Source: a bacterium
Lineage (GTDB): Bacteria; Bacteroidota; Bacteroidia; Bacteroidales; Marinilabiliaceae
Assembly (NCBI GenBank): GCA_963620665.1
Contig: CAVFBA010000006.1
Span: forward strand, 2,083 to 66,082
Direction: 5' to 3'
Length of the DNA stretch: 64,000 nt
A program made the position numbers and the translations under genes. Positions within the stretch are counted from its first letter, which is position 1. Each line of letters opens with the position of its first letter. A model generated the notes under the pieces. The model made no database searches, was not told the DNA's origin, and was given only the letters and a program-made list of their open reading frames with translations. Positions 1 through 64,000 of the stretch are shown piece after piece.

Positions 1-177
1 ATGGCACGACGCATCCTCGGCATAGCACGTCAGAACGTCGTATTCGCCATAGGCATCAAGGTTGTCGTGCTTATCCTCGCCACAATCGGCATAGCGGGCA
101 TGGGTCTGGCGGTGTTCGCCGATGTCGGGGTGACGATCCTCGCCGTGCTCAACGCCATGCGTGCGCTACGTGCCTGA
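1..177 (+). CDS. C-terminal fragment of a heavy-metal-translocating P-type (P1B) ATPase; 5' end lies outside the window
   Basis: Frame 1 is open from base 1 to TGA at 175-177. The translation MARRILGIARQNVVFAIGIKVVVLILATIGIAGMGLAVFADVGVTILAVLNAMRALRA looks like the last two TM helices of CadA/ZntA/CopA-type pumps. A Fur-family gene lies adjacent. Confidence 0.6.
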   Translation: MARRILGIARQNVVFAIGIKVVVLILATIGIAGMGLAVFADVGVTILAVLNAMRALRA

Positions 178-187
178 CGCCGCACGC

Positions 188-613
188 CTAATCGCCCTTG
201 GCCGCGCAATGGGGGCATACTCCTTTCACAATGTAGGTTATGCTCTCCATGGCGTAGCCCTCGGGCAGGCCTATCGCCGGTATCATGACTCCCGGCAGGC
301 ACTCCATACGGTGGCATCGTCGACAGTAGAAGTGAACGTGCAAGTCGTCGTCGTCGCCCTCGCCATGATGCGTGCACATCTCATAGTGAAGCACGCCCGT
401 CTCGTCCTCTATCACGTGCACCAGCCGCCGCTCCCTGAACAACGTCAACGCTCGGAAAATGTTGCTCTTATCGACCGTCTCCAGCATACCCTCAATATCC
501 CCCAGGCACAACGGACGCACAGCCTCGCTCAGCACACGCGCCACCATCAACCTGTTGCCCGTGGGCTTCACCCCGTGCTCCGCAAGAGCCCTCTCAATGT
601 CTATCCGCCCCAT
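188..613 (-). CDS. Fur family metalloregulator (Fur/Zur/PerR type)
   Basis: 141 aa with a winged-helix N-terminus (RLMVARVL...FRALTLFRERRLV), the HHGEGDDDDLHVHFYCRRC metal-site motif and a C-terminal CPHC. Confidence 0.85.
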   Translation of the reverse strand: MGRIDIERALAEHGVKPTGNRLMVARVLSEAVRPLCLGDIEGMLETVDKSNIFRALTLFRERRLVHVIEDETGVLHYEMCTHHGEGDDDDLHVHFYCRRCHRMECLPGVMIPAIGLPEGYAMESITYIVKGVCPHCAAKGD

Positions 614-617
614 GCCT

Positions 618-1520
618 CTACCCTACACTATTGGCATACTCGGTAGGAGTCAAACCCGTCTCCTTCTTGAAAAAACGTACAAAGTGCTGAGGATACTGAA
701 AACCAAGTGAATAGGCCGTACCCTTCACCGTGGCCATCGGCTCCACCATCCGGCTCTTAGCCAAGGTCACAACCTTTCGGTTTATCAACTCCTTAGGGTT
801 CAACCCGGTCTGTCGCTTCACCATGTCACCAAAGTAATTAGCCGTAAGGCATATCTTGTCAGCGAAATACGATACCGTCGGCAACCCCTCACTCTCCGCC
901 CGTCCCTCCTCGAAATAACTGTCAAGCAACGTCTCAAACCTGCTCACCGCATCACGGTTCAACGTCTCACGACTCGCAAACTGACGCTCATAAAACCGCA
1001 AACAATAGTCCAGCAACACCTCGATATGCCCCACGATTATCCTCCGCGACACACGGTCATGCTCCCTCCCGGCCTCCTCCTCTATCGCGCCAAGACACTC
1101 ACGTACCTTAGCTCGCTCCTCCGAGCTCGGATGCAACGCCTCGTTACTCGAATACGCAAAATAACCATACTCCCTCATCCGCCGCTCCAAATCCGTACCA
1201 TGCAGCAAATCAGGGTGAAACAACAAACCCACCATACTCGGCCTGCTACCCGCCACAGGCGACACCGTGACCGTCTGACCAGGCGCGAAACTCGTTATCG
1301 CCCCCTCGTCATAGTCATACTCCGTACGCCCATAGTTTATCACGCAACTCTTCGTGTTCTTCAAAAACAACGCATAAAAACCATAATTCACCCTATACTC
1401 CTCTTCCTTCACACCTCCCATACCATCCGACCGAACCACCGCCACCAACGGGTCATGCGGCTTCCCATATCCCATGAACCCCATGAATTCCTCTATCCGC
1501 TTAGCATCCAACTCTTTCAT
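618..1520 (-). CDS. AraC family transcriptional regulator
   Basis: C-terminal double HTH (LTANYFGDMVKRQTGLNPKELINRKV ... GFQYPQHFVRFFKKETGLTPTEYA). Start moved to ATG at 1520 (MKELDAKRIEE) because a TATCTTTA -7 box sits at 1542-1549 on this strand. The ORF track extends to 1622. Confidence 0.8.
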   Translation of the reverse strand: MKELDAKRIEEFMGFMGYGKPHDPLVAVVRSDGMGGVKEEEYRVNYGFYALFLKNTKSCVINYGRTEYDYDEGAITSFAPGQTVTVSPVAGSRPSMVGLLFHPDLLHGTDLERRMREYGYFAYSSNEALHPSSEERAKVRECLGAIEEEAGREHDRVSRRIIVGHIEVLLDYCLRFYERQFASRETLNRDAVSRFETLLDSYFEEGRAESEGLPTVSYFADKICLTANYFGDMVKRQTGLNPKELINRKVVTLAKSRMVEPMATVKGTAYSLGFQYPQHFVRFFKKETGLTPTEYANSVG

Positions 1521-1541
1521 GTCTTCTTCTATATTTTGCCC

Positions 1542-1549
1542 TAAAGATA
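1542..1549 (-). promoter_or_regulatory. Bacteroidota -7 promoter box (TATCTTTA) for the araC-fur transcript
   Basis: Reverse complement of taaagata, 22 nt upstream of ATG 1520. Near match to the TAnnTTTG consensus. Confidence 0.4.
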
Positions 1550-1632
1550 ACTCTTCTTCCCCAAGTAACACACACACCACAACTCCACTCAAAAAACATC
1601 CCACAAACACCTCACGTCTCACCTTTTATCCC

Positions 1633-1640
1633 TATCTTTG
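1633..1640 (+). promoter_or_regulatory. Bacteroidota -7 promoter box TATCTTTG upstream of nfo
   Basis: Exact TAnnTTTG match, 28 nt upstream of ATG 1668. Confidence 0.5.
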
Positions 1641-1667
1641 AACTACAACCCACAATACGCACCCACC

Positions 1668-2513
1668 ATGAAATATATCGGAGCTCACGTCAGTGCCAAC
1701 GGAGGCGTCCAATACGCCCCCATAAACGCCCACCAAATAAACGCCACCGCCTTCGCTCTATTCACCAAAAACCAACGTCAATGGCTCGCCAAAGACCTCG
1801 ACCAACTCGAAATCCAAGCCTTCAAAGATAACTGCGCGCAATTCCACTTCTCCCCAAAACAAATACTCCCACACGACAGCTACCTAATCAACCTCGGCAA
1901 CCCCGACAACCAAAAACGCCTTCAGTCCGTCAACTCCCTAATCCACGAGTCACGACGTTGCCACGCCCTCGGCCTCTCCATGCTCAACCTCCACCCAGGA
2001 AGCCACCTCAAAGAAACCGACCCGCACAACTGCCTCAACCTCATCGCCGATAGCCTCAACATCGTCCTGAGCGAGACCCAAGACGTCACTCTCGTCATCG
2101 AGAATACCGCCGGGCAAGGCTCCAACATGGGCTTCGCACTCTGGCATATAGCACACATCATCGAGAGGGTCAACGACACCTCACGCATCGGAGTATGTAT
2201 CGACACCTGCCATACCTTCGCCGCCGGCTACAACATAGCGTCACCCGAGGGCTACAACGACTTCTGGTCCGAATTCGACTCCCTCATAGGCCCGCAATAC
2301 CTGCGCGGCATGCACCTCAACGACTCCCTCAAACCACTCGCCTCTAAGGTCGACCGTCACGCACCACTCGGACAAGGCGCCATAGGCATCGACACATTCC
2401 GCCGACTAATACAAGACCCACGAACCGACAATATCCCACTCATCCTCGAAACCCCCGACGACTCCCTATGGCCCACCGAAATAAACACCCTCAAATCCTT
2501 TATCACACAATAA
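1668..2513 (+). CDS. nfo: Deoxyribonuclease IV (endonuclease IV)
   Basis: MKYIGAHVSANGG...LNLHPGSH...VIENTAGQGSN...CIDTCHTFAAGY...HLNDS is the Nfo/AP-endonuclease-2 signature set. The track start at 1638 is TTG and overlaps the promoter box, so ATG 1668 is preferred. Confidence 0.9.
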   Translation: MKYIGAHVSANGGVQYAPINAHQINATAFALFTKNQRQWLAKDLDQLEIQAFKDNCAQFHFSPKQILPHDSYLINLGNPDNQKRLQSVNSLIHESRRCHALGLSMLNLHPGSHLKETDPHNCLNLIADSLNIVLSETQDVTLVIENTAGQGSNMGFALWHIAHIIERVNDTSRIGVCIDTCHTFAAGYNIASPEGYNDFWSEFDSLIGPQYLRGMHLNDSLKPLASKVDRHAPLGQGAIGIDTFRRLIQDPRTDNIPLILETPDDSLWPTEINTLKSFITQ

Positions 2514-2517
2514 CGCC

Positions 2518-3117
2518 ATGCCTCGCGCAATCGCCTTCATAACTCTCCTCATAGCGGCATTCCTCATAGCTGGCCCCGCGGCGCATGCGCAAAACTCCCA
2601 CCGCAACGTTCTCGTCCGTGCACATATCATCAATGGCGACACCATCCCCGACGTCCGCCTCGGCGAAGTCCAAATACTCGCTCGAGCCAAGTTCAAAAAC
2701 GAACGACAGCGACGTAAATGGACCCGCTATGTCTACAACGTCAAAAAAGCTCTACCCTACGCCCGGCTTATAGCACGCGAGCTGACTTTCATCAACGACA
2801 CCCTCGCCATGCTCCAAACCCCCGAAGAACAACAAGCCTTCATCGACCGTAAAGAGGTCTACCTCTTCAAAAAATACGAAACCCGGCTCAAACACCTCAC
2901 CATAAAGCAAGGACGTATCCTAATCAAACTCGTCGACCGAGAGACAGGTCATACCAGCTACGAACTTATCCACACCCTCAAAGGCGGATTCAAAGCCTTC
3001 TGGTGGCAAGGAATAGCCTGCCTCTTCGGCTCTAACCTCAAGACGCACTACGACCCACTGGGCGAAGATAAAAACCTCGAGAACGTCGTCCTCCTAATCG
3101 ACCAAGGCTACTACTAA
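2518..3117 (+). CDS. DUF4294 family secreted protein
   Basis: Signal peptide (AFLIAGPAAHAQ), then KKALPYARLIAREL ... IKQGRILIKLVDRETGHTSYELI ... FKAFWWQ, a pattern I recognise from Bacteroidota DUF4294 proteins. Confidence 0.6.
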   Translation: MPRAIAFITLLIAAFLIAGPAAHAQNSHRNVLVRAHIINGDTIPDVRLGEVQILARAKFKNERQRRKWTRYVYNVKKALPYARLIARELTFINDTLAMLQTPEEQQAFIDRKEVYLFKKYETRLKHLTIKQGRILIKLVDRETGHTSYELIHTLKGGFKAFWWQGIACLFGSNLKTHYDPLGEDKNLENVVLLIDQGYY

Positions 3118-3121
3118 ACAC

Positions 3122-4273
3122 ATGCCCCGCCTGCTCGCTCTCCTAATCCTACTCCTCACACCCCTCCACGCCCGCCCACAGGCGCACGACACCATCCCAC
3201 TGCCCCTACGCGCCGCCAACAACGTAATTCAACTGGCAGAGTCAATCCTCGACGCCCTGACCATCACACAACCCAAACTCTCACTCGCCCTATACCCCGC
3301 CGCCGCCTACTCCTCTCGCTCCGGACTCGCCATAGGCATAATGCCCATGCTCCAGCTACACACAGCTCGCCTGCCACGTCCCATAACCATAACCCCATCC
3401 GCCCTCGTCTCCACTAAACGCATGTTCCAAATACAATGCGACGCCGACCTGTTCTTCAACAATAACCTCGACCTGACCCTCAAATTCGAGTCCCAACACC
3501 AACCCGACGACCTCTACACCATCGGCAACCAATCTCACAAACTCCCCATAGCTCAATACAACTACCGACGACAACTACTCACCGCCGACCTCCTCAAAGG
3601 ACTCAACCGCCTCCCGACTCTCCGACTCGGACTGTCACTCGACTTCGACCACTACTCATTCTCCAACATCTCCCCCACCCCATCCGACTCACTGACCGCC
3701 CTCTCCCTCACCACATCCTCCGCCGGCCATAACCTCGGCATAGGACTAACACTCGGCATAGACTCCCGCGACAATACCCTATCACCCTCACGAGGCTCAT
3801 TCTCCCGTCTGCGGCTCCTCGCCTACTCCCGACTGTCCCACGCCTCACCCTACGCCGCGCTATCCCTCGACGCCCGACGCTACCTCCCCATACGCTCCTC
3901 AGTCCTCGCACTCCATGCCTTCGCCGACATCCGTCTCGGACACGACATACCCTTCCCAAAACTCGCCACATGCGCCGGCACACGACTCGGACGCGCCATA
4001 GGCCACAACCTCAAATACCTCGACCGCGCCGCCTGGCTCGCGCAAGCCGAGTTCCGCGCCCCACTGTTCTGGCGCATAGGCGGCACACTATTCACCGCCG
4101 TAGGCAACGTCACTCACACACCCGCCACCCTCATCTCACACGTCCACCTGATGTGCGGTGCCGGACTGCGCCTCGCCGTGTTCCCAGGCAAAGGCCTCAA
4201 CCTACGACTCGACGCCGGACTGTCTCAACGCGGCGATAAGGCCATATACTTCAATATCCGCGAAGCATTCTAA
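3122..4273 (+). CDS. Omp85/BamA-TamA family outer-membrane beta-barrel protein (surface antigen D15-like)
   Basis: Signal peptide, alternating amphipathic beta-strand pattern, GIDSRDNTLSPSRG and the DARRYLP motif typical of the D15 barrel domain. The C-terminus ends in aromatic F. Confidence 0.55.
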   Translation: MPRLLALLILLLTPLHARPQAHDTIPLPLRAANNVIQLAESILDALTITQPKLSLALYPAAAYSSRSGLAIGIMPMLQLHTARLPRPITITPSALVSTKRMFQIQCDADLFFNNNLDLTLKFESQHQPDDLYTIGNQSHKLPIAQYNYRRQLLTADLLKGLNRLPTLRLGLSLDFDHYSFSNISPTPSDSLTALSLTTSSAGHNLGIGLTLGIDSRDNTLSPSRGSFSRLRLLAYSRLSHASPYAALSLDARRYLPIRSSVLALHAFADIRLGHDIPFPKLATCAGTRLGRAIGHNLKYLDRAAWLAQAEFRAPLFWRIGGTLFTAVGNVTHTPATLISHVHLMCGAGLRLAVFPGKGLNLRLDAGLSQRGDKAIYFNIREAF

Positions 4274-4308
4274 CCTCACCACCACGACAACCCCAAAATG
4301 GGGCTTAT

Positions 4309-4374
4309 ATGCTCCTTGCATGCTCCGTGCATGCTCCAACAATGCTACAACAATGCTCCGCGGATGCTACACAA
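4309..4374 (+). repeat. Six tandem 11-bp units carrying the heptamer ATGCT(C/A)C
   Basis: Units are atgctccttgc, atgctccgtgc, atgctccaaca, atgctacaaca, atgctccgcgg and atgctacacaa. They are contiguous with an exact 11-bp period. Confidence 0.9.
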
Positions 4375-4726
4375 CTCAACACCGCTCTCTCGTAAAACAA
4401 CAAATGGCTCTCCACGACAATGTTTATGCGCCATTTTTACCACCTTTCTCCAAATATCCCCACACAACACCCTCCCACAACGCCCATCATACCGTCGTAT
4501 ACCCCACAATCGCCCTTTTTCGTCTCTCCTTGAAGTATAAACAATTTTCCCGCTATTTTCGGTCAATGTCAATTCTCCAATTCCTTCCTCTTTCCGCAAA
4601 TATCCCACCCCTCTCACCCTCCCGCAACGCCCATTCCACAGTCGTATGAGTGACGAACGCCATCTCCCGCCATCCCTTAGCCTTTCTCCAAACACGTCCC
4701 CTCTTGCGCATTCCGCCTTTAATCCC

Positions 4727-4734
4727 TATCTTTA
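4727..4734 (+). promoter_or_regulatory. -7 promoter box TATCTTTA upstream of sdaA
   Basis: Near-consensus TAnnTTTG, 24 nt upstream of ATG 4758. Confidence 0.4.
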
Positions 4735-4757
4735 TTCCACACTAACCCCCACCCACA

Positions 4758-5969
4758 ATGAAGAGCATCAAAGAGATTTTCCGCATCGGCAATGGCCCCT
4801 CAAGCAGCCACACCATGGGCCCACGTCGTGCCGCCGAGCTGTTCCTCGAACGCCACCCCGACGCCCGGCACTTCGAGGTGACCCTCTACGGCAGCCTCGC
4901 CGCGACAGGACGTGGACACCTCACCGACCGTGCCATCCTCGAAGCCCTGTCGCCCTCCGCCCCCACCAACATCCTATGGCACCCCGAGACAATCCTCCCA
5001 TTCCACACCAACGGCATGGACTTCAAAGCCTTCGACGCCAATAACAACCCAATCGACTCATGGCGTGTATACAGCATCGGGGGCGGAGCTCTTAGCGACG
5101 GCTCCCAATCCGGTGGACAATGGCAACCACCCGACATATACCCTCTGACACACATGACCGACATCATCCACTGGTGCAGCCACACCGGCAAAAGTTACTG
5201 GGAGTACGTCAACGACTACGAAGACCACGACCTCTGGGACTACCTCGCACAAGTATGGGACGCCATGAAATCCGCCATACACAACGGCCTCGAGAACGAG
5301 GGCGTCCTCCCAGGCCCTCTCCACCTCCGACGCAAAGCCTCAGCCTACTTCTACCGCTCCAGCGGCTCCAAACCCAACCTCCAGAGCCGTGGCCTCGTCT
5401 TCGCCTACGCTCTCGCCGTGAGCGAGGAAAACGCCGGCGGTGGGCGCATCGTGACAGCACCAACATGCGGCTCTTGTGGCGTACTGCCCGCCGTACTCTA
5501 CCACCTCGCCAAAACCCGCGACTTCTCCGACACCCGCATCATGCGAGCACTCGCCACCGCCGGACTAATAGGCAACATCGTCAAAGAAAATGCCTCAATA
5601 GCCGGTGCAGAAGTCGGATGCCAAGGCGAAGTGGGCGTAGCTTGCGCAATGGCCGCCGCAGCCGCCAACCAACTATTCGGTGGCAGCACAACGCAAATAG
5701 AATACGCCGCCGAGATGGGTCTCGAACACCACCTCGGCATGACCTGCGACCCCGTTTGCGGCATGGTCCAAATACCCTGCATCGAGCGCAACGCCTACGC
5801 CGCCGCTCGAGCCCTCGACGTCAACCTCTACTCCACATTCTCCGACGGACGGCACCGCATATCCTTCGACCATGTCGTAGAGGTTATGAAACAAACAGGC
5901 CACGACCTGCCCTCACTCTACAAAGAGACAAGCGAAGGAGGGCTCGCCAAAGTCGAAATAGACGACTGA
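4758..5969 (+). CDS. sdaA: L-serine ammonia-lyase (iron-sulfur dependent, single chain)
   Basis: N-terminal [15 protein letters not shown] plus [10 protein letters not shown] and [16 protein letters not shown] cluster-binding motifs. Confidence 0.9.
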
Positions 5970-6061
5970 CACCCCACCACACTCCCCAATATCGCCTATT
6001 TCACACATATTTTCGTTAACTTTGCGTGTTTGGCATCGTCGCCAATCTCTCAACTTAACCA

Positions 6062-7387
6062 ATGGATATCCTCGTCATAATCCTTCAGCTCCTCCTTAGC
6101 CTCTCCATCCTCGTCATAACCCACGAGGCAGGACACTTCACCTTCGCCAAACTCTTCGGCATTAAAGTCGAAAAGTTCTACCTCTTCTTCGACCCCTGGT
6201 TCTCGCTCTTCAAATTCAAAAAAGGCGACACCGAATACGGCATAGGATGGATCCCTCTCGGCGGATACGTCAAGATTGCTGGCATGGTCGACGAATCCAT
6301 GGACACCGACCAACTCAAGCAACCTATGCAGCCATGGGAGTTCCGTGCCAAACCCGCTTGGCAACGACTGCTCGTCATGGTAGGTGGCGTGCTCGTCAAC
6401 CTCATAACAGCGCCCATCATCTTCTGGCTCCTCGCCTACTCCTACGGCGACACCTACCTCCCCCTATCACAAGCACGCTACGGATTCGAATTCGGCGACG
6501 CCCTGAAATCAGTAGGATTCCACGATGGCGACTACATCGTCGGCATAAACGGAAACCCCGCCGAAGCCTACAAAGACGTGGCTAACCCCATTATCTTCGA
6601 CGACACATGCTCCGTCGACATCATCCGCAACGGCAACCCTCTCTCCATAAAACTCCCACACGAGTTCTTCCGCACCATCCTCAAGGGCGACGGCAACCAG
6701 GCGCTGTTCTCGTTCCGCACCCCCGTCGTCGTCGACTCCATTCTCCCTGGCAGCCCCGCCGAGCAATACGGCCTACTACGAGGCGACTCCGTCACACAAG
6801 TGGCCAACATCCCCAACCCCTCATTCTCACGCTTCTTAGCCACCCTCGACAGCCTCAAAGGGCAGCCCACGCAAATAATCGTTGTCCGCGCCACAGGCAA
6901 CACCGACACTCTCAACGTCAACGTCAGCAACTCCGGACGACTCGGTTTCTACGCATACCCTCCCTCACGATGGTTTCAGACCAAGACACGCCACTACTCC
7001 CTCCTCGAAGCCATCCCCGCCGGCATAACCAAGGGCAAAGACCTGCTCGTCAACTACTGCAAGCAGATCCCTATGCTCTTCACCCGCGAAGGAGCTACCA
7101 AAGTAGGCGGTTTCGGCACAATAGCCAAGATGTTCCCAACATCATGGAACTGGCAAGCCTTCTGGTTCAACACAGCTTTCCTCGCCATAATTCTCGCCGT
7201 GATGAACATCCTACCCATTCCAGCTCTCGACGGCGGCCACGTGCTCTTCCTCCTCATAGAGGTCATAACAGGACGAAAGGTCAGCGACAAAGTGCTCGAA
7301 GTGGCGCAAACAATAGGCATGATACTACTCCTCGCTCTCGTGCTATACGCCAACGGGGCGGACATCGTGCGAGCCCTAATCGACTAA
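6062..7387 (+). CDS. rseP: RIP (site-2) zinc metalloprotease RseP
   Basis: HEAGHF zinc motif in TM1, a central PDZ-like region, and the C-terminal NILPIPALDGGH motif. Confidence 0.9.
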   Translation: MDILVIILQLLLSLSILVITHEAGHFTFAKLFGIKVEKFYLFFDPWFSLFKFKKGDTEYGIGWIPLGGYVKIAGMVDESMDTDQLKQPMQPWEFRAKPAWQRLLVMVGGVLVNLITAPIIFWLLAYSYGDTYLPLSQARYGFEFGDALKSVGFHDGDYIVGINGNPAEAYKDVANPIIFDDTCSVDIIRNGNPLSIKLPHEFFRTILKGDGNQALFSFRTPVVVDSILPGSPAEQYGLLRGDSVTQVANIPNPSFSRFLATLDSLKGQPTQIIVVRATGNTDTLNVNVSNSGRLGFYAYPPSRWFQTKTRHYSLLEAIPAGITKGKDLLVNYCKQIPMLFTREGATKVGGFGTIAKMFPTSWNWQAFWFNTAFLAIILAVMNILPIPALDGGHVLFLLIEVITGRKVSDKVLEVAQTIGMILLLALVLYANGADIVRALID

Positions 7388-7397
7388 CAAACCGGCA

Positions 7398-8594
7398 ATG
7401 ACCCCCAAAGGCTCCTCACACTGGCATCTCTGCCTCCTCATGCTGGCGGGAGTCCTATTGCTGTCATCTCTACTCCCCACCACCGCCTCCGCGCAAGGAC
7501 TCGGCACAAACCCCCAAGTGCCCGACTACATCTACGCGCGCCGCATGGAGAAGCTCGACCAGCAAAGCCCCATAACACTCGAGTACAACACCCAAGTAAG
7601 GGCATACATAGACGTCTACCTCGTCCGACGACGCGACCACCTCGCCAACATCATAGCCCGCTCCGAACTCTACTTCCCCATATTCGAGGAGTATCTCAGC
7701 AAATACAACCTGCCACAAGAACTTAAATACCTCGCCGTGATAGAAAGCGCGCTCGACCCAAAAGCCATATCCAAATCGGGAGCAATGGGGCTATGGCAGT
7801 TCCTCTACCACGCCGGGCTTATGATGGACCTCAACGTCACAAGCTACGAAGACGACCGTTGCGACGTGCGCAAGAGCACCGACGCCGCATGCCGCTACCT
7901 GAAATACCTCTACCAGAACCTCGGCGACTGGCAACTCGCGCTCGCCGCATACAACGGCGGTCTCGGACAAGTGCAAAAGGCACAGCAACGTGCCGGGGCA
8001 GACAAAAAAAACTTCTGGCAACTAAGCCCCTACCTCACCCCCGAGATGCGCTCCTACGTGCCTGCCTTCATCGCCGTGAACTACGTCATGAACTACTACA
8101 AGCTGCACAACATAACACCTGCCATCCCAACCTTCACTATCGACGACATAGACACCGTCTACGTCAACATGTCGCTCTCTTTCGACCAGATAAGCCGAGC
8201 CTCGGGCGTGAAACGAGACGTGCTGCAACAGCTCAACCCACAATACGTCAAGGACTTCATCCCCTACGACGACACCCCGCGCCGCCTGACACTGCCACGC
8301 GCCAACATCAGCCGATTCCTGCGCAATGAACGACAGCTGCGACCCGACACCGAGCCAGACCTCACAGGCTACTTCGGCAACGTCATAATACGACGCGACA
8401 CCATAACACACCTCGTGGAGAAAGGAGACTACCTCCACAAGATAGCCATGCGCTACCACCTCACAGTGGCGCAAATCATGGAGTGGAACAACATGACGAC
8501 TAAGGACGTCAAGATAGGCCAGCGGCTCACGATAATATTCGACCGCGAGATATCACCATTCTTCTTCGTGGTCAACGAATTGGCAATGAAATAA
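7398..8594 (+). CDS. Lytic murein transglycosylase (MltD-like) with a C-terminal LysM domain
   Basis: SLT catalytic signature (VIESALDPKAISKSGAMGLWQF ... AAYNGG) and LysM (HLVEKGDYLHKIAMRYHLTVAQIMEWNN). Signal peptide present. Confidence 0.85.
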   Translation: MTPKGSSHWHLCLLMLAGVLLLSSLLPTTASAQGLGTNPQVPDYIYARRMEKLDQQSPITLEYNTQVRAYIDVYLVRRRDHLANIIARSELYFPIFEEYLSKYNLPQELKYLAVIESALDPKAISKSGAMGLWQFLYHAGLMMDLNVTSYEDDRCDVRKSTDAACRYLKYLYQNLGDWQLALAAYNGGLGQVQKAQQRAGADKKNFWQLSPYLTPEMRSYVPAFIAVNYVMNYYKLHNITPAIPTFTIDDIDTVYVNMSLSFDQISRASGVKRDVLQQLNPQYVKDFIPYDDTPRRLTLPRANISRFLRNERQLRPDTEPDLTGYFGNVIIRRDTITHLVEKGDYLHKIAMRYHLTVAQIMEWNNMTTKDVKIGQRLTIIFDREISPFFFVVNELAMK

Positions 8595-8608
8595 CACAAC
8601 AGAGAGAA

Positions 8609-9622
8609 ATGTCTATACGCTACACACTCATGCTCGCCACCATGGCGGGACTCGCCACCCTCACGGGATGCAAGAAGACCCTCGACCAGGCCTTCAAGGC
8701 ACAAGCCACAGGCCGTGCGGGCGAGATTCTCGTCGTGATGCAAGACGCGCACAAGACCGACACCGCGGGACTTTACATGGAGAGCATGTTTGGCGACACA
8801 TACGCCGGGCTGCCCGCCGACGAGCCGATATTCGAGATGCACACCGTGGCACCCCCATTCTTCGACTACGAGATGCACAAGCTGCGCAACCTCGTCGTGG
8901 TCAGCATAGCCGACACCGTGACGACCGACACCGTGACTTTCGTGCGCGACGCATGGGCGCAGCCTCAGGCCGTGATGTACCTCAAAGCCAAGACACCACA
9001 GCGCGCAGCCGACGTGCTACGACGCAACCACATACGCGCCATATCCTATTTCGTGAAGGCGGAGCGCGACAGGCTGATAGGCTACTACACGAAGCATATC
9101 AACGCCAAGCTCATGGCACAGGTGCAGAAGCGGTGGGACGTGTCGATAACGATACCCAACGAGTATGACAAGTGCAACCCGGAGCATGCCGACAGCATCT
9201 CGTGGTTCTGCTGCGACACGCGCGAGTATCAGGATGGACTGATAATCTACACGTTCCCATATACCGGGGCGGAGTGCGTGAGCAAGGAGAGCTTGCTGAA
9301 CAGGCGCGACGTGGTGCTGCGCGCTAACGTGGGCGGGCCGTTCAACTCGGTGATGTGCACAGAGCGCAGGCCGCCGATGGACGAGGAGATAGTGTTTCAG
9401 CAGGGGACGTACAAGGGAGCGTTTGTGAGCGAGTTGAGGGGATTATGGCGCATGGAGGGCGCGGCGATGGGAGGGCCGTTCCTTATGCGGGCCGTGGTGG
9501 ATACGGCCAAGGCGCGTGTGATAGTGACCGACGGCTACGTGTTCTATCCCTCACGCGAGATGAAGAGAAACCATATACGGTCACTCGAGGCTATCATGTA
9601 TACCCTCAACCTGACTAAGTAA
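8609..9622 (+). CDS. DUF4837-like lipoprotein
   Basis: Lipobox LATLTGC, 337 aa. The overall pattern and the position directly upstream of pdxA match what I recall for Bacteroidota DUF4837. Family assignment is tentative. Confidence 0.5.
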   Translation: MSIRYTLMLATMAGLATLTGCKKTLDQAFKAQATGRAGEILVVMQDAHKTDTAGLYMESMFGDTYAGLPADEPIFEMHTVAPPFFDYEMHKLRNLVVVSIADTVTTDTVTFVRDAWAQPQAVMYLKAKTPQRAADVLRRNHIRAISYFVKAERDRLIGYYTKHINAKLMAQVQKRWDVSITIPNEYDKCNPEHADSISWFCCDTREYQDGLIIYTFPYTGAECVSKESLLNRRDVVLRANVGGPFNSVMCTERRPPMDEEIVFQQGTYKGAFVSELRGLWRMEGAAMGGPFLMRAVVDTAKARVIVTDGYVFYPSREMKRNHIRSLEAIMYTLNLTK

Positions 9623-9644
9623 ATAACGATAAGCATCAGACAAC

Positions 9645-10691
9645 ATGAAGATTGGCATAACACAGGGCGACGTCAACGGCATCGGCTACGAGGTCATAAT
9701 GAAAGCCCTTCAGGACATGGAGATACTCGAGGACTTCACGCCCATCATCTATGGGTCGCCCAAGGCCGCGGCGTATCACCGTAAGGCGTTGAACGTGGCA
9801 CAATTCAGCCTTAACAACATCAACACACCCGACGAGGCGCACCCGAAGCGGATAAACATCATCTCGTGTGGCGACGACAACATCAAGGTGGAGCTGGGCA
9901 AATCGACGGAGGCGGCGGGCATGGCGGCGTTTCAGGCACTCGAGGCGGCTGTGCACGACCTGAGCGACGGGTTGATAGACGCGGTAGTGACGGCCCCTAT
10001 CAACAAGAAGAACATCCAGAGCGAGGAGTTTCACTTCCCCGGGCATACGGAGTATTTGGAGCAGGCGGCACAGGCACCGGCGTTGATGCTGCTCGTGGCG
10101 GGCAAACTGCGTGTAGGCGTGGTGGCGGGTCATGTGCCGATCTGCCAAGTGGCGCAATATATCACAGAGGACAAGATATTGAGCAAGTTGCGCATACTGA
10201 ACCGCTCGCTGCGTCAAGACTTCAACATAGACGGCCCACGCATTGCGGTGTTGGGGCTGAACCCTCACTCGGGCGACCATGGGTTGCTGGGTCAGGAGGA
10301 GGAGACGATCATCGGGCCTGCGATAGAGAAGGCTCAGGCGGAGGGTATATGCGCCATGGGCCCGTATCCTGCCGACGGGTTGTTCGGGTCGTCGGCGTTG
10401 GGCAAGTTTGACGCTATATTGGCGATGTACCATGACCAGGGGCTCGCGCCGTTCAAGGCGTTGGCGTTCACGTCGGGCGTCAACTTCACGGCTGGGCTGC
10501 CGATAATACGGACGTCGCCGGACCATGGCACGGCGTATGACATAGCGGGGCTTGACAAGGCGGACCCGACGTCTATGCGCGAGGCGATATATTTGGCTAT
10601 GGATATTGTGCGCAACCGCGCGACGAACAAGGAGCTTGAGGCCAACAAGCTGACCACGAAGGTGGAGACCCGCGCGGAGCGCAACGCGTAG
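9645..10691 (+). CDS. pdxA: 4-hydroxythreonine-4-phosphate dehydrogenase
   Basis: MKIGITQGDVNGIGYEV ... FPGHTEYL ... GLNPHSGDHG ... MYHDQGL ... IRTSPDHGTAYDIAG are the PdxA signatures. Confidence 0.9.
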   Translation: MKIGITQGDVNGIGYEVIMKALQDMEILEDFTPIIYGSPKAAAYHRKALNVAQFSLNNINTPDEAHPKRINIISCGDDNIKVELGKSTEAAGMAAFQALEAAVHDLSDGLIDAVVTAPINKKNIQSEEFHFPGHTEYLEQAAQAPALMLLVAGKLRVGVVAGHVPICQVAQYITEDKILSKLRILNRSLRQDFNIDGPRIAVLGLNPHSGDHGLLGQEEETIIGPAIEKAQAEGICAMGPYPADGLFGSSALGKFDAILAMYHDQGLAPFKALAFTSGVNFTAGLPIIRTSPDHGTAYDIAGLDKADPTSMREAIYLAMDIVRNRATNKELEANKLTTKVETRAERNA

Positions 10692-10694
10692 GGG

Positions 10695-11645
10695 ATGGGT
10701 GTGGTAGGTCGCTTCGCGCCGTCGCCGAGCGGGCGTATGCACCTTGGTAACATATTTGCGGCATTGATGAGCTACGCCTCCGCCAAATCGAGGGGGGGGG
10801 CGTGGCTTGTGCGTATAGAGGATTTGGATCGTCAGCGATGCAAGGGGGAGTATGCGGAGCAGATAGTGGACGATTTGTTGTGGCTGGGGTTGAGGCCTGA
10901 CGAGGGTGCGGGGGCGGAGAGTGAGGGGGCGCATGGGCCGTATTACCAGAGTCGGCGCGACGGGATATATGAGCGTGAGTTTGCGCGGTTGAGGGAGCTG
11001 GGACTTGTGTATGAGTGTTTTTGCCGGAGGCAGGATTTGACTGCCGCCTCGGCACCGCACGCGTCGGATGGGCACACGATATACGCGCGGACGTGCCTGG
11101 GGCTGTCGGAGTTGGAAAAGGAGGTGATGCGCGGGCGGAGGAGCCCGGCGTGGAGGATGTATCTGCCCGACGAGATGAGCTGTTTCTGCGACGGGCATTA
11201 TGGGGAGCAGAGCGCGAATTTGGCGCGGGACCGTGGTGACTTCATTGTGCGGCGGGGTGATGGTAATTTCGCATATCAGCTGGCGGTGGTGGTGGACGAC
11301 GCGTTGATGGGGGTGACGGAGGTGGTGAGGGGGAGGGACTTGATGTCGGCGAGCCATGAGCAGGGTTATTTGTTGCGCGCGTTGGGGTATGACGTGCCGC
11401 GTTATGCGCATTTCCCGTTGCTGTTGTCGCCAGACGGGGCGCGGTTGAGCAAGAGGGACAGGTCGTTGGCGATGGACGTCATCCGGAAGAAGTTGCGGCC
11501 AGAGGAGCTTGTGGGGCTTATGGCGTGGGCGGTGAAGATGGAGGGGCGTTGGCGGCCGATGAGCGTGGGGGAGTTTGTGGAGAGGTTTCGTTGGGAAGAT
11601 ATACCCAAGGGTGATATCACGATAGACGCGTCGAGTTTGTTTTAG
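10695..11645 (+). CDS. gluQ: tRNA glutamyl-Q(34) synthetase (GluQRS)
   Basis: GRFAPSPSGRMHLGN (HIGH-type motif), truncated GluRS catalytic domain, LSKRD (KMSKS-like), about 316 aa without an anticodon-binding domain. Confidence 0.85.
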   Translation: MGVVGRFAPSPSGRMHLGNIFAALMSYASAKSRGGAWLVRIEDLDRQRCKGEYAEQIVDDLLWLGLRPDEGAGAESEGAHGPYYQSRRDGIYEREFARLRELGLVYECFCRRQDLTAASAPHASDGHTIYARTCLGLSELEKEVMRGRRSPAWRMYLPDEMSCFCDGHYGEQSANLARDRGDFIVRRGDGNFAYQLAVVVDDALMGVTEVVRGRDLMSASHEQGYLLRALGYDVPRYAHFPLLLSPDGARLSKRDRSLAMDVIRKKLRPEELVGLMAWAVKMEGRWRPMSVGEFVERFRWEDIPKGDITIDASSLF

Positions 11646-11653
11646 AGAATATT

Positions 11654-11683
11654 AAAGGGCGGCCACCGGAGTGACTGCCCTTC
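11654..11683. terminator. Hairpin between the convergent gluQ and membrane-protein genes
   Basis: aaagggcgg ... ctgcccttc gives an 8-9 bp stem with one G-T pair. The T-tract is weak. Confidence 0.35.
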
Positions 11684-11707
11684 GTTGTGTGTTAATATTC
11701 AGGGAGA

Positions 11708-12643
11708 TCAGTTTTTATTGAGGAATAGCCCCGGGATGCTTGAGGCGAGGATGGCGTAGGCGCTGCCGAGCGCGACTTGTACGGGGAATGTCCATATATC
11801 GGCCGCCGGGATGAGGAGTGAGAGTAGCGCGACGGAGAGCGCGGGGGCGTAGGTTTTGCGGAATATGGCGAACATCAGCACCATTGCGATGAGGGTGAGC
11901 AGCCCCGCCCAGAAGAGGTTGAAGCCGAGGGATTGGCATATCACGGTGAACGCGGCTCCAGCTCCTGCGCCATAGAGGAGCATGAAGAGGACTTGCCAGG
12001 GGCGGTTGCGGAAGCCGCTTGCGCCGTGGGAGAACTCGAGGAGCGTCACGATGACCGGGGGTGCGACGAGATATATCCAGCTTGTGAGCCATCCTGCGGC
12101 GCATAGGGGGATGGTGCATAGGAAGAGGATGCCCATGCGCCGGAATCCCACGACCTCGTTTTTCTCGGCACGCGGCTTGACCATTGGGACGCGGAAGGAG
12201 CGCACGCGTGATAGCTCGAGGAGCCATTGCACGAGGAGGACGATGAAGACCATCAGGGCCACGACAAGGACGTAGCGCCAGTCGGCTATGCGGAGGATGA
12301 CGGGGAGGAGCGCGGCGCCGAGGGCTGGGGGCAGCTGTGCGCGGAGCGAGACGAGCATCAGGCCGGAGACGAGCAGCGTGGCGGGGACGGTGAGCCAGAC
12401 ACCGAACGAGCCGAGATAGAGCTGCGCGGCGACACCTATGGCGGAGGCTAAGGACATGACGAACAGGCACATGAGCTTGCTGACGTGCCATACGTTTTTG
12501 TCCAAGACCAGCAGGCCAATGCAGAGTGCGCCAAGTTCGGGGAAGAGGATGAGTTCGTTGGCCGACGCTTGCCAAGCGACAAGCATCAGCACGACGACTA
12601 TTATGGCGGTCAGTTCCCTGATATAATTTCCTTTAGAGCTCAT
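11708..12643 (-). CDS. Polytopic inner-membrane protein (possibly HPP family)
   Basis: 311 aa with about 9 hydrophobic segments and recurring (A/L)PxALGAALLP-like motifs. The overlapping 286-aa ORF in another frame is R/P/H-rich and rejected. Confidence 0.55.
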   Translation of the reverse strand: MSSKGNYIRELTAIIVVVLMLVAWQASANELILFPELGALCIGLLVLDKNVWHVSKLMCLFVMSLASAIGVAAQLYLGSFGVWLTVPATLLVSGLMLVSLRAQLPPALGAALLPVILRIADWRYVLVVALMVFIVLLVQWLLELSRVRSFRVPMVKPRAEKNEVVGFRRMGILFLCTIPLCAAGWLTSWIYLVAPPVIVTLLEFSHGASGFRNRPWQVLFMLLYGAGAGAAFTVICQSLGFNLFWAGLLTLIAMVLMFAIFRKTYAPALSVALLSLLIPAADIWTFPVQVALGSAYAILASSIPGLFLNKN

Positions 12644-12691
12644 AGCTGAATAGGGTTTAAGTGGGGCGGGGGGGGGTGCGCGGGGAGGGGC

Positions 12692-12955
12692 GCGGTTAGT
12701 GGGAGACGATGTCTATGAGCCTTTGTTTGAGCTCGTTGATGTCGGTTACTACGGGATGCGGTTAGTGGGAGACGATGTCTATGAGCCTTTGTTTGAGCTC
12801 GTTGATGTCGGTTACTACGGGATGCGGTTAGTGGGAGACGATGTCTATGAGCCTTTGTTTGAGCTCGTTGATGTCGGTTACTACGGGATGCGGTTAGTGG
12901 GAGACGATGTCTATGAGCCTTTGTTTGAGCTCGTTGATGTCGGTTACTACGGGAT
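12692..12955. repeat. Perfect 4 x 66-bp tandem repeat covering the thrH 3' end, its stop codon and 6 nt downstream
   Basis: The unit gcggttagtgggagacgatgtctatgagcctttgtttgagctcgttgatgtcggttactacgggat recurs with tta (the stop, reverse strand) at 12696, 12762, 12828 and 12894. Confidence 0.95.
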
Positions 12956-13499
12956 ATTGTGGGTAGTCGGCCTTGACGTTGTCGGGTGGGCAGAAGAGGA
13001 TGCCCTTGTCGGCGGCCTGGAGCATAGTGACGTCGTTGTAGGAGTCGCCGAATGCTACGACATTGTATTTGAGGCTTTTGAAGGCTTCGACGGTTTTGCG
13101 TTTGGGGTCGGGCTGTCGGAGTTTGTAGTTGGTGATGCGTCCGTTTTGGTCGGTTTCGAGGCTGTGGCAGAGGAGGAAGGGGTTTTCGAGTTTATCCATG
13201 AGTGGTTGCGCGAACTCGACGAAGGTGTCGCTGACGATGGCGAAGCGTGCGAGTTTGCGTATTTCGCGTACGAACTCGAGCGCACCGGGGAGGGGGTCGA
13301 GCGTGCCTATGACATCTTGGATGTCGTGGAGTGTGAGGTGATGCTCGTCGAGGATGCGGAGACGCATCTTCATGAGTTCGTCGTAGTCTTTAATGTCCCT
13401 GGTGGTGAGTTTAAGTTCCTCGATACCAGTCTTTTTCGCCACATTGACCCATATCTCTGGCACGAATACGCCCTCGAGGTCAGCGCAAATAATCCACAT
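12894..13499 (-). CDS. thrH: Bifunctional phosphoserine phosphatase / homoserine phosphotransferase ThrH
   Basis: Near-collinear with the Pseudomonas ThrH sequence I recall (DLEGV.VPEIW ... TTRDI.DYD.LM..RLRILDEH ... SDTF.EF.QPLM ... LRQ.DPKR ... GDSYND..ML). HAD DxD motif at the N-terminus. Confidence 0.85.
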   Translation of the reverse strand: MWIICADLEGVFVPEIWVNVAKKTGIEELKLTTRDIKDYDELMKMRLRILDEHHLTLHDIQDVIGTLDPLPGALEFVREIRKLARFAIVSDTFVEFAQPLMDKLENPFLLCHSLETDQNGRITNYKLRQPDPKRKTVEAFKSLKYNVVAFGDSYNDVTMLQAADKGILFCPPDNVKADYPQYPVVTDINELKQRLIDIVSH

Positions 13500-13527
13500 T
13501 TTTTTTATAATTATCGTGTTGTGGGGA

Positions 13528-13535
13528 CAAATATA
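13528..13535 (-). promoter_or_regulatory. -7 promoter box TATATTTG for thrH
   Basis: Reverse complement of caaatata, 29 nt upstream of ATG 13499. Confidence 0.5.
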
Positions 13536-13695
13536 GGGTTTTTCGTCGGATAGTCAAGTGTGGAGGTGGGGGTGAGTGTGGAGAAAAGTGGGTCATGGGG
13601 TGGGAGGAATTGTTAAAATTGGGTATGGTTGTGGTTTGTAAGTATGTGTGAGATAGCGATTTGATGAGTATTTTTTTCTTGAAAATCGGGGTTTG

Positions 13696-13739
13696 ATGCT
13701 TCTGTGATGCTTCAAGTATGCTTCATTTATGCACCTTTG
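13696..13739 (+). repeat. Four tandem 11-bp units carrying ATGCTTC / ATGCACC
   Basis: Units are atgcttctgtg, atgcttcaagt, atgcttcattt and atgcacctttg. Heptamer starts at 13696, 13707, 13718 and 13729. Confidence 0.85.
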
Positions 13740-13829
13740 AATAATGTTTGTAGGAGTTTGGTAGGAGTTAGGGAAGAGGGTGAGGGGAGAATGTGTGGGG
13801 GAGGGGTTGTTTTTTGCGGGTTTTTAGCG

Positions 13830-13837
13830 TAGCTTTG
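13830..13837 (+). promoter_or_regulatory. -7 promoter box TAGCTTTG for the DUF4290-murA operon
   Basis: Exact TAnnTTTG match, 39 nt upstream of ATG 13876. Confidence 0.5.
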
Positions 13838-13875
13838 CGCATTTAGTGTGCGTTAAGCAGAATAACACAAAGATA

Positions 13876-14619
13876 ATGGATTATAATACCTCACGCGAGA
13901 GGCTTCCGATGCCCGAGTATGGGCGCAACATACAGCAGATGGTGGATTATGCTCTGACGATTGAGGATCGCGACGAGCGTACGAACTGCGCGGCAACGAT
14001 AGCGAATGTCATTTTGATACTGTTCCCACAGTTGAAGAACGATGCTAATTATGTTCAGAAGGTGTGGGACGGCATAGCGATGATGGCGAATTATCGTCTT
14101 GACGTGGACTCGCCATATCCGTTGCCGCAGCGTCAGGAGGCGACAGTGGCGCCGCAGAATCATATACCGTACCCTATGACGAGGATACGTTTGCGGTCGT
14201 ATGGCATCATGGTGCAGAACATGTTGCGGTCGGCGGTCAATGCGGATAGCGAGGAGGAGCGGATGGCGACAACGGCGCTTACGGCCCTTTATATGAAGCG
14301 GCTTATATTGCAGAACGGCAAGGACAGCAATGTGGAGATGCGCGTGGCTAATGACATAGCGGATCTTACTGATGGCCAGCTTAATTATTCGTTCGAGGAG
14401 CTAATGGACTCGTTGCCAGACGACCAGACTTTGTATCCACGTCAGCAATGGGGCGACAGGCATCAGCAGCCGGAGCGGTTCCCACAGAATGACGGTCGGT
14501 ATCAGCAGGGAGGGGGTAAGCAGCGTCATTTCCACTTCAATCAGAACCGTCAGGGTGGCGGTGGGAAGCAGCAGGGCGGGGGTAATTTCCGTTTCAATCG
14601 TAACAAGAAGAGATATTAA
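13876..14619 (+). CDS. DUF4290 domain protein with a Gln/Gly/Arg-rich C-terminal tail
   Basis: MDYNTSRERLPMPEYGRNIQQMVDYA... is the conserved DUF4290 N-terminus, and it sits immediately upstream of murA as in other Bacteroidota. The track start at 13846 is GTG upstream of the promoter-proximal ATG. Confidence 0.75.
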   Translation: MDYNTSRERLPMPEYGRNIQQMVDYALTIEDRDERTNCAATIANVILILFPQLKNDANYVQKVWDGIAMMANYRLDVDSPYPLPQRQEATVAPQNHIPYPMTRIRLRSYGIMVQNMLRSAVNADSEEERMATTALTALYMKRLILQNGKDSNVEMRVANDIADLTDGQLNYSFEELMDSLPDDQTLYPRQQWGDRHQQPERFPQNDGRYQQGGGKQRHFHFNQNRQGGGGKQQGGGNFRFNRNKKRY

Positions 14620-14636
14620 CGGCGCCACACTGCACT

Positions 14637-15944
14637 ATGAGCGGTACATTCATCATTGAGGGCGGTCGCCCGCTTAACGGCACGATAACGCCCCAGGGGG
14701 CTAAGAATGAGGCGTTGCAGGTGCTATGCGCCACGCTCTTGACTAAGGAGGAGGTTGTGATAGACAACATTCCGGACATACTGGACGTGAACAACCTGAT
14801 AGACCTGCTTGGTTGCATGGGTGTCAAGGTGTGGCGCGAGGGACGTCATAAGTGCCATTTCCAGGCGGAGAACGTGGATATGGACTATCTGCAGTCGGAC
14901 GATTTCAAGCGTCGGGCGTCGTCGTTGCGGGGGTCGATCATGATAGTGGGGCCGTTGTTGGCGCGGTTTGGGAGGGCCTACTTCCCGAAGCCTGGGGGGG
15001 ATAAGATAGGTCGGCGTAGACTTGACACGCATTTCTATGGTTTTTCGAGGCTTGGGGCTAAGTTCGACTTTGACTTTGGCCAGTTCTTCTACTCGGTGTC
15101 GGCGGAGAATCTGCATGGGGAGTATATATTGCTGGATGAGGCGTCGGTGACTGGCACAGCCAATACGCTTATGGCGGCGGTGATGGCTAAGGGTACGACG
15201 ACAATCTATAATGCGGCGTGCGAGCCATATTTGCAGCAGTTGTGCAAGATGTTGGTGTCGATGGGAGCGAAGATATCGGGTATAGGGTCGAACCTGTTGA
15301 CTATAACCGGGGTGGAGTCGTTGGGTGGTTGCTGTCATAGTGTGTGGCCAGACATGATAGAGGTGGGGTCGTTCATTGGTATGGCCGCGATGACTGCCGG
15401 GGATGTCACGATACGCAATGCGGGGGTTGAGCAGTTGGGGATTATACCGCTTGCGTTCCGGCGTATGGGTATTGAGATGGAGATCAATGGTGACGACATA
15501 CGCATACCGTCGCAGAAGCATTATACTATCGACTCGTTTATTGACGGGTCGATTATGACCGTCGCGGACGCTCCTTGGCCGGGTTTGACACCGGATTTGC
15601 TTAGTGTGTTCTTGGTTGTGGCGACTCAGGCGCGAGGGAGTGTGCTGATACATCAGAAGATGTTTGAGAGTCGGTTGTTCTTCGTGGATAAGCTCATTGA
15701 TATGGGGGCGAAGATCATATTGTGCGATCCTCACCGTGCCACCGTCATAGGGCTTGACCGCGAGACGCAGTTGCGTGGGACGACTATGACATCGCCCGAT
15801 ATTCGTGCGGGTGTCGCCTTGCTCATTGCGGCGTTGTCGGCACAGGGGACGAGCACTATACATAATATCGAGCAGATAGACCGCGGGTATCAGTATATAG
15901 ACAAGCGTCTGACAGACCTTGGCGCGGTAATATCTCGTCTGTAA
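14637..15944 (+). CDS. murA: UDP-N-acetylglucosamine 1-carboxyvinyltransferase
   Basis: FIIEGGRPLNGTITPQGAKNEAL ... KPGGDKIGRRRLDTH ... full-length (435 aa) EPSP/MurA fold signatures. Confidence 0.95.
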   Translation: MSGTFIIEGGRPLNGTITPQGAKNEALQVLCATLLTKEEVVIDNIPDILDVNNLIDLLGCMGVKVWREGRHKCHFQAENVDMDYLQSDDFKRRASSLRGSIMIVGPLLARFGRAYFPKPGGDKIGRRRLDTHFYGFSRLGAKFDFDFGQFFYSVSAENLHGEYILLDEASVTGTANTLMAAVMAKGTTTIYNAACEPYLQQLCKMLVSMGAKISGIGSNLLTITGVESLGGCCHSVWPDMIEVGSFIGMAAMTAGDVTIRNAGVEQLGIIPLAFRRMGIEMEINGDDIRIPSQKHYTIDSFIDGSIMTVADAPWPGLTPDLLSVFLVVATQARGSVLIHQKMFESRLFFVDKLIDMGAKIILCDPHRATVIGLDRETQLRGTTMTSPDIRAGVALLIAALSAQGTSTIHNIEQIDRGYQYIDKRLTDLGAVISRL

Positions 15945-15956
15945 AACAGCTTAACT

Positions 15957-17513
15957 ATGAGCCATATAGCCAAATACGCCATAGAGGCCGCAGCGTTCAT
16001 GTTTCTTGTGCTGACGGTAGTGCCGGCCATGGGGCAGAAGTATGACAAGAAGGCGGACGAATACTTTGAGCATCACTGTTTCGAGAAGGCTACGGAGCGG
16101 TATCTCAAGGTGTTCCAGTCTAACCCGTCGAACAAGGCTAATCCTAAGCTGCTGCGTCGTATAACGGAGTCGATACTCAACTCGGAGATGGTGCGCGACA
16201 CGGCACGTTACTTTGCCGACCTGTATCTTCAGTTTGAGCCAGAGGATGCAGAGGCTTACTTCCTGGCTGCTGAGGCGCACTATCATGCCCACGACTTTGA
16301 CATAGCGTTGCAACGACTTGACTCGTTCATGGTGCGTGCCACGAGTGAGCAGGATATTATTGACGCTGATTTGCTTAACTCGTGGATTCGCAATGCTAAG
16401 CGGATGCTACGTGACACGTTGCGCAACCCGATCATCAACCTTGGCGATGTCATAAACACACGTAATAACGAGATTAACCCATACATCGTCAATGATGGTC
16501 ACAGCCTGGTGTTCTCGTGCGACAGCAAGTATGACCGTGAGGCTGGTATAACGGTGTTCAACATCATGTATGCCGACCAAACGGCGTTGTCGTGGAGCCC
16601 GGCCAAGAAGGTGTCGGGCATCAATACCCTTGCCGACGAGTATCCCACGGGTCCCGCACCTGATGGGTTCTTCTACTGCTCTAATAACTCGGGGTCGGAG
16701 TTCAGTCTCAACTATACTCAGTACACCACGGGGGGCAGGTGTAGTAATTCGCAGAAGATGTCTAAGCCCATCAATATGCCTGGCAGTGAGGTGGCCGGGT
16801 GCCTCTCGCCATCGGGCGACACGCTCTACTTCTCGGCCACTAACGGTTATGGCGACCTCGACATATACTACTCCATTCGCTCGTATAATGGCCAATGGAT
16901 GACCCCGCGCCCTATACCTGGGCTCGTCAATCAAGAGGGGTTCAATGAGAATTACCCGTACGTGGCAAATGACGGCACTCGACTGTATTTCGCCTCGAAC
17001 CGTGAGGGTACTATGGGTGGCTACGACATATACTACTCCGACTTTGACTTCCGCAAGTATGAGTGGAGCAAGCCCGTGCAATTGCCGTATCCCATAAACG
17101 ACACGTATGACAATATGACCATCTCGTTCTCTCCCGACAACCGTTACGCATACGTCTCGTTGTTCCGTGGCGACAGTATGGGAGGGCGAGACATATATGC
17201 TATACTATTCGACCATGTTCTCCCGTCGTCGGCCATAGTCAAGTATAAGGTCGATGTGCGTAATGCGAAGCGTAAGTCGGTGAAGATAAGTTCACAGCCC
17301 CGTATTGAGATCCGCAACGACTATGGCGACTTGGTGGCCATAGAGCGTATCAATATGCGTACCAACTCGTTTGTAGTGGTGCTCGACCCTGGCACGTACA
17401 TCATGACTATCGACCTCGAAGGTACTAAGCACTACGAGGAGACGATAGTCGTGGCTGAGCGCTCGTATGACGCAGTACCTACCGAAAAGTCTATAACCCT
17501 TGATGCCCTCTAA
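15957..17513 (+). CDS. TPR plus PD40 (TolB-like WD40) repeat protein
   Basis: Signal peptide, N-terminal TPR-like helices, repeated PD40 motifs (NEINPYIVNDGHSLVFS; GCLSPSGDTLYFS; NENYPYVANDGTRLYFASNR; GGYDIYYS) and a C-terminal beta-sandwich. No OmpA domain. Confidence 0.7.
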   Translation: MSHIAKYAIEAAAFMFLVLTVVPAMGQKYDKKADEYFEHHCFEKATERYLKVFQSNPSNKANPKLLRRITESILNSEMVRDTARYFADLYLQFEPEDAEAYFLAAEAHYHAHDFDIALQRLDSFMVRATSEQDIIDADLLNSWIRNAKRMLRDTLRNPIINLGDVINTRNNEINPYIVNDGHSLVFSCDSKYDREAGITVFNIMYADQTALSWSPAKKVSGINTLADEYPTGPAPDGFFYCSNNSGSEFSLNYTQYTTGGRCSNSQKMSKPINMPGSEVAGCLSPSGDTLYFSATNGYGDLDIYYSIRSYNGQWMTPRPIPGLVNQEGFNENYPYVANDGTRLYFASNREGTMGGYDIYYSDFDFRKYEWSKPVQLPYPINDTYDNMTISFSPDNRYAYVSLFRGDSMGGRDIYAILFDHVLPSSAIVKYKVDVRNAKRKSVKISSQPRIEIRNDYGDLVAIERINMRTNSFVVVLDPGTYIMTIDLEGTKHYEETIVVAERSYDAVPTEKSITLDAL

Positions 17514-17515
17514 CC

Positions 17516-18298
17516 ATGAACATCAACCTCACTCGCCCCATAGTATTCTTCGACCTCGAGACGACAGGTCTCAATATTGGTCGTGACCATATCGTAGAGA
17601 TATCGCTCGTGAAGCTCTTTCCCGACGGGTCTCGTGAAGAGTATACCCAGCGAGTCAACCCTGGTATGCCTATTCCGCCAGAGTCGACGGCTGTGCATGG
17701 CATATCGGACGCTGATGTGGCAGATAAGCCACGTTTCAAGGATATTGCCCATGATATAGCTAAGCGTATAGAGGGGTGCGACCTTGGCGGGTTCAATAGC
17801 AACAAGTTCGATATTCCCATGCTCGCCGAGGAGTTTCTCAACGCTGGCATGACGGATGTCGACCTGCGGCGCTCCAACTTCATCGATGTGCAGGTTATCT
17901 TCCACAAGAAGGAGCAGCGCACGCTGTCAGCCGCCTACAAGTTCTACTGTGATAAGGATCTTGAGGGTGCCCATAGCGCGAATGCCGATACCGAGGCTAC
18001 GGTCGACGTGTTCCTTGCACAACTCGAGCGTTATGGTGACTTGCCTAAAGATGTCAGGCAGCTTGCCGAGTTCTCCCGTGTGTCTAATAACGTCGATTTT
18101 GCTGGTCGCTTCGTCTATGATGAGAGGGGGGGAGAGGTATTCAACTTCGGCAAGTATAAAGGTAGAAGCGTAGAGCAAGTGTTACGCACTGACCCAAGCT
18201 ACTTCGACTGGATGATGAATGGCGACTTCCCGCAAGACACAAAACGTGTCCTGACTACTATACGCCTGCGCATGAACGGTCAGAACATACGCCGATGA
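17516..18298 (+). CDS. DEDDh 3'-5' exonuclease (DnaQ/epsilon-like domain)
   Basis: Exo I (FFDLETTG), Exo II (GFNSNKFDIPML) and Exo III (HSANADTEAT) motifs. Confidence 0.8.
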   Translation: MNINLTRPIVFFDLETTGLNIGRDHIVEISLVKLFPDGSREEYTQRVNPGMPIPPESTAVHGISDADVADKPRFKDIAHDIAKRIEGCDLGGFNSNKFDIPMLAEEFLNAGMTDVDLRRSNFIDVQVIFHKKEQRTLSAAYKFYCDKDLEGAHSANADTEATVDVFLAQLERYGDLPKDVRQLAEFSRVSNNVDFAGRFVYDERGGEVFNFGKYKGRSVEQVLRTDPSYFDWMMNGDFPQDTKRVLTTIRLRMNGQNIRR

Positions 18299-18909
18299 AG
18301 ATTATCTGCGTTGGCCTCAACTATCCACGACATGCCGACGAGATTGCCATGCGACCCGCCGATGCCGAGCCTACCATATTCCTGAAGCCCGACACAGCTC
18401 TACTACGCAATAACGACCCCTTCTATATCCCCGACTGGGCGCAACGCTTCGACTATGAGTGCGAACTGGTGTTCCGCATCTGCCGACTTGGACGTCATAT
18501 CGAGAAGCGTTTCGCCCATCGCTATTATGACGCCGTGGGTCTGGGTATAGACTTCACGGCTCGTGATTTGCAGAATAGGCTCGTCAAGGATGGTCGCCCA
18601 TGGGAGGTGTGCAAAGCCTTCGACTATTCTGCCGCCATATCCTCATTCATACCTCTGTCTGAACTGCCACCTATCCCCGACATACACTTCTCGCTCGATA
18701 TCAACGGTGAACGCAGACAAGAGGCCACAGCCAACCAGATGATATTCTCTATCGACGATATCATAGCCTACGTATCACAATTCTTCTCCCTACGCATGGG
18801 CGATCTCATCTATACTGGTACTCCCACAGGCGTAGGGCCAGTCAAAGAGGGCGACCGTCTCGTGGCATCTCTCGAGGGCCGCACTCTTCTCGACTTCGAG
18901 ATAAAGTAA
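18295..18909 (+). CDS. Fumarylacetoacetate hydrolase (FAH) family protein
   Basis: MKIICVGLNY..H ... ECELVF ... DFTARDLQ ... PWEVCKAFD ... GDLIYTGTPTGVGPV. 4-bp ATGA overlap with the upstream gene. Confidence 0.85.
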   Translation: MKIICVGLNYPRHADEIAMRPADAEPTIFLKPDTALLRNNDPFYIPDWAQRFDYECELVFRICRLGRHIEKRFAHRYYDAVGLGIDFTARDLQNRLVKDGRPWEVCKAFDYSAAISSFIPLSELPPIPDIHFSLDINGERRQEATANQMIFSIDDIIAYVSQFFSLRMGDLIYTGTPTGVGPVKEGDRLVASLEGRTLLDFEIK

Positions 18910-18930
18910 CCCACTCCATCCTCCCCCGCC

Positions 18931-21900
18931 ATGCTCTCCTTATCCCAACCTATCCTCAAAGCCCTACGCACACCCGCCATAGCCCTGCTTGCGGCAGCCA
19001 TACTCCTAACCCTCTACTCCTCCCTCGCCTCAGCACCGCAAGCCGCCGACACAGCTTCCGAAAGCCAACGTCTCAACTCCATAATGGCACGTCACGACCA
19101 CGACATGTCACAATGGATCAACTCCCTCGCCGACACTCTCTCTAACCCCAATACACAAACCTTCCCACAACATCTCTCCCAATCCGACTACTCCCTCTAC
19201 CTATTCGACAACAACAACCTACGCCTCTGGCACAACGCTTGCCTACCCAACCCCGATCTCCAACCATCAACCCTCAACCGCTCTATACTGACCGCCGACA
19301 ACGGCTGGTATTACATCAAATCACTCCACCGAGACACCACCCACATCTACGCCCTACTACAACTCCGCAGCCACTCCCCCTACGACAACGAATACCTCGC
19401 CGACCGATTTCACCCCTCACTCGCCATCAACGACGACGCACACCTATCCGCCACCCCTACCAATGGCGTCAACGTCTCCGACACCAACGGTCACTTCCTC
19501 TTCTCCATAACTGGCGATACCGCCACACACCTCTCCCCCACCATAACCGTCATATCCATAGCCCTACTCTTCATCACCCTCGCACTTACCATCTGGGCCA
19601 TATCATCCGCCACACTCCGCATCGCCCACCTCACACATCGCCATTGGCAACCTCTCGCACTATCTGCCATAATGCTCGCCACACTCTACATGGCTTCCCT
19701 CCTCATAACTCCTCCTGGTGGCGACGACTCATCAATCTTCTTCTCGCCCCTCGTCTTCTCCTACGACTGGTGGCTTCCCTCACTCGGCTATCTGCTCCTT
19801 GCCTCACTCCTGCTCCTCACGTGGAGCGTCATGTTCTTCCGCCTCACTAAGGTGCGCACCCGACGTCGACTCGCCATCTGCCTTGCCGCATTGATGCCCA
19901 CGCTCTTCTTCCTCATTCTCTCATCCGCCATAGAGCTCATGGCACGCCACTCACAAGGTCTCGCCTTCTATGTCGGCTATTTAAGCCTATCCTCCGACTC
20001 ACTTGCCAAGATAGCCATCCTCTCCCTACTCATAATGTCGCTCGTCCTAATCATCGAGCGATGCTACTCATCTCTCAACGGCAACCTCTCCTCTGCCGGT
20101 TTCTCCCTGCTCCTCATCGGCACAGCCCTACCTATACTCCTCATCGCACACCTCTCCGAATGGACACAACCATGGTCGCATACCCTCGCCTACATTGCCA
20201 TCGGCACCATATACTACATCATGAAACGACGTTCACCAAACGTCCTACAATTCAGCCACTTCGTATGGACCATGATGCTGATGGCTCTCCTCACCACCCT
20301 ACGGCTCACCATGCTCAATGCCGACAAGGAGATGTCCTACCGCAAACTCCTATCCGTCAACCTCTCCGTTCAGATAATGCGCGACGACGACCCCGTAGCC
20401 GAGCAACAACTCCCACTCGTACAGTCCACACTCATGGCCGATACCGCCGTACGACAAATGATGTCCGAACCTACCATACGACAAGACCAACTCTTCGGAC
20501 ACCTTCGAGGCGCTATCTTCGGCGGATACTTCACACGATATGACCTCCAGGTCGTCCCGTGCCGCGGCACAGGCAGCACCATACAAATGACTAACACAGG
20601 CGACGTGTACGACTGCGCACAATACTTCGAGCAACTCATCTACTGCCACGGCATACAAGTCCCCAACGCACGCAACTTCCACTGTATCAGCAACGGCGAC
20701 GGACAACCATGCTACCTCGGCGTGTTCAACCTCGGCTCTCCCGACAACCCCAACAACCTCTTCGTTCAGATTACACGCAAGGTCTCAGCACAAGGTGTCG
20801 GTTATCCCGAACTCCTCACCAACAAGCGCGACCGTATGGACGAAGACCGACTACGTGGCTACTCCTACGCACGCTACGCCAACCGACACCTCATATCCCG
20901 ATACGGCTCCTACGACTACCCCACAACTCTCGCCTCTTCCGACTCCACTACCTCTATAATCCAAACTAACGGATACTCCCACCTATCCACCGCACCCTCA
21001 CACAACCAAACCATCGTTGTCAGCTACCCTCTGATGACCGCGCAAGACCTCATGACCACCTACTCCTACATCTTCCTCGGCATGCTCATAGTCTGCTCCG
21101 TCATCATGATTCTCGCCATACACCCCGACAAATCCATCTGGCGACACTCTTCCCTCAGCGAACGTCTCCACGCCTGCCTCGTCGCCTTCGTCCTCGTGCT
21201 ATTCGTCATACTATGCCTCATATCCAGCCTACAATCCATCAACACCTTCGAGACTAAAAGCCGCTCCCATCTGTCCGAGGCCATGCAATCCGTCCTACTC
21301 TCACTGTCCGACCTCTTTGCCGACGCCTCACCCGACGATGTCGCCAAAGACACCCACAACTTCCAAACCGACAACATCCTACAACGCACCTCCGACGCCT
21401 TCAATGCCGACGCGCACCTATTCTCCGCCAACGGCATACTCCTCGGCACATCCCGACGCGAACTATTCATGAGCGGCACAACTGCTCCTCTAATGAACGA
21501 CGAAGCACTCGCCATTATGCGCAGTGACAGCCGAGGTGAGGTGTTCGTGCAAGAACGGATAGGCTCCCTACTCCACTACTCCATCTACTCCCCACTATTC
21601 AATAACCGTGGCAACGTGCTCGGATATGTCAATGTGCCATATTTCAACGACGTGAGTGCTATGCGACGCCAGATGATGCAAACCCTCATGCCCATAACCA
21701 ACTCCATGATGCTCATCATCTTCCTCGCCATAGTCTTCTCCTACCTCATGGCCTACGGCGTCACACGCTCCCTCGGACAACTACGCGACATGCTCCAATC
21801 CGCCGACATCGGTCAAGAACACCACCGACTTTCCTACCCCTATCAAGACGAGGTGGGCGAAATCGTCAAAGCCTACAACAAAATGACACGTCAACTCGAA

Positions 21901-22602
21901 CTCTCCGCCAGCCGACTCGCCGCATCCGAGCGCGAAAGCACATGGCGCGAGATGGCCCGACAAGTCGCCCACGAAATAAAAAACCCCCTTACTCCCATGA
22001 AGCTCTCTGTCCAATACCTCCTACGCTCATGGGACACCCGACGCGACAACTTCGAACCTATGCTCAAGAAAACTTCACAAACACTTATAGACCAAATCGA
22101 CCAACTCGCAGCCGTGGCTTCTCAATTCTCCGGCATCGCCAAGATGAAACAAGCCGAACCACAGCGCATGGATATTGCCGCACGCCTCACCTCAATATGC
22201 ACCCTGTTCGCACGAGACGAAGAGTCCAACCTCTCCTACTCCGGCCCTAACTCCGACATATTCATCATGGCCGACCCCGACCTCATAACCAGCGTATTCA
22301 ACAACCTTATCAAAAACGCACAACAAAGCACCGCCAACCACCGCACAGTCGACATCTCCGTCACTCTGACACCCGAACCTCATAACGCCCGCATCACCGT
22401 GACCGACAACGGCGACGGCATAGACGACAACATACGTGATAAAATCTTCCGACCCAACTTCACCACCAAAAGCTCCGGCATGGGTCTCGGTCTCGCCATA
22501 TCTAAGACCATCATCGACAACTCACACGGCTCAATATCTTTCTCCACTCACCACAACTCAGGCACAACATTCACCATCCTACTCCCGCGTATACCAAACT
22601 AA
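18931..22602 (+). CDS. Large membrane sensor histidine kinase (HAMP-HisKA-HATPase; NtrY-like H-box)
   Basis: 1223 aa. Polytopic N-terminal region, HAMP (...EVGEIVKAYNKMTRQLE), H-box ARQVAHEIKNPLTPM, and N/G boxes (NLIKNAQQ; DNGDGID; GMGLGLAISK). No response regulator adjacent. Confidence 0.85.
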   Translation: MLSLSQPILKALRTPAIALLAAAILLTLYSSLASAPQAADTASESQRLNSIMARHDHDMSQWINSLADTLSNPNTQTFPQHLSQSDYSLYLFDNNNLRLWHNACLPNPDLQPSTLNRSILTADNGWYYIKSLHRDTTHIYALLQLRSHSPYDNEYLADRFHPSLAINDDAHLSATPTNGVNVSDTNGHFLFSITGDTATHLSPTITVISIALLFITLALTIWAISSATLRIAHLTHRHWQPLALSAIMLATLYMASLLITPPGGDDSSIFFSPLVFSYDWWLPSLGYLLLASLLLLTWSVMFFRLTKVRTRRRLAICLAALMPTLFFLILSSAIELMARHSQGLAFYVGYLSLSSDSLAKIAILSLLIMSLVLIIERCYSSLNGNLSSAGFSLLLIGTALPILLIAHLSEWTQPWSHTLAYIAIGTIYYIMKRRSPNVLQFSHFVWTMMLMALLTTLRLTMLNADKEMSYRKLLSVNLSVQIMRDDDPVAEQQLPLVQSTLMADTAVRQMMSEPTIRQDQLFGHLRGAIFGGYFTRYDLQVVPCRGTGSTIQMTNTGDVYDCAQYFEQLIYCHGIQVPNARNFHCISNGDGQPCYLGVFNLGSPDNPNNLFVQITRKVSAQGVGYPELLTNKRDRMDEDRLRGYSYARYANRHLISRYGSYDYPTTLASSDSTTSIIQTNGYSHLSTAPSHNQTIVVSYPLMTAQDLMTTYSYIFLGMLIVCSVIMILAIHPDKSIWRHSSLSERLHACLVAFVLVLFVILCLISSLQSINTFETKSRSHLSEAMQSVLLSLSDLFADASPDDVAKDTHNFQTDNILQRTSDAFNADAHLFSANGILLGTSRRELFMSGTTAPLMNDEALAIMRSDSRGEVFVQERIGSLLHYSIYSPLFNNRGNVLGYVNVPYFNDVSAMRRQMMQTLMPITNSMMLIIFLAIVFSYLMAYGVTRSLGQLRDMLQSADIGQEHHRLSYPYQDEVGEIVKAYNKMTRQLELSASRLAASERESTWREMARQVAHEIKNPLTPMKLSVQYLLRSWDTRRDNFEPMLKKTSQTLIDQIDQLAAVASQFSGIAKMKQAEPQRMDIAARLTSICTLFARDEESNLSYSGPNSDIFIMADPDLITSVFNNLIKNAQQSTANHRTVDISVTLTPEPHNARITVTDNGDGIDDNIRDKIFRPNFTTKSSGMGLGLAISKTIIDNSHGSISFSTHHNSGTTFTILLPRIPN

Positions 22603-22607
22603 CCCAA

Positions 22608-25196
22608 CTACAACTTAACCGCAAACTGAACCCTGACACCCCAACGTGGAGCATCAGCCCAACTATCACCAACCACCCTATACACCGCATCCACCCTGAA
22701 GAACCGCAAAATATTGTCAATCCCCACATTCACCTCCACGTATGGCTTAGTAGGACCACCCACACCCTCCGGCAAATCCAACATCTCCGCATGCCGCTTA
22801 CCCAAACCACCATACATCATCTTCGCGCCAACCACCTCACGCAGACCCAACTTATACACCGCAGGCAACTTATGAAATAGCAAACCATCCAGCTGATAAT
22901 CCGCATGCACATACACATACTTGTCACACACAAACTCCAAATAGTTCATCAAGTTGAAGTCATACCTGTAAAAACCATACGTCTTATTACCACGAGCTAT
23001 GTTCAACGCCGAGTAAGGTAACTTCCCAAAGTATATGCCATCCTCAACCGCCACATCCAACTTCGTCTGACCCAAGTAAAACCTATGCTTCAACGTGGAG
23101 TGCAACCGCGCATACATACTACGCTTGTCCCCCACCTGAGTAGCCCCACCCGCCACAGTGAAATGTACTATCGGATGATACGTAGTCATATACATCCTCT
23201 GCAAACCATCGTCTATGAACTTCTCCCTCCACGACAACCTGAAATCCAACGACATCTCCTGCAAATGCACCTCACCAACCGACTCCCCACCCTGCGTGAA
23301 CGGATAATACTTCGGACTCTCCTGACGCTGAGCTGTGAATTGCAACGTCGTCTGCATTCCCGTAAACCACTCATTGTTATAACGCAACTGTATCTTCTTG
23401 TTATAATACAACTCGTCTATCTCCTCCCTCTTGAATAGCTGAGCTATGATATTAGTCTCGCTCGTCGACAGCATATTCTCATACAAGTACAATATATTCT
23501 CATCCTCCCCAATCTTCATCAACCTGTCCGTATAATTAACCTCCAACGTCCTTCGCATCGGCGACTTGAACTTATAACCCACGCCAGCCCCATACGTCGG
23601 CCTCGAATTCCTAAACCCATACCCCACTATCCAGCTCAACACCCACTGCTCACTTATCTCCTTACTCGTCCTCAATCCCGCTCCAAGATGCAACCCCTCT
23701 ATCTTGTTTGTGTTAAACATCTCTCCTATCGACCCTATCTCCACATTCCCAACATCCACATATCCCGTCATCGCTGCCTTAGCCAAATAGTTGAACATCT
23801 TAACCGAACGCACGTTATTCAGTGAGTCTATCGACTGACTCGCCTCCTGCTCCTCCTCACTCATCTCTCCATGCCTATGCGCCGCCCAATACTCATCGTC
23901 ATGTAGCTTATACCCATCCATCTTGATAGTCTCTATCGCCAGCGCCCGCTTACTCAACTCCAACGGCTCCAACTCGTCCAACCGTACCTTGCTCTGCGAA
24001 TTATACATCTTGCACAATATCTCCAAACGCTTCTTCTCCGAGTTAACAGGCATATAGTCAATATGCACCTCCATCTCGTTCGTACCAAAAAACGGTATAC
24101 TGTCACCCACCAACTGATACGAACTGTTTATACTCAACTTCTTCACAAAGTTGATATTCGTCCCCTTGGGCATCACCGCTCGTATACGCAACGGCGAGTA
24201 ATACCTCGTCTCAACATCCATCGTACCCTCAAACACCTTATCCCCACGATTCTTCGGCCTATACTTCACCGTATACACCTTGACACTATCACCCTCCATA
24301 CCACAACCCACAGCAGTCATCACACTGTCCACAATGAAATAGTCATAATAGTGGAAACAATCACCCGCAATAGGACTCACAAAACCAACCCCAAGCATCT
24401 TAACCACATCATCATAGAAGTTCACCTCATTGTCCATAGCGTTCGAAAACCCGCCTATCTCATACTGCTTGAATATGTCAATACCACGCGTCCTATCCGC
24501 CACCACCGTCGTACGCGACTTAGTAGGATCCTTCTGCGTCTCATTCTCACTCAAAGTCTCCGAAAAATACACCGGCAAATACCGCATGCTATCCTCCGCA
24601 CTCACCTTCATAAGCCCCGCGGCCCCCTTCAATATCAACCCCTTCTCCGCCGTACGGTCACTAATATTCGCCAAACTATACTCCCAACGTGTATACTTCT
24701 CATACTCCGCCCTCGTATGATTAGCCGGGTTATTCCTACCCTTATTACCTATAACCGCCATCAACAACCGCCTCGGAGCGTCATCCGGCCTCACCTCAAT
24801 CTCCTCTATCGCTATGTTATCCGGACGCAACCTCACCACCACACTATCCAACCTCCCCCTAATCTCACTAACAACCCTATACTCCTCATCATAACCCATC
24901 GCTCCAAAACGCAACGTGTCGTACGCCGCCGGCACCAACAACTCATACCGACCATCCATATCCGTCTGAGTCCCCACCAACGTGCCCCTAACATACACAT
25001 TCGAAAATGGCAAACCCTCACCAGTCTCACTATCCACAACAACACCTCCAACCCTGACATCCGGATGACGATCCCCACTCACCACACTCACCTTCCCTCC
25101 CTTGACACGCCTACGATGACTCTGACCTTCACACACCACCCCAACCGACAGCATCGCCATCAGCACGCAAAACACAACTCGTATCACTCGATCCAT
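22608..25196 (-). CDS. Carboxypeptidase-regulatory-like domain plus DUF5686 family protein
   Basis: N-terminal GVVVDSETGEGLPFSNVYVRGTLVGTQTDMDGRYEL (CarboxypepD_reg), then a long beta-rich region of about 800 aa as in DUF5686 proteins. Start set at ATG 25196 (MDRVIRV...); the track start at 25205 is TTG. Confidence 0.7.
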   Translation of the reverse strand: MDRVIRVVFCVLMAMLSVGVVCEGQSHRRRVKGGKVSVVSGDRHPDVRVGGVVVDSETGEGLPFSNVYVRGTLVGTQTDMDGRYELLVPAAYDTLRFGAMGYDEEYRVVSEIRGRLDSVVVRLRPDNIAIEEIEVRPDDAPRRLLMAVIGNKGRNNPANHTRAEYEKYTRWEYSLANISDRTAEKGLILKGAAGLMKVSAEDSMRYLPVYFSETLSENETQKDPTKSRTTVVADRTRGIDIFKQYEIGGFSNAMDNEVNFYDDVVKMLGVGFVSPIAGDCFHYYDYFIVDSVMTAVGCGMEGDSVKVYTVKYRPKNRGDKVFEGTMDVETRYYSPLRIRAVMPKGTNINFVKKLSINSSYQLVGDSIPFFGTNEMEVHIDYMPVNSEKKRLEILCKMYNSQSKVRLDELEPLELSKRALAIETIKMDGYKLHDDEYWAAHRHGEMSEEEQEASQSIDSLNNVRSVKMFNYLAKAAMTGYVDVGNVEIGSIGEMFNTNKIEGLHLGAGLRTSKEISEQWVLSWIVGYGFRNSRPTYGAGVGYKFKSPMRRTLEVNYTDRLMKIGEDENILYLYENMLSTSETNIIAQLFKREEIDELYYNKKIQLRYNNEWFTGMQTTLQFTAQRQESPKYYPFTQGGESVGEVHLQEMSLDFRLSWREKFIDDGLQRMYMTTYHPIVHFTVAGGATQVGDKRSMYARLHSTLKHRFYLGQTKLDVAVEDGIYFGKLPYSALNIARGNKTYGFYRYDFNLMNYLEFVCDKYVYVHADYQLDGLLFHKLPAVYKLGLREVVGAKMMYGGLGKRHAEMLDLPEGVGGPTKPYVEVNVGIDNILRFFRVDAVYRVVGDSWADAPRWGVRVQFAVKL

Positions 25197-25311
25197 ACTA
25201 CACAAAGGTAAAACTACATCACCAATTATAGTTTCCTCACCATGTTAACATCCCATAAACTACCTCATCATATCCTCCATCTCCTCCCACATACACCATC
25301 AAAAACCACAT

Positions 25312-25376
25312 ATAACATTCTATACCCCTCACATAACATTTCATACCCCTCCGCTTAACATATCATACCCACACCC
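25312..25376. repeat. Three direct repeats of about 21 bp (ATAACATTnnATACCCCTC-like)
   Basis: ataacattctatacccctcac, ataacatttcatacccctccgc and ttaacatatcatacccacacc. Starts at 25312, 25333 and 25355. Confidence 0.75.
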
Positions 25377-25394
25377 TCCCAACACCCTCCACAA

Positions 25395-25448
25395 ATACTC
25401 CAAGATACTGACACTTCCACACCACAATACTGAAACGATACTGAACCC
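25395..25448 (+). repeat. Phased ATACT(C/G)(C/A) heptamer array with 10-11 bp spacing and one skipped slot
   Basis: Heptamer starts at 25395, 25405, 25427 and 25438 (atactcc, atactga, atactga, atactga). Confidence 0.6.
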
Positions 25449-25502
25449 ATTCTGTCACACACCCTCCCCAAATCACCCACTTCCCCTCCCCACAACAACC
25501 CC

Positions 25503-27350
25503 CTACTCGGTCCATATCCCCATCTCACACCGCCCGCAATCCACCCTCACCTCATAACGCTTCCCGTCACTGTCCACAATGCTCAACGGCAACAACCCAG
25601 CCCCCCCGCCGCTCCTCCTCACGCACATCCCCAACGAGTTCAATATGCAATGCCGAGTCGTCATAACCTTCACACCACGCTTCTCACCCTGACGCTCATA
25701 TCCCCACTCCACCACCCTCGCCCCATGGCTCTCATAAAACCTCCTCGCCTCACCATTTATCACGTTCCCCTCACGACCAATCTCTCCCACAGGCCACATC
25801 GCCCCCTCCTCCTCCTCCCTCTCCACCTTCAACGCCCCATGCCGCGCCACCCTCGCCTCCGTATGCTCCTCAATAGCACGCCGACGCATCTCGTTCATCA
25901 ACCCCATCGTCACAAATCGCCCCGCCGCCGAGTCTTCCACCACCACCCCAGTCGCCTCATACGCCGTACCTCCCAACTTCGTCAATGCGCCAGCCATCTG
26001 CCTTCCCATCATCTCCCGATTCCGCGCCGCCTCACTCCCCACTGCCATCACCGTCCGCGTCGCAATCCCCTCCTCGTCCCTCATCACAAGCTCAAAACTA
26101 CCACCGCTATACCCCAACCGCATCTCCACGCCTATCTTCCGCTCCGTCCGGTCATGCCGCAACGTCTCTTCAAATGCCACATCCGCATTACGCCACACCA
26201 CATCACCCTCCCTCACGCACCCCACATTCTGCGCCCCAATCCTCACCACATCTCTCCCCACCCTCTCTGCCGTATTGACCTTCAACCCCTCAAGCCCTCT
26301 CACCCCAAAATAGCACAGCCCGTCACCATTGGCAATCTCCGCCCCCGTCCGCACCTCAATCACGCCACCCTTACCCACTTTCACCACCTTCCCAATCTTC
26401 TCGCCAATCGACTTCGATGTCTTCGGCTGCCAAATATCGGCCCTCCGCCCATGAGCGAAATACTCCGTAAATCCCCTGTTGAAACTCTTCTCAGGCCGAG
26501 CCTCAAAACCCGCCACAACCCTCCCCGAAGACAGCCGCTCCAAATCCGGCCGCCGACTCAATATCTCGTCTATTATCTGCCTATAATACAACGTTATATT
26601 ACTAACATACTCCACATCCTTCAACCGCCCCTCAATCTTGAACGACGACACGCCCGCATCTATCAACTCCTCTATATTCCCCGCCTGATTATTATCTTTC
26701 AACGACAACGCGTGCCCCCTCCGCATAAGCACCGTCCCATCCGCCCCAACCACGTCATAACCCAACCTGCACGGCTGAGCACACTCACCCCTGTTAGCCG
26801 ACCTCCCACCCTTCAGCAAACTCATATAGCACTGACCACTATACGACACGCACAACGCCCCATGAACAAACGCCTCCAAACGCACTCTCGTACCACGCGC
26901 AATCGCCCCAATCTCCTCAATGCTCAATTCTCGCGCCAACACCACCTGACCCATCCCCACCTTCTCCCAAAAACGTACCTTCTCCAACGTCCTGTTATCA
27001 CACTGAGTCGACGCATGCAACTCCATAGGAGGCATACCCCCACACAGCAACGACATATCCTGAACAATCAGCACATCCACGCCAACACCATACAACTCCC
27101 ACGCCAACCGACGAGCCGCCGACACCTCCTCATCCCTCAACAACGTGTTCAACGCCACATGAACCCTCGCCCCATACAAATGAGCATAACGAACCAACCT
27201 CCCTATATCCTCCACACTATTACCCGCCGCCTTCCGCGCACTATAACACGGAGCTCCTATATACACCGCGTCCGCGCCATGCTCTATCGCCGCCATACCG
27301 CACTCCACATTCCTCGCCGGGCACAGCAACTCTATCCTATTCCTTTCCAT
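25503..27350 (-). CDS. Peptidase U32 family protein (YhbU/YegQ/TrhP-like)
   Basis: ELLCPARNVECGMAAIEHGADAVYIG...YSARKAAGN ... HVALNTLL ... E.F.HGALC.SYSGQC is the U32 signature. 615 aa with a C-terminal extension. Confidence 0.85.
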   Translation of the reverse strand: MERNRIELLCPARNVECGMAAIEHGADAVYIGAPCYSARKAAGNSVEDIGRLVRYAHLYGARVHVALNTLLRDEEVSAARRLAWELYGVGVDVLIVQDMSLLCGGMPPMELHASTQCDNRTLEKVRFWEKVGMGQVVLARELSIEEIGAIARGTRVRLEAFVHGALCVSYSGQCYMSLLKGGRSANRGECAQPCRLGYDVVGADGTVLMRRGHALSLKDNNQAGNIEELIDAGVSSFKIEGRLKDVEYVSNITLYYRQIIDEILSRRPDLERLSSGRVVAGFEARPEKSFNRGFTEYFAHGRRADIWQPKTSKSIGEKIGKVVKVGKGGVIEVRTGAEIANGDGLCYFGVRGLEGLKVNTAERVGRDVVRIGAQNVGCVREGDVVWRNADVAFEETLRHDRTERKIGVEMRLGYSGGSFELVMRDEEGIATRTVMAVGSEAARNREMMGRQMAGALTKLGGTAYEATGVVVEDSAAGRFVTMGLMNEMRRRAIEEHTEARVARHGALKVEREEEEGAMWPVGEIGREGNVINGEARRFYESHGARVVEWGYERQGEKRGVKVMTTRHCILNSLGMCVRRSGGGAGLLPLSIVDSDGKRYEVRVDCGRCEMGIWTE

Positions 27351-27493
27351 ATCATCTCTTTACAACACATCATTCTTAACCAAACACGCATGGGCGCACA
27401 TGCCGAGACAACGCCTGCACCACCTCAAGGCCGCACCAGAGGCGCATAAAAAACCTAACGGCAACCTACCCACAACGGGGCGTAAAGACGCCG

Positions 27494-27542
27494 TCCACAA
27501 CGTCTCTACACCCCGCCCCACATCATTCCACAACGTCTCTAC
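27494..27542. repeat. Two copies of TCCACAACGTCTCTAC spaced 33 bp apart, part of a REP-like palindromic cluster
   Basis: Copies start at 27494 and 27527. The upstream aaagacgcc...acgtctct arms can pair. Confidence 0.7.
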
Positions 27543-27567
27543 GCCCAACCCTTCCGCTCAACCCACT

Positions 27568-28884
27568 CTAATCCGATTGCTTAAACCACTTGACTACCTC
27601 CCCAAACGTCACCTTCTTCCCATACATCAATATCCCTACCCTATATATCCTCCCGGCTATCCACGTGAACAACACAAACGTCCCCACCAATATCCCTATC
27701 GACAACGCTATCTCCCACGACGGCACTCCAAACGGTATACGAGCCATCATGATTATCGGCGACGTGAATGGGAACATCGACGACCAAAACGACAAACTGC
27801 TATACGGATCCTCCATAGTGTGAAACGATATATATATCGCCGCAAACAACGGTATCATCACTATCAAACTCAACTGCGAACCATCCTGAGGATTGTCCAT
27901 CCCTGCCCCGCATATCGCAAACAAACTCGCATACAGCAGATAACCAAACAAAAAGTACACCACGAACAACACTAACAACTGCACAAAGTCTATCCCCGAC
28001 AACATCGACATCACCCTCTGCACCATGTCAGGATCCGCCATCGCCGCCGCGTCACCTGCCATAGCACCCACAACCGCAGGATCTGGAGCAAAAAACGCCG
28101 ATACACACATCACCAACACCACCCCAAACACTATCCATATCGCCAACTGTGTCAACGCCACCAACGCTATCCCCAATATCTTACCCATCATCAACTCAAA
28201 CGGACGCACCGACGACACCAACACCTCCATTATCCTGTTCGTCTTCTCCTCCATGACCCCCTGCATCACCATCGACCCCGTAACCAACACAAACATATAT
28301 ATCAGCATCGCCGTAATCATCCCCACTATCGCGCCCACTGCCGCCGAATCCTCATTCTCACTACCGTCATCCTTGATGTTTATCGTCGTGATCTCAGCCT
28401 CCGCACCGCTCACACTCGCAAACAGACTGTCCAGCTCCGCCGTATGACCTCCATAACCCTCCATTATCTCGCTACGCAATGTCTCCCTCAGCAAATCCTC
28501 CGTATGCCCCACCGCCTCCATTGGCACCGTGACATTCGAATACATCCTCACACTATCCCTCTTGTCCGGCCTCCCCTCTATCACCATATACGCGTCATAA
28601 CCACTACCAGCATACGTCTCCCGCAACTCCGTCTCGCTCGTCCCGCTCGGCAAACAATCATACGCCGCCGAACTGTCATCCGTTAAATACTGACCATAAC
28701 GCTCCGTCCGATCCAACACCGCTATACGGGTCTGCTCCGTCTGACCCATCATAGCTATCAAAGTCGGCAACGCCATCAACAGCAACATCCCTATCGGCAT
28801 CAACAACGACATGATGATGAAGCTCTTCTTCTTCACGCGGGTACTATACTCGCGCTCTATAATCAACGACAGTTTACTGCTCAT
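27568..28884 (-). CDS. ABC-2 type transporter permease (NatB-like)
   Basis: 438 aa. N-terminal TM, a large extracytoplasmic loop, then 5 C-terminal TM segments. 4-bp overlap with the upstream ATPase gene. Confidence 0.8.
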   Translation of the reverse strand: MSSKLSLIIEREYSTRVKKKSFIIMSLLMPIGMLLLMALPTLIAMMGQTEQTRIAVLDRTERYGQYLTDDSSAAYDCLPSGTSETELRETYAGSGYDAYMVIEGRPDKRDSVRMYSNVTVPMEAVGHTEDLLRETLRSEIMEGYGGHTAELDSLFASVSGAEAEITTINIKDDGSENEDSAAVGAIVGMITAMLIYMFVLVTGSMVMQGVMEEKTNRIMEVLVSSVRPFELMMGKILGIALVALTQLAIWIVFGVVLVMCVSAFFAPDPAVVGAMAGDAAAMADPDMVQRVMSMLSGIDFVQLLVLFVVYFLFGYLLYASLFAICGAGMDNPQDGSQLSLIVMIPLFAAIYISFHTMEDPYSSLSFWSSMFPFTSPIIMMARIPFGVPSWEIALSIGILVGTFVLFTWIAGRIYRVGILMYGKKVTFGEVVKWFKQSD

Positions 28885-29819
28885 TTGTCCTCTTTATTTT
28901 CGTTTCCTCCTACCACTCGCAGGAATATGTCATTCATACTCGGCAACAACTCCTCAAAGCTTGCCAACTCCACATGCTGAAGCAAATACCGTATCAAATC
29001 ATTAGGCGTCATACCCGCGCCACCAGCCGCAGGACGCACCACGCACTCTCGATACATCCCCTCCTCGCGACGCTCACTGACACTCACCAACGACCCCTCC
29101 CCACACAACGACCCCTCTTCCCCAGTATAACGTATCCTGAACTTGTTCTCCTTAAACCGCTGACGCACCTCACGCACCGACCCCTGAAGCACCGCACGAC
29201 TCTTATTTATCAACGTGATGTCATCACACACCTCCTCCACCGACGCCATATTATGAGTCGAGAATATCACCGTCGCCCCCTTCTTCTTCAACTCCAATAT
29301 CTCTTTCTTCAATATATTGGCGTTCACTGGGTCAAAACCACTAAATGGCTCATCGAATATCAGCAGGCTCGGCTCATGTAGCACAGTCACGATAAACTGA
29401 ACCTTCTGCTGCATACCCTTCGATAGCTGCTCCACCTTCTTATCCCACCAGCCCATAATATCAAACTTCTCAAACCACACTCGCAACCTCTTCCTCGCCT
29501 CCATCGCGCTCAATCCCTTCAACCGACCAAGATATATCGCCTCCTCCCCAACCTTCATCTTCTTATACAATCCCCTCTCCTCCGGCAAATACCCTATCCT
29601 CCCTATGTCCTTCTGACTCAACCTCTCACCGTCTATCAGCACCTCACCACTGTCAGGCCGTGTTATCTGGTTCAATATCCTGATGAATGTCGTCTTGCCC
29701 GCGCCATTAGGCCCCAACAGCCCATACACCGTGCCTCGTGGCACACTCAGGCTCAACCCGTCAAGCGCCCTGTGGCCCGAATACTCCTTCACCACATCAT
29801 GCGCCTCAATAAAATCCAT
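28881..29819 (-). CDS. ABC transporter ATP-binding protein (NatA-like)
   Basis: Walker A GPNGAGKTT, Q-loop, signature LSKGMQQK, Walker B LLIFDEP and H-loop STHNM. Confidence 0.9.
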   Translation of the reverse strand: MDFIEAHDVVKEYSGHRALDGLSLSVPRGTVYGLLGPNGAGKTTFIRILNQITRPDSGEVLIDGERLSQKDIGRIGYLPEERGLYKKMKVGEEAIYLGRLKGLSAMEARKRLRVWFEKFDIMGWWDKKVEQLSKGMQQKVQFIVTVLHEPSLLIFDEPFSGFDPVNANILKKEILELKKKGATVIFSTHNMASVEEVCDDITLINKSRAVLQGSVREVRQRFKENKFRIRYTGEEGSLCGEGSLVSVSERREEGMYRECVVRPAAGGAGMTPNDLIRYLLQHVELASFEELLPSMNDIFLRVVGGNENKEDK

Positions 29820-29849
29820 ATTAATTCCGATTGTTAGTTATCTAATCCG

Positions 29850-31829
29850 TTACTCCTGTCGCACCACTAAGCGATCCTCGCTCATGCGCTCCATATATTG
29901 CTGTATTATCGCCTTCAACTCCCGCTCCATCTTCTCCCGCGTCTCACGCTCCTCCCCCTTAATGTCTCGTGTCAGCATCCAGTCTTTCTCAATATCATAC
30001 ATAGCCCTGCTCTCCGCCCCGTCAAACTGCAACATCCGCCCCCACTTCACATACTGATACAACCCGTTGTTATAGTTCACCGCCCACGTGTCCTCATCCG
30101 CCGTGTTGAACAAGTCCTTGCCAAACGCCACATACGGCTCGCCATACCCCAAGTAGTTCAATATCGTCGGCATAATGTCTATCTGCTGAGCTATGCAATG
30201 ACGCCTGCCCGCCGCTATCTCCCCACTCGGGTCAAATATCAATATCGGCGACCCATAAAGCCCCAAATCCGTCTTATACTCCTCATGATCACCCATACTC
30301 GTATGGTCACTCGTCATCACGAATATCGTGTTGTCATACCACGCCTGCCTGCTCGCCGTCTCAAAGAAACGACGCAACGAGTGATCCGTATACCTGATAC
30401 ACTTATGCATCACGTTCCCTCCCTCCTCCGGGAATGTGTCCCTATACGCCTCCGGTATCACAAACGGATGATGACTCGACGCCGTGAACACCGCCGTCAT
30501 GAATGGCTCCCTCATCTCGCTCATCTTCAAAGCGTAATATTGCAAAAATGGCTCATCCCATATAGCCCATGTACCGTCAAAATCCTCATCCCCACCAAAC
30601 CGCTTATCCTCACCATACTCCGTCCTCCCATAATAAGCCCCGAATCCCGTGCTCCTCGCAAACGCCATAAAACCCATGCTCCCATTAGCCGCCCCATGAA
30701 AAAACGCCGTCTCATAACCCTTACCACCAAGACAACGCGCCATACCCCCCACATCATTCATCGCGGCTGGAGTCAAGAAAAACGGCTCCACGAACATAGG
30801 TATGCTGCTCAACACGCTCGGCATACCGTCTATGCTCTTCCGACCATTGCAAAACGTATAATCAAAACTCATGCTCCGAGCATACAGCGAGTCCACAAAC
30901 GGCGCATACCCCACATAACGACCCCCATCCAACTTCTCATTATAACGACCTATAAACTCCCTCCCAAAACTCTCCACAATCAGCACCACCACATTCTTAT
31001 TCCTCATCACAGCCGTGTCACAACCCTCATGCAACGCGCTATATATCCCCTCCATCTCCTCACGGCTCATATACCCCGGGTCCCTGAACGTCTTCTTCCC
31101 CGCAGTCCTGATCATCGAGAACGGCGTGTTCAATATCAACGCCGCCTCAGCCGGCCTGTCCACATACTGGTTAGCGTTGGTTATCGTTATAGGACGGGTC
31201 GCCGACGTCGCGCCACCCCTCATCCCGATAATACTAAGCCCCACGAATACCCCCATCAACACCACATGCTTCGCGTAATACCACACCCAACATCCCACCC
31301 CCGCAGGCCTCTCCTCCCCCTTTGGCACGACATACAACTTCCACATCCCCACCATTATCACCACAAACAACACCACCAGATACCAATGCTCCACAGCCTC
31401 CCGCGCCATCACCATCCCCACATTCCCGTCATTATCAAACTCCTGGAACACACTCGCCGTAGTCCTCCTCCCCGTAAACCTGAAATACACACTGTCACAC
31501 AGGTTCACAAACACACACAACATATTCACCACCATATACTCCCACTTCGCCACCAACTGCCACACCCTCCCCTCCTTCAAATAGCACGGCACCAACATCA
31601 ACACCAAATACAACACCCCGCAATACGCTATCGCCGACGTGTCAAACACCAAGCTCCCCTCAACCATCTCCCACGCCCCGCCCCACGACAACCCCTCACC
31701 TATCTCCTCCCAATTCTCCAGCAGATACTCCACCCTGCACAACATGAACACCACGTACGCCATCAGCATGTTCAGCACATACGCCACGAACGTCCGGCGC
31801 ACACCCTTGCAGCTCTCTCCTTTGTTCAT
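29850..31829 (-). CDS. LTA synthase / phosphoglycerol-transferase family sulfatase-fold membrane protein
   Basis: 5 N-terminal TM segments followed by an alkaline-phosphatase-superfamily domain (NVVVLIVESFG ... MTSDH). Confidence 0.8.
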   Translation of the reverse strand: MNKGESCKGVRRTFVAYVLNMLMAYVVFMLCRVEYLLENWEEIGEGLSWGGAWEMVEGSLVFDTSAIAYCGVLYLVLMLVPCYLKEGRVWQLVAKWEYMVVNMLCVFVNLCDSVYFRFTGRRTTASVFQEFDNDGNVGMVMAREAVEHWYLVVLFVVIMVGMWKLYVVPKGEERPAGVGCWVWYYAKHVVLMGVFVGLSIIGMRGGATSATRPITITNANQYVDRPAEAALILNTPFSMIRTAGKKTFRDPGYMSREEMEGIYSALHEGCDTAVMRNKNVVVLIVESFGREFIGRYNEKLDGGRYVGYAPFVDSLYARSMSFDYTFCNGRKSIDGMPSVLSSIPMFVEPFFLTPAAMNDVGGMARCLGGKGYETAFFHGAANGSMGFMAFARSTGFGAYYGRTEYGEDKRFGGDEDFDGTWAIWDEPFLQYYALKMSEMREPFMTAVFTASSHHPFVIPEAYRDTFPEEGGNVMHKCIRYTDHSLRRFFETASRQAWYDNTIFVMTSDHTSMGDHEEYKTDLGLYGSPILIFDPSGEIAAGRRHCIAQQIDIMPTILNYLGYGEPYVAFGKDLFNTADEDTWAVNYNNGLYQYVKWGRMLQFDGAESRAMYDIEKDWMLTRDIKGEERETREKMERELKAIIQQYMERMSEDRLVVRQE

Positions 31830-31943
31830 CTATACACTCGCAATATTCCTTGCGAATTTACACCTTTCTCCCTCCCTCCCACCACCCTCCCACTACATTC
31901 CCATTAATATTCTATCACACCATAACACCACCTCCACCCCATT

Positions 31944-31978
31944 CCACCATCACCCCCTCCCACATAAAATCTCCCCAC
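31944..31978 (+). repeat. Left copy of a perfect 35-bp direct repeat bounding the low-GC islet
   Basis: ccaccatcaccccctcccacataaaatctccccac, identical to 34245-34279. Confidence 0.9.
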
Positions 31979-32023
31979 ATCTCCCCCAACGCCGAAGGCG
32001 TATTCTTAACGCGAAAGCGTAAT

Positions 32024-32049
32024 GTAGAGACGTCCGCCCGCGGCGTCTC
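32024..32049. repeat. REP-like palindrome core GTAGAGACGTCCGCCCGCGGCGTCTC
   Basis: 26-bp core identical to 36042-36067. Flanked by small GNRA-type hairpins (acgccgaaggcgt, acgcgaaagcgt). Confidence 0.85.
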
Positions 32050-32350
32050 CCCAAACGCCGAAGGCCTACCATAACCCACCACTGCAACATGCCCATGTAG
32101 AGTGCGCATTCTCCCTCGCCCACACCCCGCACATGTTTGAGGCATCCTACTCCCCAAAAACTCCCTAACATTACCCATACCCCGCCTCTTAACAAAAAAA
32201 CACTTCCCTATCTTGCTCTTGTGGCAACTTTAACCTACCTTTACCACGGTATTTAATCTTTCATAAAGACCGCACTTGCCTCGGCCGCCAAACAACCTAA
32301 AACAAAAAAAACGCAACTAAAGCTACATCTAACGACCTAACAGTCTGTAT

Positions 32351-34165
32351 ATGGCAAAAGAAATAGAACCCAAACTTCAAACCATTGGAGTTTATCTCAA
32401 AAAGACAGATACGTTTCGTATCCCCGAATACCAAAGAGCGTATTCCTGGACCATAGCCAACTGCGACAAACTTTGGCAAGACATTGAAGCCTACATCGCA
32501 CAAGATGCCGAAGACCCTTATTTCTTCGGAACTATTATCATCGACTGCTCCAAAGATGGCTATCTCAACCTGATAGACGGACAACAGCGAACCACCACAT
32601 TCCTGCTCCTCCTAAAGGCTATGCACCTGCGCATAACCGAAGTCTTAAAAGATATGGCCGACACAGAAGAAGCAAGAGGTCTCAAGAGAAGCCTTGAGCA
32701 GAGCTTAGATTCCATCTTCGAAATTCTATACCGCGCCGATGTGAGAAAACAAATAGAAATAATCAAAGACTGGAACAAGGCCAAAGACGTCACAATCCTG
32801 GAAAACGTCTCTATCAACGAACTTTACAAGGATGAGCTAAAGAAAATAATCGAAGCCCAATCTTTCGATGACGCCGAAAAAACCGCCCACAAGTTCCCTC
32901 GCAAGCAAAAGGACAACAAATACACCAACTTCTTCCGCAACTTCAAGTCCTTCTACGATAAACTTAGAGCCTATCAAGAATCCAAACTCGATGTGTTGGC
33001 AAATGGATTCCTCAACAAATGCCAAATTATCGAGATCAAGAGTTGGCAAATCGAGCAGGCCATAACCATGTTCAACTCTTTGAACTCCACAGGCATGCCT
33101 CTATCTGATGCCGACATCATCTCTGCACAACTTTTCTCTAAGGCTGCCGACGATATCGATTTCAAGAGCATTTGGGAGCCTATCATCCGGCAAGCCGATG
33201 AGTTGGCTCAAAGCAATGTCATCAACATCGACAATGTTCTTCAAGAATTCATGTACATCAACCGCTCTAAAAATCATGAGTACGAAGAAGGTCAACTGAC
33301 AACTCCAGGCGTAAGAAAATACTACACGGTTTTACAACCATCCCTCTTGGACGACCCTGTCGGCATCTGCTCCAAATTCGACCGCATCCTGAAGATTTGG
33401 CTCAAGATTCAAGGCTACCCCATCACGAAGCTCCTGCTCAAGTTCAATGAGAACTTCAAACTCTTTCTCATCTCTTACCTCTTCAGAACTTCCAACGATG
33501 AGATATCCGAGAAAGATATCACCCCCATCATGGAGTGCCTGCTGCGCTTGTTCGCACTCCTCGAGGTTGGCGAATCTGGCTTCTCCTCTCGCTATTTCAA
33601 AACCTTCCTTTTCAACGAGAACTTCAAGTTGGTCAACCCAGAGTACACAATAAAAGACATCATTGCCGATTTCGACAGGCACATCCATGCCACATGGAAA
33701 AGAGATGAGGTTATTGCCGACCTGAAAGAGTATGACAAGAACATCCTCGTCTATCTCAACGAATACATCTATGCCAAAGAACATGGCAAACCCTTCGATT
33801 TCACCTCCGACAAGGTCAACGTGGAACACATCATGCCAGCAAGCGGCCACAACATCGAGTCCATACGCACCGATGCCGATATGACAAAAGAAGACTTCGA
33901 CGTCATGGTCAACCTCCTCGGCAATAAAATCCTCCTTGAAGAAGACATCAACATACACATCGGGATGAACTGGTTCAAAACCAAGAAGGGAACACTTGTG
34001 CGAGACAAAAAAGGCTACGTCGGCAGTCAGTTCGCCATAGCCTCAGCCCTGTCTTCCTATCCTTCAGACAAATGGGGCAAGGATGATATCGAAGCCGCTA
34101 ACGACAAGGCCGCAAACAGAATCTGCCGATTCATATTCAACGACTCGAATGTGCATAATGCCTGA
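32351..34165 (+). CDS. DUF262 (ParB-like nuclease/NTPase) plus DUF1524 (His-Me finger) protein; GmrSD-like type IV restriction / anti-phage nuclease
   Basis: N-terminal IPEYQRAYSW and LIDGQQRTTT motifs. C-terminal VNVEHIMPAS ... LLGNKILLEEDIN (HNH-like DUF1524). Local GC is visibly lower than in the flanks. Confidence 0.85.
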   Translation: MAKEIEPKLQTIGVYLKKTDTFRIPEYQRAYSWTIANCDKLWQDIEAYIAQDAEDPYFFGTIIIDCSKDGYLNLIDGQQRTTTFLLLLKAMHLRITEVLKDMADTEEARGLKRSLEQSLDSIFEILYRADVRKQIEIIKDWNKAKDVTILENVSINELYKDELKKIIEAQSFDDAEKTAHKFPRKQKDNKYTNFFRNFKSFYDKLRAYQESKLDVLANGFLNKCQIIEIKSWQIEQAITMFNSLNSTGMPLSDADIISAQLFSKAADDIDFKSIWEPIIRQADELAQSNVINIDNVLQEFMYINRSKNHEYEEGQLTTPGVRKYYTVLQPSLLDDPVGICSKFDRILKIWLKIQGYPITKLLLKFNENFKLFLISYLFRTSNDEISEKDITPIMECLLRLFALLEVGESGFSSRYFKTFLFNENFKLVNPEYTIKDIIADFDRHIHATWKRDEVIADLKEYDKNILVYLNEYIYAKEHGKPFDFTSDKVNVEHIMPASGHNIESIRTDADMTKEDFDVMVNLLGNKILLEEDINIHIGMNWFKTKKGTLVRDKKGYVGSQFAIASALSSYPSDKWGKDDIEAANDKAANRICRFIFNDSNVHNA

Positions 34166-34200
34166 TTAACGGCCATAACGGCACTGCCACACCACATCAA

Positions 34201-34240
34201 CCCTGGTGGTAGACTTCATTGTCCGCCACCAGGGTTGTTT
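34201..34240 (+). terminator. Rho-independent terminator of the DUF262/DUF1524 gene
   Basis: ccctggtgg (34201-34209) pairs with ccaccaggg (34226-34234), followed by ttgttt. Confidence 0.7.
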
Positions 34241-34244
34241 AGCA

Positions 34245-34279
34245 CCACCATCACCCCCTCCCACATAAAATCTCCCCAC
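34245..34279 (+). repeat. Right copy of the perfect 35-bp direct repeat
   Basis: Identical to 31944-31978. Lies 15 nt downstream of the asnB stop codon. Confidence 0.9.
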
Positions 34280-34293
34280 CAACCCACTCACCA

Positions 34294-35877
34294 CTACTCC
34301 CCACTCGCCCCATAATTCGGCAACACACGAGCCGACGGGTCATTAACATCACAATGCTCCCACAACTTGTTCGGCATCCAATAATCCACTATCACGCCCG
34401 ACCGCCCAGGATAATAACTCTCAAAGATCTCCCTATACAACAAACTCTCCTTGCTTATCGGCATCACATGACCATAACGCCTCCTTCGCTCCTCATACTC
34501 CGCGTCACTATAATAACCCTCCGCAAACGCCTTCAGATACTCCACCGAACTATGACCCACCGCATCCGAAAACGCCGCCTTCTCCCTATACAAAATATCC
34601 CTCGGCAACAAATCCCCCTCAAAACTCTTCCTCAACAACCGCTTACCTATCCCAACCTTGTTCAACTTCAACTCCGGGTCTATGCTCATCACATACCTCA
34701 CAAACGCCAAGTCCCCAAACGGCACCCGAGCCTCAAGACTACACCCCGAAATACACCTGTCCGCCCTAAGCACATCATACATATACAACTCCCTAACCCT
34801 CTTCGCCGCCTCAGCCTGAAACGCCGCAGCCGACGGCGCATAGTCCGTATACTTATACCCAAACAACTCATCCGATATCTCCCCCGTAAGCAACACCTTG
34901 ATATCCGTCTTCTCCCTGATATACTTGCACACCAAATACATCCCTATCGACGCCCTGATCGTCGTAATATCATACGTCTCCGTCAAGTATATCAAATGAC
35001 TCAACGAGTTGAATATGTCATCCTTCGTAAACAACACCTCCGTATGCTCACTCCCAATATATTCCGCCACCTCACGGGCATACTTGATGTCAATAGGCCC
35101 ATCCTCAATACCCACCGCAAACGTTCGTATCGGCCTGCACAAATGATGCGCCGCGATAGCGCACACCAAACTCGAATCCAACCCGCCCGACAACAAGAAC
35201 CCAACAGGCACGTCACTCTGCAACCGCTTAACCACACCCTCCGTCAACAAACGCCTGATATTCGCGCATATCGTCGCCTCATCATCCTTCACATAACCAC
35301 CCCTCACCTCCGTCACATCACTATACCGCACAAACCTCTCCCCATCATACACATGCCCCGGAGGAAACGGCATCACCCTCTCGCACAACACGCTCAAAGC
35401 CTTCATCTCCGACGCAAAACACATATCACCCTCCGCCGTCACACCATAAAACATCCCCCTTATCCCAATCGGGTCACGAGCCGCCATGAACTTGTCTCTC
35501 TTCGAGTCATATATCACCATCGCAAACTCACCATCCAACTCACGAGCCATCTCCACTAACCCCCTGTCCGCCAATAACGGCAATATGCACTCACAGTCAC
35601 TCCCACTCCTGAACCCATAACCCCTATACCGCTCCCTCAACGCCACACTGTTATATATCTCACCATTGCACGTCAAATACACCCCCCCATCCACAAACGG
35701 CTGGTTCCCCGCGTCACTCGTGTCCATGATGCTCAACCGGTGGAACGCCATCCAACCCCTCGGCAAGTCCTGCATCAACGTGTTGTCCGGACCCCTATGC
35801 TTTATCGCGTACGCCTCATGGCCAAACTGCAACTTCTTCCTCAGGTCTTTCCCTGTATACACTGTAAATCCACACAT
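34294..35877 (-). CDS. asnB: Asparagine synthase (glutamine-hydrolysing)
   Basis: Ntn start MCGF, HRGPD, the SGGLDSS PP-loop and the typical C-terminal domain. Start set to ATG 35877 (Cys2 nucleophile), supported by a TAACTTTG box at 35907-35914. Confidence 0.9.
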   Translation of the reverse strand: MCGFTVYTGKDLRKKLQFGHEAYAIKHRGPDNTLMQDLPRGWMAFHRLSIMDTSDAGNQPFVDGGVYLTCNGEIYNSVALRERYRGYGFRSGSDCECILPLLADRGLVEMARELDGEFAMVIYDSKRDKFMAARDPIGIRGMFYGVTAEGDMCFASEMKALSVLCERVMPFPPGHVYDGERFVRYSDVTEVRGGYVKDDEATICANIRRLLTEGVVKRLQSDVPVGFLLSGGLDSSLVCAIAAHHLCRPIRTFAVGIEDGPIDIKYAREVAEYIGSEHTEVLFTKDDIFNSLSHLIYLTETYDITTIRASIGMYLVCKYIREKTDIKVLLTGEISDELFGYKYTDYAPSAAAFQAEAAKRVRELYMYDVLRADRCISGCSLEARVPFGDLAFVRYVMSIDPELKLNKVGIGKRLLRKSFEGDLLPRDILYREKAAFSDAVGHSSVEYLKAFAEGYYSDAEYEERRRRYGHVMPISKESLLYREIFESYYPGRSGVIVDYWMPNKLWEHCDVNDPSARVLPNYGASGE

Positions 35878-35906
35878 ATCTGATACTTTGTAATTGATTA
35901 CTTCAG

Positions 35907-35914
35907 CAAAGTTA
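35907..35914 (-). promoter_or_regulatory. -7 promoter box TAACTTTG for asnB
   Basis: Reverse complement of caaagtta, 30 nt upstream of ATG 35877. Confidence 0.5.
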
Positions 35915-36040
35915 CATATTATAATCAAACCGCCAAATAAAATATCAAATTATTACCACCAACCTCCCAAGCAACCCACATTCATCGCACACCCGCCGCC
36001 CACATTCCTCCTAACTTCTCCCCAGGAAGCTATAGGTCGA

Positions 36041-36071
36041 AACCCACCCTTGTAGAGACGTCCGCCCGCGG
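36041..36071. repeat. REP-like palindrome with 10-bp arms (TGTAGAGACG / CGTCTCTACA) and an 11-nt spacer
   Basis: Shares the 26-bp core with 32024-32049. Followed by aaacgccgtaaggcgtaatgta, which also recurs near 32013-32064. Confidence 0.85.
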
Positions 36072-36217
36072 CGTCTCTACAAACGCCGTAAGGCGTAATG
36101 TACACCGCCGACCACATCGTCTCAAGGCCTGCGCCGCAGCAACATCTTTACCCCACACATCAACATTTACAAGATTTTTCCCTACCTTCGCCCAAAATCA
36201 TCCCGCCTCCGTCAGAC

Positions 36218-36542
36218 ATGAAAATATCTTTCGCCGATGAAGCACTCGCCGAACTGTTTGAAACCGGCAAAACATCAAGCCGCAAATACAAGCAGGTGTG
36301 CAAAAGCAAAAACTGGTGAACGGATATATTTCGTGCCGTGAAACTGATGCAGGGACGTTCAATCAACAAGAGAACTATCCTCATTCAGTTTCCTGCACTA
36401 CGAGAAACTCGCCCACGACCCAAGAAGCTCCGTGCGCATCGTCAACGGCATGGTCGAACGACTTCTCTTTCACGAAACTGACAACGGCATAGAAGTAGAA
36501 CTGATAGAAATAAACAGCACGCACTATGGCAACAATAAATAA
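36218..36542 (+). pseudogene. higB: Disrupted HigB/RelE-family toxin gene (premature TGA plus a frameshift)
   Basis: Frame 2 gives MKISFADEALAELFETGKTSSRKYKQVCKSKNW then TGA (36317-36319), then TDIFRAVKLMQG. Frame 3 from 36348 gives ...DVQSTRELSSFSFLHYEKLAHDPRSSVRIVNGMVERLLFHETDNGIEVELIEINSTHYGNNK with the stop at 36540-36542, overlapping the higA ATG. Together the pieces rebuild a toxin of about 107 aa. Confidence 0.6.
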
Positions 36543-36903
36543 CCAACCAATACCCGCAAGAGCAATTCACCCAGGAGAAATCCTGCGCCAAGAACTACGC
36601 GAACGTGGCATAAAGCAAAAGGAGTTCGCCCAAATGATAAATGTGACCCCGTCACACCTCAATGAGCTCATCAAAGGCAAACGCGACATGGACGAAAGAC
36701 TGGCCTTGAAATTAGAAAGCCAACTGGGCATCCCCCACACCATCTGGATGAACCTGCAAAACAGCTACAACTACGACTCCAAAGCAATCAAAGAAAGAGC
36801 CTCAGAAAAGCACGAAGCCCACAACCTCGAGCAACACTGCTCCGACATCTTCAACATCAACATCGTCCACAAAGGCCGTAGCCTCCAATCTCTCCCTAAC
36901 TAA
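36526..36903 (+). CDS. higA: HigA family antitoxin (XRE-type HTH)
   Basis: IHPGEILRQELRERGIKQKEFAQMINVTPSHLNELIKGKRDMDERLALKLESQLGIPHTIWMNLQNSY is the canonical HigA/VapI HTH. Confidence 0.85.
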   Translation: MATINNQPIPARAIHPGEILRQELRERGIKQKEFAQMINVTPSHLNELIKGKRDMDERLALKLESQLGIPHTIWMNLQNSYNYDSKAIKERASEKHEAHNLEQHCSDIFNINIVHKGRSLQSLPN

Positions 36904-36941
36904 CTCTCAGCACCCCACAGCTACCTCTCCCCCCTTTCCCC

Positions 36942-36949
36942 TATCTTTA
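36942..36949 (+). promoter_or_regulatory. -7 promoter box TATCTTTA
   Basis: 28 nt upstream of ATG 36977. Confidence 0.4.
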
Positions 36950-36976
36950 CCCCCTGTAAACCAACCCCAACACACC

Positions 36977-38284
36977 ATGCGACACATCCTCTTCCTGCTC
37001 CCACTCCTTCTACTCACACTCGCCTGCACCAACTCCATCGACATCCCCACCGAACCCGACGCCATCTTCGACGAGGACTACTGGGCCACATCCACCGATA
37101 CCGCCGTCACCGGACAAGCCTCCAACATCACCTACTACTCCGCCACTCTCACAGGCAAACTCAACATCCGCTCCTTCAACTCCCTGCCCCAATACTCCAC
37201 CTGGGGCATGCTCCTCTCCACCAACCCAACCCCCTCACCCGACGACCCCGACACACGAACCATAGCCAGCAAACGACAAGCCAAAATATTCACCGTCAAC
37301 GCCACTTCCCTAACCATGGGAACACGATACTACTACCGTGCATACCTCCGCGAAAGCCGAGGCGCGACAATCCGACTCGGCCACACCATGTACTTCACCA
37401 CTCTGACCTGCAACGTCACAACACTACCAGCCACACCCGTCTCTATATTCTCCGCCACACTCCGGGGCGAAAGCAGCGTCCACCTCAACGACACTAAGTT
37501 CCAAGGCGAAGCAGGATTCCTCTACACCACACGTCAAACCGACCGCCCAAACCCCTCCGTCGACACCTTCATCAAAGCACACGTATCCAACGGCGACTCC
37601 ACTCACTTCGAAGCCTCTATCCCCAACCTCCAACCCTCACAAACCATCGTCTACCAAGCATACCTCAAAATCGACACCACCTACTACTACGGAACCCCAC
37701 TCTCCCTCACCACATCTCCTCTCAACATCCAAGACTCCGACCTCCCCGTCGACCTCGGACTTACCACCCTCTGGTGCGCACGCAACGTAGGCGCCACATC
37801 TGCCGAACTCGCCGGCACCTATTTCGCTTGGGGCGACCCAACAGGCGAACTCACCGCATCCAACGCCGACAGCTACCCCTCCGAATCATCCATAGTCGCC
37901 ACCCCCTACGATATGGCAACAGCCAACCTCGGCGCAGGATGGCAACTACCAACGTTCGAGCAACTCCAAGAACTCGTACAAAATTGCGACTGGGCTTGGA
38001 CCACCTACCGCAACACCCAAGGCTACGCCATCGTCAGCCGAGTCAACGCCAACGCCATATTCCTCCCCGCCGCAGGCTACGCCAAACCTCTCGACAAGGA
38101 TGGACGTGAAATACTCGCCGCCAACATCGCCGACCCCATCGGCTACTACTGGTCAGGATCACTCTCCAGCTTCTCACGATTCGCCTATAGCCTCAAAATA
38201 TCCTCCTCCAAAATAGACCTACACCAACTCGATAATGAAAAATCCTACGCCTACACCGTCCGAGCCGTCCTCGCCAACGACTGA
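36977..38284 (+). CDS. Lipoprotein with two beta-sandwich repeats and a C-terminal DUF1566/FISUMP-like domain
   Basis: Lipobox LTLAC. Two modules of about 110 aa (...YYSATLTGKL...YYYRAYL... and ...IFSATLRGES...VYQAYL...). The C-terminus has LWCARNVG...FAWGD...GWQLPTFEQLQELV...FLPAAGY...YYWSGS...TVRAVL. Confidence 0.65.
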   Translation: MRHILFLLPLLLLTLACTNSIDIPTEPDAIFDEDYWATSTDTAVTGQASNITYYSATLTGKLNIRSFNSLPQYSTWGMLLSTNPTPSPDDPDTRTIASKRQAKIFTVNATSLTMGTRYYYRAYLRESRGATIRLGHTMYFTTLTCNVTTLPATPVSIFSATLRGESSVHLNDTKFQGEAGFLYTTRQTDRPNPSVDTFIKAHVSNGDSTHFEASIPNLQPSQTIVYQAYLKIDTTYYYGTPLSLTTSPLNIQDSDLPVDLGLTTLWCARNVGATSAELAGTYFAWGDPTGELTASNADSYPSESSIVATPYDMATANLGAGWQLPTFEQLQELVQNCDWAWTTYRNTQGYAIVSRVNANAIFLPAAGYAKPLDKDGREILAANIADPIGYYWSGSLSSFSRFAYSLKISSSKIDLHQLDNEKSYAYTVRAVLAND

Positions 38285-38363
38285 CGTTCACACTTCTTAA
38301 TGCTTACCTCCCACTTTCACACTTTTTTCTCCACTTTTCTTTTGCATCTTTAAATTATGTGTA

Positions 38364-38371
38364 TAAATTTG
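38364..38371 (+). promoter_or_regulatory. -7 promoter box TAAATTTG
   Basis: Exact TAnnTTTG match. It lies inside the track ORF's 5' extension, which argues for the downstream GTG start at 38398. Confidence 0.45.
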
Positions 38372-38397
38372 CCACTGTCTACTACTTTTTTAAACCT

Positions 38398-39606
38398 GTG
38401 CGCATCTATCGTTTTCTATCGCTGCTTATAGCTCTATTCATCTCCACGGCCTGCTCCAAACAGCCCGACCGTCTCGTCACGTGCACTAACGAGCAATACC
38501 AACGCCTCGACCCAAAAAACGCTAAAACCATAACCCCCGACACCTCAACCACAACCACCATCAACGTCAACCCGCTCTTCAACATCAAAGAGTTCGACTT
38601 CCAGTCCGCCATCTCCAACATCCGCTTCATACCACTCCAGACTACCCCAGAGTCACACGTAGGACGCACCGACCGTCTCATCATCACCAACTCACACATC
38701 TACCTCTCCGACTCCAACTACCTCTTCATCTTCACCCATAGAGGTCAGTTCATCAACAAAATCCTATTCCCAAAAGGCGCATACCACGATTTCACATTCG
38801 ACAACTCCCTATCCGAAATCGTCATCTGTGCCGATAATTTCGTAGGACACTACTACCCCGATGGCCAACTAAAATGGACCGAGCATCTCCCATTCCGCTT
38901 CTCCTCTATCGCTATCGCCAACAACCTCCTCGCCGTGCATTGCGACAGCAACTTCATGAACCCCCACTTCCCACCCGCCCTCGCCTCCTCTCCCTGCTTC
39001 TTCATCGACCGACAAGGCGAACTGACCTCCTACGTCACCCCCCTCTCCCACCGCCCCACATCCCCCATGGCGAGCCGCCGCTTCCAACCCACTCTCGCCG
39101 GCATAGCACTATGCCGTAGCTTCTGCGACACAATCCTCTATGTCATGTCCCCCACACATGTCGAGGCTCGCTACGTCCTCGACTACTCCTCCATGCGACT
39201 CCCCGACCCCGCAACAGAGCAAAACCTCAACGACATATTCGCCGGCCGCCACGACAAAGGGCTATACTACTTCGGCGGCGATTTCATCCCCTCCGCCAAA
39301 GGCTTCTTCTTCGTCCTGCGAACCGAGCGAGCCATGACCATCCGCGCCTTCTACGACGCTCGCACCAATAAACTCCTTGGCGGCATACAACCTCTCGCCG
39401 ACTATTGCGAAATCCCACCTCTCTACAACCCCATCTCCTCCTACGGCGACTCCTACGCCTCTCTATTCCACCCCTATCAGACAGAAAGCGGACGCACCTT
39501 CCGCTTCCTCGGCAACTCAGTCCCCGAAAGCCAAAAAAATATACTCGACGGCGTCCGTCACGACGACAACCCCGTCGTAGCTCTATTCGACATCACCGTC
39601 AACTAA
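38398..39606 (+). CDS. 6-bladed beta-propeller lipoprotein (BF3164-like family)
   Basis: GTG start gives VRIYRFLSLLIALFISTAC (lipobox). IRFIPLQTTPESHVGRTDRLIITNSHIYLSD is the family's characteristic first blade. Start is uncertain (the track gives 38359). Confidence 0.6.
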   Translation: MRIYRFLSLLIALFISTACSKQPDRLVTCTNEQYQRLDPKNAKTITPDTSTTTTINVNPLFNIKEFDFQSAISNIRFIPLQTTPESHVGRTDRLIITNSHIYLSDSNYLFIFTHRGQFINKILFPKGAYHDFTFDNSLSEIVICADNFVGHYYPDGQLKWTEHLPFRFSSIAIANNLLAVHCDSNFMNPHFPPALASSPCFFIDRQGELTSYVTPLSHRPTSPMASRRFQPTLAGIALCRSFCDTILYVMSPTHVEARYVLDYSSMRLPDPATEQNLNDIFAGRHDKGLYYFGGDFIPSAKGFFFVLRTERAMTIRAFYDARTNKLLGGIQPLADYCEIPPLYNPISSYGDSYASLFHPYQTESGRTFRFLGNSVPESQKNILDGVRHDDNPVVALFDITVN

Positions 39607-39607
39607 C

Positions 39608-41302
39608 CTACTCCACCCTGAACTTCCAACTTATCTCACGCCGATTGCCACAACCATCCTCCACCACAGCCTCCAACGTGTGGCTCCCCTTCCCTATCCC
39701 CAAATAGCTCATCCGAGCCTTCAACCGCGTCTTCTTATAGTCATACTCAAACACCTCCCACCGCCCGTCTATCCTGACCTCATACCGCGCCACGCCACTC
39801 TTGTCATCCCCAACCCCAATATATATCCAACCCTCCTTCCCTACAACCGCACCCTTATTCCGCACCCCAACGCTCGGCGCCACCGTGTCCACATCCACCG
39901 TATACGTCCCAAACTGACCCACCTTTGCGCAAATCAAAGCCACATTACCCATCCCCACATCCTCACTCATCTCACCACCAGCATACACCACCCCCTTACC
40001 CACTACCCGCCCCACAAACACCTTCTTCCCAAACGACTTCCACTTCTCAGGCACACTCATCGTCACAACCATCTTCTTCTCCATTGGCTCCCTCACATCC
40101 CCAATGCTATAACCCGCCGGCAACGACACCCCCCTCTCCACCTTCTCCACGTTCACCCACGCATCCCTATACAAACTATGATGCGGTATCACAACGTCAA
40201 CACCCAACGTGTCCTTAGCCCACGTCCTCTCCCACCGCACCAAATCCCCCTTGCCGTCTCTCTTCCTCCCCAACGCCGCGTTCCTGCGACCCCTGAGCGT
40301 GAACGCCACAGTGCTCTTATTCCCCGCAAAATCCAACACCTCATAGCGCATCTTGTGAGTCTCGCCCTCACCCACCACCATAGGCGTCTCACGCGTCACG
40401 TATATCGGCAACTTGTTCCCTGGCTCCACCCACGACTTCTGCACATATCGCTTGTTCACAACGCTCTCACCATAGTCTATATGGCTGTTCACATGCTTAT
40501 TAAGACCAAAAGGAAAATGATCCACCCGCGACCGATACACCAACCGCTCCCCATCATACAGCCTCATCTCAACTATCCCACACGGCCTACCCCCCTTCTC
40601 CACATAGTCCGTACAATGCACCCCAACACCTATCTCCCCATACACGTCCACCGTCTTACCGCTTATCTGAGCCAACTTCATATACTTGTCCGTCTGCCCT
40701 CCCGCCACCTGCGCGTCTTCCCCCAAAGCGTATATCTTGACCCCATACACCGTCGGCGGCACATCATCTTTCTGTGTCGCTATAAATCGCATCGGGTTCA
40801 ACGGCTCCTCCGTCTCCGTGTCCCTTACCTCAAAATGCAAATGCGGTCCCCCACTGCCCCCAGTGTTTCCCGAGTATGCCACCACCTCATCACGCTTGAC
40901 TTCTATCCGACCCCTCTCCAAGAATATCTGCGCCTCAAACGACTCCTTCTCATACTGCTCCCGCCTTATCACGCTGTCTATCTTCGCCGCAAAACCATTC
41001 AGATGCCCATACACCGTCGTATGACCATCAGCATGGTCTATATACAACGCACGCCCATAGCCATACGCCCCAACCTTCACCCGGCTCACCCAACCATCCT
41101 CCGCCGCATGCACCTCCACATTCTCCTCTCCAAACGTGCTCATATCCAATCCCGCATGAAAATGCCCCCCGCGCAACTCCCCGTATGTACCGCTTATCCT
41201 ATACGCCCCCTTCAACGGCACCGCATACTGCTCGTCTCGTGTCTGCGCACTAATCCCCGCTGCGACACATACCGCCACTATGACTGCTACTCTCTTTTTC
41301 AT
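39608..41302 (-). CDS. M23 family peptidoglycan metalloendopeptidase with a long C-terminal beta-rich extension
   Basis: HFHAGLDM ... GNTGGSGGPHLHFEVR (the HxxxD and HxH motifs of LytM/M23). Signal peptide present. Confidence 0.9.
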   Translation of the reverse strand: MKKRVAVIVAVCVAAGISAQTRDEQYAVPLKGAYRISGTYGELRGGHFHAGLDMSTFGEENVEVHAAEDGWVSRVKVGAYGYGRALYIDHADGHTTVYGHLNGFAAKIDSVIRREQYEKESFEAQIFLERGRIEVKRDEVVAYSGNTGGSGGPHLHFEVRDTETEEPLNPMRFIATQKDDVPPTVYGVKIYALGEDAQVAGGQTDKYMKLAQISGKTVDVYGEIGVGVHCTDYVEKGGRPCGIVEMRLYDGERLVYRSRVDHFPFGLNKHVNSHIDYGESVVNKRYVQKSWVEPGNKLPIYVTRETPMVVGEGETHKMRYEVLDFAGNKSTVAFTLRGRRNAALGRKRDGKGDLVRWERTWAKDTLGVDVVIPHHSLYRDAWVNVEKVERGVSLPAGYSIGDVREPMEKKMVVTMSVPEKWKSFGKKVFVGRVVGKGVVYAGGEMSEDVGMGNVALICAKVGQFGTYTVDVDTVAPSVGVRNKGAVVGKEGWIYIGVGDDKSGVARYEVRIDGRWEVFEYDYKKTRLKARMSYLGIGKGSHTLEAVVEDGCGNRREISWKFRVE

Positions 41303-41323
41303 CTGTCTGTTGTCGTCTGTTGT

Positions 41324-42055
41324 CTATTGTTTTCCTCCCACACCCGCTTCCGCAACCCTGAGCTTCTCCACCGTCCCCACGTCATACCAATACCTCCCCT
41401 CCCCTATCCGCTCCCTCCCTATCCTAAACTCCCCAGCCGCACCCAAATAAGCATCCACAACCCCCAACTTCCTCACCTCGCCAAACGCCCTGACCAACCT
41501 CTGCTCCACAACGTGCAACCCGTTAAACGCCTCCCGCCACACCACATCCACCTCACGAGCAACACGCCTCCTGCCATTCTTCACATCCTCCCAACCACAC
41601 AACAACCCGTCTCCCCCAAATAGCAAATGACGTGTCGACTCCCGCCCACTCGTCAGCAACGTGGCATCCCACCCATGCCGCCTATGAGCCTCTATCAACT
41701 CACACACCGGCGCATCCGTCACCACATCCGCATTGCCTATCACTATCGGCCCCGCTCCCTCCATAAGACCCAACGCCTTTATCAACCCACCACCAGTGTC
41801 CAGCAACTCCCCACGCTCATCCGAGATAACAACCTCCGCTCTCCACCGCCACCTGTTCTCCTCCACATAATCCATTATCTGCTCCCCAAAGTGATGCACG
41901 TTAATCACTATATGATCCACCCCGCCATCCATCAGATGCTCCACAGCACGCTCCAACAACGTCTTGCCGCACACCGTCACTAACGCCTTAGGCCGTGTGT
42001 CTGTCAGCGGAGCCAAACGCGTGCCAAGACCCGCAGCGAATATCATCCCGTTCAT
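41324..42055 (-). CDS. murU: Sugar-1-phosphate nucleotidyltransferase, probable MurNAc-alpha-1-P uridylyltransferase
   Basis: MIFAAGLGTRLAPLTDTRPKALV N-terminal nucleotidyltransferase motif. 4-bp overlap with the upstream AmgK-like kinase gene, as in the amgK-murU recycling pairs. Confidence 0.7.
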   Translation of the reverse strand: MNGMIFAAGLGTRLAPLTDTRPKALVTVCGKTLLERAVEHLMDGGVDHIVINVHHFGEQIMDYVEENRWRWRAEVVISDERGELLDTGGGLIKALGLMEGAGPIVIGNADVVTDAPVCELIEAHRRHGWDATLLTSGRESTRHLLFGGDGLLCGWEDVKNGRRRVAREVDVVWREAFNGLHVVEQRLVRAFGEVRKLGVVDAYLGAAGEFRIGRERIGEGRYWYDVGTVEKLRVAEAGVGGKQ

Positions 42056-43485
42056 TGCTGCTCCACATGCTTGAGTTCAACCTCCACACCAGGCCACATC
42101 TCTCCTATCCACCGCGACACAACCTCAGCGCAATATACCGACCTGTGCTGACCTCCCGTACACCCAAAGCTCACCATCAAGTCCGTAAAACCTCGCTCCA
42201 CATACCTCTGCACACTCATCCCCACAACCGTCTTCACCGCGTCCAAATAGCGCGTCATGACCTCCTCATGCCCCGCAAAATACTCTATCACGTCCATATC
42301 ACGACCCGTGCTATGCCTATACCTCTCCTCCCTCCCAGGGTTAGGCAAAGCCCTGCAATCAAACACATGACCTCCACCATTGCCACTGACATCCGCCGGT
42401 ATCCCATGCTTATACGAGAACGAGAACACACGCACCTTCAACTTGCCCCCCGCGCCTATCGCCTTCAACTTCTCCGATGTCACCACACTCTCCAACACCC
42501 GCATCAACTCCGGCACCTTGACGTCCGGCCTATGATTCTTCAATATATCCCCAAGGTTAGCCAACGCGAATGGTATGCTCTTCAAGAAGTGCTGCTTGCG
42601 CTCAAAATACCCCCTGTATCCATACGCCCCCATAGCCTGCATAATCCTTATCATGCAATAGCCATAGTAATGCCTGATGAACGCCTCCACCTCATTATTG
42701 CGTAGCCGGCTCGTGTAGAACGCCAACAACTCATTGCGTGCCGCACTCGGTATATCCGCCTTAGCGTCATACAGCAACGACGCCACGTCATACTGCCGCG
42801 CACCGCGCCGCCCACCCTGATAGTCTATAAACCACGGCTCTCCCTCCGAGTCTATCATGATATTGCGACTCTGAAAGTCCCTATACATGAAATACTTGCA
42901 ATTAGCCTGAAGCAGATAGCTTATGAACACATCAAAATCCGCCTCAAGATTAGCCTCGTCAAAGGCTATCCCAGCCAACCGCAAGAAGTAGTATTTGAAG
43001 TACTGCAAGTCCCACATCATGCTCTGACGGTCAAAGTCCGACCGCGGGTAGCATAACCCAAAGTCCACATGCTGCCTCCCCTTAATCTGAAAATCTATAA
43101 GCGAGGCAAGCACCCTCTTATACGTCTCCTTCAGTCGTGGCGTGAACGCTCCCTCGTTCTCCCTGCGCTCACTGTTTATCAAGTCGAAAAGTGACACGCT
43201 CCCCAAGTCCTGCTGCAAATACACACCCGCACCCATATCCTCTCCATATATCTCCGGCACACGCAACCCCGCCTCACGCAATCCCTTGCTGAAACTCAAG
43301 AATGCCACATTCTCCCTGTCATTCTCACCCAACACGCCTATCGCCTTGCGCTCACCCGCACTCAGCCTATAATATGCCCTGTTCGACCCCGAGGGAGGCA
43401 ACTTCTCCACCCTCGGCGTAACGTCACTACCAGCCCATGCGGCAAACAACCCGCACAGCCGCTCTATACGTTCTCTGTTTTCCAT
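42052..43485 (-). CDS. Fusion protein: AmgK-like (APH-fold) sugar kinase plus a RapZ C-terminal-like domain
   Basis: The N-terminal ~330 aa have the phosphotransferase fold (SGSNRAYYRL; DFQSRNIMI; FIDYQG). The C-terminal ~140 aa read VRVFSFSYKHGIPADV...HVFDCRALPNPGREERYRHSTGRDMDVIEYF...VSFGCTGGQHRSVYCAE, matching the RapZ/UPF0042 C-domain motifs (SFG.K.G.P...D.R.LPNP...GCTGG.HRSV). Start set to ATG 43485 to avoid overlapping the S46 gene. Confidence 0.7.
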   Translation of the reverse strand: MENRERIERLCGLFAAWAGSDVTPRVEKLPPSGSNRAYYRLSAGERKAIGVLGENDRENVAFLSFSKGLREAGLRVPEIYGEDMGAGVYLQQDLGSVSLFDLINSERRENEGAFTPRLKETYKRVLASLIDFQIKGRQHVDFGLCYPRSDFDRQSMMWDLQYFKYYFLRLAGIAFDEANLEADFDVFISYLLQANCKYFMYRDFQSRNIMIDSEGEPWFIDYQGGRRGARQYDVASLLYDAKADIPSAARNELLAFYTSRLRNNEVEAFIRHYYGYCMIRIMQAMGAYGYRGYFERKQHFLKSIPFALANLGDILKNHRPDVKVPELMRVLESVVTSEKLKAIGAGGKLKVRVFSFSYKHGIPADVSGNGGGHVFDCRALPNPGREERYRHSTGRDMDVIEYFAGHEEVMTRYLDAVKTVVGMSVQRYVERGFTDLMVSFGCTGGQHRSVYCAEVVSRWIGEMWPGVEVELKHVEQQ

Positions 43486-43486
43486 A

Positions 43487-45544
43487 TCACTCCACGTTTT
43501 CCACACCCACAATATCCATCTCCCCTATCACTCTCCCACCACCACATATCTTCTCTATCACATACAGCACATAGCGTATGTCCACCGATATGTTCCGGCT
43601 CCGCGCAGCGTCAAACCTGTAGTCCGACGCTATGCCGTTCCATATCCTGTCAAAGTTCAACCCTATCAACTCCCCACTGCTGTTCAATGTCGGGCTGCCA
43701 CTATTACCACCCGTTGTATGCACGCTCCCCACAAAACACGTGTGCAGCGTCCCGTCCTTGTCCGCCCAACGCCCATAGTCCCCACTCAACTTCTCCTTCA
43801 CGCCCTCCGACAACGCATAGTCCTCTATCCCCGACTCATTCTTAGCCAATATCCCCTCCGCGGCGGTATAATATCTGTCCACAGCCTCTATCCCCGTCCG
43901 CGGCGCCTCCACCTTGCCGTATGCCACCCGCATCGTGAAGTTGGCATCGGGTGCTATAAGGCTGTCTGGCCTGAGCTCCATAAGCCGCTTTGTATACTGT
44001 CTCTTCAATTCGTGCAACTTGACCTCTGCCGCACTGTTGTCCTCCCTCTTCTCCCACATCACCTCCATTAACGCCTCCGCCAGCTTCACCGCCACGTCAC
44101 CACTCACCCTATCCCTCGCGTCACGACTCCTCAACGCGCCAATCATTGCCTCCTCACTCGCAAACAACCCACTCGTGACCTCCATAGCCAACTTCGCCTC
44201 TCTCTTCCTCCTCACCATCCAGGGCAACTCCCTAACGCCACTCTCCTTCAACGCCTTGAGCCCAGCCTCCAGCGTCTCCCTCTCCGCCTGTATGTCTATA
44301 TGACCAAAATGCTCCCTCACAGCCTCCTCTATATCACTGCGCCTCACGCCCCTCATCATCATACGCTTCACCTTCATGGCCATCATCAACGTCCTGCTGC
44401 CACGCCACGTGTCCTGCATCAACCGCCTTGTCAACTCCGCACCCACATAACGCTCATCATACACCTCGTCTATCGCTCCCAATATCGAGTCCATACGCAC
44501 ATCCTCTCGCAACACCCTCTGCTCCTCACGCATCCGCCTCACTATCTCCGCCCTGTCGGTGCAATCTATCTCTCCCGCCGTCCGCTTCTTGCCATTGGCT
44601 ATGCTCGAGTAGTGGCTCGCATAGTCTATCGCCGTCTTGCGCTCCGCCTGCATCCTCGCCTCCAAAGCCGTCATCTCCGCCTGACGCAACGCCACGACAC
44701 CCGGCCACACCTTCCCGCGCAACGCCTCGACAGCACCAGCCGTCAAATACTGGTTCGTAGTGCCAGGAAATCCCATAACCATGGCGAAGTCACCCTCCTC
44801 AACTCCACCAGCGTTTATCCTCAAACTCTTCTTTGGCCTATATGGCTTGTTATTCGCGCTATAATCCGCCGGCTCATTGTCCTCACCGGCATAAACCCTG
44901 AACAACGTGAAGTCCGCCGTATGACGCGGCCACACCCAGTTGTCAGTCTCCCCTCCAAAGCCACCCAAGTCCCCAGGAGGCGCCACAACCAACCTCACGT
45001 CCCGGAACACCTCATATACCATCAGTATAAACTGGTTGCCATAATACATCTCCTCCACCCCTGCCTCATATCGTCCCCTCTCTGCCGCCTTCCTGCATAT
45101 CCCGTTCACCGCCGCCGTGTCGCCCATGCTCTTCACAATGTGGCTCACGTCCTCCATCCGCACCAAGTGCCTGACCTCCAGCCCCTCGCATGGCAACTCC
45201 TCGCCTAAGCTCTGCGCCGCGTACCCCTGCGCCATCAAATCCCTCTCGGGCGTGCTAAGCGCGCTCACCGCATCCTCACCACAATGATAGTTGGTCAATA
45301 TCAACCCCGTCTCCGACACCATCTCGCCCGTACAGCCACCTCCGAATATCATCACCGCGTCCTTCAGGCTCGACCCGTTAGCACTGTATATCTGCTCGGC
45401 CGTGAGACGACCGCCCGCCGCCTGAATCTCCCCCATATTCGCCCCTATAAATATCGGCAGCCACATGCCAGGCCCCGCCAATGCCCCCACCGCTACCCCA
45501 ACGATGCACCACACCAACATCAATGCTCTCTTCATCATAACCAC
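43487..45544 (-). CDS. S46 family dipeptidyl-peptidase (DPP7/DPP11-like)
   Basis: GMWLP ... GGCTGEMVSETGLILTNYHCG (catalytic His) ... C-terminal GGNSGSPTLN (catalytic Ser). Exact start is uncertain (MVMMKRAL). Confidence 0.85.
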   Translation of the reverse strand: MVMMKRALMLVWCIVGVAVGALAGPGMWLPIFIGANMGEIQAAGGRLTAEQIYSANGSSLKDAVMIFGGGCTGEMVSETGLILTNYHCGEDAVSALSTPERDLMAQGYAAQSLGEELPCEGLEVRHLVRMEDVSHIVKSMGDTAAVNGICRKAAERGRYEAGVEEMYYGNQFILMVYEVFRDVRLVVAPPGDLGGFGGETDNWVWPRHTADFTLFRVYAGEDNEPADYSANNKPYRPKKSLRINAGGVEEGDFAMVMGFPGTTNQYLTAGAVEALRGKVWPGVVALRQAEMTALEARMQAERKTAIDYASHYSSIANGKKRTAGEIDCTDRAEIVRRMREEQRVLREDVRMDSILGAIDEVYDERYVGAELTRRLMQDTWRGSRTLMMAMKVKRMMMRGVRRSDIEEAVREHFGHIDIQAERETLEAGLKALKESGVRELPWMVRRKREAKLAMEVTSGLFASEEAMIGALRSRDARDRVSGDVAVKLAEALMEVMWEKREDNSAAEVKLHELKRQYTKRLMELRPDSLIAPDANFTMRVAYGKVEAPRTGIEAVDRYYTAAEGILAKNESGIEDYALSEGVKEKLSGDYGRWADKDGTLHTCFVGSVHTTGGNSGSPTLNSSGELIGLNFDRIWNGIASDYRFDAARSRNISVDIRYVLYVIEKICGGGRVIGEMDIVGVENVE

Positions 45545-45550
45545 GCCCTC

Positions 45551-46147
45551 CTATTTGCCTAATGCGCACAACTCAGCATAGAGCCGCTGCGTGGGCAGCC
45601 CCATGACGTTCTGATACGAACCCTCTATATAGTCTATCCCCACCAACCCTATCCACTCCTGTATGCCATACGCGCCCGCCTTGTCCAGCGGCCGGCACTC
45701 CTCAACATACCGCTCTATCTTCTCTTCACTCAACACCCGCATCGTAACCTTCGTCTCGACAGAGAAACTCACACGCCCACCACCCGTCACGATGCACACC
45801 CCGGTTATCACCTTATGCTTGCGCCCGCTCAGCAGCCTGAGCATCCTCTTGGCATCCTCCACATCGTGCGGCTTGCCCAATATCACCTTGTCCAGCACCA
45901 CCGTGGTGTCGGCAGTAATCACCACGTCGCCCTCGCGCATCCCACCAACATACGCGTCTGCCTTCTCGTTGGCTATATATTCCGCCACGTCTTTCACGTT
46001 CATCGTCTCGGGATATGTCTCAGATATCCCATCCTTCACTTCCACCTCAAACTCCAATCCCATCTCCCGGAGCAACTCCTGCCGCCTCGGCGAGCCACTC
46101 GCCAATATCAAGCGCATGCCGTCTATAGTCTCTGTCATCTGCTTCAT
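45551..46147 (-). CDS. maf: Maf family nucleoside-triphosphate pyrophosphatase
   Basis: LILASGSPRRQELL ... ITADTTV ... GKP ... AGAYGIQE. Confidence 0.9.
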   Translation of the reverse strand: MKQMTETIDGMRLILASGSPRRQELLREMGLEFEVEVKDGISETYPETMNVKDVAEYIANEKADAYVGGMREGDVVITADTTVVLDKVILGKPHDVEDAKRMLRLLSGRKHKVITGVCIVTGGGRVSFSVETKVTMRVLSEEKIERYVEECRPLDKAGAYGIQEWIGLVGIDYIEGSYQNVMGLPTQRLYAELCALGK

Positions 46148-46182
46148 CCTGATAAGTTGTTTCTTCGCTATCTTAAATCCCG

Positions 46183-46190
46183 CAAAGATA
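46183..46190 (-). promoter_or_regulatory. -7 promoter box TATCTTTG for the maf-S46-amgK-murU-M23 operon
   Basis: Reverse complement of caaagata, 36 nt upstream of ATG 46147. Confidence 0.5.
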
Positions 46191-46391
46191 CGGTTTTATT
46201 CTCTTAGCCCCCTAAATACAACAACCCCTCTCACGCCCACCCGCTCCACTCCTACCCACCTCCTGATGTCTGCCTCTCTGTCACATAATATCACACTTGC
46301 GCACTCATTTCCGTCATATCGCGTCATCTCGTAGCCACCTTACCCTATCCATATCAGTTTTTGTTCCATACGACCACTGCCCCCCCCATTT

Positions 46392-46454
46392 TGTCGTTTA
46401 TCACCTCAAAAGTGTCGTTCGTCACTTCTCAGATGTCATTTCGTCAAAAAATGA
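46392..46454 (+). repeat. Three 21-bp-phased direct repeats (TGTCnTTyrTCAC-like) upstream of the coiled-coil lipoprotein promoter
   Basis: tgtcgtttatcacctcaaaag, tgtcgttcgtcacttctcaga and tgtcatttcgtcaaaaaatga. Starts at 46392, 46413 and 46434. A further ttcgtcacc sits at 46523-46531. Confidence 0.8.
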
Positions 46455-46487
46455 AATTTCCTTCACCACCATTCAAATATTTTACCA

Positions 46488-46495
46488 TAACTTTG
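46488..46495 (+). promoter_or_regulatory. -7 promoter box TAACTTTG for the coiled-coil lipoprotein / beta-barrel operon
   Basis: Exact TAnnTTTG match, 73 nt upstream of ATG 46568. Confidence 0.5.
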
Positions 46496-46567
46496 TCTCT
46501 GAAAGGATGGCGGATACTAATGTTCGTCACCTTAGTTAACTTTTTAACCCTTAATCTAACTAACGGA

Positions 46568-48745
46568 ATGAAGAGAAACATTCTCTACGTGTCGCTTGCC
46601 GCAGCTATGGCAGCGACAAACCTCACCGGCTGTATCGATACCGACGAGCCGGAAGGCATCCTCGCCCTCCGCGAGGCCAAGGCTTCTTACATCAACGCAC
46701 AGGCTGCCAACGAGACCACCATCGCCAACGCCAACGCTGCCCTCACCAACGCTCAGGCAGCAACCGAGAACGCCAGGGCTAAGCAGGAAGAGGCCCTCGT
46801 CAAGCAGCGCGAGTATGAGGCTGCACTCGCTGAATACGACGTTAAGATGGCCGAGCTCACTTACCAAAAAGAGCAGGCTCTCGACGCTCTCGAGATCGCC
46901 CAGGCTCAAGCCGACGCTCAGACCAAGCTCCAAGAGGCAGCTAACGAACTCGCTAAAGCTAAGGCCGACGCAGAGCAGGCAGCTCAAGAGGCCGAGACCG
47001 CACTCAACAAGCTCAAGGCAGAGTACAACAATGGCCTCGCAGCTCTCGAAGCATCTACCGTAGCCTACGAGAACGCAGTCAAGGCAAACAAGTCCAACCA
47101 GACTTTCCTCGACACCAAGACTGGCAAGTACCTCACCATCACCAGCATCAAGGCAAACTACGACGCTGCTAAGAGCGACTACAAGAAAGCAAGCAACGAT
47201 GTTATCGATTACACTGAGACACTCATTAAGGTCACCAAGAACAGCGCAAGCGATGGATACGCCACTTCTATCGACTCCATCGGATCCATCTTCGACCTCA
47301 ACAAGGATCTCAACGACGCCGAGCTCGCTCTCGTAGAGGAAGAGAAGGAGCTTGAGGTTGTCAACAAAGAGCTTGAGGACGCTAAGGCCAACGTCATCAC
47401 CTCTGAGGAGGAATATGACGCCAAGGTCGCTGACTACGAGAACCAGATAGCCATCCTCGACTCCAAGATCGCCGAGAACAATGTAGCACAGGCTGAGTTC
47501 GCAGTAGAGCCCGAGAAGCAGAAGGTAGAGCTCGAAAAGCAGATTGACGCACTCGAGGAGCAGATTGACGCACTCAACGAGCAAATCACTCCCGATTATG
47601 ATGCTGATTACAACACAATCTACCCCTACAACGAGACCCTCAACGCAATCCAGGCTAAGATCAATGAGGCAAACGACAGCATCACTCTGCTCAGCGATGA
47701 GTATAATGAGAAAGTACAAGCCATCAATGATGAGCAGAACTACTGGCTCAAGCGAATCCAGACGTGGAAAGAGATCGCAGTCGCCAACTATAGCGAGATT
47801 GATGGTATACTCAATTATGCCCTCAACTACAACTCTATGTTCGAAATGAATGATGACAACAGCAAGATTGTCATCAAAAATAGCAAGTTGGATGAATACA
47901 CCAACGGCAGCATAATCACTACCGGTGGGACGGGCAGTACTTGGGGTAACTTCACAGACAGCGAAAGCAACACAGTGAACATTGAGTTCCGCTATCCTTA
48001 TGACTTCTTCTACGACTTTAACGGATCTTTCTACGCTTTGCGCGCCACCATCGACAATGCAGTGCAGGCATACAAAGATGCCACTCTCACTGAAGCGAAA
48101 GCATACAAAGCTCTCGCTTCTCTCAAAACAGCCATCGATGAGATCTACACTCCCGCCGAGAAAAAGGTTAAGGAGGTTAACGACAAGATCCTCGCTCTCG
48201 ATGTCGACTTCAAGACCAACAAGTCTGATAAGATCATAACTCTCACCTACAAGACCATCCCAGCCCTCGAAGACGAACTTGACGCGGCTAAGGAGCCTAT
48301 CAACGACGAGATTACCGCTCTGAGCAACCAGAGGCTCGACCTCCAGCGTGAGAAGAACGACATCAAGACCACCGATGCTACCCTCGAGAAAGAGGCCGCT
48401 CTCCTCAATGCGGAGAAGAACGCTCTCGAGACTGTCAAGGACGCTTATGAGTGGAACACTGAATACACATCCGACTACACCATCGAGTCTCTCGAGGATG
48501 CTGTAATAGCACAAGAGAACGCTGTCACCAAAGCTAAGAACAACATCGAGATTGCCAAGCTCAACATCGAGAAGTTCTACGATCTCGCCGACTACGACGC
48601 TGCGCTCGCCGCATTCAACGTAGCCCGCGCTCAGAACAACCTCGACGAAGCTACCGAGGAGCTCGAAGAGGCCGAGGAGCTTCTCAAGCACTACGAGGCT
48701 CTCCTCCAGACTTCTCTTGAATCTCTCACCTCAACCGAAGAGTAA
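46568..48745 (+). CDS. Coiled-coil surface lipoprotein of 725 aa (S-layer-like candidate)
   Basis: MKRNILYVSLAAAMAATNLTGC lipobox followed by an acidic IDTDEPE stretch (Bacteroidota surface-export-like). Long Ala/Glu/Lys/Asn heptad-rich segments flank a central non-helical region (~47770-48060). The track ORF start at 46361 lies upstream of the promoter box. Confidence 0.7.
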   Translation: MKRNILYVSLAAAMAATNLTGCIDTDEPEGILALREAKASYINAQAANETTIANANAALTNAQAATENARAKQEEALVKQREYEAALAEYDVKMAELTYQKEQALDALEIAQAQADAQTKLQEAANELAKAKADAEQAAQEAETALNKLKAEYNNGLAALEASTVAYENAVKANKSNQTFLDTKTGKYLTITSIKANYDAAKSDYKKASNDVIDYTETLIKVTKNSASDGYATSIDSIGSIFDLNKDLNDAELALVEEEKELEVVNKELEDAKANVITSEEEYDAKVADYENQIAILDSKIAENNVAQAEFAVEPEKQKVELEKQIDALEEQIDALNEQITPDYDADYNTIYPYNETLNAIQAKINEANDSITLLSDEYNEKVQAINDEQNYWLKRIQTWKEIAVANYSEIDGILNYALNYNSMFEMNDDNSKIVIKNSKLDEYTNGSIITTGGTGSTWGNFTDSESNTVNIEFRYPYDFFYDFNGSFYALRATIDNAVQAYKDATLTEAKAYKALASLKTAIDEIYTPAEKKVKEVNDKILALDVDFKTNKSDKIITLTYKTIPALEDELDAAKEPINDEITALSNQRLDLQREKNDIKTTDATLEKEAALLNAEKNALETVKDAYEWNTEYTSDYTIESLEDAVIAQENAVTKAKNNIEIAKLNIEKFYDLADYDAALAAFNVARAQNNLDEATEELEEAEELLKHYEALLQTSLESLTSTEE

Positions 48746-48763
48746 TCCTTTAACCCGACCAGC

Positions 48764-49585
48764 ATGATTAGAAGTTTTTGCGCTTCAGCACTGCTTCTCG
48801 CCCTTATAGCCGCTCCTGCCACAGCGCAGGAGCAGGCCAAGGACGCCGCCGGTCAGTTTCAAGTATCTCTCGTCCTGGGCAACAACACTATGTTCAACCA
48901 GAACACCAGTGAATACCTCTTGCCCGAATACTACGACGGGACGACAACACCAAGCATCGGCATCGGTGGCGACGACGTCACCTCGTCCGACCCTGGCCTG
49001 TACTTGAACCTCGGCGACCTCGGAAGCAACAGCCTTCTCAACATGGTCGGTGTCCAAGGACGCTATTTCATCACCTCTAATCTCGATGTCAACCTCATGT
49101 TCGCCGCCAATATAGCAGCGACTCCCAAGAAAGACTACATCGAGGGTGATAATACTATCTCGGACATGGCCATACCGGCCTCCCGCGCCATAGAGGGCCG
49201 CCTCAAGACTAACATGACGGCCACGATAGGCGCCAACTGGCACTTCAGCACGAAGTCTGACAAGATATCTCTCTATGCCGGCATCGCCGTTGGCGGGCAG
49301 TTCGGCAAGATCGTCACCACACGTCCCTATACCGACAACGACGAGGTAGCCATACTGACCCCCTCGACCCGCGCGGGACGCATCTGGGCTCTCCAAGGCT
49401 CGTTGGTGGGTGGCGTAGAGTTCCTCCCTATACCATGCCTCGCACTCGGCATCGAGGTCGCCCCGGCGGCCTACCAATACAGCCAACTCGAGGTATACCC
49501 CAAGGGCTACGAGACGTATGTCGCGCAACATCACGACATCAAGTTCTTCGCCACGCCGAACCTCAAAATCGGCTTCCGCTTCTAA
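48764..49585 (+). CDS. Outer-membrane beta-barrel protein
   Basis: Signal peptide ...APATAQEQ, alternating-strand pattern, C-terminal beta-signal NLKIGFRF. 18 nt downstream of the lipoprotein gene. Confidence 0.7.
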   Translation: MIRSFCASALLLALIAAPATAQEQAKDAAGQFQVSLVLGNNTMFNQNTSEYLLPEYYDGTTTPSIGIGGDDVTSSDPGLYLNLGDLGSNSLLNMVGVQGRYFITSNLDVNLMFAANIAATPKKDYIEGDNTISDMAIPASRAIEGRLKTNMTATIGANWHFSTKSDKISLYAGIAVGGQFGKIVTTRPYTDNDEVAILTPSTRAGRIWALQGSLVGGVEFLPIPCLALGIEVAPAAYQYSQLEVYPKGYETYVAQHHDIKFFATPNLKIGFRF

Positions 49586-49642
49586 GAACCCGTAACCTGA
49601 GGAGGAGCACTCTTCCTTCAGACTACATAACCCCATAGTATC

Positions 49643-49676
49643 GAATCCCGAGGCATCCCCTCGGGATTCTTTTTTA
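49643..49676 (+). terminator. Strong Rho-independent terminator
   Basis: gaatcccgagg (49643-49653) pairs with cctcgggattc (49659-49669) across a 5-nt loop, followed by a T6 run. Confidence 0.85.
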
Positions 49677-50056
49677 TGCCCCACCCCACAGTAAAGACGT
49701 TGCCAGAGCGTCTCGTCAACTGCCGCAAACTACATACGTAGAGACGATGCCCGAATCGGCTTTATATGCGCAGATTAGGGGTGTGGGGAGGGTGAAAAAT
49801 ATTTGTTGATTATAAGTTCTTATTAATCAGCACATTACAGCATCAAACACTGCCAGGCTGGTCTATTTAACATTTTATTTTTGCGCATTAACATGAAAAT
49901 CGTGAAGTGGGGGTATTCGTCACACTTACGACTGAAAAATGGGCGATGCGGTAGGGGGATGGGGGGCGGAATTTTGAAGAATGGGTGTGGTTTTGGTTGT
50001 TGAACATCGTCCGAAAAAACTATTTGTTTTCTTACGAGGAAATGAAATCGGAGCGC

Positions 50057-50122
50057 GGAGCATCTGGCATGCATCCGCGGAGCATCTTTGGAGCATCCAT
50101 GGAGCATCCATGGAGCATTTAG
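50057..50122 (-). repeat. Six 11-bp-phased ATGCTCC heptamers (one degenerate), inverted relative to 4309-4374
   Basis: On the + strand, ggagcat starts at 50057, (50068 degenerate catgcat), 50079, 50090, 50101 and 50112. Confidence 0.85.
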
Positions 50123-50188
50123 AGAGGTTGGAGGGGTGGTTTTGAGGGGTCGTGGGGCGACGCGCCCATCAGCCTCCCAAATTTTCGC

Positions 50189-50196
50189 TATATTTG
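50189..50196 (+). promoter_or_regulatory. -7 promoter box TATATTTG for the GH25 gene
   Basis: Exact TAnnTTTG match, 26 nt upstream of GTG 50222. Confidence 0.5.
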
Positions 50197-50221
50197 CCTA
50201 AGAATCGACATTAAGTTCCAA

Positions 50222-51070
50222 GTGCCACAAGCCCGACTTCAGAAATCACACGACAGCAAGCCCCGCCGAAGACGCTGGGCGGCGGTGCTTATCGGCATTG
50301 CCATTGTCGGCATCGTCATGATGGCCTTGCTGTTCTGCACCCCGCAAGGGCGGCACATTGTGCGACATATTCCCATCCTGAACCGCGTAGCACTTCATTT
50401 CCTTGACCGCCCCGTGATGCCCAAGGCCGATGCTTTCGGCATCGACATTTCGCGCTACCAGGGCGATATTGACTGGGAGAAGCTGGGGGTGATACCGTAT
50501 GGCGCCTCGTTGCGCAAGCAGTCGCTCTATGCCACGTCGTCGGCGCCCATAGCCTTCATTTTCGCCAAAGCGACGGAGGGCGCGGACTATGTGGACCCCA
50601 ACGCCGCGAAGAACCTGCCCGCCATACGCAAGCGCGGCATACCCTGCGGCGCGTATCACGTCATGACGCTTGCCAACACCGCCAAGCAGGCACGCAACTT
50701 CATCAACAACGCCAAGCTGAGACGGGGCGACCTCGTGCCGGTCATAGATATTGAGGATCAGATATTTGGCACTAAACCCGTCGAGCAGGTGATAGACTCG
50801 CTTACTAACTTGTCGCGCCATCTGCGGCGGAAATATAACCGCCACCCCATCATCTACTCGTCGGTCAACCTTGCCGAGAAGCTGCGGCTGCGAGCCAAGT
50901 TGCCCAACAGCCCTTTGTGGATTGCACGATATAACGCCACGATGAGGCCCGAGGGTGCCGATATATGGCAATTTTCGGACATTGGGCTCGTGCCGGGCAT
51001 TGACGCCCCGGTGGATCTTAACGCCTTCTACGCATCACGGTACAAGCTGTCGAGCCTCACCATCAAATAA
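50222..51070 (+). CDS. Glycoside hydrolase family 25 muramidase with an N-terminal membrane anchor
   Basis: GIDISRYQGDIDW ... FIFAKATEGADYVD ... GAYH is the GH25 signature. GTG start. TM helix WAAVLIGIAIVGIVMMALLF. Confidence 0.8.
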   Translation: MPQARLQKSHDSKPRRRRWAAVLIGIAIVGIVMMALLFCTPQGRHIVRHIPILNRVALHFLDRPVMPKADAFGIDISRYQGDIDWEKLGVIPYGASLRKQSLYATSSAPIAFIFAKATEGADYVDPNAAKNLPAIRKRGIPCGAYHVMTLANTAKQARNFINNAKLRRGDLVPVIDIEDQIFGTKPVEQVIDSLTNLSRHLRRKYNRHPIIYSSVNLAEKLRLRAKLPNSPLWIARYNATMRPEGADIWQFSDIGLVPGIDAPVDLNAFYASRYKLSSLTIK

Positions 51071-51120
51071 TTTTTCTTCCTTTTGGGACGCTCATCACTG
51101 CATATCACAAAAATTAGCAC

Positions 51121-51128
51121 TACCTTTG
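51121..51128 (+). promoter_or_regulatory. -7 promoter box TACCTTTG
   Basis: Exact TAnnTTTG match, 41 nt upstream of ATG 51169. Confidence 0.45.
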
Positions 51129-51168
51129 GCTCGCGTGCCACGTTAGGCACCACCACAAACTCTTGCCA

Positions 51169-52353
51169 ATGCGATACCTGCTAATTCGCAATACGCGCCT
51201 GGCCAACCTACCACCCGACCAGAAACCAACATCCGTTCTCCTATGTGACGACCGTATCGTCGGCATAGGTGCCAATCTTCAGCACCCCCTCATCGACACC
51301 GACACTATCGATGCCGATGGACTGTATACCATCCCCGCGATAGTCGACCTCTGCAAGCCGCAGCCTGAGCGTTTCACGCCCGACCACTGCAAGAGTCTTA
51401 ATTTTGAGAACATTACGGCTGGCGTCACTTCGATCATGACGCTCTCGAAAGATATTGAGGAGAATATTGCCGACTTCCAGATGGCCAACTGCAAGCTCCT
51501 CAACTATGCCTTCCACTTTCCTTTGAGGCAGGTCACGGAGGCCAACCAACGGCATTTCCGTCGCCTGATGATTACCCACGGCATTGCCACGGCTATGCTG
51601 CGGTTTGGTGACGACGCTAATGCGGATGTGGCTAACCTTCAGCAGAATATAGACGTGGCACGGGCGCTCAACCTCATGGTACTCTACGACTTCCGCAGTC
51701 TGCCCGACCCGCTTGACCGTCTTGTGCATTTGCAGACCCTTGCCGACTTGTTGCGCGAGAATCCTACGAACCGCGCCTTCATACTTGGCGTTGAGACGGA
51801 GCGCGAGCTGCAAGTGATATGCGAGCTGCGTAAGACCGTCGACGCTAAGGCGCAGCTGTGTCTTAACCCGTTCGACCCTCCTACGCCCGACGTGCCGCGC
51901 TTGAGCCATGACCAGATAGCCGACACTCTGCGTAGTGCCCGATGGTCGTCGTTGGGTCTTGGGTTCAGCGCCTCGCGTGCCGTGAAAGAGGGATGGCCCG
52001 ATACGGCGTTGGAGATTGTGTCGCGTAACCGTTTGTCTCTCATAAACTCGCTTGCCTCAAGTCGGCCGCTCACGCCAGCCGAGCTTGCCGAGTTTGTCAT
52101 AGAGCGTCCTGCCTCGTTCGTGGGGCTGCGTAATCCTATGGCTAATGTCTCGGAGGGCATGTCGGCCAATCTCATACTGTGGAACGCTGATTTTCACGAT
52201 GAGGCGACGATAGCTCCGCCGGGGTCTGAGCCTGTTCACCTGAAGTTCTCCGGGCATATCGACTATGTCATAATGAACGGGCAGCTTGTCATGGGCGAGC
52301 GTCTGATACCCAAGCGTATTTGCGGCACGCCGCTCTATGCGCGCCTCGTGTAG
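51169..52353 (+). CDS. Amidohydrolase-superfamily (dihydroorotase-like) protein, probably non-catalytic
   Basis: The N-terminal beta-sandwich (LLIRNTRL ... DADGLYTIPAIVDL) and the C-terminus (ANLILWNADF ... VIMNGQLV) match the dihydroorotase/allantoinase fold. The HxH metal motif after the first strand is absent (IVDLCKP). Confidence 0.5.
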   Translation: MRYLLIRNTRLANLPPDQKPTSVLLCDDRIVGIGANLQHPLIDTDTIDADGLYTIPAIVDLCKPQPERFTPDHCKSLNFENITAGVTSIMTLSKDIEENIADFQMANCKLLNYAFHFPLRQVTEANQRHFRRLMITHGIATAMLRFGDDANADVANLQQNIDVARALNLMVLYDFRSLPDPLDRLVHLQTLADLLRENPTNRAFILGVETERELQVICELRKTVDAKAQLCLNPFDPPTPDVPRLSHDQIADTLRSARWSSLGLGFSASRAVKEGWPDTALEIVSRNRLSLINSLASSRPLTPAELAEFVIERPASFVGLRNPMANVSEGMSANLILWNADFHDEATIAPPGSEPVHLKFSGHIDYVIMNGQLVMGERLIPKRICGTPLYARLV

Positions 52354-52661
52354 GGTTCTTCGCATTATACGAATTTCTCCAAAGTTTAACACTCGACATA
52401 TCCCTCATTATCAGCTGCTTAGAGTTACTATTCCTCTCGTTCAACACTTTTATTCCTCTTTTAACGCCTTTCTTTGCTCCATTCTGCGCAAGGTGCATAA
52501 TTTCGCGTCGTTCAACTTCTTCTGCCATGCCCATCAGGCGGCTCCCCTAAGGCGTAGAGCCTCACCGCCCCGATGATTCGCAACGGCTGCTCCCCAGGCG
52601 ATGCGTCTACGATGGTCACTCCTCCCCGGCTTTCGACACGGCAGAAGAGAAATAATTCCTA

Positions 52662-53186
52662 ATGACAAAGAACAGTTTAATTTGCACAACTCTGCTCGCC
52701 GCCGCAACACTTATCTTCACGTCGAGCAAAAAGGAAAACGAGGAAAACTTCTACATCGATGAGCTTCAGACTCTCGCGCACGAGTCGCTCGTGGCAGGGC
52801 AAGAGCTCAACCCCGACTCTCTCGAGGACAACATGGTCATCGTCAGTTTCTGGGCTTCGTACGATCCCGCATCGCGCATCAACAACTACGACCTGCTCCA
52901 ACTATCCGACAAGTTTGCCGACACCCGCTTCGACAACTCCAAGGGGCTCAAGGTTATCTGCGTCTCACTCGACACGTTCCGCTCCCCTCTGCTTCACGCC
53001 ATTAAGGCCGACGGCACAGACTGCTTCTCGCATATCTGCGACCTCCAGGGCGAAGACTCTCCCCTTGCGCACAACTTCGACGTCAACCGCCCCGTCAACC
53101 TGCTCTTAAGTCCTGACGGACGCATCCTGGCACGCGACTTCGGCACGTCAATCATCGCCTCCACACTCGAGATGCTACGGCAATAG
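52662..53186 (+). CDS. Thioredoxin-fold (TlpA-like) protein lacking the CxxC motif
   Basis: VIVSFWASYDPASRINN aligns with VLVDFWASWCGPCRAEN of the next gene, but both cysteines are replaced. Confidence 0.55.
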   Translation: MTKNSLICTTLLAAATLIFTSSKKENEENFYIDELQTLAHESLVAGQELNPDSLEDNMVIVSFWASYDPASRINNYDLLQLSDKFADTRFDNSKGLKVICVSLDTFRSPLLHAIKADGTDCFSHICDLQGEDSPLAHNFDVNRPVNLLLSPDGRILARDFGTSIIASTLEMLRQ

Positions 53187-53226
53187 CCCATCTCGCTCCA
53201 CAACAAACACCTAACAGTCAAACACC

Positions 53227-53748
53227 ATGACCAAGTCACTCACAATCGTTCTCTACCTTCTCACCACGCTGCTCCTACTTGCCTCGCCTGCGCTATCGCA
53301 ACCCAACGCACTCGTGGGTAAGCATGCCCCAGCCATATCCGCCACGTCGCCCAAGGGTCAGTCACTCTCACTCGATGACCTCCGCGGCAAGGTGGTACTT
53401 GTTGACTTTTGGGCCTCATGGTGTGGTCCATGTCGGGCGGAGAATCCCACGCTCGTCAAGGCTTATAAGGACTTCCACAATAAGGTGTCCCCTAAGGGTG
53501 ACGGGTTTGAGATATTCAGTGTGTCGCTCGATGTCAATAATGACCGATGGTCAAATGCCATATCTGCCGACCATCTGTCGTGGCCTTACCATGTCAGCGA
53601 CTTCAAGGGTTGGCGTAGCGCGCCTGCCGCGGCGTATGGCGTGCGGCAAATACCATCTAACTTCGTCATCGACAAAGACGGCAAAGTCCTCGCTGCCAAT
53701 CTGCGTGGCGACGAGCTCATCCAGTTTCTTAAAGCCATCTTCGACTGA
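53227..53748 (+). CDS. TlpA family thiol-disulfide oxidoreductase
   Basis: Signal peptide, FWASWCGPCRAENP active site and the AhpC/TSA-like fold. Confidence 0.85.
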   Translation: MTKSLTIVLYLLTTLLLLASPALSQPNALVGKHAPAISATSPKGQSLSLDDLRGKVVLVDFWASWCGPCRAENPTLVKAYKDFHNKVSPKGDGFEIFSVSLDVNNDRWSNAISADHLSWPYHVSDFKGWRSAPAAAYGVRQIPSNFVIDKDGKVLAANLRGDELIQFLKAIFD

Positions 53749-53915
53749 CATTTTGTCACATTAGATATCACTCATTCTGGGCGACCACTTAGGCCGCCCA
53801 TCTTCGTATGTCAATTATTCCCATTCTCTGACAAATAGGCGCAACGCTACACTTTGGCAACTATTTTGCCCTACCCCACAACGGTTTTCATTGCCCTTTA
53901 ACTCTCTATACGATT

Positions 53916-54512
53916 ATGGATAACACACAAGATAAACAGCCCGAGGCTAAGCCCGAAGACGCTAACCAAGCTCAGAACACTCAAGAGCAAGAGCAGCCCC
54001 AACCAGAGCAACAGTCGGAGCAACCTCAAGCCGAGCAACCACAGCCCGAGCAGCCTAAAGCAGACGAGTCGGATGAACTCAAAAAGCAACTCGACGAGAT
54101 TAACGACAAGTATCTCCGCATCCGCGCCGAGTACGACAACTATCGCAAGCGCACGGCACGTGAGAAGGCCGACCTCATAAAGAGCGCAGGCTCTGATATC
54201 ATCACAGGTCTCCTCCCCGTCATTGACGACTTCGAGCGCGCCCTTGCCCATATGAGCGACGCTTCGGACGTGGCGGCCGTCAAGGATGGCGTGAGCCTCA
54301 TCCTCAAGAAGTTCAACGACTATCTCGCAAAGCGCGGTGTTACGGTCATCGAGACTAAAGAGCTGCCCCTCGACACCAACGTCCACGAGGCGATAACCAT
54401 GGTGCCAGCTCCCACGCCAGAGATGAAAGGCAAAATACTCGACTGCGTAGAGAAGGGTTATATGCTCGGCGACAAGGTGTTGCGTTTTGCCAAAGTCGTC
54501 GTCTGCCAATAG
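53916..54512 (+). CDS. grpE: Nucleotide exchange factor GrpE
   Basis: Acidic Q/E/P-rich N-terminus, YLRIRAEYDNYRKRTAREK coiled coil, and the C-terminal beta domain HEAI ... GY.L.DKVLR.AKV.V. Confidence 0.9.
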   Translation: MDNTQDKQPEAKPEDANQAQNTQEQEQPQPEQQSEQPQAEQPQPEQPKADESDELKKQLDEINDKYLRIRAEYDNYRKRTAREKADLIKSAGSDIITGLLPVIDDFERALAHMSDASDVAAVKDGVSLILKKFNDYLAKRGVTVIETKELPLDTNVHEAITMVPAPTPEMKGKILDCVEKGYMLGDKVLRFAKVVVCQ

Positions 54513-54542
54513 TTCACTCTCAGAAAGGAGATCCGTTGCTTT

Positions 54543-55694
54543 ATGGCAAAAAGAGATTACTACGAAGTACTTGGCGTATCTAAGACCGCCACGGCCGACG
54601 AGATAAAAAAGGCCTACCGTCAGCTGGCCATCAAATATCACCCCGACAGGAATCCCGACAACAAGGAGGCCGAGGAGAAGTTCAAGGAGGCCGCCGAGGC
54701 ATACGATGTCCTCTCCGACAAGGATAAGCGTGCCAAGTATGACCAGTTTGGCCATGCCGCGTTCGACGGTGGCGCAGGTGGTGGCTACTACGGTGGTGGC
54801 ATGTCGATGGATGATATCTTCTCTCACTTCGGCGACATATTCGAGGGTATGGGCTTCGGCGGTGGCAGTTTCCACTTTGGCGGTAGCTCGTCTCGTAGCC
54901 GTGGCTCACGTGGCTCCGATCTGCGTGTCCGTGTGACGTTGTCGCTCAAAGACTGCGCCACGGGTGTCGAGAAGAAGCTCAAGGTACGCAAGCAAGTGCC
55001 ATGTAGGACGTGCTCCGGCACAGGCGCCAAGGATAGCAGTTCCATAAAGACTTGTCAGCAGTGTAAGGGCGTAGGCTACGTCACTCAGGTCGTCAACTCC
55101 TTCTTCGGGCGCATGCAACAGCAGTCCGTATGCCCGACTTGTGGTGGCAAGGGTAAGACTATAACCGACAAGTGTCCCAAGTGCGGTGGTACAGGCACTA
55201 TGGCCGACGAGGCTATCGTCACTGTCAAGATACCCGCAGGTGTCGAGGATGGCATGCAACTCAAAGTCACAGGTGCCGGTAATGCGGCTCCTAATGGTGG
55301 CACACCTGGCGACCTTCTCGTCCTTATCAGTGTCCAGGAGGATGACGTTCTCCAGCGCGACGGGTCAAACCTCATCTACCACCTCTACCTCACCGTCCCC
55401 GAGGCTATCCTTGGCACAGAGGCGGAGATTCCCACTGCCGACGGCAAGGTCAAGATAAGCGTCGAGCCAGGCACACAACCTGGTAAGGTGCTACGACTCA
55501 AAGGTAAAGGTCTGCCCGAGATAAACCGCACCACACGTGGCGACCTCCTCATTCGTATCGACGTATACATCCCGCAGAAACTCTCGTCCGACGACAAGAA
55601 GCTTGTGGAGAAACTCGCCGACAGCCCAACATTCAAACCCTCTGCTCAAGAGAAGGCCTCCTTCTTCCAACGTGTCAAGCAGATGTTCAGCTAA
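54543..55694 (+). CDS. dnaJ: Molecular chaperone DnaJ
   Basis: J-domain (DYYEVLGV...HPD), G/F region and four CxxCxGxG zinc-finger repeats. Confidence 0.95.
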
Positions 55695-55852
55695 CCCCGA
55701 CTGTTAGCTAACCCATATTAGCCGTGTCATTACCCAATGGCGCGGCTTTCTCTTTGTCCACACTCGCCCTTTTCGTCAAATAAAATCCTCACTATTTTCC
55801 TCATTCCCCACATTTTCCCTCTGTTGAAATTTCAATACAGACAAATATAAAT

Positions 55853-55860
55853 TAACTTTG
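55853..55860 (+). promoter_or_regulatory. -7 promoter box TAACTTTG upstream of dapA
   Basis: Exact TAnnTTTG match, about 104 nt upstream of ATG 55964. Confidence 0.4.
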
Positions 55861-55963
55861 CAACCACATTAGCCACGTGCTAATATCACAACACATTCAC
55901 GACAATCAGGCTCAGCCCACGACATTCTCGTTCGCCAAGCCCCCTAAAATACAACTGAGTTAC

Positions 55964-56854
55964 ATGGCTCAATTCAATCTCCAGGGCTCTATTGCCGCCC
56001 TCGTGACGCCATTCAAGAAAGATGGCTCCATAGACTACGAAGCCTACGACCGTCTCCTCGACTTCCACCTTGCCAACGGTACTGCTGGCGTAGTCGTCTG
56101 CGGCACATCGGGCGAGACACCAACTCTCTCCGAAGAGGAGGATGCGCAGATGTTCCGGCACTCCGTCGAGTATATCAACCATCGCATGGTCGTCATCGGA
56201 GGCACGGGTTCCAATAGCACCGAGAGTTGCGTCAAATACACCCGTAACGCGGCCGAGGCAGGTGTCGATGCCGTCCTCACCGTAGGCCCCTACTACAACA
56301 AGCCTACCTCCGCTGGCATGTATCTCCACTTCGCCACAGTCGCCAAGGCCGTAAATATCCCCATAATTCTCTACAACGTCCCCGGGCGCACTGGCTCAGC
56401 CATCAAACCCGACGTTGCCCTCCGCCTGGCACACGACTTCCCCAACATCGTCGGCATTAAGGAGGCCACAGGCAACCTCATGAACATTGCCACACTCATA
56501 GCAGGACGTCCCGAAGGATTCAAGGTTTACAGCGGCGACGATAACATCTCCATGCTCTCTAACCTTCTCGGTGGCGACGGTTGCATATCCGTCCTCGCCA
56601 ATGTAGTCCCTAATGATTTCGCCCAGCTCATGACTCTCTCCATGCAGGGCAACGCCATAGAAGCACGTAAACTCTTCTACAAATATCACCGACTCATGGA
56701 TCTCCTATTCATCGAGTCCAACCCCATCCCCGTCAAGGCAGCCCTCGCCGCCATGGGCATGATGAACGAGACCTACCGCTCTCCACTCTGCCCCATGGAA
56801 CCACAGAACCGCCAAACCCTAATAGACGAGCTGCATAAACTCGCCATAATCTAA
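55964..56854 (+). CDS. dapA: 4-hydroxy-tetrahydrodipicolinate synthase
   Basis: GSIAALVTPF ... VVCGTSGE ... GTGSNST ... YNVPGRTG ... GIKEATGN. ATG 55964 preferred over the track's upstream start at 55877. Confidence 0.9.
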   Translation: MAQFNLQGSIAALVTPFKKDGSIDYEAYDRLLDFHLANGTAGVVVCGTSGETPTLSEEEDAQMFRHSVEYINHRMVVIGGTGSNSTESCVKYTRNAAEAGVDAVLTVGPYYNKPTSAGMYLHFATVAKAVNIPIILYNVPGRTGSAIKPDVALRLAHDFPNIVGIKEATGNLMNIATLIAGRPEGFKVYSGDDNISMLSNLLGGDGCISVLANVVPNDFAQLMTLSMQGNAIEARKLFYKYHRLMDLLFIESNPIPVKAALAAMGMMNETYRSPLCPMEPQNRQTLIDELHKLAII

Positions 56855-56903
56855 CCTGCCAACCACGCCACACGGCAACCCCGTGCCAAGGTGATATTAC
56901 CCG

Positions 56904-56936
56904 TAGAGACGTTGTTTGCGACGTCTCTGCTTTTTT
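56904..56936 (+). terminator. Rho-independent terminator built from a GTAGAGACG...CGTCTCT palindrome
   Basis: agagacgt (56905-56912) pairs with acgtctct (56921-56928), followed by gc plus T6. Confidence 0.75.
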
Positions 56937-57020
56937 GTCCCCTACCCTCCCCTCCTATTTTATACCCATTCTTTCCCTTTTTCTCTCTAATTTTATAATC
57001 AACAAACCAACAACACACCA

Positions 57021-59681
57021 ATGGCAGAATACAACCTATCCGGCCTCACTGAGGAAGAAGTCCTCAGCAGCCGCCAACAGCACGGCACCAACGTCCTCAC
57101 ACCGCCCAAGAAAGAACCACTCTGGAAAAAGTTCCTCGAGAAATTCCAAGACCACCTCATCATCATCCTCCTCGTCGCAGGATGTCTCTCCGTCGGCATA
57201 TCTTTCTACGAGTATTTCGGTCTCGGCAAAGATGCCACAGTCTTCTTTGAGCCAATAGGCATTTTCGTTGCCATACTCCTTGCCACCGGGCTCGCCTTCA
57301 TCTTCGAGCTCAAAGCCGACCGTGAGTTCGCCATCCTCAACCAAGTCAACGACGACGAGCCAGTCGAGGTCATACGCTCCGGCTCGGCGTGCAAAGTGCC
57401 AAAGCGTGACATCGTTGTGGGCGACATCATCATCATTGCCACAGGCGACGAAATCCCAGCCGATGCCGAATTAATCGATGCCACACACCTAAAGGTCGAC
57501 GAGAGCAGCCTAACAGGCGAACCCGTATGCGACAAAACCACAGACAAGGCACAGTTCGACCCACAAGCCACCTTCCCCTCCAACCACGTCATGCGCGGCA
57601 CAAAGGTCATGGAAGGTCACGCCATAGCACGTGTCTTCGCCGTAGGAGACAAGACAGAGAACGGCAAGGTCTTCGAGGCGGCACAAATCGACAACTCCAT
57701 ACGCACCCCACTCAATGAGCAACTCGACGGACTTAGCGACCTCGTAACCAAACTCAGCTACACCATAGCCGCACTCGTCGTAGTAGGCCGCATACTCGTA
57801 TACTTCCTCGGAGACAACTCCCTCGCTTGGGTCGACATCACCGCCTACCTCCTCCAGACCGTCATGATTGCCGTGACACTCATCGTCGTAGCAGTCCCCG
57901 AAGGCCTACCTATGGCTGTGACCCTCGCCCTCGCCTACAGCATGCGCTCCATGCTAAAAACCAACAACCTCGTCCGCAAGATGCACGCCTGCGAGACCAT
58001 GGGAGCCACAACCGTCATCTGCACCGACAAGACCGGCACCCTCACTCAAAACCAAATGCGAGTGAGCCAAGCCGTATTTGACGACCCGCAATCTGAACTC
58101 GTGGCCGAAGCTCTCGCCGTGAACTCTACCGCCGAACTCGACACCTCCAACCCCGACAAACCTACCGTCGTAGGCAACCCCACCGAAGGCGCGCTGCTCC
58201 TCTACCTCTACGACAACAAACGCAACTACCGCGATATACGTGCCTCAATATCCCGTGTCGAGGAACTCCCCTTCTCCACCGAACGCAAATACATGGCCAC
58301 GGAGATTCTCAACCACGACAACCAACACATCCTGCACGTCAAGGGCGCACCCGAGATTGTCCTCTCCCTATGCCAAATCGACTCACAAGAACAGCGCGAC
58401 GCCATATTCTCGCAACTCGCCACATTCCAAAAGCAAGGCATGCGCACCCTCGCCTTCGCCTACAAGAACCTCGAGATTAACGAGAAGGTTATTACCGACG
58501 GACGAATCACTACCAACGACCTCAAATTCCTCGGCATAGTAGCCATCGCCGACCCCGTACGTGCCGACGTGCCAGACGCCATCAAGCAGTGCATCAACGC
58601 CGGCATACAAGTCAAGATGGTCACAGGCGACACCGCCAACACTGCCAAAGAAATAGCACGTCAGATAGGCCTCTGGAACCCACTCACCGACACCGATGCC
58701 AACAACATCATCACCGGTCCCGAACTTGCCGACATGAGCGAAGACAACCTCGACGCCAACGTGGAACACTTCAAGATCATAGCCCGCGCCCGCCCTATGG
58801 ACAAGAAGAAACTCGTCGAGAGCCTGCAACGCAAGAACGAGATAGTGGCTGTCACAGGCGATGGCACAAACGACGCACCCGCACTCAAAGCAGCCCACGT
58901 AGGACTCTCCATGGGCGACGGCACATCCGTAGCTAAAGAGGTGAGCGACATCACCATCATCGACAACTCCTTCAGCAGCATCTGCCGTGCCGTACTCTGG
59001 GGACGTTCCCTCTACCAGAATATCCAACGCTTCCTCCTGTTCCAGCTCACCGTCAACGTCTCCGCTTGCCTCATCGTGCTCGTCGGTGCGTTCATGGGCA
59101 TTCAATCACCGCTCACAGTGACCCAAATGCTCTGGGTGAACCTCATCATGGATACCTTCGGAGCTATGGCTCTCGCCTCACTCCCACCCTCACCCTCCGT
59201 AATGAACGATAAGCCGCGCAACCGCAACGCCTTCATCATCGACCGCCACATGGCAACAGAGATATTCTCCATAGGCGGCATATTCTTCCTCATCATGCTC
59301 GCCATGGTCTACGTCTGCGAACATGCCAACATCACCAGTATGACCGACTTCCTCTCGCCCAACATAGGCGCAGCCAATGGACTGACACCCTACGAGCAGA
59401 CCCTCATCTTCTCCGTATTCGTCATGACGCACTTCTGGTACATGTTCGACACCCGCGGCTATAAGACCAGCCGTAGCGGCCTACTCCTGCGCCACTGCAA
59501 AGGTTTCGGCTTGATCGCACTAATCATCTTCATCGGACAAATCCTCATCGTCGAATGTCTCTACCACTTCTTCGATGTCATCCCAATGAAGATTAGCGAC
59601 TGGATTATCATAACCCTAATCTCCTCCCTCGTCCTCTGGGTGCGCGAGCTGAAAGTGCTCTTCATCAGACACAAGGCATAA
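57021..59681 (+). CDS. Calcium-translocating (P2-type) P-type ATPase
   Basis: TGE-like actuator region, DKTGTLT phosphorylation site, TGDN/VTGDGTNDAPALK hinge, 10 TM topology, 886 aa. Confidence 0.9.
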   Translation: MAEYNLSGLTEEEVLSSRQQHGTNVLTPPKKEPLWKKFLEKFQDHLIIILLVAGCLSVGISFYEYFGLGKDATVFFEPIGIFVAILLATGLAFIFELKADREFAILNQVNDDEPVEVIRSGSACKVPKRDIVVGDIIIIATGDEIPADAELIDATHLKVDESSLTGEPVCDKTTDKAQFDPQATFPSNHVMRGTKVMEGHAIARVFAVGDKTENGKVFEAAQIDNSIRTPLNEQLDGLSDLVTKLSYTIAALVVVGRILVYFLGDNSLAWVDITAYLLQTVMIAVTLIVVAVPEGLPMAVTLALAYSMRSMLKTNNLVRKMHACETMGATTVICTDKTGTLTQNQMRVSQAVFDDPQSELVAEALAVNSTAELDTSNPDKPTVVGNPTEGALLLYLYDNKRNYRDIRASISRVEELPFSTERKYMATEILNHDNQHILHVKGAPEIVLSLCQIDSQEQRDAIFSQLATFQKQGMRTLAFAYKNLEINEKVITDGRITTNDLKFLGIVAIADPVRADVPDAIKQCINAGIQVKMVTGDTANTAKEIARQIGLWNPLTDTDANNIITGPELADMSEDNLDANVEHFKIIARARPMDKKKLVESLQRKNEIVAVTGDGTNDAPALKAAHVGLSMGDGTSVAKEVSDITIIDNSFSSICRAVLWGRSLYQNIQRFLLFQLTVNVSACLIVLVGAFMGIQSPLTVTQMLWVNLIMDTFGAMALASLPPSPSVMNDKPRNRNAFIIDRHMATEIFSIGGIFFLIMLAMVYVCEHANITSMTDFLSPNIGAANGLTPYEQTLIFSVFVMTHFWYMFDTRGYKTSRSGLLLRHCKGFGLIALIIFIGQILIVECLYHFFDVIPMKISDWIIITLISSLVLWVRELKVLFIRHKA

Positions 59682-59779
59682 CACCCGCACCACCCGACAA
59701 GCCCCATAAAAAAGGCTTGCTCCAGTAATTCGTCAAGGCTAATTTCTTTTTTTAAGAATTTATCCATATCTTAGCGCAT

Positions 59780-59828
59780 CGGAAGGTCAGGATGAACACG
59801 CCAGTGTCACCGACCTTCCGATTTTCTA
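59780..59828 (+). terminator. Long hairpin plus U-tract between the ATPase gene and purA (terminator or purA leader element)
   Basis: cggaaggtc (59780-59788) pairs with gaccttccg (59812-59820). An inner gaacac/gtgtc pairing is possible. Followed by attttct. Confidence 0.5.
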
Positions 59829-59859
59829 TGTCTGATTATTTTATAAGTCCCTATCTATA

Positions 59860-61125
59860 ATGAAAGTAGACGTTCTCCTGGGCCTCCAATGGGGCGACGA
59901 GGGCAAGGGTAAGGTCGTTGATGTCCTGACCCCTAACTATGCCGCCGTCACACGTTTCCAAGGTGGCCCTAATGCCGGTCATACGCTCGAGTTTGAAGGC
60001 CAGAAATACGTACTCCGCTCAGTACCCTCAGGTATCTTCCAAGGCGACAAGGTAAACATCATCGGTAACGGCGTAGTACTCGACCCCGCCCTCTTCAAAG
60101 CCGAAATAGAGCAACTCGAAGCCACTGGCCACGACCTCAAGAGCCGACTATTCATATCTCGCAAAGCACACCTCATCCTCCCAACACACCGCCTCCTCGA
60201 CGCCGCATACGAGAGCGCTAAAGGTGCAGGCAAGATAGGTACAACAGGCAAGGGCATCGGCCCCACATATACCGACAAGATCAGCCGCAACGGCCTACGT
60301 GTAGGCGACCTCGAGAATAACTTCGAAGCCAAATACAAAGCCGCAACCGACCGTCACAAAACCATCCTCGGACACTACAACTACCCCACCGATAAACTCG
60401 CCGAAATAGAGAAGGACTGGTTCGCTGGTGTCGAGAAGCTGCGCCAATTCACCTTCATCGACAGCGAATTCTACATCAACGGCCTCCTCGCCGATGGCAA
60501 ACGTGTCCTCGCCGAAGGCGCACAGGGCACAATGCTCGACGTCGACTTCGGCTCATACCCCTTCGTGACATCATCCAACACCGTAGCAGCCGGCTCATGC
60601 ACAGGACTCGGCGTAGCCCCAAGCAAGATAGGCGAAGTATTCGGCATATTCAAAGCCTACTGCACTCGCGTCGGAAGCGGCCCTTTCCCAACAGAACTAT
60701 TCGACAAGACAGGCGAAGAAATACGCAAACTCGGACATGAGTTCGGCGCCGTCACAGGACGCGCACGACGTTGTGGTTGGATCGACCTCGTAGCTCTCCG
60801 CTACGCAGTAATGATCAACGGCGTGACACAGCTCATCATGATGAAAAGCGACATCCTCGACGCCTTCAAAACCATCAAGGCTTGCGTCGCCTATAAGGTC
60901 GGCAACCGTGAGACAGACGAAATGCCCTTCGACATCAACGAGGAAGTAGAGCCTATCTACATGGAGTTCGACGGCTGGAACACTCCCATGGATAAGATGA
61001 CCTCCGAAGACCAGTTCCCCCAAAAGTTCATCGACTACGTCAAGTTCATCGAGAGCTACCTCGGCGTACCAGTCAAGATCGTCTCCGTAGGACCCGACCG
61101 CGACCAAACCATAACCCGCAAATAA
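59860..61125 (+). CDS. purA: Adenylosuccinate synthase
   Basis: QWGDEGKGK P-loop, GGPNAGHT, GTTGKGIGP and GAQG.MLD motifs. Confidence 0.95.
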   Translation: MKVDVLLGLQWGDEGKGKVVDVLTPNYAAVTRFQGGPNAGHTLEFEGQKYVLRSVPSGIFQGDKVNIIGNGVVLDPALFKAEIEQLEATGHDLKSRLFISRKAHLILPTHRLLDAAYESAKGAGKIGTTGKGIGPTYTDKISRNGLRVGDLENNFEAKYKAATDRHKTILGHYNYPTDKLAEIEKDWFAGVEKLRQFTFIDSEFYINGLLADGKRVLAEGAQGTMLDVDFGSYPFVTSSNTVAAGSCTGLGVAPSKIGEVFGIFKAYCTRVGSGPFPTELFDKTGEEIRKLGHEFGAVTGRARRCGWIDLVALRYAVMINGVTQLIMMKSDILDAFKTIKACVAYKVGNRETDEMPFDINEEVEPIYMEFDGWNTPMDKMTSEDQFPQKFIDYVKFIESYLGVPVKIVSVGPDRDQTITRK

Positions 61126-61151
61126 CCCACTGACCATCACACACATACCCA

Positions 61152-61190
61152 CCCCTCCGTGTAGCCACGGCTAACGGAGGGGTTACTTTT
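61152..61190 (+). terminator. Rho-independent terminator after purA
   Basis: cccctccgt (61152-61160) pairs with acggagggg (61174-61182), followed by ttactttt. Confidence 0.65.
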
Positions 61191-61206
61191 AGCCAAGCGT
61201 GACACA

Positions 61207-61782
61207 ATGGACTACAATACAACCCCCTCCAAAAAAGCCCTACGCCACCAAATACGTCTCCTCAAAGACTCACTCACAACCCTGCAACGTGAGCAAGCCG
61301 CCACACGACTCACCTCTCTCGCCCTATCCCACCCAACCATTTCCTCCACTCACACAATAATCTCCTTCTGGCCCATGCCCGACGAGATAAACACCGCTCC
61401 CCTTAACATCTCACTCGCCACACAAGGACACGACCTATACCTCCCCCTAATGGTCGACAACTCCCTACATTTCCACCTCTTCCAAGGTACCGACTCCCTT
61501 ACTCCCGACCCCCTATACGGCATCCTCCAACCTCCCCCCGACTCCCCCACCCTGCCACACGACATCCTCTCCTCTGGCGGCTCAAACACCGTCATAATTA
61601 CCCCAGGCATGGCTTTCACCTCCGACGGACGCCGTCTCGGACGAGGACGAGGTTTCTACGACCGTGCCTTCTCAACCCTGCCCAACGCCATTCGCATCGG
61701 TGTAGGATTCCAATGCCAACTCCTCGACAACCTGCCCACCGAGCCGCACGACGCCACCCTACACCACATCATTCTCGCTTAA
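61207..61782 (+). CDS. 5-formyltetrahydrofolate cyclo-ligase
   Basis: KK.LR..I ... SFWPMPDEINT ... YGILQP ... PGMAFTSDGRRLGRGRGFYDR ... EPHD. Confidence 0.85.
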   Translation: MDYNTTPSKKALRHQIRLLKDSLTTLQREQAATRLTSLALSHPTISSTHTIISFWPMPDEINTAPLNISLATQGHDLYLPLMVDNSLHFHLFQGTDSLTPDPLYGILQPPPDSPTLPHDILSSGGSNTVIITPGMAFTSDGRRLGRGRGFYDRAFSTLPNAIRIGVGFQCQLLDNLPTEPHDATLHHIILA

Positions 61783-61804
61783 CCCTATAACTCCCACCAT
61801 AACA

Positions 61805-63934
61805 ATGCTAAACCCTATATTCCCATCCCTCATAGCCAAACAGCTAAACCTCCGCACTCAACAGGTGCAAAACACCATCAAACTCCTCGACGACGGCGCT
61901 ACCGTACCCTTCATCAGCCGATACCGTAAGGAAGCCACATCCAACCTCGATGAAGTCCAAATAGCCAACATCGCACAAGCCTACGATAAACTCAAGGAAC
62001 TCGAATCTCGCAAAGAGACTATCATCTCTACCATCGACTCCCAAGGAAAACTGACCGACAACCTCCGACAACTTATCACCGACACTTGGGACCCTACCCG
62101 TCTCGAGGACCTATACCAACCCTACAAGCCAAAACGTAAGACACGTGCCGCCAAAGCCCGTGAACTCGGACTCGAACCGCTTGCACAAATACTCCTCAAC
62201 GGAAACTGCCAAGATATCGACCTGACCGCCGAAAAGTTCCTCTCCGACAACGTCAAAACCATCGACGACGCCCTGCAAGGCGCTCGCGATATAATCGCCG
62301 AATACGTGGCCGACCAACCCGAATCACGCGAAACAGCACGCAACATATTCCGCTGTGACGGCATAATCTCTACCAAACTCGTCAAAGGTAAAGAAGCCGA
62401 CGCCGAGAAATACCGCGACTATATAGACCGACACGAAAACCTCTCCAAATGCCCCTCACACCGCGTCCTCGCCATGATGCGCGCAGAAGACGAAGGTGTC
62501 CTCAAACTCTCCGTCGACCCTAAAGACTCCAACGTCATCCTCGACCGACTCGAACGCCGTTTCATCAAAAACCAACGCACAGCACATCATCTACAATCCG
62601 CCATTGCCGACGGCTACAAACGGCTCCTCGCTCCAGCAATGCAGACCGAAATGCAAGCCGAAGCCAAACAACGTGCCGACACAGATGCCATAAATGTCTT
62701 CGAGACTAACCTCCGACAACTCCTCCTCGCCCCACCACTCGGCCGACACCGTGTTCTCGCGCTCGACCCAGGTTTCCGCACCGGCTGCAAAGTGGTATGC
62801 CTCGATGAACAGGGCAATATGCTATGCCACTCCGTCATATTCCCTCACCCACCAGCCAACAAGCCACAAGAAGCACAAGCCGAACTCCAACACCTCATCG
62901 ACAAGTACCACATCGAGGCTGTCGCAATAGGCAACGGCACAGCAAGCCGCGAGACAGAAGCCTTCGTACGCAACTTCGACCCCAACCACCATCTACGCAT
63001 ATTCGTCGTCTCCGAAGACGGCGCCTCTATCTACTCCGCCTCCGCAACAGCACGCGAAGAGTTCCCAAACGAGGACGTCACAGTCCGCGGCGCCGTATCC
63101 ATAGGCCGACGTCTCATGGACCCCCTCGCCGAACTCGTCAAAATCGACCCCAAATCCCTCGGCATAGGCCAATACCAACACGACGTCGACCAAAACCGAC
63201 TCAAGGACTCTCTCGACTCCGTGGTCATAAGCTGCGTCAACCAAGTAGGAGTCGAGGTCAACACCGCAAGCCGACATCTCCTGACCTACGTCTCAGGACT
63301 CGGCCCTCAGCTCGCGCAAAACATCGTCGACTACCGAACCGAACACGGCCCCTTCGCCTCACGAGCCGACCTCAAGAAAGTCCCACGACTCGGCCCTAAA
63401 GCCTACGAGCAATGCGCCGGCTTCCTTCGTATCGCCGGAGCTAAAAACCCCCTCGACACCTCGGCCGTGCACCCCGAACGATACCACATAGTGGCTCAAA
63501 TGGCTCACGACGCCAACTGCTCCGTCCAAGAACTAATCTCCAACCCAACTAAGCGCCAGCAAGTTAAGCTCGAGAACTACGTCACCAACGAGGTCGGTCT
63601 CCCCACCCTACGCGACATAATGGCCGAACTCGAAAAACCTGGCCGAGACCCACGTGAACAACTCCAAGATTTCGCCTTCGACCCCTCCGTACATACCATC
63701 AACGACCTCGCCATCGGCATGCGTCTGCCTGGCATCGTCACCAACATCACCGCCTTCGGGGCTTTCGTCGACCTCGGCGTCAAAACCGACGGACTCGTAC
63801 ACATTAGCCAACTATCCGACCATTTTGTCAAGAATGTATCCGACGTGGTCTCGCTACACCAACAAGTCATAGTCCGAGTTGTCGAAGTCGACCTCGACCG
63901 CAACCGCATCGGACTGAGCATGAAAGGTGAATAA
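61805..63934 (+). CDS. tex: Tex family RNA-binding transcription accessory protein
   Basis: N-terminal TVPFISRYRKE, YqgF/RuvC-like region (ALDPGFRTGCK), HhH motifs and a C-terminal S1 domain (GMRLPGIVTNITAFGAFVDLGVKTDGLVHISQL). Confidence 0.9.
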   Translation: MLNPIFPSLIAKQLNLRTQQVQNTIKLLDDGATVPFISRYRKEATSNLDEVQIANIAQAYDKLKELESRKETIISTIDSQGKLTDNLRQLITDTWDPTRLEDLYQPYKPKRKTRAAKARELGLEPLAQILLNGNCQDIDLTAEKFLSDNVKTIDDALQGARDIIAEYVADQPESRETARNIFRCDGIISTKLVKGKEADAEKYRDYIDRHENLSKCPSHRVLAMMRAEDEGVLKLSVDPKDSNVILDRLERRFIKNQRTAHHLQSAIADGYKRLLAPAMQTEMQAEAKQRADTDAINVFETNLRQLLLAPPLGRHRVLALDPGFRTGCKVVCLDEQGNMLCHSVIFPHPPANKPQEAQAELQHLIDKYHIEAVAIGNGTASRETEAFVRNFDPNHHLRIFVVSEDGASIYSASATAREEFPNEDVTVRGAVSIGRRLMDPLAELVKIDPKSLGIGQYQHDVDQNRLKDSLDSVVISCVNQVGVEVNTASRHLLTYVSGLGPQLAQNIVDYRTEHGPFASRADLKKVPRLGPKAYEQCAGFLRIAGAKNPLDTSAVHPERYHIVAQMAHDANCSVQELISNPTKRQQVKLENYVTNEVGLPTLRDIMAELEKPGRDPREQLQDFAFDPSVHTINDLAIGMRLPGIVTNITAFGAFVDLGVKTDGLVHISQLSDHFVKNVSDVVSLHQQVIVRVVEVDLDRNRIGLSMKGE

Positions 63935-64000
63935 ATCCTAATTCACCCCTCCACACCACAATGGGGGAGTATATGTCGCACCCTCCACTCCCGCAACCGC

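Follow-up and report, generated by a model that had tools for sequence, protein, structure and literature searches.

The window analysed here, a stretch of 64,000 nucleotides from an uncultured Bacteroidales species of a gut lineage, raises the question of why its two DNA strands differ so strongly in composition and why the sign of this difference reverses locally. The species, designated W, is known from MAGs only (e.g. GCA_963605815.1), and the analysis covered 76 kb of its sequence on a single contig. Its sister species S (L084 and L099; W-S divergence of 6-7%) and the next relative beyond S, O1 (L086, L096, and L101-L104, including a contig of 764 kb), were used for comparison. Sequences from different samples with 99.2-100% identity to the window (L089-L094, L001-L003, and L095) contained every block join, and S showed the same mosaic as W.

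Between 18.9 and 46.3 kb, the + strand contained 38.4% C and 14.4% G, corresponding to a GC skew of -0.45 and a (G-C)/N of -0.24, and its four-fold degenerate sites comprised about 62% C, 20% A, 10% T, and 6% G, with a skew of -0.73 to -0.95. The GC skew by block was -0.33 (1-8600), +0.25 (9100-16000), -0.02 (16000-18900), -0.48 (18900-31900), -0.27 (31900-34300), -0.46 (34300-46300), -0.12 (46500-56900), and -0.28 (57000-64000). The most extreme single windows reached -0.66 (1 kb) and -0.73 (500 bp), and the cumulative skew turned upward between 9 and 16 kb, hence it was not monotonic. An extreme block-wise skew regardless of gene orientation had been proposed in the initial annotation from hand counts, which were right within 2 bases (recounted as G11 C44 at 19201-19300, G7 C46 at 40001-40100, G42 C13 at 10801-10900, G23 C33 at 51501-51600, and G18 C25 at 33001-33100), and the recomputed windows and per-gene four-fold sites agreed with the proposal. 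The typical bacterial value in SkewDB is about 0.025, and 80 Bacteroidota loci of 4-22 kb examined as background gave a median absolute skew of 0.04 and a maximum of 0.21. The magnitude in W exceeds the typical bacterial value about tenfold, and no report of an equally large skew in any bacterial chromosome was found in the literature.

The sign of the skew is set by the DNA strand and does not depend on which strand is coding. In + strand terms, the four-fold GC skew over most of the negative blocks was -0.73 to -0.93 for genes on the + strand and -0.77 to -0.95 for genes on the - strand, weakening to -0.40 in the block tail at 42-46 kb; outside the islands the two classes were indistinguishable (-0.84 vs -0.88). 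Island genes showed +0.38 to +0.82 on both strands, and the 9-16 kb block peaked at +0.88, which bears out the opposite polarity annotated at about 9100-16000. Intergenic DNA carried the sign of the surrounding block (-0.83 at 25206-25502 and +0.68 at 13500-13845), and codon positions 1 and 2 and amino-acid usage were shifted as expected for each coding strand. The T depletion of the + strand, also claimed previously, held at four-fold sites, where the AT skew was +0.2 to +0.8 in most genes of the C/A-rich domains and -0.3 to -0.6 in the island, but was weak or absent in the bulk AT skew at 43-46 kb. The shared four-fold sign of + and - genes, the intergenic skew, and the shifts in codon positions and amino acids point to a mutational cause: the skew comes from mutation, not from codon choice.

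The SNP spectrum was consistent with this. On the + strand, W SNPs polarised by S comprised 23 T>C and 18 G>A (41) against 6 C>T and 3 A>G (9), an excess that, read on the G+T-rich strand, corresponds to C>T and A>G, the pattern of classical replication or mitochondrial asymmetry; S showed additional G<->T exchanges on the G+T-rich strand. These counts are small, at 13 to 32 transitions per block, and polarisation by a sister of 7% divergence is error-prone at unstable bases and was corrected only by rough hazard estimates; part of the SNPs could be recombination imports rather than mutations. With this spectrum, and with the skew strongest at four-fold and intergenic sites, the earlier suggestion of an unusually strong deamination- or replication-type bias was well founded.

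Along the window, the + strand was C/A-rich (N polarity) from 1 to 7200, with a four-fold GC skew of -0.73 to -0.85 in the AraC-type gene on the - strand and in nfo to M50 on the + strand alike. A graded transition to the opposite (P) polarity followed at 7200-11000, inside the intact genes SLT-LysM, DUF4837, and PdxA; the four-fold skew in sliding 60-site windows passed through -0.8, -0.5, 0, +0.5, and +0.8, runs tests revealed interspersed G and C without patches, and the S contig L099 had the same gradient. The core of the P island at 11000-15400 (GluQ-RS-like tRNA-synt_1c, a 311-aa gene and HAD on the - strand, DUF4290, and MurA) had about 54-70% G, 13-25% T, 7-20% C, and 5-11% A at four-fold sites, the mirror image of the flanks. 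From 15400 to 18870, polarity returned gradually to N across the 3' end of MurA, PD40, the RNase T/ExoX-like gene, and FAA hydrolase, and the step to full N polarity lay at the FAA/HisK boundary (about 18.87 kb), at the identical position in W and S. The long N domain at 18870-43500 was at compositional equilibrium, with a four-fold skew of -0.77 to -0.95 in + and - genes alike. A zone of partial polarity, designated island 2, occupied 43500-56300, where the four-fold skew climbed from -0.75 through about -0.4 in Maf and -0.1 in GH25 to +0.2 at the 3' end of a 394-aa gene (about 52 kb), and was back to -0.9 by 56.3 kb. N polarity then extended over 56300-64000 (3' part of DHDPS, Ca-ATPase, PurA, MTHFS, and Tex; -0.77 to -0.91) and persisted past the window end through AsmA (-0.92), weakening over the dcw cluster to -0.51 at MraY. 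Polarity thus switched fully twice within 10 kb (at about 9 and about 17 kb) and partially at 43-56 kb, and the window contained no origin, terminus, dnaA gene, DnaA-box cluster, tRNA, or Rfam feature. The annotated block boundaries are mostly gradients of 3-4 kb rather than sharp steps, the exception being at about 18.87 kb; the blocks described as near neutral are in an intermediate polarity state, with G and C homogeneously interspersed (runs test z about 0), and are not unbiased DNA.

O1 shared the gene order of W over Omp85...U32, had largely the same genes and an equal GC content (about 0.53-0.54), and showed ordinary skew, with bulk values within about 0.3 that varied by codon orientation only. 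Four-fold sites were saturated between W and O1 in all genes. The extreme skew of W and S arose after their split from O1. Relative to the 764-kb O1 contig, segments B (27.5-46.1 kb) and C (46.5-64 kb) of W are each flipped with respect to segment A. The weak skews of O1 matched the strong skews of W in sign in segment A, which is consistent with exaggeration of an ordinary replication skew.

Across the 9-17 kb island and both of its edges, gene order and orientation (Omp85...U32) did not differ among W, S, and O1. Except for the step at about 18.87 kb, the edges were smooth, composition changing gradually over 3-4 kb with G and C interspersed. The four-fold composition of the core in S was A4 C4 G74 T18, against A20 C70 G6 T4 in the flanks. 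When W and S were compared, the base G was stable in the island, where 10-19% of its occurrences differed, and unstable in the flanks (37-56% in 10 of 12 genes); C behaved oppositely, and the correlation with skew was r = -0.94. Relative to O1, non-four-fold changes in the island were 360 mirror-type and 86 flank-type (63 per kb), and those in the flanks 465 flank-type against 162 (53 per kb), so the island gained as many mirror-type changes per kb as the flanks gained flank-type ones. In S strains polarised by W, island transitions were 23 mirror-type vs 9 flank-type and G<->T outnumbered C<->A by 21 to 0, while the flanks showed 13 C<->A vs 2 G<->T. The polarity of the island was the mirror one for practically as long as the skew has been extreme, and in S it still is. 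In W, present island SNPs were 13:0 flank-type and the island was slightly eroded relative to S (95 against 46 at differing four-fold sites), which reveals a recent switch to flank polarity with erosion starting. Amelioration of this block, as formerly suggested, is partly right: W shows such input and slight decay, and S is at mirror equilibrium. The main island lacked signs of horizontal acquisition, with core genes such as PdxA and MurA collinear in relatives.

The block pattern is a map of local mutational polarity, not of assembly joins or present-day inversions, and an exaggerated replication-linked bias of locally varying polarity is its best reading, which we consider somewhat probable. 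In W and S, the ordinary replication-type strand asymmetry has become extreme: one strand steadily gains G and T via C>T and A>G, and its complement turns C/A-rich. The process is blind to gene orientation, has brought four-fold and intergenic sites near saturation, and has shifted protein composition. The asymmetry may depend on which of the strands replication copies continuously. Its source could be deamination of the lagging-strand template while exposed, or else G.T-type misincorporation that escapes correction, perhaps because a repair function was lost; a mutator polymerase is another candidate cause. Polarity domains would then represent time-averaged fork direction, with short zones habitually copied oppositely. 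In a bacterial chromosome with one origin, fork direction should not change twice in 10 kb, and the gradual, wholly intragenic N-to-P transition at 7-11 kb runs counter to a defined oriC. W and S differ in present island polarity although no structural difference is visible, which, to our knowledge, no described mechanism would predict. A bolder version, which we regard as possible though doubtful, is that the skew acts as a natural recorder of fork direction and that zones of about 8-12 kb, perhaps one per 30-40 kb, are habitually replicated counter to the main fork. These zones might be sites of local initiation plus termination, possibly through priming in front of forks that stall at head-on gene arrays; they would be long-lived in evolution, yet could weaken or switch off in a single lineage, as island 1 in W, and be kept in S.

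Recurrent homologous recombination could instead import the island from an unsampled close relative that replicates the region oppositely, the imported DNA keeping up the mirror composition in the face of local flank-type mutation and variable tract ends producing the graded edges. This possibility, already named in the initial annotation as recombination with relatives, fits the collinearity, the kb-scale gradients, and the flank-type mutational input in W, and imported alleles could mimic mirror-type SNPs in S. Nevertheless, we judge it unlikely. No donor was found, since searches of 5.8 billion proteins with MurA and Tex returned W, S, and then normal-skew lineages only, and every contig with the exact MurA of W had the W context. 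Orthologues of mirror and flank polarity share just about 20-30% of four-fold sites, which should suppress recombination at tract ends, and W-S divergence in the island was not below that of the flanks (four-fold identity of 0.74 vs 0.785). Moreover, a donor carrying a large inversion would be mirror-type throughout the region, not over 8 kb only, and the problem would merely be shifted to the donor.

Small inversions within a replichore, with the flipped blocks now variously ameliorated, are distinctly improbable as the general explanation, and for the island, which would need a long-lived inversion followed by exact re-inversion, this reading is largely refuted. Rearrangements nearby are real, as the flipped segments B and C demonstrate, the partial-polarity zone overlaps the B/C junction, and the W island now receives flank-type mutations and is slightly eroded. 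However, the island with both edges lies within identical gene order and orientation in all three species, flanking inverted repeats were looked for around the island and none was present, and its edges are gradients rather than steps. The S core (4% A, 74% G) is not eroded, although a flank G-loss hazard of about 0.2-0.3 per lineage predicts visible decay, and S strains keep adding mirror-type changes. The proposal that the opposite block originated from recent inversions therefore fails, and so does the supposed match of block boundaries to inversion breakpoints: the skew is unchanged across the true junction at 27351-27567 (27.4 kb), the other one, at 46-50 kb, falls within a graded zone and not at a step, and the island edges coincide with no synteny breakpoint among W, S, and O1.

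Exposure of the non-template strand by transcription or R-loops, with very strong rightward transcription at 9-19 and 50-55 kb overriding the replication bias, is a remote prospect. Island genes are mostly on the + strand, an expression change could account for the W/S difference without structural change, and the sharp end at the FAA/HisK boundary could be a terminator. On the other hand, genes on the - strand (the 311-aa gene and HAD in the island, S46 and Maf in the flank of island 2) shift like their + neighbours, + and - genes are alike elsewhere, and composition and transversions in the island exactly mirror the flank process, which suggests that the strands exchanged roles and speaks against a separate second process. 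An artefact (a chimeric assembly, as the initial annotation had considered, a strand-collapsed assembly, or strand-specific sequencing damage) might be suggested by the short-read MAG source and the resemblance to joined pieces. It is practically inconceivable, because the sequence and its joins are common to at least six assemblies obtained independently, the joins recur for both species in NCBI MAGs, ENA MEGAHIT contigs, and Logan contigs that differ in sample and pipeline, independent MAG and Logan contigs of W and S span 8.6-10 kb and 16-19 kb, ORFs with Pfam domains are intact throughout, and the skew is concentrated at synonymous sites.

Among known systems, only animal mitochondria equal the scale of this skew. 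In animal mtDNA, the heavy strand is G+T-rich and the light strand A+C-rich, C>T and A>G accumulate on one strand, light-strand G at four-fold sites is a few percent, gradients run along the molecule, and protein composition is affected. W shares the transition pair, the similarly extreme four-fold composition, the gradients, and the protein effects. It differs in being a bacterial chromosome with ordinary housekeeping genes, in having C rather than A as the dominant four-fold base, and in having gradients that form symmetric islands rather than a single ramp from an origin; in W, known from sequence alone, there is no sign of strand-displacement replication. In Microgenomates Ch65 and relatives, one strand has 29.8% C and 15.0% G (skew -0.33), unrelated to gene distribution; the disparity is common to relatives, absent in a more distant one, and accompanied by no A/T disparity and by a monotonic cumulative skew across the small genome, for which the authors proposed near-unidirectional replication (PMC7143001). 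W resembles Ch65 in a lineage-limited excess of C over G that is independent of genes, but its skew is larger (-0.45 to -0.5 across 27 kb), extends to A/T at four-fold sites, and reverses polarity locally.

As in ordinary replication-associated asymmetry, gene orientation has no influence on the sign in W, one strand is enriched in both G and T, synonymous and intergenic sites show the largest effect, C>T and A>G are the driving changes on the G+T-rich strand, and the sign equals the weak skew of a normal relative (O1) in segment A. Unlike it, W has a (G-C)/N of -0.24 vs about 0.025 (SkewDB) and four-fold values to -0.95, shows two sign changes in a collinear stretch of 10 kb that has kb-scale gradients and lacks features of an origin or terminus, and differs from its sister species in local polarity. 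Local sign reversals within a replichore also occur among the anomalies that SkewDB and SkewIT treat as a forensic record of inversion or horizontal transfer; the island differs from these in its collinearity, graded edges, mirror equilibrium, and mirror-type mutation persisting in S.

Since neutral sites are saturated by the bias, the sequence itself reveals mutational polarity locally, at a resolution below 1 kb, and islands of mirror polarity in collinear DNA are unpredicted by the picture of one origin and two replichores. The extreme skew is recent enough for O1 to offer a comparison of normal skew with the same gene order, and contrasting its repair and replication genes with those of W and S could reveal what limits strand asymmetry. 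Proteins become enriched in V, G, E, R, and M when encoded on the G+T-rich strand and in N, I, L, Q, and H when encoded on the other strand. For such lineages, composition-based binning, codon-usage measures, and strand-symmetric phylogenies would be misled.

Two further features concern inserts. The GmrSD gene (32351-34165) has a GC content of about 0.46 and a weaker skew, and it is missing between the sulfatase and asnB genes in O1; by these features it is a classic foreign insert (32.3-34.2 kb). A 741-aa ORF (46523-48745) of odd composition, located together with the B/C rearrangement junction in island 2, may be a foreign insert too. Finally, stop codons are scarce on one strand, resulting in shadow ORFs of 600 aa and in mis-annotations evident in public MAGs.

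The 100-nt base counts of the initial annotation were accurate to within 2 bases on recounting, and the extreme block-wise asymmetry it described was reproduced by calculation, with block GC skews ranging from -0.48 to +0.25. On the + strand, to which all coordinates refer, the skew was -0.33 at positions 1-8600, +0.25 at 9100-16000, -0.02 at 16000-18900, -0.48 at 18900-31900, -0.27 at 31900-34300, -0.46 at 34300-46300, -0.12 at 46500-56900, and -0.28 at 57000-64000; the extreme values were -0.66 in single 1-kb windows and -0.73 in 500-bp windows. Between 18.9 and 46.3 kb, the + strand comprised 38.4% C, 14.4% G, 25.8% A, and 21.4% T, and the G deficit there equalled 24% of all bases, the typical deficit according to SkewDB being about 2.5%. 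In a comparison set of Bacteroidota loci retrieved through their Tex proteins, the median absolute skew was 0.04 and the maximum 0.21 (80 loci among the matches listed, where the relatives had at most 64% identity). Past the end of the window, the skew was -0.92 in AsmA and came down to -0.51 at MraY, the analysis covering 76 kb of the genome. The literature searched gave no account of skew of this kind in Bacteroidales.

The window sequence is not an artefact. It matched CAVCVH010000003.1 (MAG GCA_963605815.1) at 99.8% and was 100% identical over 12.2 kb to a Logan contig from SRR13434654, and the same sequence was present, with scattered SNPs, in contigs of five further MAGs and three runs. 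The suggested chimeric assembly was discarded because the presumed joins at 8.6-10 kb and 16-19 kb are spanned by contigs of other MAGs or runs.

Gene models came from public contigs (called genes and Pfam hits) and from our own Pfam scan, and all values are given in + strand terms. The bias was independent of gene orientation, as had been claimed, since four-fold skews agreed between genes of the two strands. In the domains with a C+A-rich + strand (N domains), four-fold sites comprised approximately 57-74% C, 17-32% A, 3-15% T, and 2-9% G, and their GC skew was -0.73 to -0.93 in + strand genes and -0.77 to -0.95 in - strand genes. Within the mirror-image island at about 9-17 kb (island 1), the four-fold skew was +0.38 to +0.82 in both gene orientations (9.6-15.9 kb). 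Intergenic DNA had the same sign as its surroundings (skew of -0.83 at 25206-25502 and +0.68 at 13500-13845). Codon positions 1 and 2 and amino-acid usage were likewise shifted, with V, G, E, R, and M increased in genes coded on the G+T-rich strand and N, I, L, Q, and H increased in those coded on the opposite strand. Shadow ORFs of 599-711 aa lie antisense to real genes at 25650-27449 (+), 29898-31907 (+), 39680-41623 (+), 46556-48691 (-), and elsewhere, because the bias depletes one strand of stop codons. The effect extends to public gene calls: two fetched loci (L089 and L090) have an unannotated 218-aa + strand ORF in place of the HAD gene, and a third (L110) has several spurious gene calls.

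The species of the window (W) was compared with its sister species (S; Tex 92% and MurA 97% protein identity, DNA about 93%) and with the next relative with ordinary skew (O1; Tex 82% and MurA 95% identity, sources including a 764-kb contig). The mosaic of S equalled that of W gene by gene. O1 has a GC content of about 0.53-0.54, similar to W, and only an ordinary coding-strand preference for C-ending codons. Four-fold sites were saturated or nearly so between W and O1 in every gene. Taken together, these comparisons show the extreme skew to be a derived trait of the W+S clade. The near-saturation also means that no block was recently imported from an O1-like genome, and the idea that the neutral blocks are recent imports of this kind was accordingly ruled out. 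One contig (L104, MurA 95%), considered as a third extreme-skew lineage, proved to be O1-like, and a further outgroup, O2 (Tex 78%), had only purA-MTHFS-Tex in common.

The fine structure was profiled in sliding windows of 60 four-fold sites, and the profiles were smooth. Around island 1, the skew was -0.8 below 7.1 kb, about -0.5 at 7.3-8.7 kb, 0 at 9.0 kb, +0.5 at 9.9-10.8 kb, +0.8 at 11-11.4, 13.0-13.2, and 15.2 kb, +0.4 at 15.6-16.3 kb, -0.1 at 16.8-17.7 kb, and -0.45 at 18.3-18.7 kb, with a step to -0.85 and beyond at the FAA/HisK boundary (18.87 kb), at the identical position in S. G and C were randomly interspersed in the intermediate genes (runs-test z of -1.3 to +2.3), and a patchwork of opposite-polarity tracts was therefore ruled out. 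A second graded zone at about 43.5-56.3 kb was weaker, peaking near +0.2 at 52 kb; of the two sister species, W had it in slightly stronger form (38, vs 22 in S), and the W SNPs there were balanced (4:4). Within this otherwise graded zone, the 636-bp intergenic region at 49586-50221 switches sharply at about 49.75 kb from C-rich (CCCCACCCCACAG) to G-rich (GGGGTGTGGGGAGGGTG and GGGGGATGGGGGGCGG), directly 3' of a terminator-like hairpin.

The inversion origin proposed for the 9-17 kb island was not borne out. The gene order Omp85, SDH, M50, SLT-LysM, DUF4837, PdxA, tRNA-synt_1c, 311aa(-), HAD(-), DUF4290 and onward to MurA, PD40, RNase T, FAA, HisK, DUF5686(-), and U32(-) was the same in W, S, and four O1-type assemblies; L104, a fifth and shorter O1-type contig, had the same order from PdxA to HisK, and a more distant relative kept DUF4290 to HisK. 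No inverted repeats flanking the island were found. Rearrangement relative to O1 occurs elsewhere, with junctions at 27.4 kb and 46-50 kb dividing the window into segments A (0.6-27.35 kb), B (27.5-46.1 kb), and C (46.5-64 kb). The O1 contig runs C (394aa to Tex), B (ABC2, M23 and others), and then inverted A, so that B and C are each flipped relative to A between O1 and W. Block edges and junctions did not coincide, the A/B junction (27.4 kb) being without skew change and the B/C junction lying inside the second graded zone. The weak skews of O1 are consistent with A having retained, and B and C having changed, their orientation to replication. The loci compared on the O1 contig ERZ15609774 NODE_3 were L086 (505-527 kb) and L103 (538-559 kb); Tex is followed by ABC2 in O1, and by AsmA and the dcw cluster in W and S.

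Because W-S differences polarised with O1 are confounded by reversions, base stability and within-species SNPs were used to follow the mutational input. W-strain SNPs, polarised with S, comprised T>C (23), G>A (18), C>A (9), C>T (6), A>T (6), G>T (5), A>G (3), and T>G (3) on the + strand; the counts are small and the polarisation is imperfect, S itself being fast-evolving at unstable bases. Read on the - strand, the dominant changes are C>T and A>G, a pair expected from deamination of the exposed strand or from uncorrected G.T mispairs during synthesis of that strand. An APOBEC/DddA-like 5'-TC context was ruled out (2 of 18 events). Of the 18 C>T changes on the - strand, 11 preceded a G (background 0.33; small n; sites in 4590-25944 and 51805-64000), which hints at a CpG, perhaps methyl-cytosine, contribution. 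C>A was commoner than G>T among the W SNPs. The S strains (L099, L109, and L110, corresponding to 4.3-26 kb of the window) showed many transversions that were confined to the G+T-rich strand (on the + strand, G<->T within the island but C<->A in the flanks), and the process therefore seems always to yield G or T on the G+T-rich strand. Single SNPs separated L099 from L100 and L084 from L085.

Island 1 is maintained and is not a relic. The S core (A4 C4 G74 T18) was the exact mirror of the S flanks (A20 C70 G6 T4), and the W core was nearly so. At four-fold sites compared between W and S, the stable base differed at 8-22% of occurrences in the flanks (C) and 10-19% in the island (G), whereas the unstable bases differed at 37-56% (flank G, 10 of 12 genes) and 26-65% (island C); the log ratio of base stability correlated with skew at r = -0.94. 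Under flank-type decay (G>A and T>C on the + strand), island G would be expected to be lost at the flank rate, estimated at 0.2-0.3 per lineage. Non-four-fold transitions relative to O1 numbered 360 mirror-type (C>T and A>G on the + strand) and 86 flank-type in the island (63 and 15 per kb), and 465 flank-type and 162 mirror-type in the flanks (53 and 18 per kb), and these similar rates indicate that the mirror polarity is as old as the flank polarity.

Current input was assessed from ten S-lineage contigs about 0.5% apart, polarised with W. The S island had 23 mirror-type and 9 flank-type transitions, 21 G<->T, and 0 C<->A; the S flanks had 21 mirror-type and 13 flank-type transitions, 2 G<->T, and 13 C<->A, their transition counts being as expected for balanced flux once mispolarisation at unstable bases is taken into account. 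For the S island, these data exclude flank-type input. The W island SNPs were 13 flank-type and 0 mirror-type, and at differing four-fold island sites W had moved toward the flank state (95 vs 46). The amelioration invoked in the initial annotation is thus supported in part, by the W island but not by that of S, which is at mirror equilibrium. Since the two inputs are opposed, this collinear stretch of 8 kb at present has a different polarity in each sister species.

These results demonstrate an extreme, lineage-specific, strand-asymmetric mutational process, whose local polarity forms domains with graded borders in a pattern that is stable over long times, yet can change between species. The process would be the usual replication asymmetry, greatly amplified, with loss of a repair or proofreading function as a plausible cause. 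The two strands appear to have swapped roles in the island because it is an exact mirror in composition and spectrum, which would not result from superimposing another, distinct process. Should the asymmetry follow the direction of the fork, the island would habitually have been copied the opposite way, and this would require local initiation and termination; we offer such a fork-direction reversal as a hypothesis. A search of the island for a replication origin gave neither a DnaA-box cluster at up to 2 mismatches nor a tRNA or Rfam hit. Alternatively, the island may come from an unsampled donor lineage by recombination, although no donor was seen among the proteins and contigs searched and mirror-type and flank-type sequences are so divergent that homologous exchange should be blocked. 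An origin in transcription-linked exposure is unlikely, as - strand genes within the zones shift as their + strand neighbours do.

In direction and spectrum, the asymmetry of the window agrees with classical bacterial skew and also with that of animal mitochondria. The closest bacterial precedent found is the Microgenomates Ch65 group, in which one strand has 29.8% C and 15.0% G, the cumulative skew is monotonic, and A and T show no disparity (PMC7143001). The window differs from that group in its stronger skew, in an A/T effect at four-fold sites, and in local reversals of polarity.

Several unusual elements were observed in the window. Four perfect tandem copies of a 66-bp unit at 12692-12955 (wider array 12621-13016) lie between the 311-aa and HAD genes; the window is longer here by 132 bp (2 copies) than other MAGs of the species, and the spacer in S and O1 is just 52-65 bp, so the array is species-specific and variable in copy number. 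At 36220-36903, upstream of an HTH_3 (HigA-like) gene, a HigB/RelE-like killer protein frame is interrupted by a stop and a frameshift (MKISFADEALAELFETGKTSSRKYKQVCKSKNW*, followed in a different frame by SFLHYEKLAHDPRSSVRIVNGMVERLLFHETDNGIEVELIEINSTHYGNNK); three MAGs have the same break, and the frame is probably what is left of a toxin gene. At 32351-34165, a defence nuclease gene of the GmrSD type (DUF262/DUF1524), with a GC content of about 0.45-0.46 and weaker skew, lies between the sulfatase and asnB genes, which adjoin in O1; this gene was probably inserted recently and has yet to reach the host strand bias. The 741-aa ORF at 46523-48745, without a convincing Pfam domain, has four-fold sites of lower GC that are nearly devoid of G yet rich in T (A17 C50 G5 T29), unlike both polarity states; it sits at a junction of differing gene order relative to O1 and may be a later insertion.

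Follow-up and report, generated by a model that had tools for sequence, protein, structure and literature searches.

In bacterial chromosomes, replication direction is by standard practice read from compositional skew, and local anomalies are routinely taken as inversions or as foreign DNA. In animal mitochondrial DNA, skew forms gradients that follow the time spent single-stranded, and reversal is found after inversion of the control region. Two reports describe that the polarity of animal mitochondrial DNA can reverse with the gene order unchanged (PMC3269012, PMC4182315). Related cases are the skew jumps and N-domains at eukaryotic origins and, in recG or rnhA mutants of E. coli, over-replication that does not depend on the origin (see PMC6125675, PMC3459929). 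At the BU-1 locus of DT40 cells, a G4 or other structural obstacle on the leading-strand template gives rise to kilobase-sized post-replicative gaps; the effect is orientation-dependent, as it arises only if the motif is on the template of the leading strand, and it reaches about 4.5 kb from this short motif (PMC4282387).

The window analysed here, a stretch of 64,000 bp, belongs to an uncultured gut Bacteroidales lineage in which strand-specific mutation pressure is extraordinarily strong. The original prediction, made from the letters of the window, had missed this background: fourfold-degenerate sites of the + strand carry about 10 C per G and more A than T in genes of any orientation. Between 19 and 46 kb, for example, lie nine minus-strand and four plus-strand genes, nearly all with a + strand fourfold skew of -0.77 to -0.95, and in the interior of the region described below GC skew is positive, again in genes of both orientations. 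Since the bias is independent of gene orientation, it reflects the strand and not codon choice or transcription. Genes of the sister clade favour C-ending codons on their coding strand, with skews of -0.6 to -0.8 in plus-strand genes and about -0.2 to 0 in minus-strand genes. The gluQ gene of a further relative, L011, was G-rich, which is uninformative because it is an isolated weak feature within a low-skew genome. The locus resembles animal mitochondrial DNA in having an extreme fourfold skew of comparable size, base loss from the exposed strand, graded skew and a polarity that reverses under a constant gene order; it differs in that the reversal is local (8 kb) in a large bacterial chromosome and not genome-wide, and in that no replication control region is known here.

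It had been predicted that skew polarity flips from C-rich to G-rich within an uninterrupted string of co-oriented genes, and this was confirmed. Raw GC skew was -0.2 to -0.45 from 1 to 8.6 kb and +0.15 to +0.46 from 9.2 to 15.6 kb, and AT skew also changed sign, from between +0.4 and +0.6 to between -0.3 and -0.6. At fourfold-degenerate sites of the + strand, the ratio of about 10 C per G held until approximately 7.3 kb and later reached a maximum of 17 G per C. Gene by gene, GC skew at these sites (in + strand terms) was -0.73 in M50, -0.47 in SLT, 0.00 in DUF4837, +0.38 in PdxA and +0.79 in GluQ, the last two staying G-rich as anticipated. The expected codon shift along DUF4837 was also found: third-position G:C went from 53:82 in its first half to 83:53 in its second half, a significant change (Fisher p = 4e-4), and the comparison of keto with amino bases at third positions of the two halves gave p = 8e-5. 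An abrupt change falling exactly in the gap at 8595–8608 or 9623–9644 had been considered as well; the change is instead gradual and intragenic, because a linear ramp from 7604 to 10859 fitted better than the best single step (delta lnL 13.6 with one extra parameter). The best single-step position, 9124, itself lies within the intact DUF4837 gene, so that the flip occurs, as proposed, inside intact, co-oriented genes. The same fit in the relative L005 favoured the ramp by a delta lnL of 27.3.

It was also noticed, although missed in the original prediction, that polarity returns through an equally gradual ramp at 15653–19470 (delta lnL 26.9 versus a step). Because the polarity flips back, the reported flip is the left shoulder of a mirror island that is about 8.3 kb wide at half height, with half-height midpoints at 9.23 and 17.56 kb and its centre at 13.4 kb (Table 1). 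Runs tests gave z = -0.46 for the left ramp (no block structure) and z = +1.93 for the right; both ramps are like independent draws from a smooth gradient and not patchy blocks. The plateau genes are G-rich on the + strand whichever their orientation, and the strongest inverted skew of the island is that of gluQ. In L005, the fourfold composition of the island core was G.64, T.22, C.09 and A.05, and that of the flank, from summed counts, approximately C.72, A.18, G.07 and T.03. The same pressure acts inside the island on the opposite strand (G>>C, T>A), and the mutational strand roles are swapped across about 8 kb of native, un-rearranged housekeeping genes, a finding that we regard as very unusual. 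Pfam and NCBIfam searches with hyp311 gave no match. A gene call at 12699–13553 (+) was found to be spurious, the real gene there being that of the thrH/HAD phosphatase on the minus strand. A 66-bp tandem repeat (12687–12950) was rejected as the cause of the island because it is confined to the window's own assembly; L005 and other assemblies of the window's type carry just 1–2 copies.

Table 1. Genes, ramps and repeat element copies in the window (strand left empty for compositional features; skew and keto fraction refer to fourfold-degenerate sites)
Feature	Position	Strand	Evidence and remarks
SLT/LysM lytic transglycosylase	7398..8594	+	Pfam; start of ramp, GC skew -0.47
Left ramp including the reported flip	7604..10859		Keto (G/T) fraction 0.17 to 0.81, linear; midpoint ~9.2 kb; fit, 40-site bins
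DUF4837	8609..9622	+	Pfam PF16125, E=3.6e-70; intact; half-height point, G:C 66:66
pdxA	9645..10691	+	Pfam; upper ramp, skew +0.38
gluQ (tRNA glutamyl-Q34 synthetase)	10695..11645	+	NCBIfam TIGR03838 above cutoff; G101:C12
Plateau	10860..15652		G/(G+C) 0.65-0.95; gluQ (+), hyp311 (-), thrH (-), DUF4290 (+), murA (+)
hyp311, hypothetical 311-aa gene	11708..12643	-	+ strand skew +0.51; +0.75 in L005
thrH-like HAD phosphatase	12894..13499	-	NCBIfam NF010109; + strand skew +0.82
Element copy Eii	13496..13875	+	nhmmer E=9e-56; alignments; sequence
DUF4290 and murA	13846..15944	+	Pfam; right half of plateau, skew +0.50 and +0.57
Right ramp	15653..19470		Keto fraction 0.78 to 0.18; ramp fit delta lnL 26.9, bins
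Right-ramp genes: PD40/OmpA-like, DEDD exonuclease, FAA-hydrolase, start of histidine kinase gene			
Element copy Eiii	4278..4759	-	nhmmer, repeats, sequence; opposite orientation, inside C-rich domain
Element copy Eiv	49782..50216	+	nhmmer E=3e-94; box 49918-49951, array 50057-50118
Second, weaker anomaly (island 2)	49600..56000		Skew -0.77 to ~0 (GH25, amidohydrolase-like) to -0.76 by dapA

Gene order and all orientations from APendo2 to HK were identical in ten related loci. The sister clade (L001 and L007–L009, with 76–77% amino acid identity in DUF4837) and L010 had the same synteny and were C-rich throughout, and L005, L006 and L029 (~91% nucleotide identity) had the same island with the same ramps; the island is restricted to the window's own clade. 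The profile was also present in independent assemblies, namely about 10 of the window's type from separate samples (99.3–100% identity), three of the L005 type from ENA and one MAG from GTDB. The original prediction had argued against a simple inversion breakpoint, and this stands: gene order and orientation are unchanged relative to the ten related loci, and the switch is gradual and inside intact DUF4837. A simple inversion was accordingly rejected. The island is like an inversion or a horizontally acquired island in being a block of a few kilobases with a skew opposed to its surroundings, but it is collinear with relatives free of the anomaly, has gradual edges inside intact genes and is actively maintained.

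The last point follows from the substitutions that separate the window's type from L005. At fourfold sites, the two diverge by 0.277 in the flank, by 0.274 in the left ramp and by 0.264 in the island core. Base retention, for which no outgroup is needed, was.85 for C and.52 for G in the flank and.84 for G and.51 for C in the core, and it was intermediate in the ramps (.77 for both G and C in DUF4837). At codon positions 1+2, polarised changes comprised 21 G>A against 1 C>T in the flank, and 18 C>T and 18 A>G against 4 G>A and 1 T>C in the core, the latter in both lineages. The dominant class of transversion was A<->C in the flank and G<->T in the core. The island has therefore been kept up in situ by ongoing substitutions that mirror those of the flank since the split of the two types. 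A drift of composition towards that of the host (amelioration) was looked for in the island and was not found, the mirror-image substitution continuing. Among approximately 12 genomes of the window's type, 155 within-strain SNPs were detected, of which the 20 in the island core are too few, at compositional equilibrium, to show direction.

A clade-specific repeat element of about 380 bp was found near the centre of the island. Just four copies (Ei–Eiv) are present in ~85 kb of this clade, and no copy was found in the sister-clade loci examined. Eii is made up of a degenerate box, four GATGCWTC units phased at 11 bp (13696–13735) and a G-rich tail, after which comes the promoter region of DUF4290. 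Its distance from the centre of the island is 0.1–0.3 kb, and it is part of an insertion of about 230 bp not present in the sister clade. Eiii occupies a spacer that has just 31 bp in the sister clade, and Eiv is on the left side of the second, partial skew anomaly. With n = 4 copies in all, the three G-rich anomalies, namely patch 0 (upstream of the ATPase gene), the mirror island (island 1) and island 2, all contain a copy that is G-rich on the + strand, and the single oppositely oriented copy, Eiii, sits in a C-rich domain. The long, largely uniform C-rich stretches at 19.5–49 kb and 56–72 kb are without a copy. Symmetry about the element is seen in island 1 only: island 2, the reading of which is ambiguous, lies mostly to the right of Eiv, and patch 0 has an abrupt end within the ATPase gene, at a distance of 1.2 kb to the right of Ei. 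When JGI metagenomes were searched for further copies, the box pattern gave 0 matches and the array pattern 120 matches, none of them homologous to the element.

Based on the position and orientation of these copies, we infer, with slightly less than even confidence, that Eii may cause the island by repeatedly rendering the strand that is otherwise protected single-stranded over a few kilobases. The G-rich strand of Eii coincides with the strand spared by the background process (the leading-strand template under the usual reading of skew), and the element could act as an orientation-dependent obstacle or entry point, such that in most replication rounds a few kilobases of this strand to the left and right of it would remain single-stranded. 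The route might be an uncoupling of helicase and polymerase that leaves a post-replicative gap, or an equivalent short exchange of the leading and lagging roles. Damage of the ssDNA type (loss of C and A) would then hit the + strand and not the - strand, and variable ends of the exposed stretch would give the two ramps of approximately 3.5 kb. The broader proposition, that a short mobile or repeated element swaps, according to its orientation, the strand bearing the replication-linked mutation load over about ±4 kb, is one that we put forward tentatively. Counting against the element are that the link rests on four copies, that patch 0 and island 2 are asymmetric, and that exposure would be needed in nearly every replication round for a gap to produce the near-perfect mirror, which is automatic under true fork reversal. 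The element could also be a passive marker, the orientation of its insertion following strand identity.

Among known systems, BU-1 would share with such an element the orientation dependence and the kilobase range around a short motif. It differs in being a vertebrate locus with an epigenetic read-out, about 0.02 events per division and a one-sided effect; the island would need an effect in most rounds and on both sides, read as base composition, and Eii has few canonical G4 motifs. Such motifs are scarce in general, with one on the + strand of the window, outside Eii, and these counts are too low to support a version of the model with a G4-specific obstacle.

The main rival, which we consider unlikely, is a true local reversal of fork direction, with initiation within 7.6–10.9 kb in nearly every cycle. 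The rightward fork would copy the island and die at 15.7–19.5 kb, either at barriers that are leaky or where it runs into the oncoming fork, and the leftward fork would merge into the background direction, with or without a part played by the element. A negative-to-positive switch followed by a positive-to-negative one is the formal signature of initiation and termination, and the fourfold skew does change from -0.73 to +0.79 across 7.6–10.9 kb, as is typical of oriC. The core composition and the whole substitution spectrum, including the dominant class of transversion, mirror those of the flank, which is what one replication-linked process running in the opposite direction would give, and the intermediate retention values of the ramps fit a mixed direction of replication. 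As at a bacterial ori or ter, GC and AT skew change sign regardless of gene orientation and the two sides mirror each other in composition and substitution spectrum. The island differs in having two switches 8 kb apart, coding ramps of about 3.5 kb, no DnaA boxes in a cluster and no dif-like site, and in being absent from sister genomes of the same gene order.

The original prediction had noted both the origin-like polarity of the switch and the lack of dnaA, a DnaA-box cluster or an AT-rich unwinding region. Searches and the GC content (0.54–0.60) bore out the latter; near the switch there is a single DnaA box with 1 mismatch (9141), and no tRNA or Rfam features were found when looked for in connection with an origin. 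The polarity does not persist over a replichore, since it reverts at 15.7–19.5 kb and is then negative to at least 72 kb, and the switch is absent from L001, L007–L009 and L010 despite identical synteny. The flip is thus not an origin: it lacks a cluster of DnaA boxes, is gradual and all-coding (a 3.3-kb ramp) and reverts 8 kb further on. A terminus was rejected as well, no dif-like site having been found. Against fork reversal, the putative initiation zone would be 3.3 kb of continuous coding DNA, with spacers of 14 and 22 bp and no AT-rich segment, and such initiation zones are not known from bacteria. In addition, an 8-kb island with a full plateau would require a site-specific barrier or timing precise to seconds, and the sole clade-specific sequence lies at the island centre and not at its left edge. 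Extra initiation in eukaryotes and in E. coli resembles the island in giving a local change of fork direction with graded termination. The upward jumps of eukaryotic skew, however, are sharp at the initiation site, and the recG and rnhA effects are mutant phenotypes confined to the terminus area; nothing marks a terminus here.

It is very improbable that the island is a relic, left by homologous import from a relative whose copy of the locus faces the opposite way with respect to replication, or by a long inversion that flipped back, with a skew that is now decaying. A recombination mosaic, also raised in the original prediction, would account for switches inside intact genes, the central clade-specific element could have arrived with the donor DNA, and the ATPase gene just left of the window has a sharp intragenic switch. 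No phylogenetic mosaic was seen across that ATPase switch, however, and the other observations point the same way: 1) divergence from L005 is equal (0.26–0.28) in the left flank, left ramp and core, 2) the ramps are smooth and without block structure, 3) substitutions in the core mirror those of the flank, G being stable and C unstable, which is the opposite of what decay would give, 4) island genes keep the similarity order of the species tree, being consistently nearer to the sister clade than to L010, and 5) inversion ends inside genes would have destroyed them. In a decay model, in which a perfect mirror evolved under the flank process since the split from L005, a skew of +0.38 with A>T was predicted, whereas +0.62 and +0.75 with T>>A were observed. 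The relic reading is thus largely refuted.

Selection or transcription, whether through selection on codon usage, through transcription-coupled repair or through R-loops that form on the non-template strand of the island genes, has hardly any probability left. Of the nine genes in the island, seven run on the + strand, and the sister clade does prefer C-ending codons on the coding strand. This reading is nevertheless already contradicted: the minus-strand genes hyp311 and thrH and the intergenic DNA share the + strand polarity of their plus-strand neighbours, plus-strand genes of the flank have the opposite polarity, and the bias on the left side grows towards the 3' end of the SLT-to-gluQ string, with no decay from a promoter. 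An artefact of assembly or binning, such as chimerism of the contig or mixed strains, is of negligible probability, as the profile recurs in independent assemblies with all genes intact, although every sequence comes from metagenome assembly.

The island is therefore neither an inversion nor foreign DNA, but consists of native, collinear and intact genes in which the strand roles have been swapped and stay so. If the element is causal, site-specific behaviour of the replisome, such as uncoupling, gaps or unscheduled initiation, could rewrite the composition of neighbouring genes. This would be a new source of compositional heterogeneity, calling for caution in ori/ter prediction, detection of horizontal transfer and substitution models. 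The extreme bias of this lineage (fourfold-site skew of about 0.85–0.9, as in animal mitochondria) gives kilobase resolution, and makes the sharpness of replication-strand switches, the reach of ssDNA gaps and the lesions that drive skew testable from sequence. If the proposed mechanism is true, housekeeping genes that are otherwise not rearranged would contain mirror domains of base composition, and with it of codon and amino acid usage, that are inherited and maintain themselves, and in this extreme-skew lineage such domains would record the behaviour of the replisome, whether uncoupling, gaps or ectopic initiation, at kilobase resolution.

The 64-kb window comes from the chromosome of an uncultured Bacteroidales bacterium of the gut, and its nearest public records, at 99.8% identity, are the MAG contigs CAVCVH010000003.1 (122 kb) and CAVIMV010000008.1. 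A relative at 91% identity (L005, L006 and L027–L029; L005 hereafter unless a single locus is meant) carries the label "uncultured Marinilabiliaceae", and the members of a sister clade (L001 and L007–L009) are gut MAGs with 76–77% amino-acid identity in DUF4837; L010, another related locus, is a MAG from cattle rectum. Over the whole window, 21,782 C and 12,733 G were counted. At fourfold-degenerate sites the + strand carried about 10 C per G, with A exceeding T, whichever way the genes were oriented: the histidine kinase gene (+) had G36:C409, and the DUF5686 (-) and U32 (-) genes each had G12:C190–192 in + strand terms. Fourfold GC skew lay between -0.77 and -0.95 in most of the 15 genes at 19–46 kb regardless of their orientation, asnB being the extreme case (C:G up to 35:1). 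Since the skew held in both gene orientations, the asymmetry is mutational and strand-specific, not an effect of codon usage or transcription; its size is comparable to that of animal mitochondrial DNA and far above usual bacterial values. In the sister clade the strand effect was weaker and was accompanied by a coding-strand preference for C. It was also noticed that a low-GC, GmrSD-type restriction gene (32351–34165) had a skew of only -0.66, consistent with recent acquisition, and that two small intergenic repeat families (pairs 100% and 95% identical; one with a GC-rich hairpin) flank this gene and asnB. One strand is depleted of stop codons by the skew and therefore contains very long spurious ORFs antisense to real genes, the longest of 669 aa, which can mislead gene callers; the gene originally called at 12699–13553(+) is one of these.

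The genes around the polarity flip are an ordinary housekeeping set, in the order M50 protease, SLT/LysM transglycosylase, DUF4837, pdxA, gluQ, a hypothetical gene (-), a thrH-like HAD phosphatase (-), DUF4290, murA, a PD40/OmpA-like protein, DEDD exonuclease, FAA hydrolase and histidine kinase. Fourfold GC skew rose from -0.73 in M50 and -0.47 in SLT through 0.00 in DUF4837 to +0.38 in pdxA and +0.79 in gluQ, with AT skew changing sign together with it, and within DUF4837 the third-position G:C counts were 53:82 in the first half and 83:53 in the second (p=4e-4). A linear ramp over 7,604–10,859 gave a better fit than one step at any position (delta lnL 13.6 in the window and 27.3 in L005), and the best-fitting step, at 9,124, lay inside DUF4837 and in neither intergenic gap. 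The original prediction, that skew flips within intact, co-oriented genes and that pdxA and gluQ continue the G-rich style, was thus borne out, the change being gradual; what it overlooked was that C-rich polarity is restored by a right ramp at 15,653–19,470 (delta lnL 26.9). This makes the feature an island whose width at half height is about 8.3 kb and whose plateau, on which G/(G+C) reaches 0.95, spans 10.9–15.7 kb. Genes on the minus strand of the island were also G-rich on the + strand (hyp311 +0.51, thrH +0.82), as was its intergenic DNA. A 66-bp unit that takes in the end of thrH (its last 20 codons and the stop codon) occurs about four times in tandem at 12687–12950 in the window and has just 1–2 copies in L005 and the other window-type assemblies.

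Between the AP-endonuclease and histidine kinase genes, the sister clade and, as far as they cover the region, the related loci L010–L014 have the same genes in the same order and orientation, and all of them are C-rich throughout this stretch. A simple inversion, already discounted in the original prediction, is therefore rejected. An island with the same ramps was present in L005, L006 and L029; its absence from the collinear sister clade indicates that it arose in the common ancestor of the window and L005, after the sister split and without rearrangement. The flip had also been likened to an origin signature; as had been said, no DnaA-box cluster was found there, nor were a dif-like site or RNA genes found, the left ramp is continuous coding DNA and polarity reverts at the second ramp, so that neither an origin nor a terminus is supported.

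Four tests agree in rejecting a relic or an import. First, fourfold divergence between the window and L005 was even (left flank 0.277, left ramp 0.274, core 0.264). Second, base retention, the fraction of each base kept between the two without use of an outgroup, was C.85, G.52, A.52 and T.22 in the C-rich flank and G.84, C.51, T.63 and A.46 in the core, with intermediate values in the ramps (DUF4837 G.77, C.77). Third, changes at the first two codon positions, given a direction by an outgroup of sister-clade sequences in full agreement, were G>A 21 vs C>T 1 in the flank; the core had C>T 18 and A>G 18 vs G>A 4 and T>C 1, a result that held in each lineage by itself. Fourth, a perfect mirror evolved under the flank's empirical substitution matrix since the split of the window and L005 was predicted to have a skew of +0.38, A (.20) exceeding T (.10); in the observed cores the skew was +0.62 and +0.75, and T (.19–.22) far exceeded A (.05–.07). 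In runs tests (z=-0.46 and +1.93) the ramps looked like independent samples taken along a smooth gradient, and the left ramp of L005 sits about 0.6 kb further left through many scattered directional point changes, not a divergent block. The suggested recombination mosaic is not supported, and together these results indicate that the mirroring process is still at work in situ and that its strength is graded towards the edges. The commonest synonymous exchange was A<->C in the C-rich domain (1638–7387) and G<->T in the island (10695–15944), showing that the transversion spectrum is mirrored too; the many transversions in the substitution spectrum are a hint that, besides deamination, an oxidative or nucleotide-pool (mutT-like) component is involved. 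Separately, right of ~15.6 kb (15600–19800), only about 5% of all sites differ from L005, down from about 9% (fourfold, 0.27 to 0.18), which suggests recombination between the two lineages or slower evolution.

Close to the island centre lies a copy (Eii) of a repeat element of about 350–450 bp, consisting of a 34-nt box (CGTCACACTCACGACTGAAAAGTGGGCGATGCGG), 100–280 nt, 3–6 GATGCWTC units and a G-rich tail. The units are near-palindromic, phased every 11 bp and arrayed upstream of genes, and look like a putative phased protein-binding array, as in iterons, ParR sites and repressor sites. Four copies (Ei–Eiv) occur in the ~85 kb available for the clade and none in the sister-clade loci; searches of JGI metagenomes with box and array patterns found no others. 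The strand of the element that is rich in G was the locally G-rich strand in all four copies. Each G-rich anomaly holds a copy in that orientation, and the long, largely uniform C-rich stretches hold none; moreover, the flip at 9.1–9.2 kb falls halfway (9.07 kb) from Eiii to Eii. As only four copies are available, the association is a lead, not proof.

Coordinates of repeat elements, spurious ORFs and additional anomalies (window positions unless stated)
Feature	Position	Remarks
Ei		Upstream of ATPase gene, inside G-rich patch; window-type assemblies break within it
Eii	13,496–13,875	0.1–0.3 kb from island centre (13.4 kb); in ~230-bp insertion absent from sister clade
Eiii	4,278–4,759	Opposite orientation, in C-rich domain; fills a spacer, which in sister clade measures 31 bp
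Eiv	49,782–50,216	Left side of second anomaly
GATGCWTC arrays	4309–4365; 13696–13735; 50057–50118	
Spurious antisense ORFs	9636–11411 (-); 25650–27449 (+); 29898–31907 (+); 39680–41623 (+)	
Small intergenic repeat pairs	31944–31978/34245–34279; 32023–32060/36051–36088	
Second partial anomaly	49600–56000	GH25, amidohydrolase-like gene, two thioredoxin-like genes, then grpE-dnaJ; adjoins Eiv
P-type ATPase gene	about -1700..+177; L024 5986–7860; L029 10001–11875	Just left of window

The C-rich domain runs rightward to at least 72 kb, broken by the second anomaly, where skew climbs to about 0 in GH25 and the amidohydrolase-like gene; this anomaly is ambiguous, because the same four genes are weak or positive in skew in a distant relative (L021). 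To the left, the 5′ 1,050 nt of the P-type ATPase gene and the preceding gene were strongly G-rich at fourfold sites (0.75–0.9) in window-type and L005-type contigs; just past the DKTGT motif the polarity turns C-rich over no more than about 300 bp, in an intact gene. Base retention was mirrored across it (5′ part G.86, C.60; 3′ part C.83, G.66) and no phylogenetic mosaic was seen there; the switch is maintained in situ. Mirror domains are therefore not unique to 9–17.5 kb, and their edges may be sharp or graded. Also left of the window, the L005-type genome carries a HaeIII-like restriction enzyme and two C5-methyltransferase genes (L027 5936–9429), a locus present in two assemblies and missing from a third at the same site (L029), beside about 10 kb of carbohydrate-use genes with a skew of only +0.1 to +0.25.

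On the disfavoured strand, the losses (C>T, C>G, C>A and A>G) are of the kind expected from damage to single-stranded DNA, as established for replication-linked skew and mitochondrial asymmetry. With composition and spectrum both mirrored, the simplest statement is that in the island it is the + strand, instead of the - strand, that is exposed. We tentatively prefer, at slightly less than even odds, a reading in which the element, depending on its orientation, acts on the normally protected template as an obstacle or entry point; in most replication rounds this would uncouple helicase and polymerase, or leave a gap of a few kb, on both sides of it. In favour of this reading, Eii is centrally placed, the copies follow the orientation rule and the opposite copy shows no effect, and obstacles on the leading-strand template have precedent, with a range of ~4.5 kb (PMC4282387). 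What speaks against it is the scarcity of canonical G4 motifs, the asymmetry of the other two anomalies and the need for near-constitutive exposure. Ranked below the obstacle, and rather unlikely, is a true reversal of fork direction between an initiation zone at the left ramp and a termination zone at the right ramp, which would yield the mirror automatically but needs initiation inside coding DNA that has no recognisable origin; keeping it within 8 kb would also take a barrier or second-scale timing. A relic or import, selection or transcription, and artefact are, even taken together, improbable; a share of the probability is given to none of these readings.

In its workings the island resembles a replication-linked skew switch, and it does not belong with origins, inversion breakpoints, acquired segments or transcription-linked skews. 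The literature searched yielded no account of collinear bacterial genes with a strand asymmetry that is mirrored locally and actively maintained; the nearest analogies are reversals of mitochondrial skew that leave the genes unrearranged, and leading-strand obstacles in vertebrates. The island is highly unusual and robust across independent assemblies and evolutionary comparisons, and the mechanism given for it is a proposal.

What the first reader, a model, noticed from the sequence alone, without database searches (positions are those of the whole stretch)
31944..34279. Low-GC islet with a single GmrSD-like nuclease gene bounded by perfect 35-bp direct repeats
The 35-mer ccaccatcaccccctcccacataaaatctccccac occurs at 31944-31978 and again at 34245-34279. 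Between the copies lie about 2.27 kb containing:
- a REP-like palindrome cluster
- a visibly AT-richer stretch (about 42 percent GC in a 100-nt sample, against about 55 percent in the flanks) with only weak skew
- one DUF262/DUF1524 gene with its own terminator

The flanks are core genes, the LTA-synthase-family gene and asnB. This looks like a cargo insertion with duplication of the target or attachment sequence, but no integrase, transposase or tRNA is present. The mobilisation mechanism is therefore unexplained. Options include homologous exchange through the C-rich intergenic motif, trans-acting recombinases, or an ancient event.
Basis: seen in the sequence. Interest (0 to 1): 0.65.

Follow-up and report, generated by a model that had tools for sequence, protein, structure and literature searches.

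The report
Strain-variable restriction-gene islet with 35-bp repeats
A 2.3-kb piece of DNA carrying one intact phage-defence nuclease gene sits between two core genes of an uncultured gut Bacteroidales bacterium, flanked by an exact 35-bp duplication of host sequence. A genome of the same species has the exact empty site, so the insertion is real and recent, but what moved it is still unknown.

Summary
The 35-mer occurs exactly twice in the window (31944-31978 and 34245-34279) and nowhere else. It brackets 2,266 nt holding a REP-like hairpin array, a spacer, one intact 604-aa GmrSD-family gene (DUF262 plus DUF1524, all catalytic motifs present) and a strong hairpin.

A conspecific MAG (GCA_963621185.1) reads LTA-synthase, 114 nt, one 35-mer, 14 nt, asnB. 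That is 223/223 identical to the window with the islet and one repeat removed.

- Three other conspecific assemblies carry the islet with no internal SNP, although their flanks differ by 0.2-0.4%.
- The sister species and two more distant relatives lack the gene.
- Composition changes sharply at the inner edges of the repeats.

The islet is therefore a recent insertion that is still present in some strains and absent in others. The 64-kb window holds no integrase, transposase or tRNA.

The mechanism is unresolved. I favour Campbell-type recombination through the 35-mer, driven in trans. A one-off insertion that duplicated its target is the main rival.

The gene is an ordinary member of a family common in Prevotellaceae, where it usually sits inside type I restriction-modification operons.

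In passing, the host genome shows an extraordinary strand asymmetry (GC skew about -0.5). This may be more interesting than the islet.

The parts
31944..31978 (.). Left copy of the 35-bp direct repeat. It is host sequence with no G, like old host intergenic DNA.
   Evidence: Exact match. The single copy in the empty-site genome L119 has the same left context. G = 0.
31979..34244 (+). The inserted segment as a whole (2,266 nt), present in some strains of the species and absent in others.
   Evidence: Absent, precisely, from L119. Present in L001, in L099 plus L118, and in L002. No SNPs against L001 and none against L118 over 33267-34244.
31979..32125 (.). Array of REP-like hairpin modules specific to this lineage: ACGCC-GAA-GGCGT, ACGC-GAAA-GCGT, GAGACG..CGTCTC, and ACGCCGAAGGCCTACCATAACCCACC.
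   Evidence: Fold. A 38-nt copy, 95% alike, lies at 36051-36088, with relatives at 27486-27545 and 56903-56927. The family is found in the sister species but in none of the roughly 80 other Bacteroidales loci.
32126..32350 (+). Spacer upstream of the gene, presumed to hold its promoter. No exact Bacteroidetes -7 motif TAnnTTTG is present.
   Evidence: G = 0.11, which is intermediate composition. No TANNTTTG match here. No homologue in any fetched locus.
32351..34165 (+). Intact GmrSD-family gene (604 aa). N-terminal DUF262 with QR (28-29), IDGQQR (75-80) and FxxxN (241-245). C-terminal DUF1524 with EHIMP (492-496), N525 and N534.
   Evidence: Pfam. PADLOC best hit HEC-06, 5e-43. Translation. 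The motif residues are invariant in 30 homologues. Foldseek top hits are SspE and DndI.
34198..34237 (.). Strong hairpin (17-bp stem) 33 nt after the stop codon and 7 nt before the right repeat. It is a likely terminator for the islet gene and, on the other strand, now for asnB.
   Evidence: Inverted repeat I1. RNA fold z = -5.4. Not flagged by the T-run-based terminator scan.
34245..34279 (.). Right copy of the 35-bp direct repeat, 14 nt from the asnB stop codon.
   Evidence: The sister species has no copy at this position.
29850..31829 (-). Flanking core gene: LTA-synthase-family, sulfatase-fold membrane protein.
   Evidence: PF00884. Syntenic next to asnB in L004, L006, L108, L109 and L119.
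34294..35877 (-). Flanking core gene: asparagine synthase B.
   Evidence: PF00733 and PF13537. MCG start. Bacteroidetes -7 motif TAACTTTG at 35907-35914.

Best explanation
This is a small, non-autonomous defence islet: 2,266 nt of DNA made of a lineage-specific REP-like hairpin array, a spacer, one intact GmrSD-family type IV (modification-dependent) restriction gene and a terminator hairpin. It lies in the 163-nt spacer between asnB and an LTA-synthase-family gene of an uncultured Bacteroidales species.

Shown:
- The islet is present in some strains of the species and absent in others.
- The empty allele has one copy of a 35-bp host sequence and the filled allele has two, one at each end of the insert.
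- The insert is younger than the flanking diversity and younger than the host's extreme strand bias.

Inferred:
- The protein works alone, as an NTP-dependent His-Me-finger nuclease that cuts phage DNA carrying modified cytosines.
- The islet enters and leaves by reciprocal (Campbell-type) recombination through the 35-mer, between the chromosome and a circular form of the islet. A recombinase encoded elsewhere, or host RecA acting on 35 bp of identity, would catalyse this. That makes the islet comparable to an att-flanked element that has no integrase of its own.
- Between strains, it is also carried along by ordinary homologous recombination in the flanks.

Not explained: how the first duplication of this non-conserved host sequence arose.
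For: Repeats and anatomy.

Exact empty site in conspecific L119, 223/223 identical to the prediction. Filled state in three further independent assemblies.

Two contigs (L116, L117) stop exactly at the outer end of the 35-mer (34245). That is where an empty and a filled allele would branch if both were in one sample.

The sister species has one 35-mer and no gene. L004 and L006 have asnB directly next to the LTA synthase.

Recency:
- 0 SNPs in 2,266 nt against L001, where about 4 are expected from the 20 SNPs in 11.5 kb of flanks (Poisson P about 0.02; my arithmetic).
- 0 SNPs in 978 nt against L118, where about 3.6 are expected.
- Flank SNPs form a mosaic that does not match presence or absence of the islet.

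Composition:
- Host intergenic DNA and the 35-mer have G = 0-0.04. Islet non-coding DNA has G = 0.11-0.24, and the change falls at the inner edges of the repeats.
- Synonymous G is retained at 0.71 in the islet gene, against 0.20-0.32 in four host genes of both orientations.

Protein: Pfam, PADLOC, motifs and fold. Family definitions come from PMC11411939 and PMC11322646. The first of these reports that HEC-06-type GmrSD-like proteins act on their own.

A 35-bp flanking identity lies within the range of att cores and, from my own knowledge, beyond any known transposase target duplication. Integrase-less att-flanked elements (CIMEs) are a described category (PMC5704250).
Against: - No recombinase lies in the islet or anywhere in the 64 kb, and none could be looked for genome-wide.
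- The 35-mer contains no G, so it cannot hold the dyad-symmetric core sites typical of tyrosine recombinases or Xer.
- The 35-mer is fast-evolving, non-conserved intergenic host sequence: 6/35 differences in the sister species and a 3-4-difference allele in L001. Conservative site-specific recombination cannot create such identity. The duplication therefore looks as if it was made in place from the host target, which favours the rival explanation for the founding event.
- No circular junction, no larger parent element and no second cargo at this site was found.
- Related GmrSD-YhcG cassettes at other loci have no flanking repeats.
- Activity, expression and phage targets of the protein are untested, and no canonical Bacteroidetes promoter motif lies upstream.
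- All genomes are MAGs or unitigs, that is, population consensus sequences.
Confidence: 0.45

Rival explanations
1. A one-off insertion that duplicated its target. A linear or circular fragment from elsewhere in this lineage (REP array plus GmrSD) was joined into a break with a 35-nt stagger, either by an unknown transposase- or casposase-like enzyme or by gap-filling repair at a stalled fork. That created the 35-bp duplication in place. Since then the islet has had no mobility of its own. It spreads between strains only by homologous recombination in the flanks, and is lost by deletion between the repeats.
For: - Both repeat copies are pure host-type, G-free sequence, sharply different from the interior.
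- Both copies are identical to the single copy of the empty allele.
- The sister species has only the left-hand copy.
- The repeat is non-conserved spacer DNA that an incoming element would not be expected to carry.
- There is no recombinase nearby.
- The flank SNP mosaic shows that homologous recombination is frequent in this population.
- There is no microhomology or terminal inverted repeat at the junctions, so the joins look blunt.
Against: - To my knowledge, no enzyme is known to give a 35-bp target duplication around a 2.3-kb insert. IS and transposon duplications are 2-15 bp, and only CRISPR repeat duplication reaches this length.
- The four differences between the two copies in L001 need a later short conversion patch that ends at the edge of the islet.
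- The islet has been seen at one site only.
Confidence: 0.3
2. The gene is an old resident of the locus. The only event is a precise deletion in the L119 lineage by recombination between the two 35-mers, so nothing was recently inserted.
For: Recombination between 35-bp direct repeats would leave exactly the empty allele that is observed. Third codon positions of the gene (GC3 0.60, skew -0.48) are much closer to host usage than those of its nearest homologues (GC3 0.31-0.40, skew about 0).
Against: - The gene is absent from the sister species and from L004 and L006.
- The islet has no SNPs across three assemblies whose flanks differ by 0.2-0.4%.
- Synonymous G has not been depleted as it has in host genes (0.71 against 0.20-0.32).
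- The 35-mer allele of the empty site is identical to both copies in the window.
- This reading still does not explain where the duplication came from.
Confidence: 0.1
3. An assembly artefact: a k-mer-length overlap left untrimmed, or a chimeric join of a separate contig into the asnB-LTA spacer.
For: All sequences are metagenome assemblies. Logan unitigs (k = 31) break 30 nt into each repeat, and a de Bruijn graph alone cannot tell a filled site from an empty site plus a circle.
Against: - SPAdes MAG contigs from three different samples read through the junctions: L001 through both, L099 through the left and L118 through the right.
- In L001 the two copies differ at 4 of 35 positions, which an overlap artefact cannot produce.
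- 35 is not, to my knowledge, a k value these assemblers use.
- The empty allele is assembled independently inside a 91.9-kb contig.
Confidence: 0.02

Closest known systems
GmrSD-family type IV restriction enzymes (Eco94GmrSD, BrxU, SspE, DndI, V. cholerae TgvB, E. faecalis EF_B0059)
   Same: Same two-domain layout: N-terminal DUF262 with QR, DGQQR and FxxxN, then a helical linker, then C-terminal DUF1524 with the EHxxP His-Me finger (definitions). The only significant structural matches of the model are SspE and DndI.
   Different: - It is very distant in sequence from every solved or tested member. Only the SspE N-domain matches, at E = 8e-6, and the C-terminal domain alone finds no family member (its only hit, an unrelated Ras-like protein, has E 0.06).
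- No sspABCD, dnd or BREX genes lie nearby.
- It is a single gene, unlike the two-protein TgvAB system.
- Its substrate is unknown.
PADLOC HEC-06 (GmrSD-like genes embedded in Hma or type I restriction-modification clusters)
   Same: HEC-06 gives the best HMM matches (5e-43, 3e-42, 8e-40). Homologues at 80-82% identity sit between hsdM and hsdS of type I restriction-modification operons that also carry an hsdS-shuffling integrase, in Prevotella amnii and in MAGs.
   Different: Here the gene is solitary, with its own upstream spacer and hairpin. It also lacks the DUF1016/YhcG nuclease gene that overlaps its stop codon in the closest homologues (83-86% identity) and in the P. amnii operon (82%).
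CIME (cis-mobilizable element): an att-flanked remnant of an integrative element that has lost its integrase (PMC5704250)
   Same: Flanked by direct repeats, with no integration or transfer genes. A conspecific empty site holds a single repeat copy, and the element lies next to the 3' end of a conserved gene (asnB).
   Different: - No parent ICE or IME and no cognate integrase is known.
- The repeat is non-conserved spacer DNA, not the end of a tRNA or protein gene.
- The repeat has no dyad symmetry.
- The element is only 2.3 kb, and part of it is built from host-lineage REP modules.
IMEX elements and dif/pdif modules (integration by host XerCD)
   Same: They carry no recombinase of their own and are flanked by repeats of about 28 bp that a host enzyme uses (my own knowledge).
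   Different: The 35-mer has no G, so it has no inverted XerC/XerD arms. The locus is not at a skew switch or terminus.

Membership tests
GmrSD family (type IV restriction, DUF262 + DUF1524) | N-terminal DUF262/GmrSD_N domain | tested here: met
   PF03235, E 2.3e-36, 126 bits against a cut-off of 33.2, residues 16-262.
GmrSD family (type IV restriction, DUF262 + DUF1524) | DUF262 motifs QR, (I/V)DGQQR and FxxxN (as listed in PMC11411939 and PMC11322646) | tested here: met
   YQR 27-29, IDGQQR 75-80 and FNSLN 241-245 in the translation. All are invariant in 30 homologues. Definitions.
GmrSD family (type IV restriction, DUF262 + DUF1524) | C-terminal DUF1524/GmrSD_C domain with the EHxxP His-Me finger and downstream Asn residues | tested here: met
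   PF07510, E 2.8e-10, 40.7 bits against a cut-off of 23. EHIMP 492-496, N525 and N534; E492, H493, P496, N525 and N534 are invariant in 30 homologues.
GmrSD family (type IV restriction, DUF262 + DUF1524) | Fold like solved members (BrxU, SspE) | tested here: inconclusive
   AF2 model with mean pLDDT 69 and pTM 0.55. The only Foldseek hits with E <= 0.001 are SspE 7DRR (1e-8) and DndI 9JFL (1e-7), both with probability 1.0, but TM-scores are only 0.33-0.39. BrxU is not among the 50 matches shown, of which only SspE and DndI have E <= 0.001.
GmrSD family (type IV restriction, DUF262 + DUF1524) | NTP-dependent cleavage of DNA with modified cytosines, and phage restriction | not testable with these tools
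   Needs cloning and phage or enzyme assays.
HEC-06 (PADLOC) | Best match to the HEC-06 profiles | tested here: met
   PDLC04155, PDLC04157 and PDLC04154 at 5e-43 to 8e-40, ahead of Orf5 and SspE. Each match is split into two stretches, and the best covers only residues 1-288.
HEC-06 (PADLOC) | Embedded in an Hma or type I restriction-modification gene cluster | tested here: not met
   The neighbours here are an LTA-synthase-family gene and asnB, and the window has no hsd or Hma genes. The feature is met in the homologues P0031 and P0057.
BrxU / SspE / DndI system components | Partner genes (BREX, sspABCD, dndBCDE) in the neighbourhood | tested here: not met
   None found among the window's ORFs of at least 150 aa (plus the 125-aa HTH gene) that were scanned against Pfam.
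att-flanked non-autonomous integrative element (CIME-like) | Direct repeats (attL/attR) at both ends and no integrase or transfer genes inside | tested here: met
   35/35 identical repeats, with a single GmrSD gene inside.
att-flanked non-autonomous integrative element (CIME-like) | Empty site with one repeat copy in a related genome | tested here: met
   L119, 223/223 identical to the prediction.
att-flanked non-autonomous integrative element (CIME-like) | A cognate integrase or parent element using the same att site, and excision as a circle | not testable with these tools
   No whole genome of the species and no raw reads were available.
DDE transposon / insertion sequence | Transposase gene, terminal inverted repeats and a short (2-15 bp) target duplication | tested here: not met
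   No transposase. No inverted repeat links the two ends. The duplication is 35 bp.
Xer-dependent element (IMEX / dif module) | Flanking dif-like sites with inverted XerC/XerD arms | tested here: not met
   The 35-mer has 0 G, so no arm can pair with another. There is no skew switch at the locus.

The most novel reading that the evidence does not exclude
The 35-bp duplication may be the footprint of an undescribed insertion pathway in this lineage. In this reading, a trans-acting enzyme linked to the lineage-specific REP-like arrays makes widely staggered cuts, or recombines at the 3' edge of a specific spacer sequence, and so moves single defence or addiction genes packaged behind a REP array.

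Three observations fit this:
- A second islet 1.8 kb away begins with the same REP module.
- The sister species carries a different REP-rich insert, 0.8-0.9 kb long, directly after its single copy of the same 35-mer.
- Variable cargo in the sister species is bracketed by REP arrays.

Probability: 0.12. Interest if true: 0.75.

Novelty: new member of a known kind. Interest (0 to 1): 0.42.

Why it matters
The case is unusually clean. It shows one defence gene being gained or lost at base-pair precision within a species, with both alleles in hand and no mobility gene of its own.

It shows that a GmrSD-type gene which normally sits inside type I restriction-modification operons can be cut loose and kept as a stand-alone islet. 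It also gives a defined substrate, a 35-bp repeat with two known junctions, for asking how defence genes without an integrase move in gut Bacteroidales.

The host's extreme strand bias serves as a built-in clock that separates old DNA from newly arrived DNA at single-junction resolution. That could be used genome-wide to date acquisitions in this lineage.

The gene family and the idea of strain-variable defence islets are both well known, so the islet itself is of moderate interest only.

Tried and rejected
- **Dispersed repeat.** Rejected. A 20-nt core gave four chance hits in the metagenome collection, with no similarity beyond the 20 nt, and none in viral contigs. Among all fetched loci it occurs only at the orthologous site.
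- **A recent donor.** None found. The nearest homologues are 86% identical in protein and 76% in DNA, and DNA similarity stops at the edges of the coding sequence. Nothing closer than 38% identity (protein) on plasmids or in phage records, no DNA match on plasmids, and 53% in IMG/VR.
- **Flanking repeats as a general feature of this gene's cassettes.** Rejected. GmrSD-YhcG cassettes in L103, L106 and L107 have none.
- **A second, decayed copy of the 35-mer next to asnB in the sister species.** Rejected. The best secondary alignment is no better than shuffled sequence.
- **The L001 hybrid repeat as proof of site-specific crossover.** Rejected as non-discriminating. A short homologous conversion patch ending at the heterology boundary explains it equally well.
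- **Amelioration at third codon positions as proof of long residence.** Rejected. C-ending codons are also normal in relatives without the skew (L004, L006), and the islet gene shows no excess loss of G.
- **Sequencing runs.** No usable run was served. The three runs that were listed held only fragments.
- **higB for the broken ORF in the second islet.** Not supported by Pfam.
- **L007's DUF262 gene near its LTA synthase.** A different family member at a different site, taken as coincidence.
- **An 11-nt repeat around the second islet (36144 and 36943).** Compatible with chance.
Full report
**1. Observation**

The 35-mer CCACCATCACCCCCTCCCACATAAAATCTCCCCAC is present at 31944-31978 and 34245-34279 with no mismatch. 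No third copy appears with up to three mismatches on either strand, and none is expected by chance. In a repeat scan of the whole window it is the only perfect long direct repeat. The bases next to the two copies differ on both sides, so the repeat is exactly 35 bp and the enclosed segment is 31979-34244 (2,266 nt).

That segment holds, in order:
- an array of small G+C hairpins (31979 to about 32125);
- about 225 nt of spacer;
- a 604-codon ORF (32351-34165, + strand);
- a 17-bp-stem hairpin (34198-34237), 7 nt before the right repeat.

GC is 0.41-0.50 and GC skew -0.12 to -0.27 inside. The flanks have GC 0.51-0.55 and skew -0.43 to -0.68. The flanking genes are a sulfatase-fold LTA-synthase-family gene (29850-31829, -) and asnB (34294-35877, -; the ORF finder's TTG start is upstream of the real MCG start). 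ARAGORN finds no tRNA. Pfam scans of the window's ORFs of at least 150 aa (plus the 125-aa HTH gene) find only housekeeping-type families, with no integrase and no transposase. The description is therefore accurate.

**2. The gene**

The ORF matches GmrSD_N (PF03235, 2.3e-36) and GmrSD_C (PF07510, 2.8e-10), both above Pfam's cut-offs. In PADLOC its best matches are the HEC-06 profiles (5e-43), followed by Orf5 and SspE.

The family's defining motifs, as listed in PMC11411939 and PMC11322646, are all present: QR (28-29), IDGQQR (75-80), FxxxN (241-245) and EHxxP (EHIMP, 492-496), with N525 and N534. These residues are invariant in an alignment of 30 homologues.

By sequence, only the N-domain of SspE is detectable among solved structures (8e-6). 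The C-terminal domain alone finds no family member. An AlphaFold model of moderate quality (pLDDT 69) has SspE (7DRR) and DndI (9JFL) as its only significant Foldseek matches, at low TM-scores.

I conclude that this is an intact member of the DUF262/DUF1524 (GmrSD) superfamily of the HEC-06 type. PMC11411939, citing earlier work, reports that proteins of this type act on their own. Its substrate and activity are untested.

**3. Where the gene family normally lives**

Homologues at 72-86% identity are abundant in Prevotellaceae. Their contexts fall into two classes.
- Inside a type I restriction-modification operon: hsdR, hsdM, GmrSD, optionally DUF1016/YhcG, then hsdS, followed by an integrase and a spare hsdS (P0057 and P0031 of Prevotella amnii).
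- As a two-gene GmrSD-YhcG cassette between unrelated housekeeping genes at several different loci.

The cassettes I could check on both sides have no flanking direct repeats. DNA similarity between the window and its nearest homologues (76%) begins at the start codon and ends about 25 nt before the stop. No recent donor is in the databases. Plasmid, phage and IMG/VR records hold only relatives at 53% identity or less. The window's copy is unusual in being solitary.

**4. The empty site**

A scan of GTDB species representatives with the LTA-synthase protein places the organism among uncultured Bacteroidales. In two relatives, L004 and L006 (76% and 68% protein identity), asnB lies directly next to the LTA synthase with a spacer of about 250 nt and no GmrSD. 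Those spacers cannot be aligned with the window.

Exact-protein look-ups then gave conspecific and sister-species contigs.

*Filled:*
- L001 (GCA_963605815.1) is 99.83% identical over 13.8 kb and carries the islet.
- L099 and L118 (GCA_963628015.1) read through the left and right junctions.
- Logan unitigs of SRR13434654 break 30 nt (k-1) into each repeat, as expected for a 35-bp repeat at k = 31.

*Empty:* L119 (GCA_963621185.1, a 91.9-kb contig, with flanks 99.4-99.9% identical to the window) has a 163-nt spacer between asnB and the LTA synthase. A 223-nt stretch across it is identical at every position to the window after deleting 31979-34279.

*Possibly both:* two further contigs, L116 (Logan SRR13434646) and L117 (GCA_963644115.1), end exactly at 34245, the outer edge of the 35-mer. 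That is the branch point expected if a sample holds both alleles. This is an inference, not a demonstration.

*Sister species* (flanks 93% identical in DNA, asnB 95.6% in protein; L003, L108-L115): it has one homologue of the 35-mer (29/35) at the LTA side. That is followed by 0.8-0.9 kb of REP-rich non-coding DNA running up to the asnB stop codon. There is no GmrSD and no second copy above chance.

**5. Age and direction**

The host genome has an extreme absolute-strand bias (section 8). This works as a clock.
- Old host intergenic DNA has G = 0.03-0.04 on the + strand.
- The 35-mer, and the 14 nt between the right copy and asnB, have no G at all.
- The islet's non-coding parts have G = 0.11-0.24, and the change falls exactly at the inner edges of the repeats.
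- At synonymous sites, polarised with homologues, the islet gene kept 71% of ancestral G. Control lineages of the same family kept 57-73%. Four host genes of both orientations kept only 20-32%.

The gene therefore arrived after most of the bias had built up, and the bias predates the split from the sister species. Its third positions (GC3 0.60, skew -0.48) differ from those of its homologues (GC3 0.31-0.40, skew about 0). C-ending codons are also normal in relatives without the skew, so this does not prove long residence.

Within the species, the islet has no SNPs against L001 over 2,266 nt. The flanks have 20 SNPs in about 11.5 kb, which predicts about 4 (Poisson P about 0.02; my arithmetic). 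It also has no SNPs against L118 over 978 nt, where about 3.6 are expected. The flank SNPs form a mosaic that does not follow presence or absence of the islet.

Together these results point to a recent gain that has moved across recombining backgrounds, not to an old gene lost once.

**6. What the insert is made of**

The hairpin array is not foreign. Its modules are ACGCCGwAGGCGT hairpins, GTAGAGACG-N-CGTCTC, and GCGTAAT..TTAACGCGAA. They recur at 27486-27545, at 36041-36100 (38 nt, 95% identical) and at 56903-56927 in the window. They are also found in the sister species, but in none of the roughly 80 other Bacteroidales loci fetched. The number of units varies between strains (a 20-nt indel at 36092).

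The empty site contains no such module. The array therefore travelled with the gene, and the inserted fragment was assembled or long resident within this lineage. The rest of the islet's non-coding DNA has no match anywhere.

**7. Mechanism**

*Shown:* the filled and empty alleles differ by the insert plus one copy of a 35-bp host sequence. There are no terminal inverted repeats, no junction microhomology, no recombinase in cis, and none within about 30 kb on either side.

*Candidate mechanisms:*

(a) Campbell-type recombination through the 35-mer, by a site-specific recombinase acting in trans or by RecA.
- For: it accounts for the precise empty site, for the repeat length (within the range of att cores and, to my knowledge, beyond any transposase target duplication), and for the hints that both alleles coexist in some samples. 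It has a described precedent in integrase-less att-flanked elements (CIMEs; PMC5704250).
- Against: the 35-mer has no dyad symmetry, since it contains no G. It is also fast-evolving, non-conserved host spacer. Conservative recombination cannot create such identity, so the founding duplication looks as if it was made in place.

(b) A one-off insertion that duplicated its target, at a 35-nt staggered break or gap, followed only by homologous exchange and deletion between the repeats.
- For: it fits the host-like composition of both copies.
- Against: no enzyme is known to do this.

*The L001 evidence does not decide between them.* In L001 the left copy differs from the right at 4 of 35 positions, all within the first 15 nt, and one more SNP lies 6 nt outside. 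This could be a hybrid attL/attR. It could equally be a short homologous conversion patch that ends where homology ends.

I give (a) 0.45, (b) 0.30, an old resident gene with a single deletion 0.10, and an assembly artefact 0.02. The artefact is contradicted by three independent SPAdes assemblies, by the non-identical copies in L001, and by the independently assembled empty allele.

**8. Seen in passing**

*Strand bias.* This is the most striking thing in the window.
- GC skew is about -0.5 across most of it, whatever the direction of the genes.
- Third-position skew is -0.6 to -0.85 in + strand genes. On the coding strand of - strand genes it is +0.5 to +0.78.
- Polarised against L004 and L006, the + strand shows G to A (0.37-0.46), G to C (0.27-0.31) and T to C (0.5-0.8), with C retained. 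This holds in genes of both orientations. On the - strand that corresponds to C to T, C to G and A to G.
- Conspecifics and the sister species share the bias. The next relatives do not.
- The sign flips at 10-16 kb. The bias is weak at 46-56 kb, although the genes there are core genes.
- I found no paper describing this.
- One side effect is a set of long spurious ORFs on the + strand lying over - strand genes.

*Second islet.* A second small islet (about 36040-36905) begins with the same REP module and carries a broken short ORF and an HTH_3 gene. It is absent from L004 and L006. My guess that the broken ORF is higB is not supported by Pfam.

**9. Verdict**

- The gene is an ordinary member of a known defence family.
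- The islet is a clean, recent insertion, present in some strains and absent in others, of the integrase-less, repeat-flanked kind.
- The way it moves is unresolved.

Interest is moderate for the islet. The host's strand asymmetry deserves a separate look.

Noticed in passing
whole window, e.g. 18000-46000; sign flip at about 9600-17500; weak at 46000-56000: The host genome has an extreme absolute-strand compositional bias.
- GC skew is about -0.5.
- Third-codon-position skew reaches -0.85 in + strand genes, and +0.78 on the coding strand of - strand genes.
- Old intergenic DNA has 3-4% G on the + strand.
- Polarised against orthologues, the + strand shows G to A, G to C and T to C, independent of gene orientation.

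Conspecific MAGs and the sister species share the bias. The next relatives (76% protein identity) do not. No matching paper was found.
   Followed up: partly
29898-31907, 25650-27449, 34354-35559, 39680-41623 (+ strand): ORFs of 400-670 codons lie on the G- and T-poor + strand, opposite real - strand genes. They are most likely by-products of stop-codon depletion caused by the strand bias, and they would mislead gene callers.
   Followed up: no
27486-27545, 31979-32125, 36041-36100, 56903-56927; L108, L109, L003: A lineage-specific family of REP-like hairpin modules (ACGCCGwAGGCGT; GTAGAGACG..CGTCTC; GCGTAAT..TTAACGCGAA). Arrays differ in unit number between strains (20-nt indel at 36092). In the sister species they bracket alternative cargo upstream of asnB (RHS-like genes in L109 and L112, against a short ORF plus an HTH gene in L108 and L110).
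   Followed up: partly
36040-36905: A second small islet between asnB and the next gene. It consists of a REP module, a spacer, a frame-shifted short ORF (36220-36525) and an intact HTH_3 gene (36526-36903), with weak skew. It is absent from L004 and L006 and variable in the sister species. The layout recalls a toxin-antitoxin pair, but Pfam does not support higB.
   Followed up: partly
31938-31958 and 34254 (window against L001): Five of the 24 differences between the window and the conspecific L001 over 13.8 kb fall within or 6 nt from the two 35-mers. This spacer sequence therefore has at least two old alleles in the population, and two of the L001 states match the sister species.
   Followed up: partly
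12621-13016: Five tandem copies of a 66-nt unit (the three central copies 98-100% alike, the two outer copies 61% and 70%), mostly inside ORF 12699-13553, which has no Pfam match.
   Followed up: no
4320-4367 and 50071-50118; L108 and L109 asnB-LTA spacer: An ATGCTCC-rich repeat element occurs as an inverted pair 45.7 kb apart in the window. A similar ATGCTCC-rich stretch, judged by eye, lies in the sister species' asnB-LTA spacer. This is a second dispersed repeat family in the lineage.
   Followed up: no
L083 7815-8087; L100, L103, L107: In the closest homologues (83-86% identity) and in the P. amnii type I operon (82%), the GmrSD stop codon overlaps the start of a DUF1016/YhcG (PD-(D/E)XK-like) gene. 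This conserved two-gene cassette has lost its second gene in the window.
   Followed up: partly
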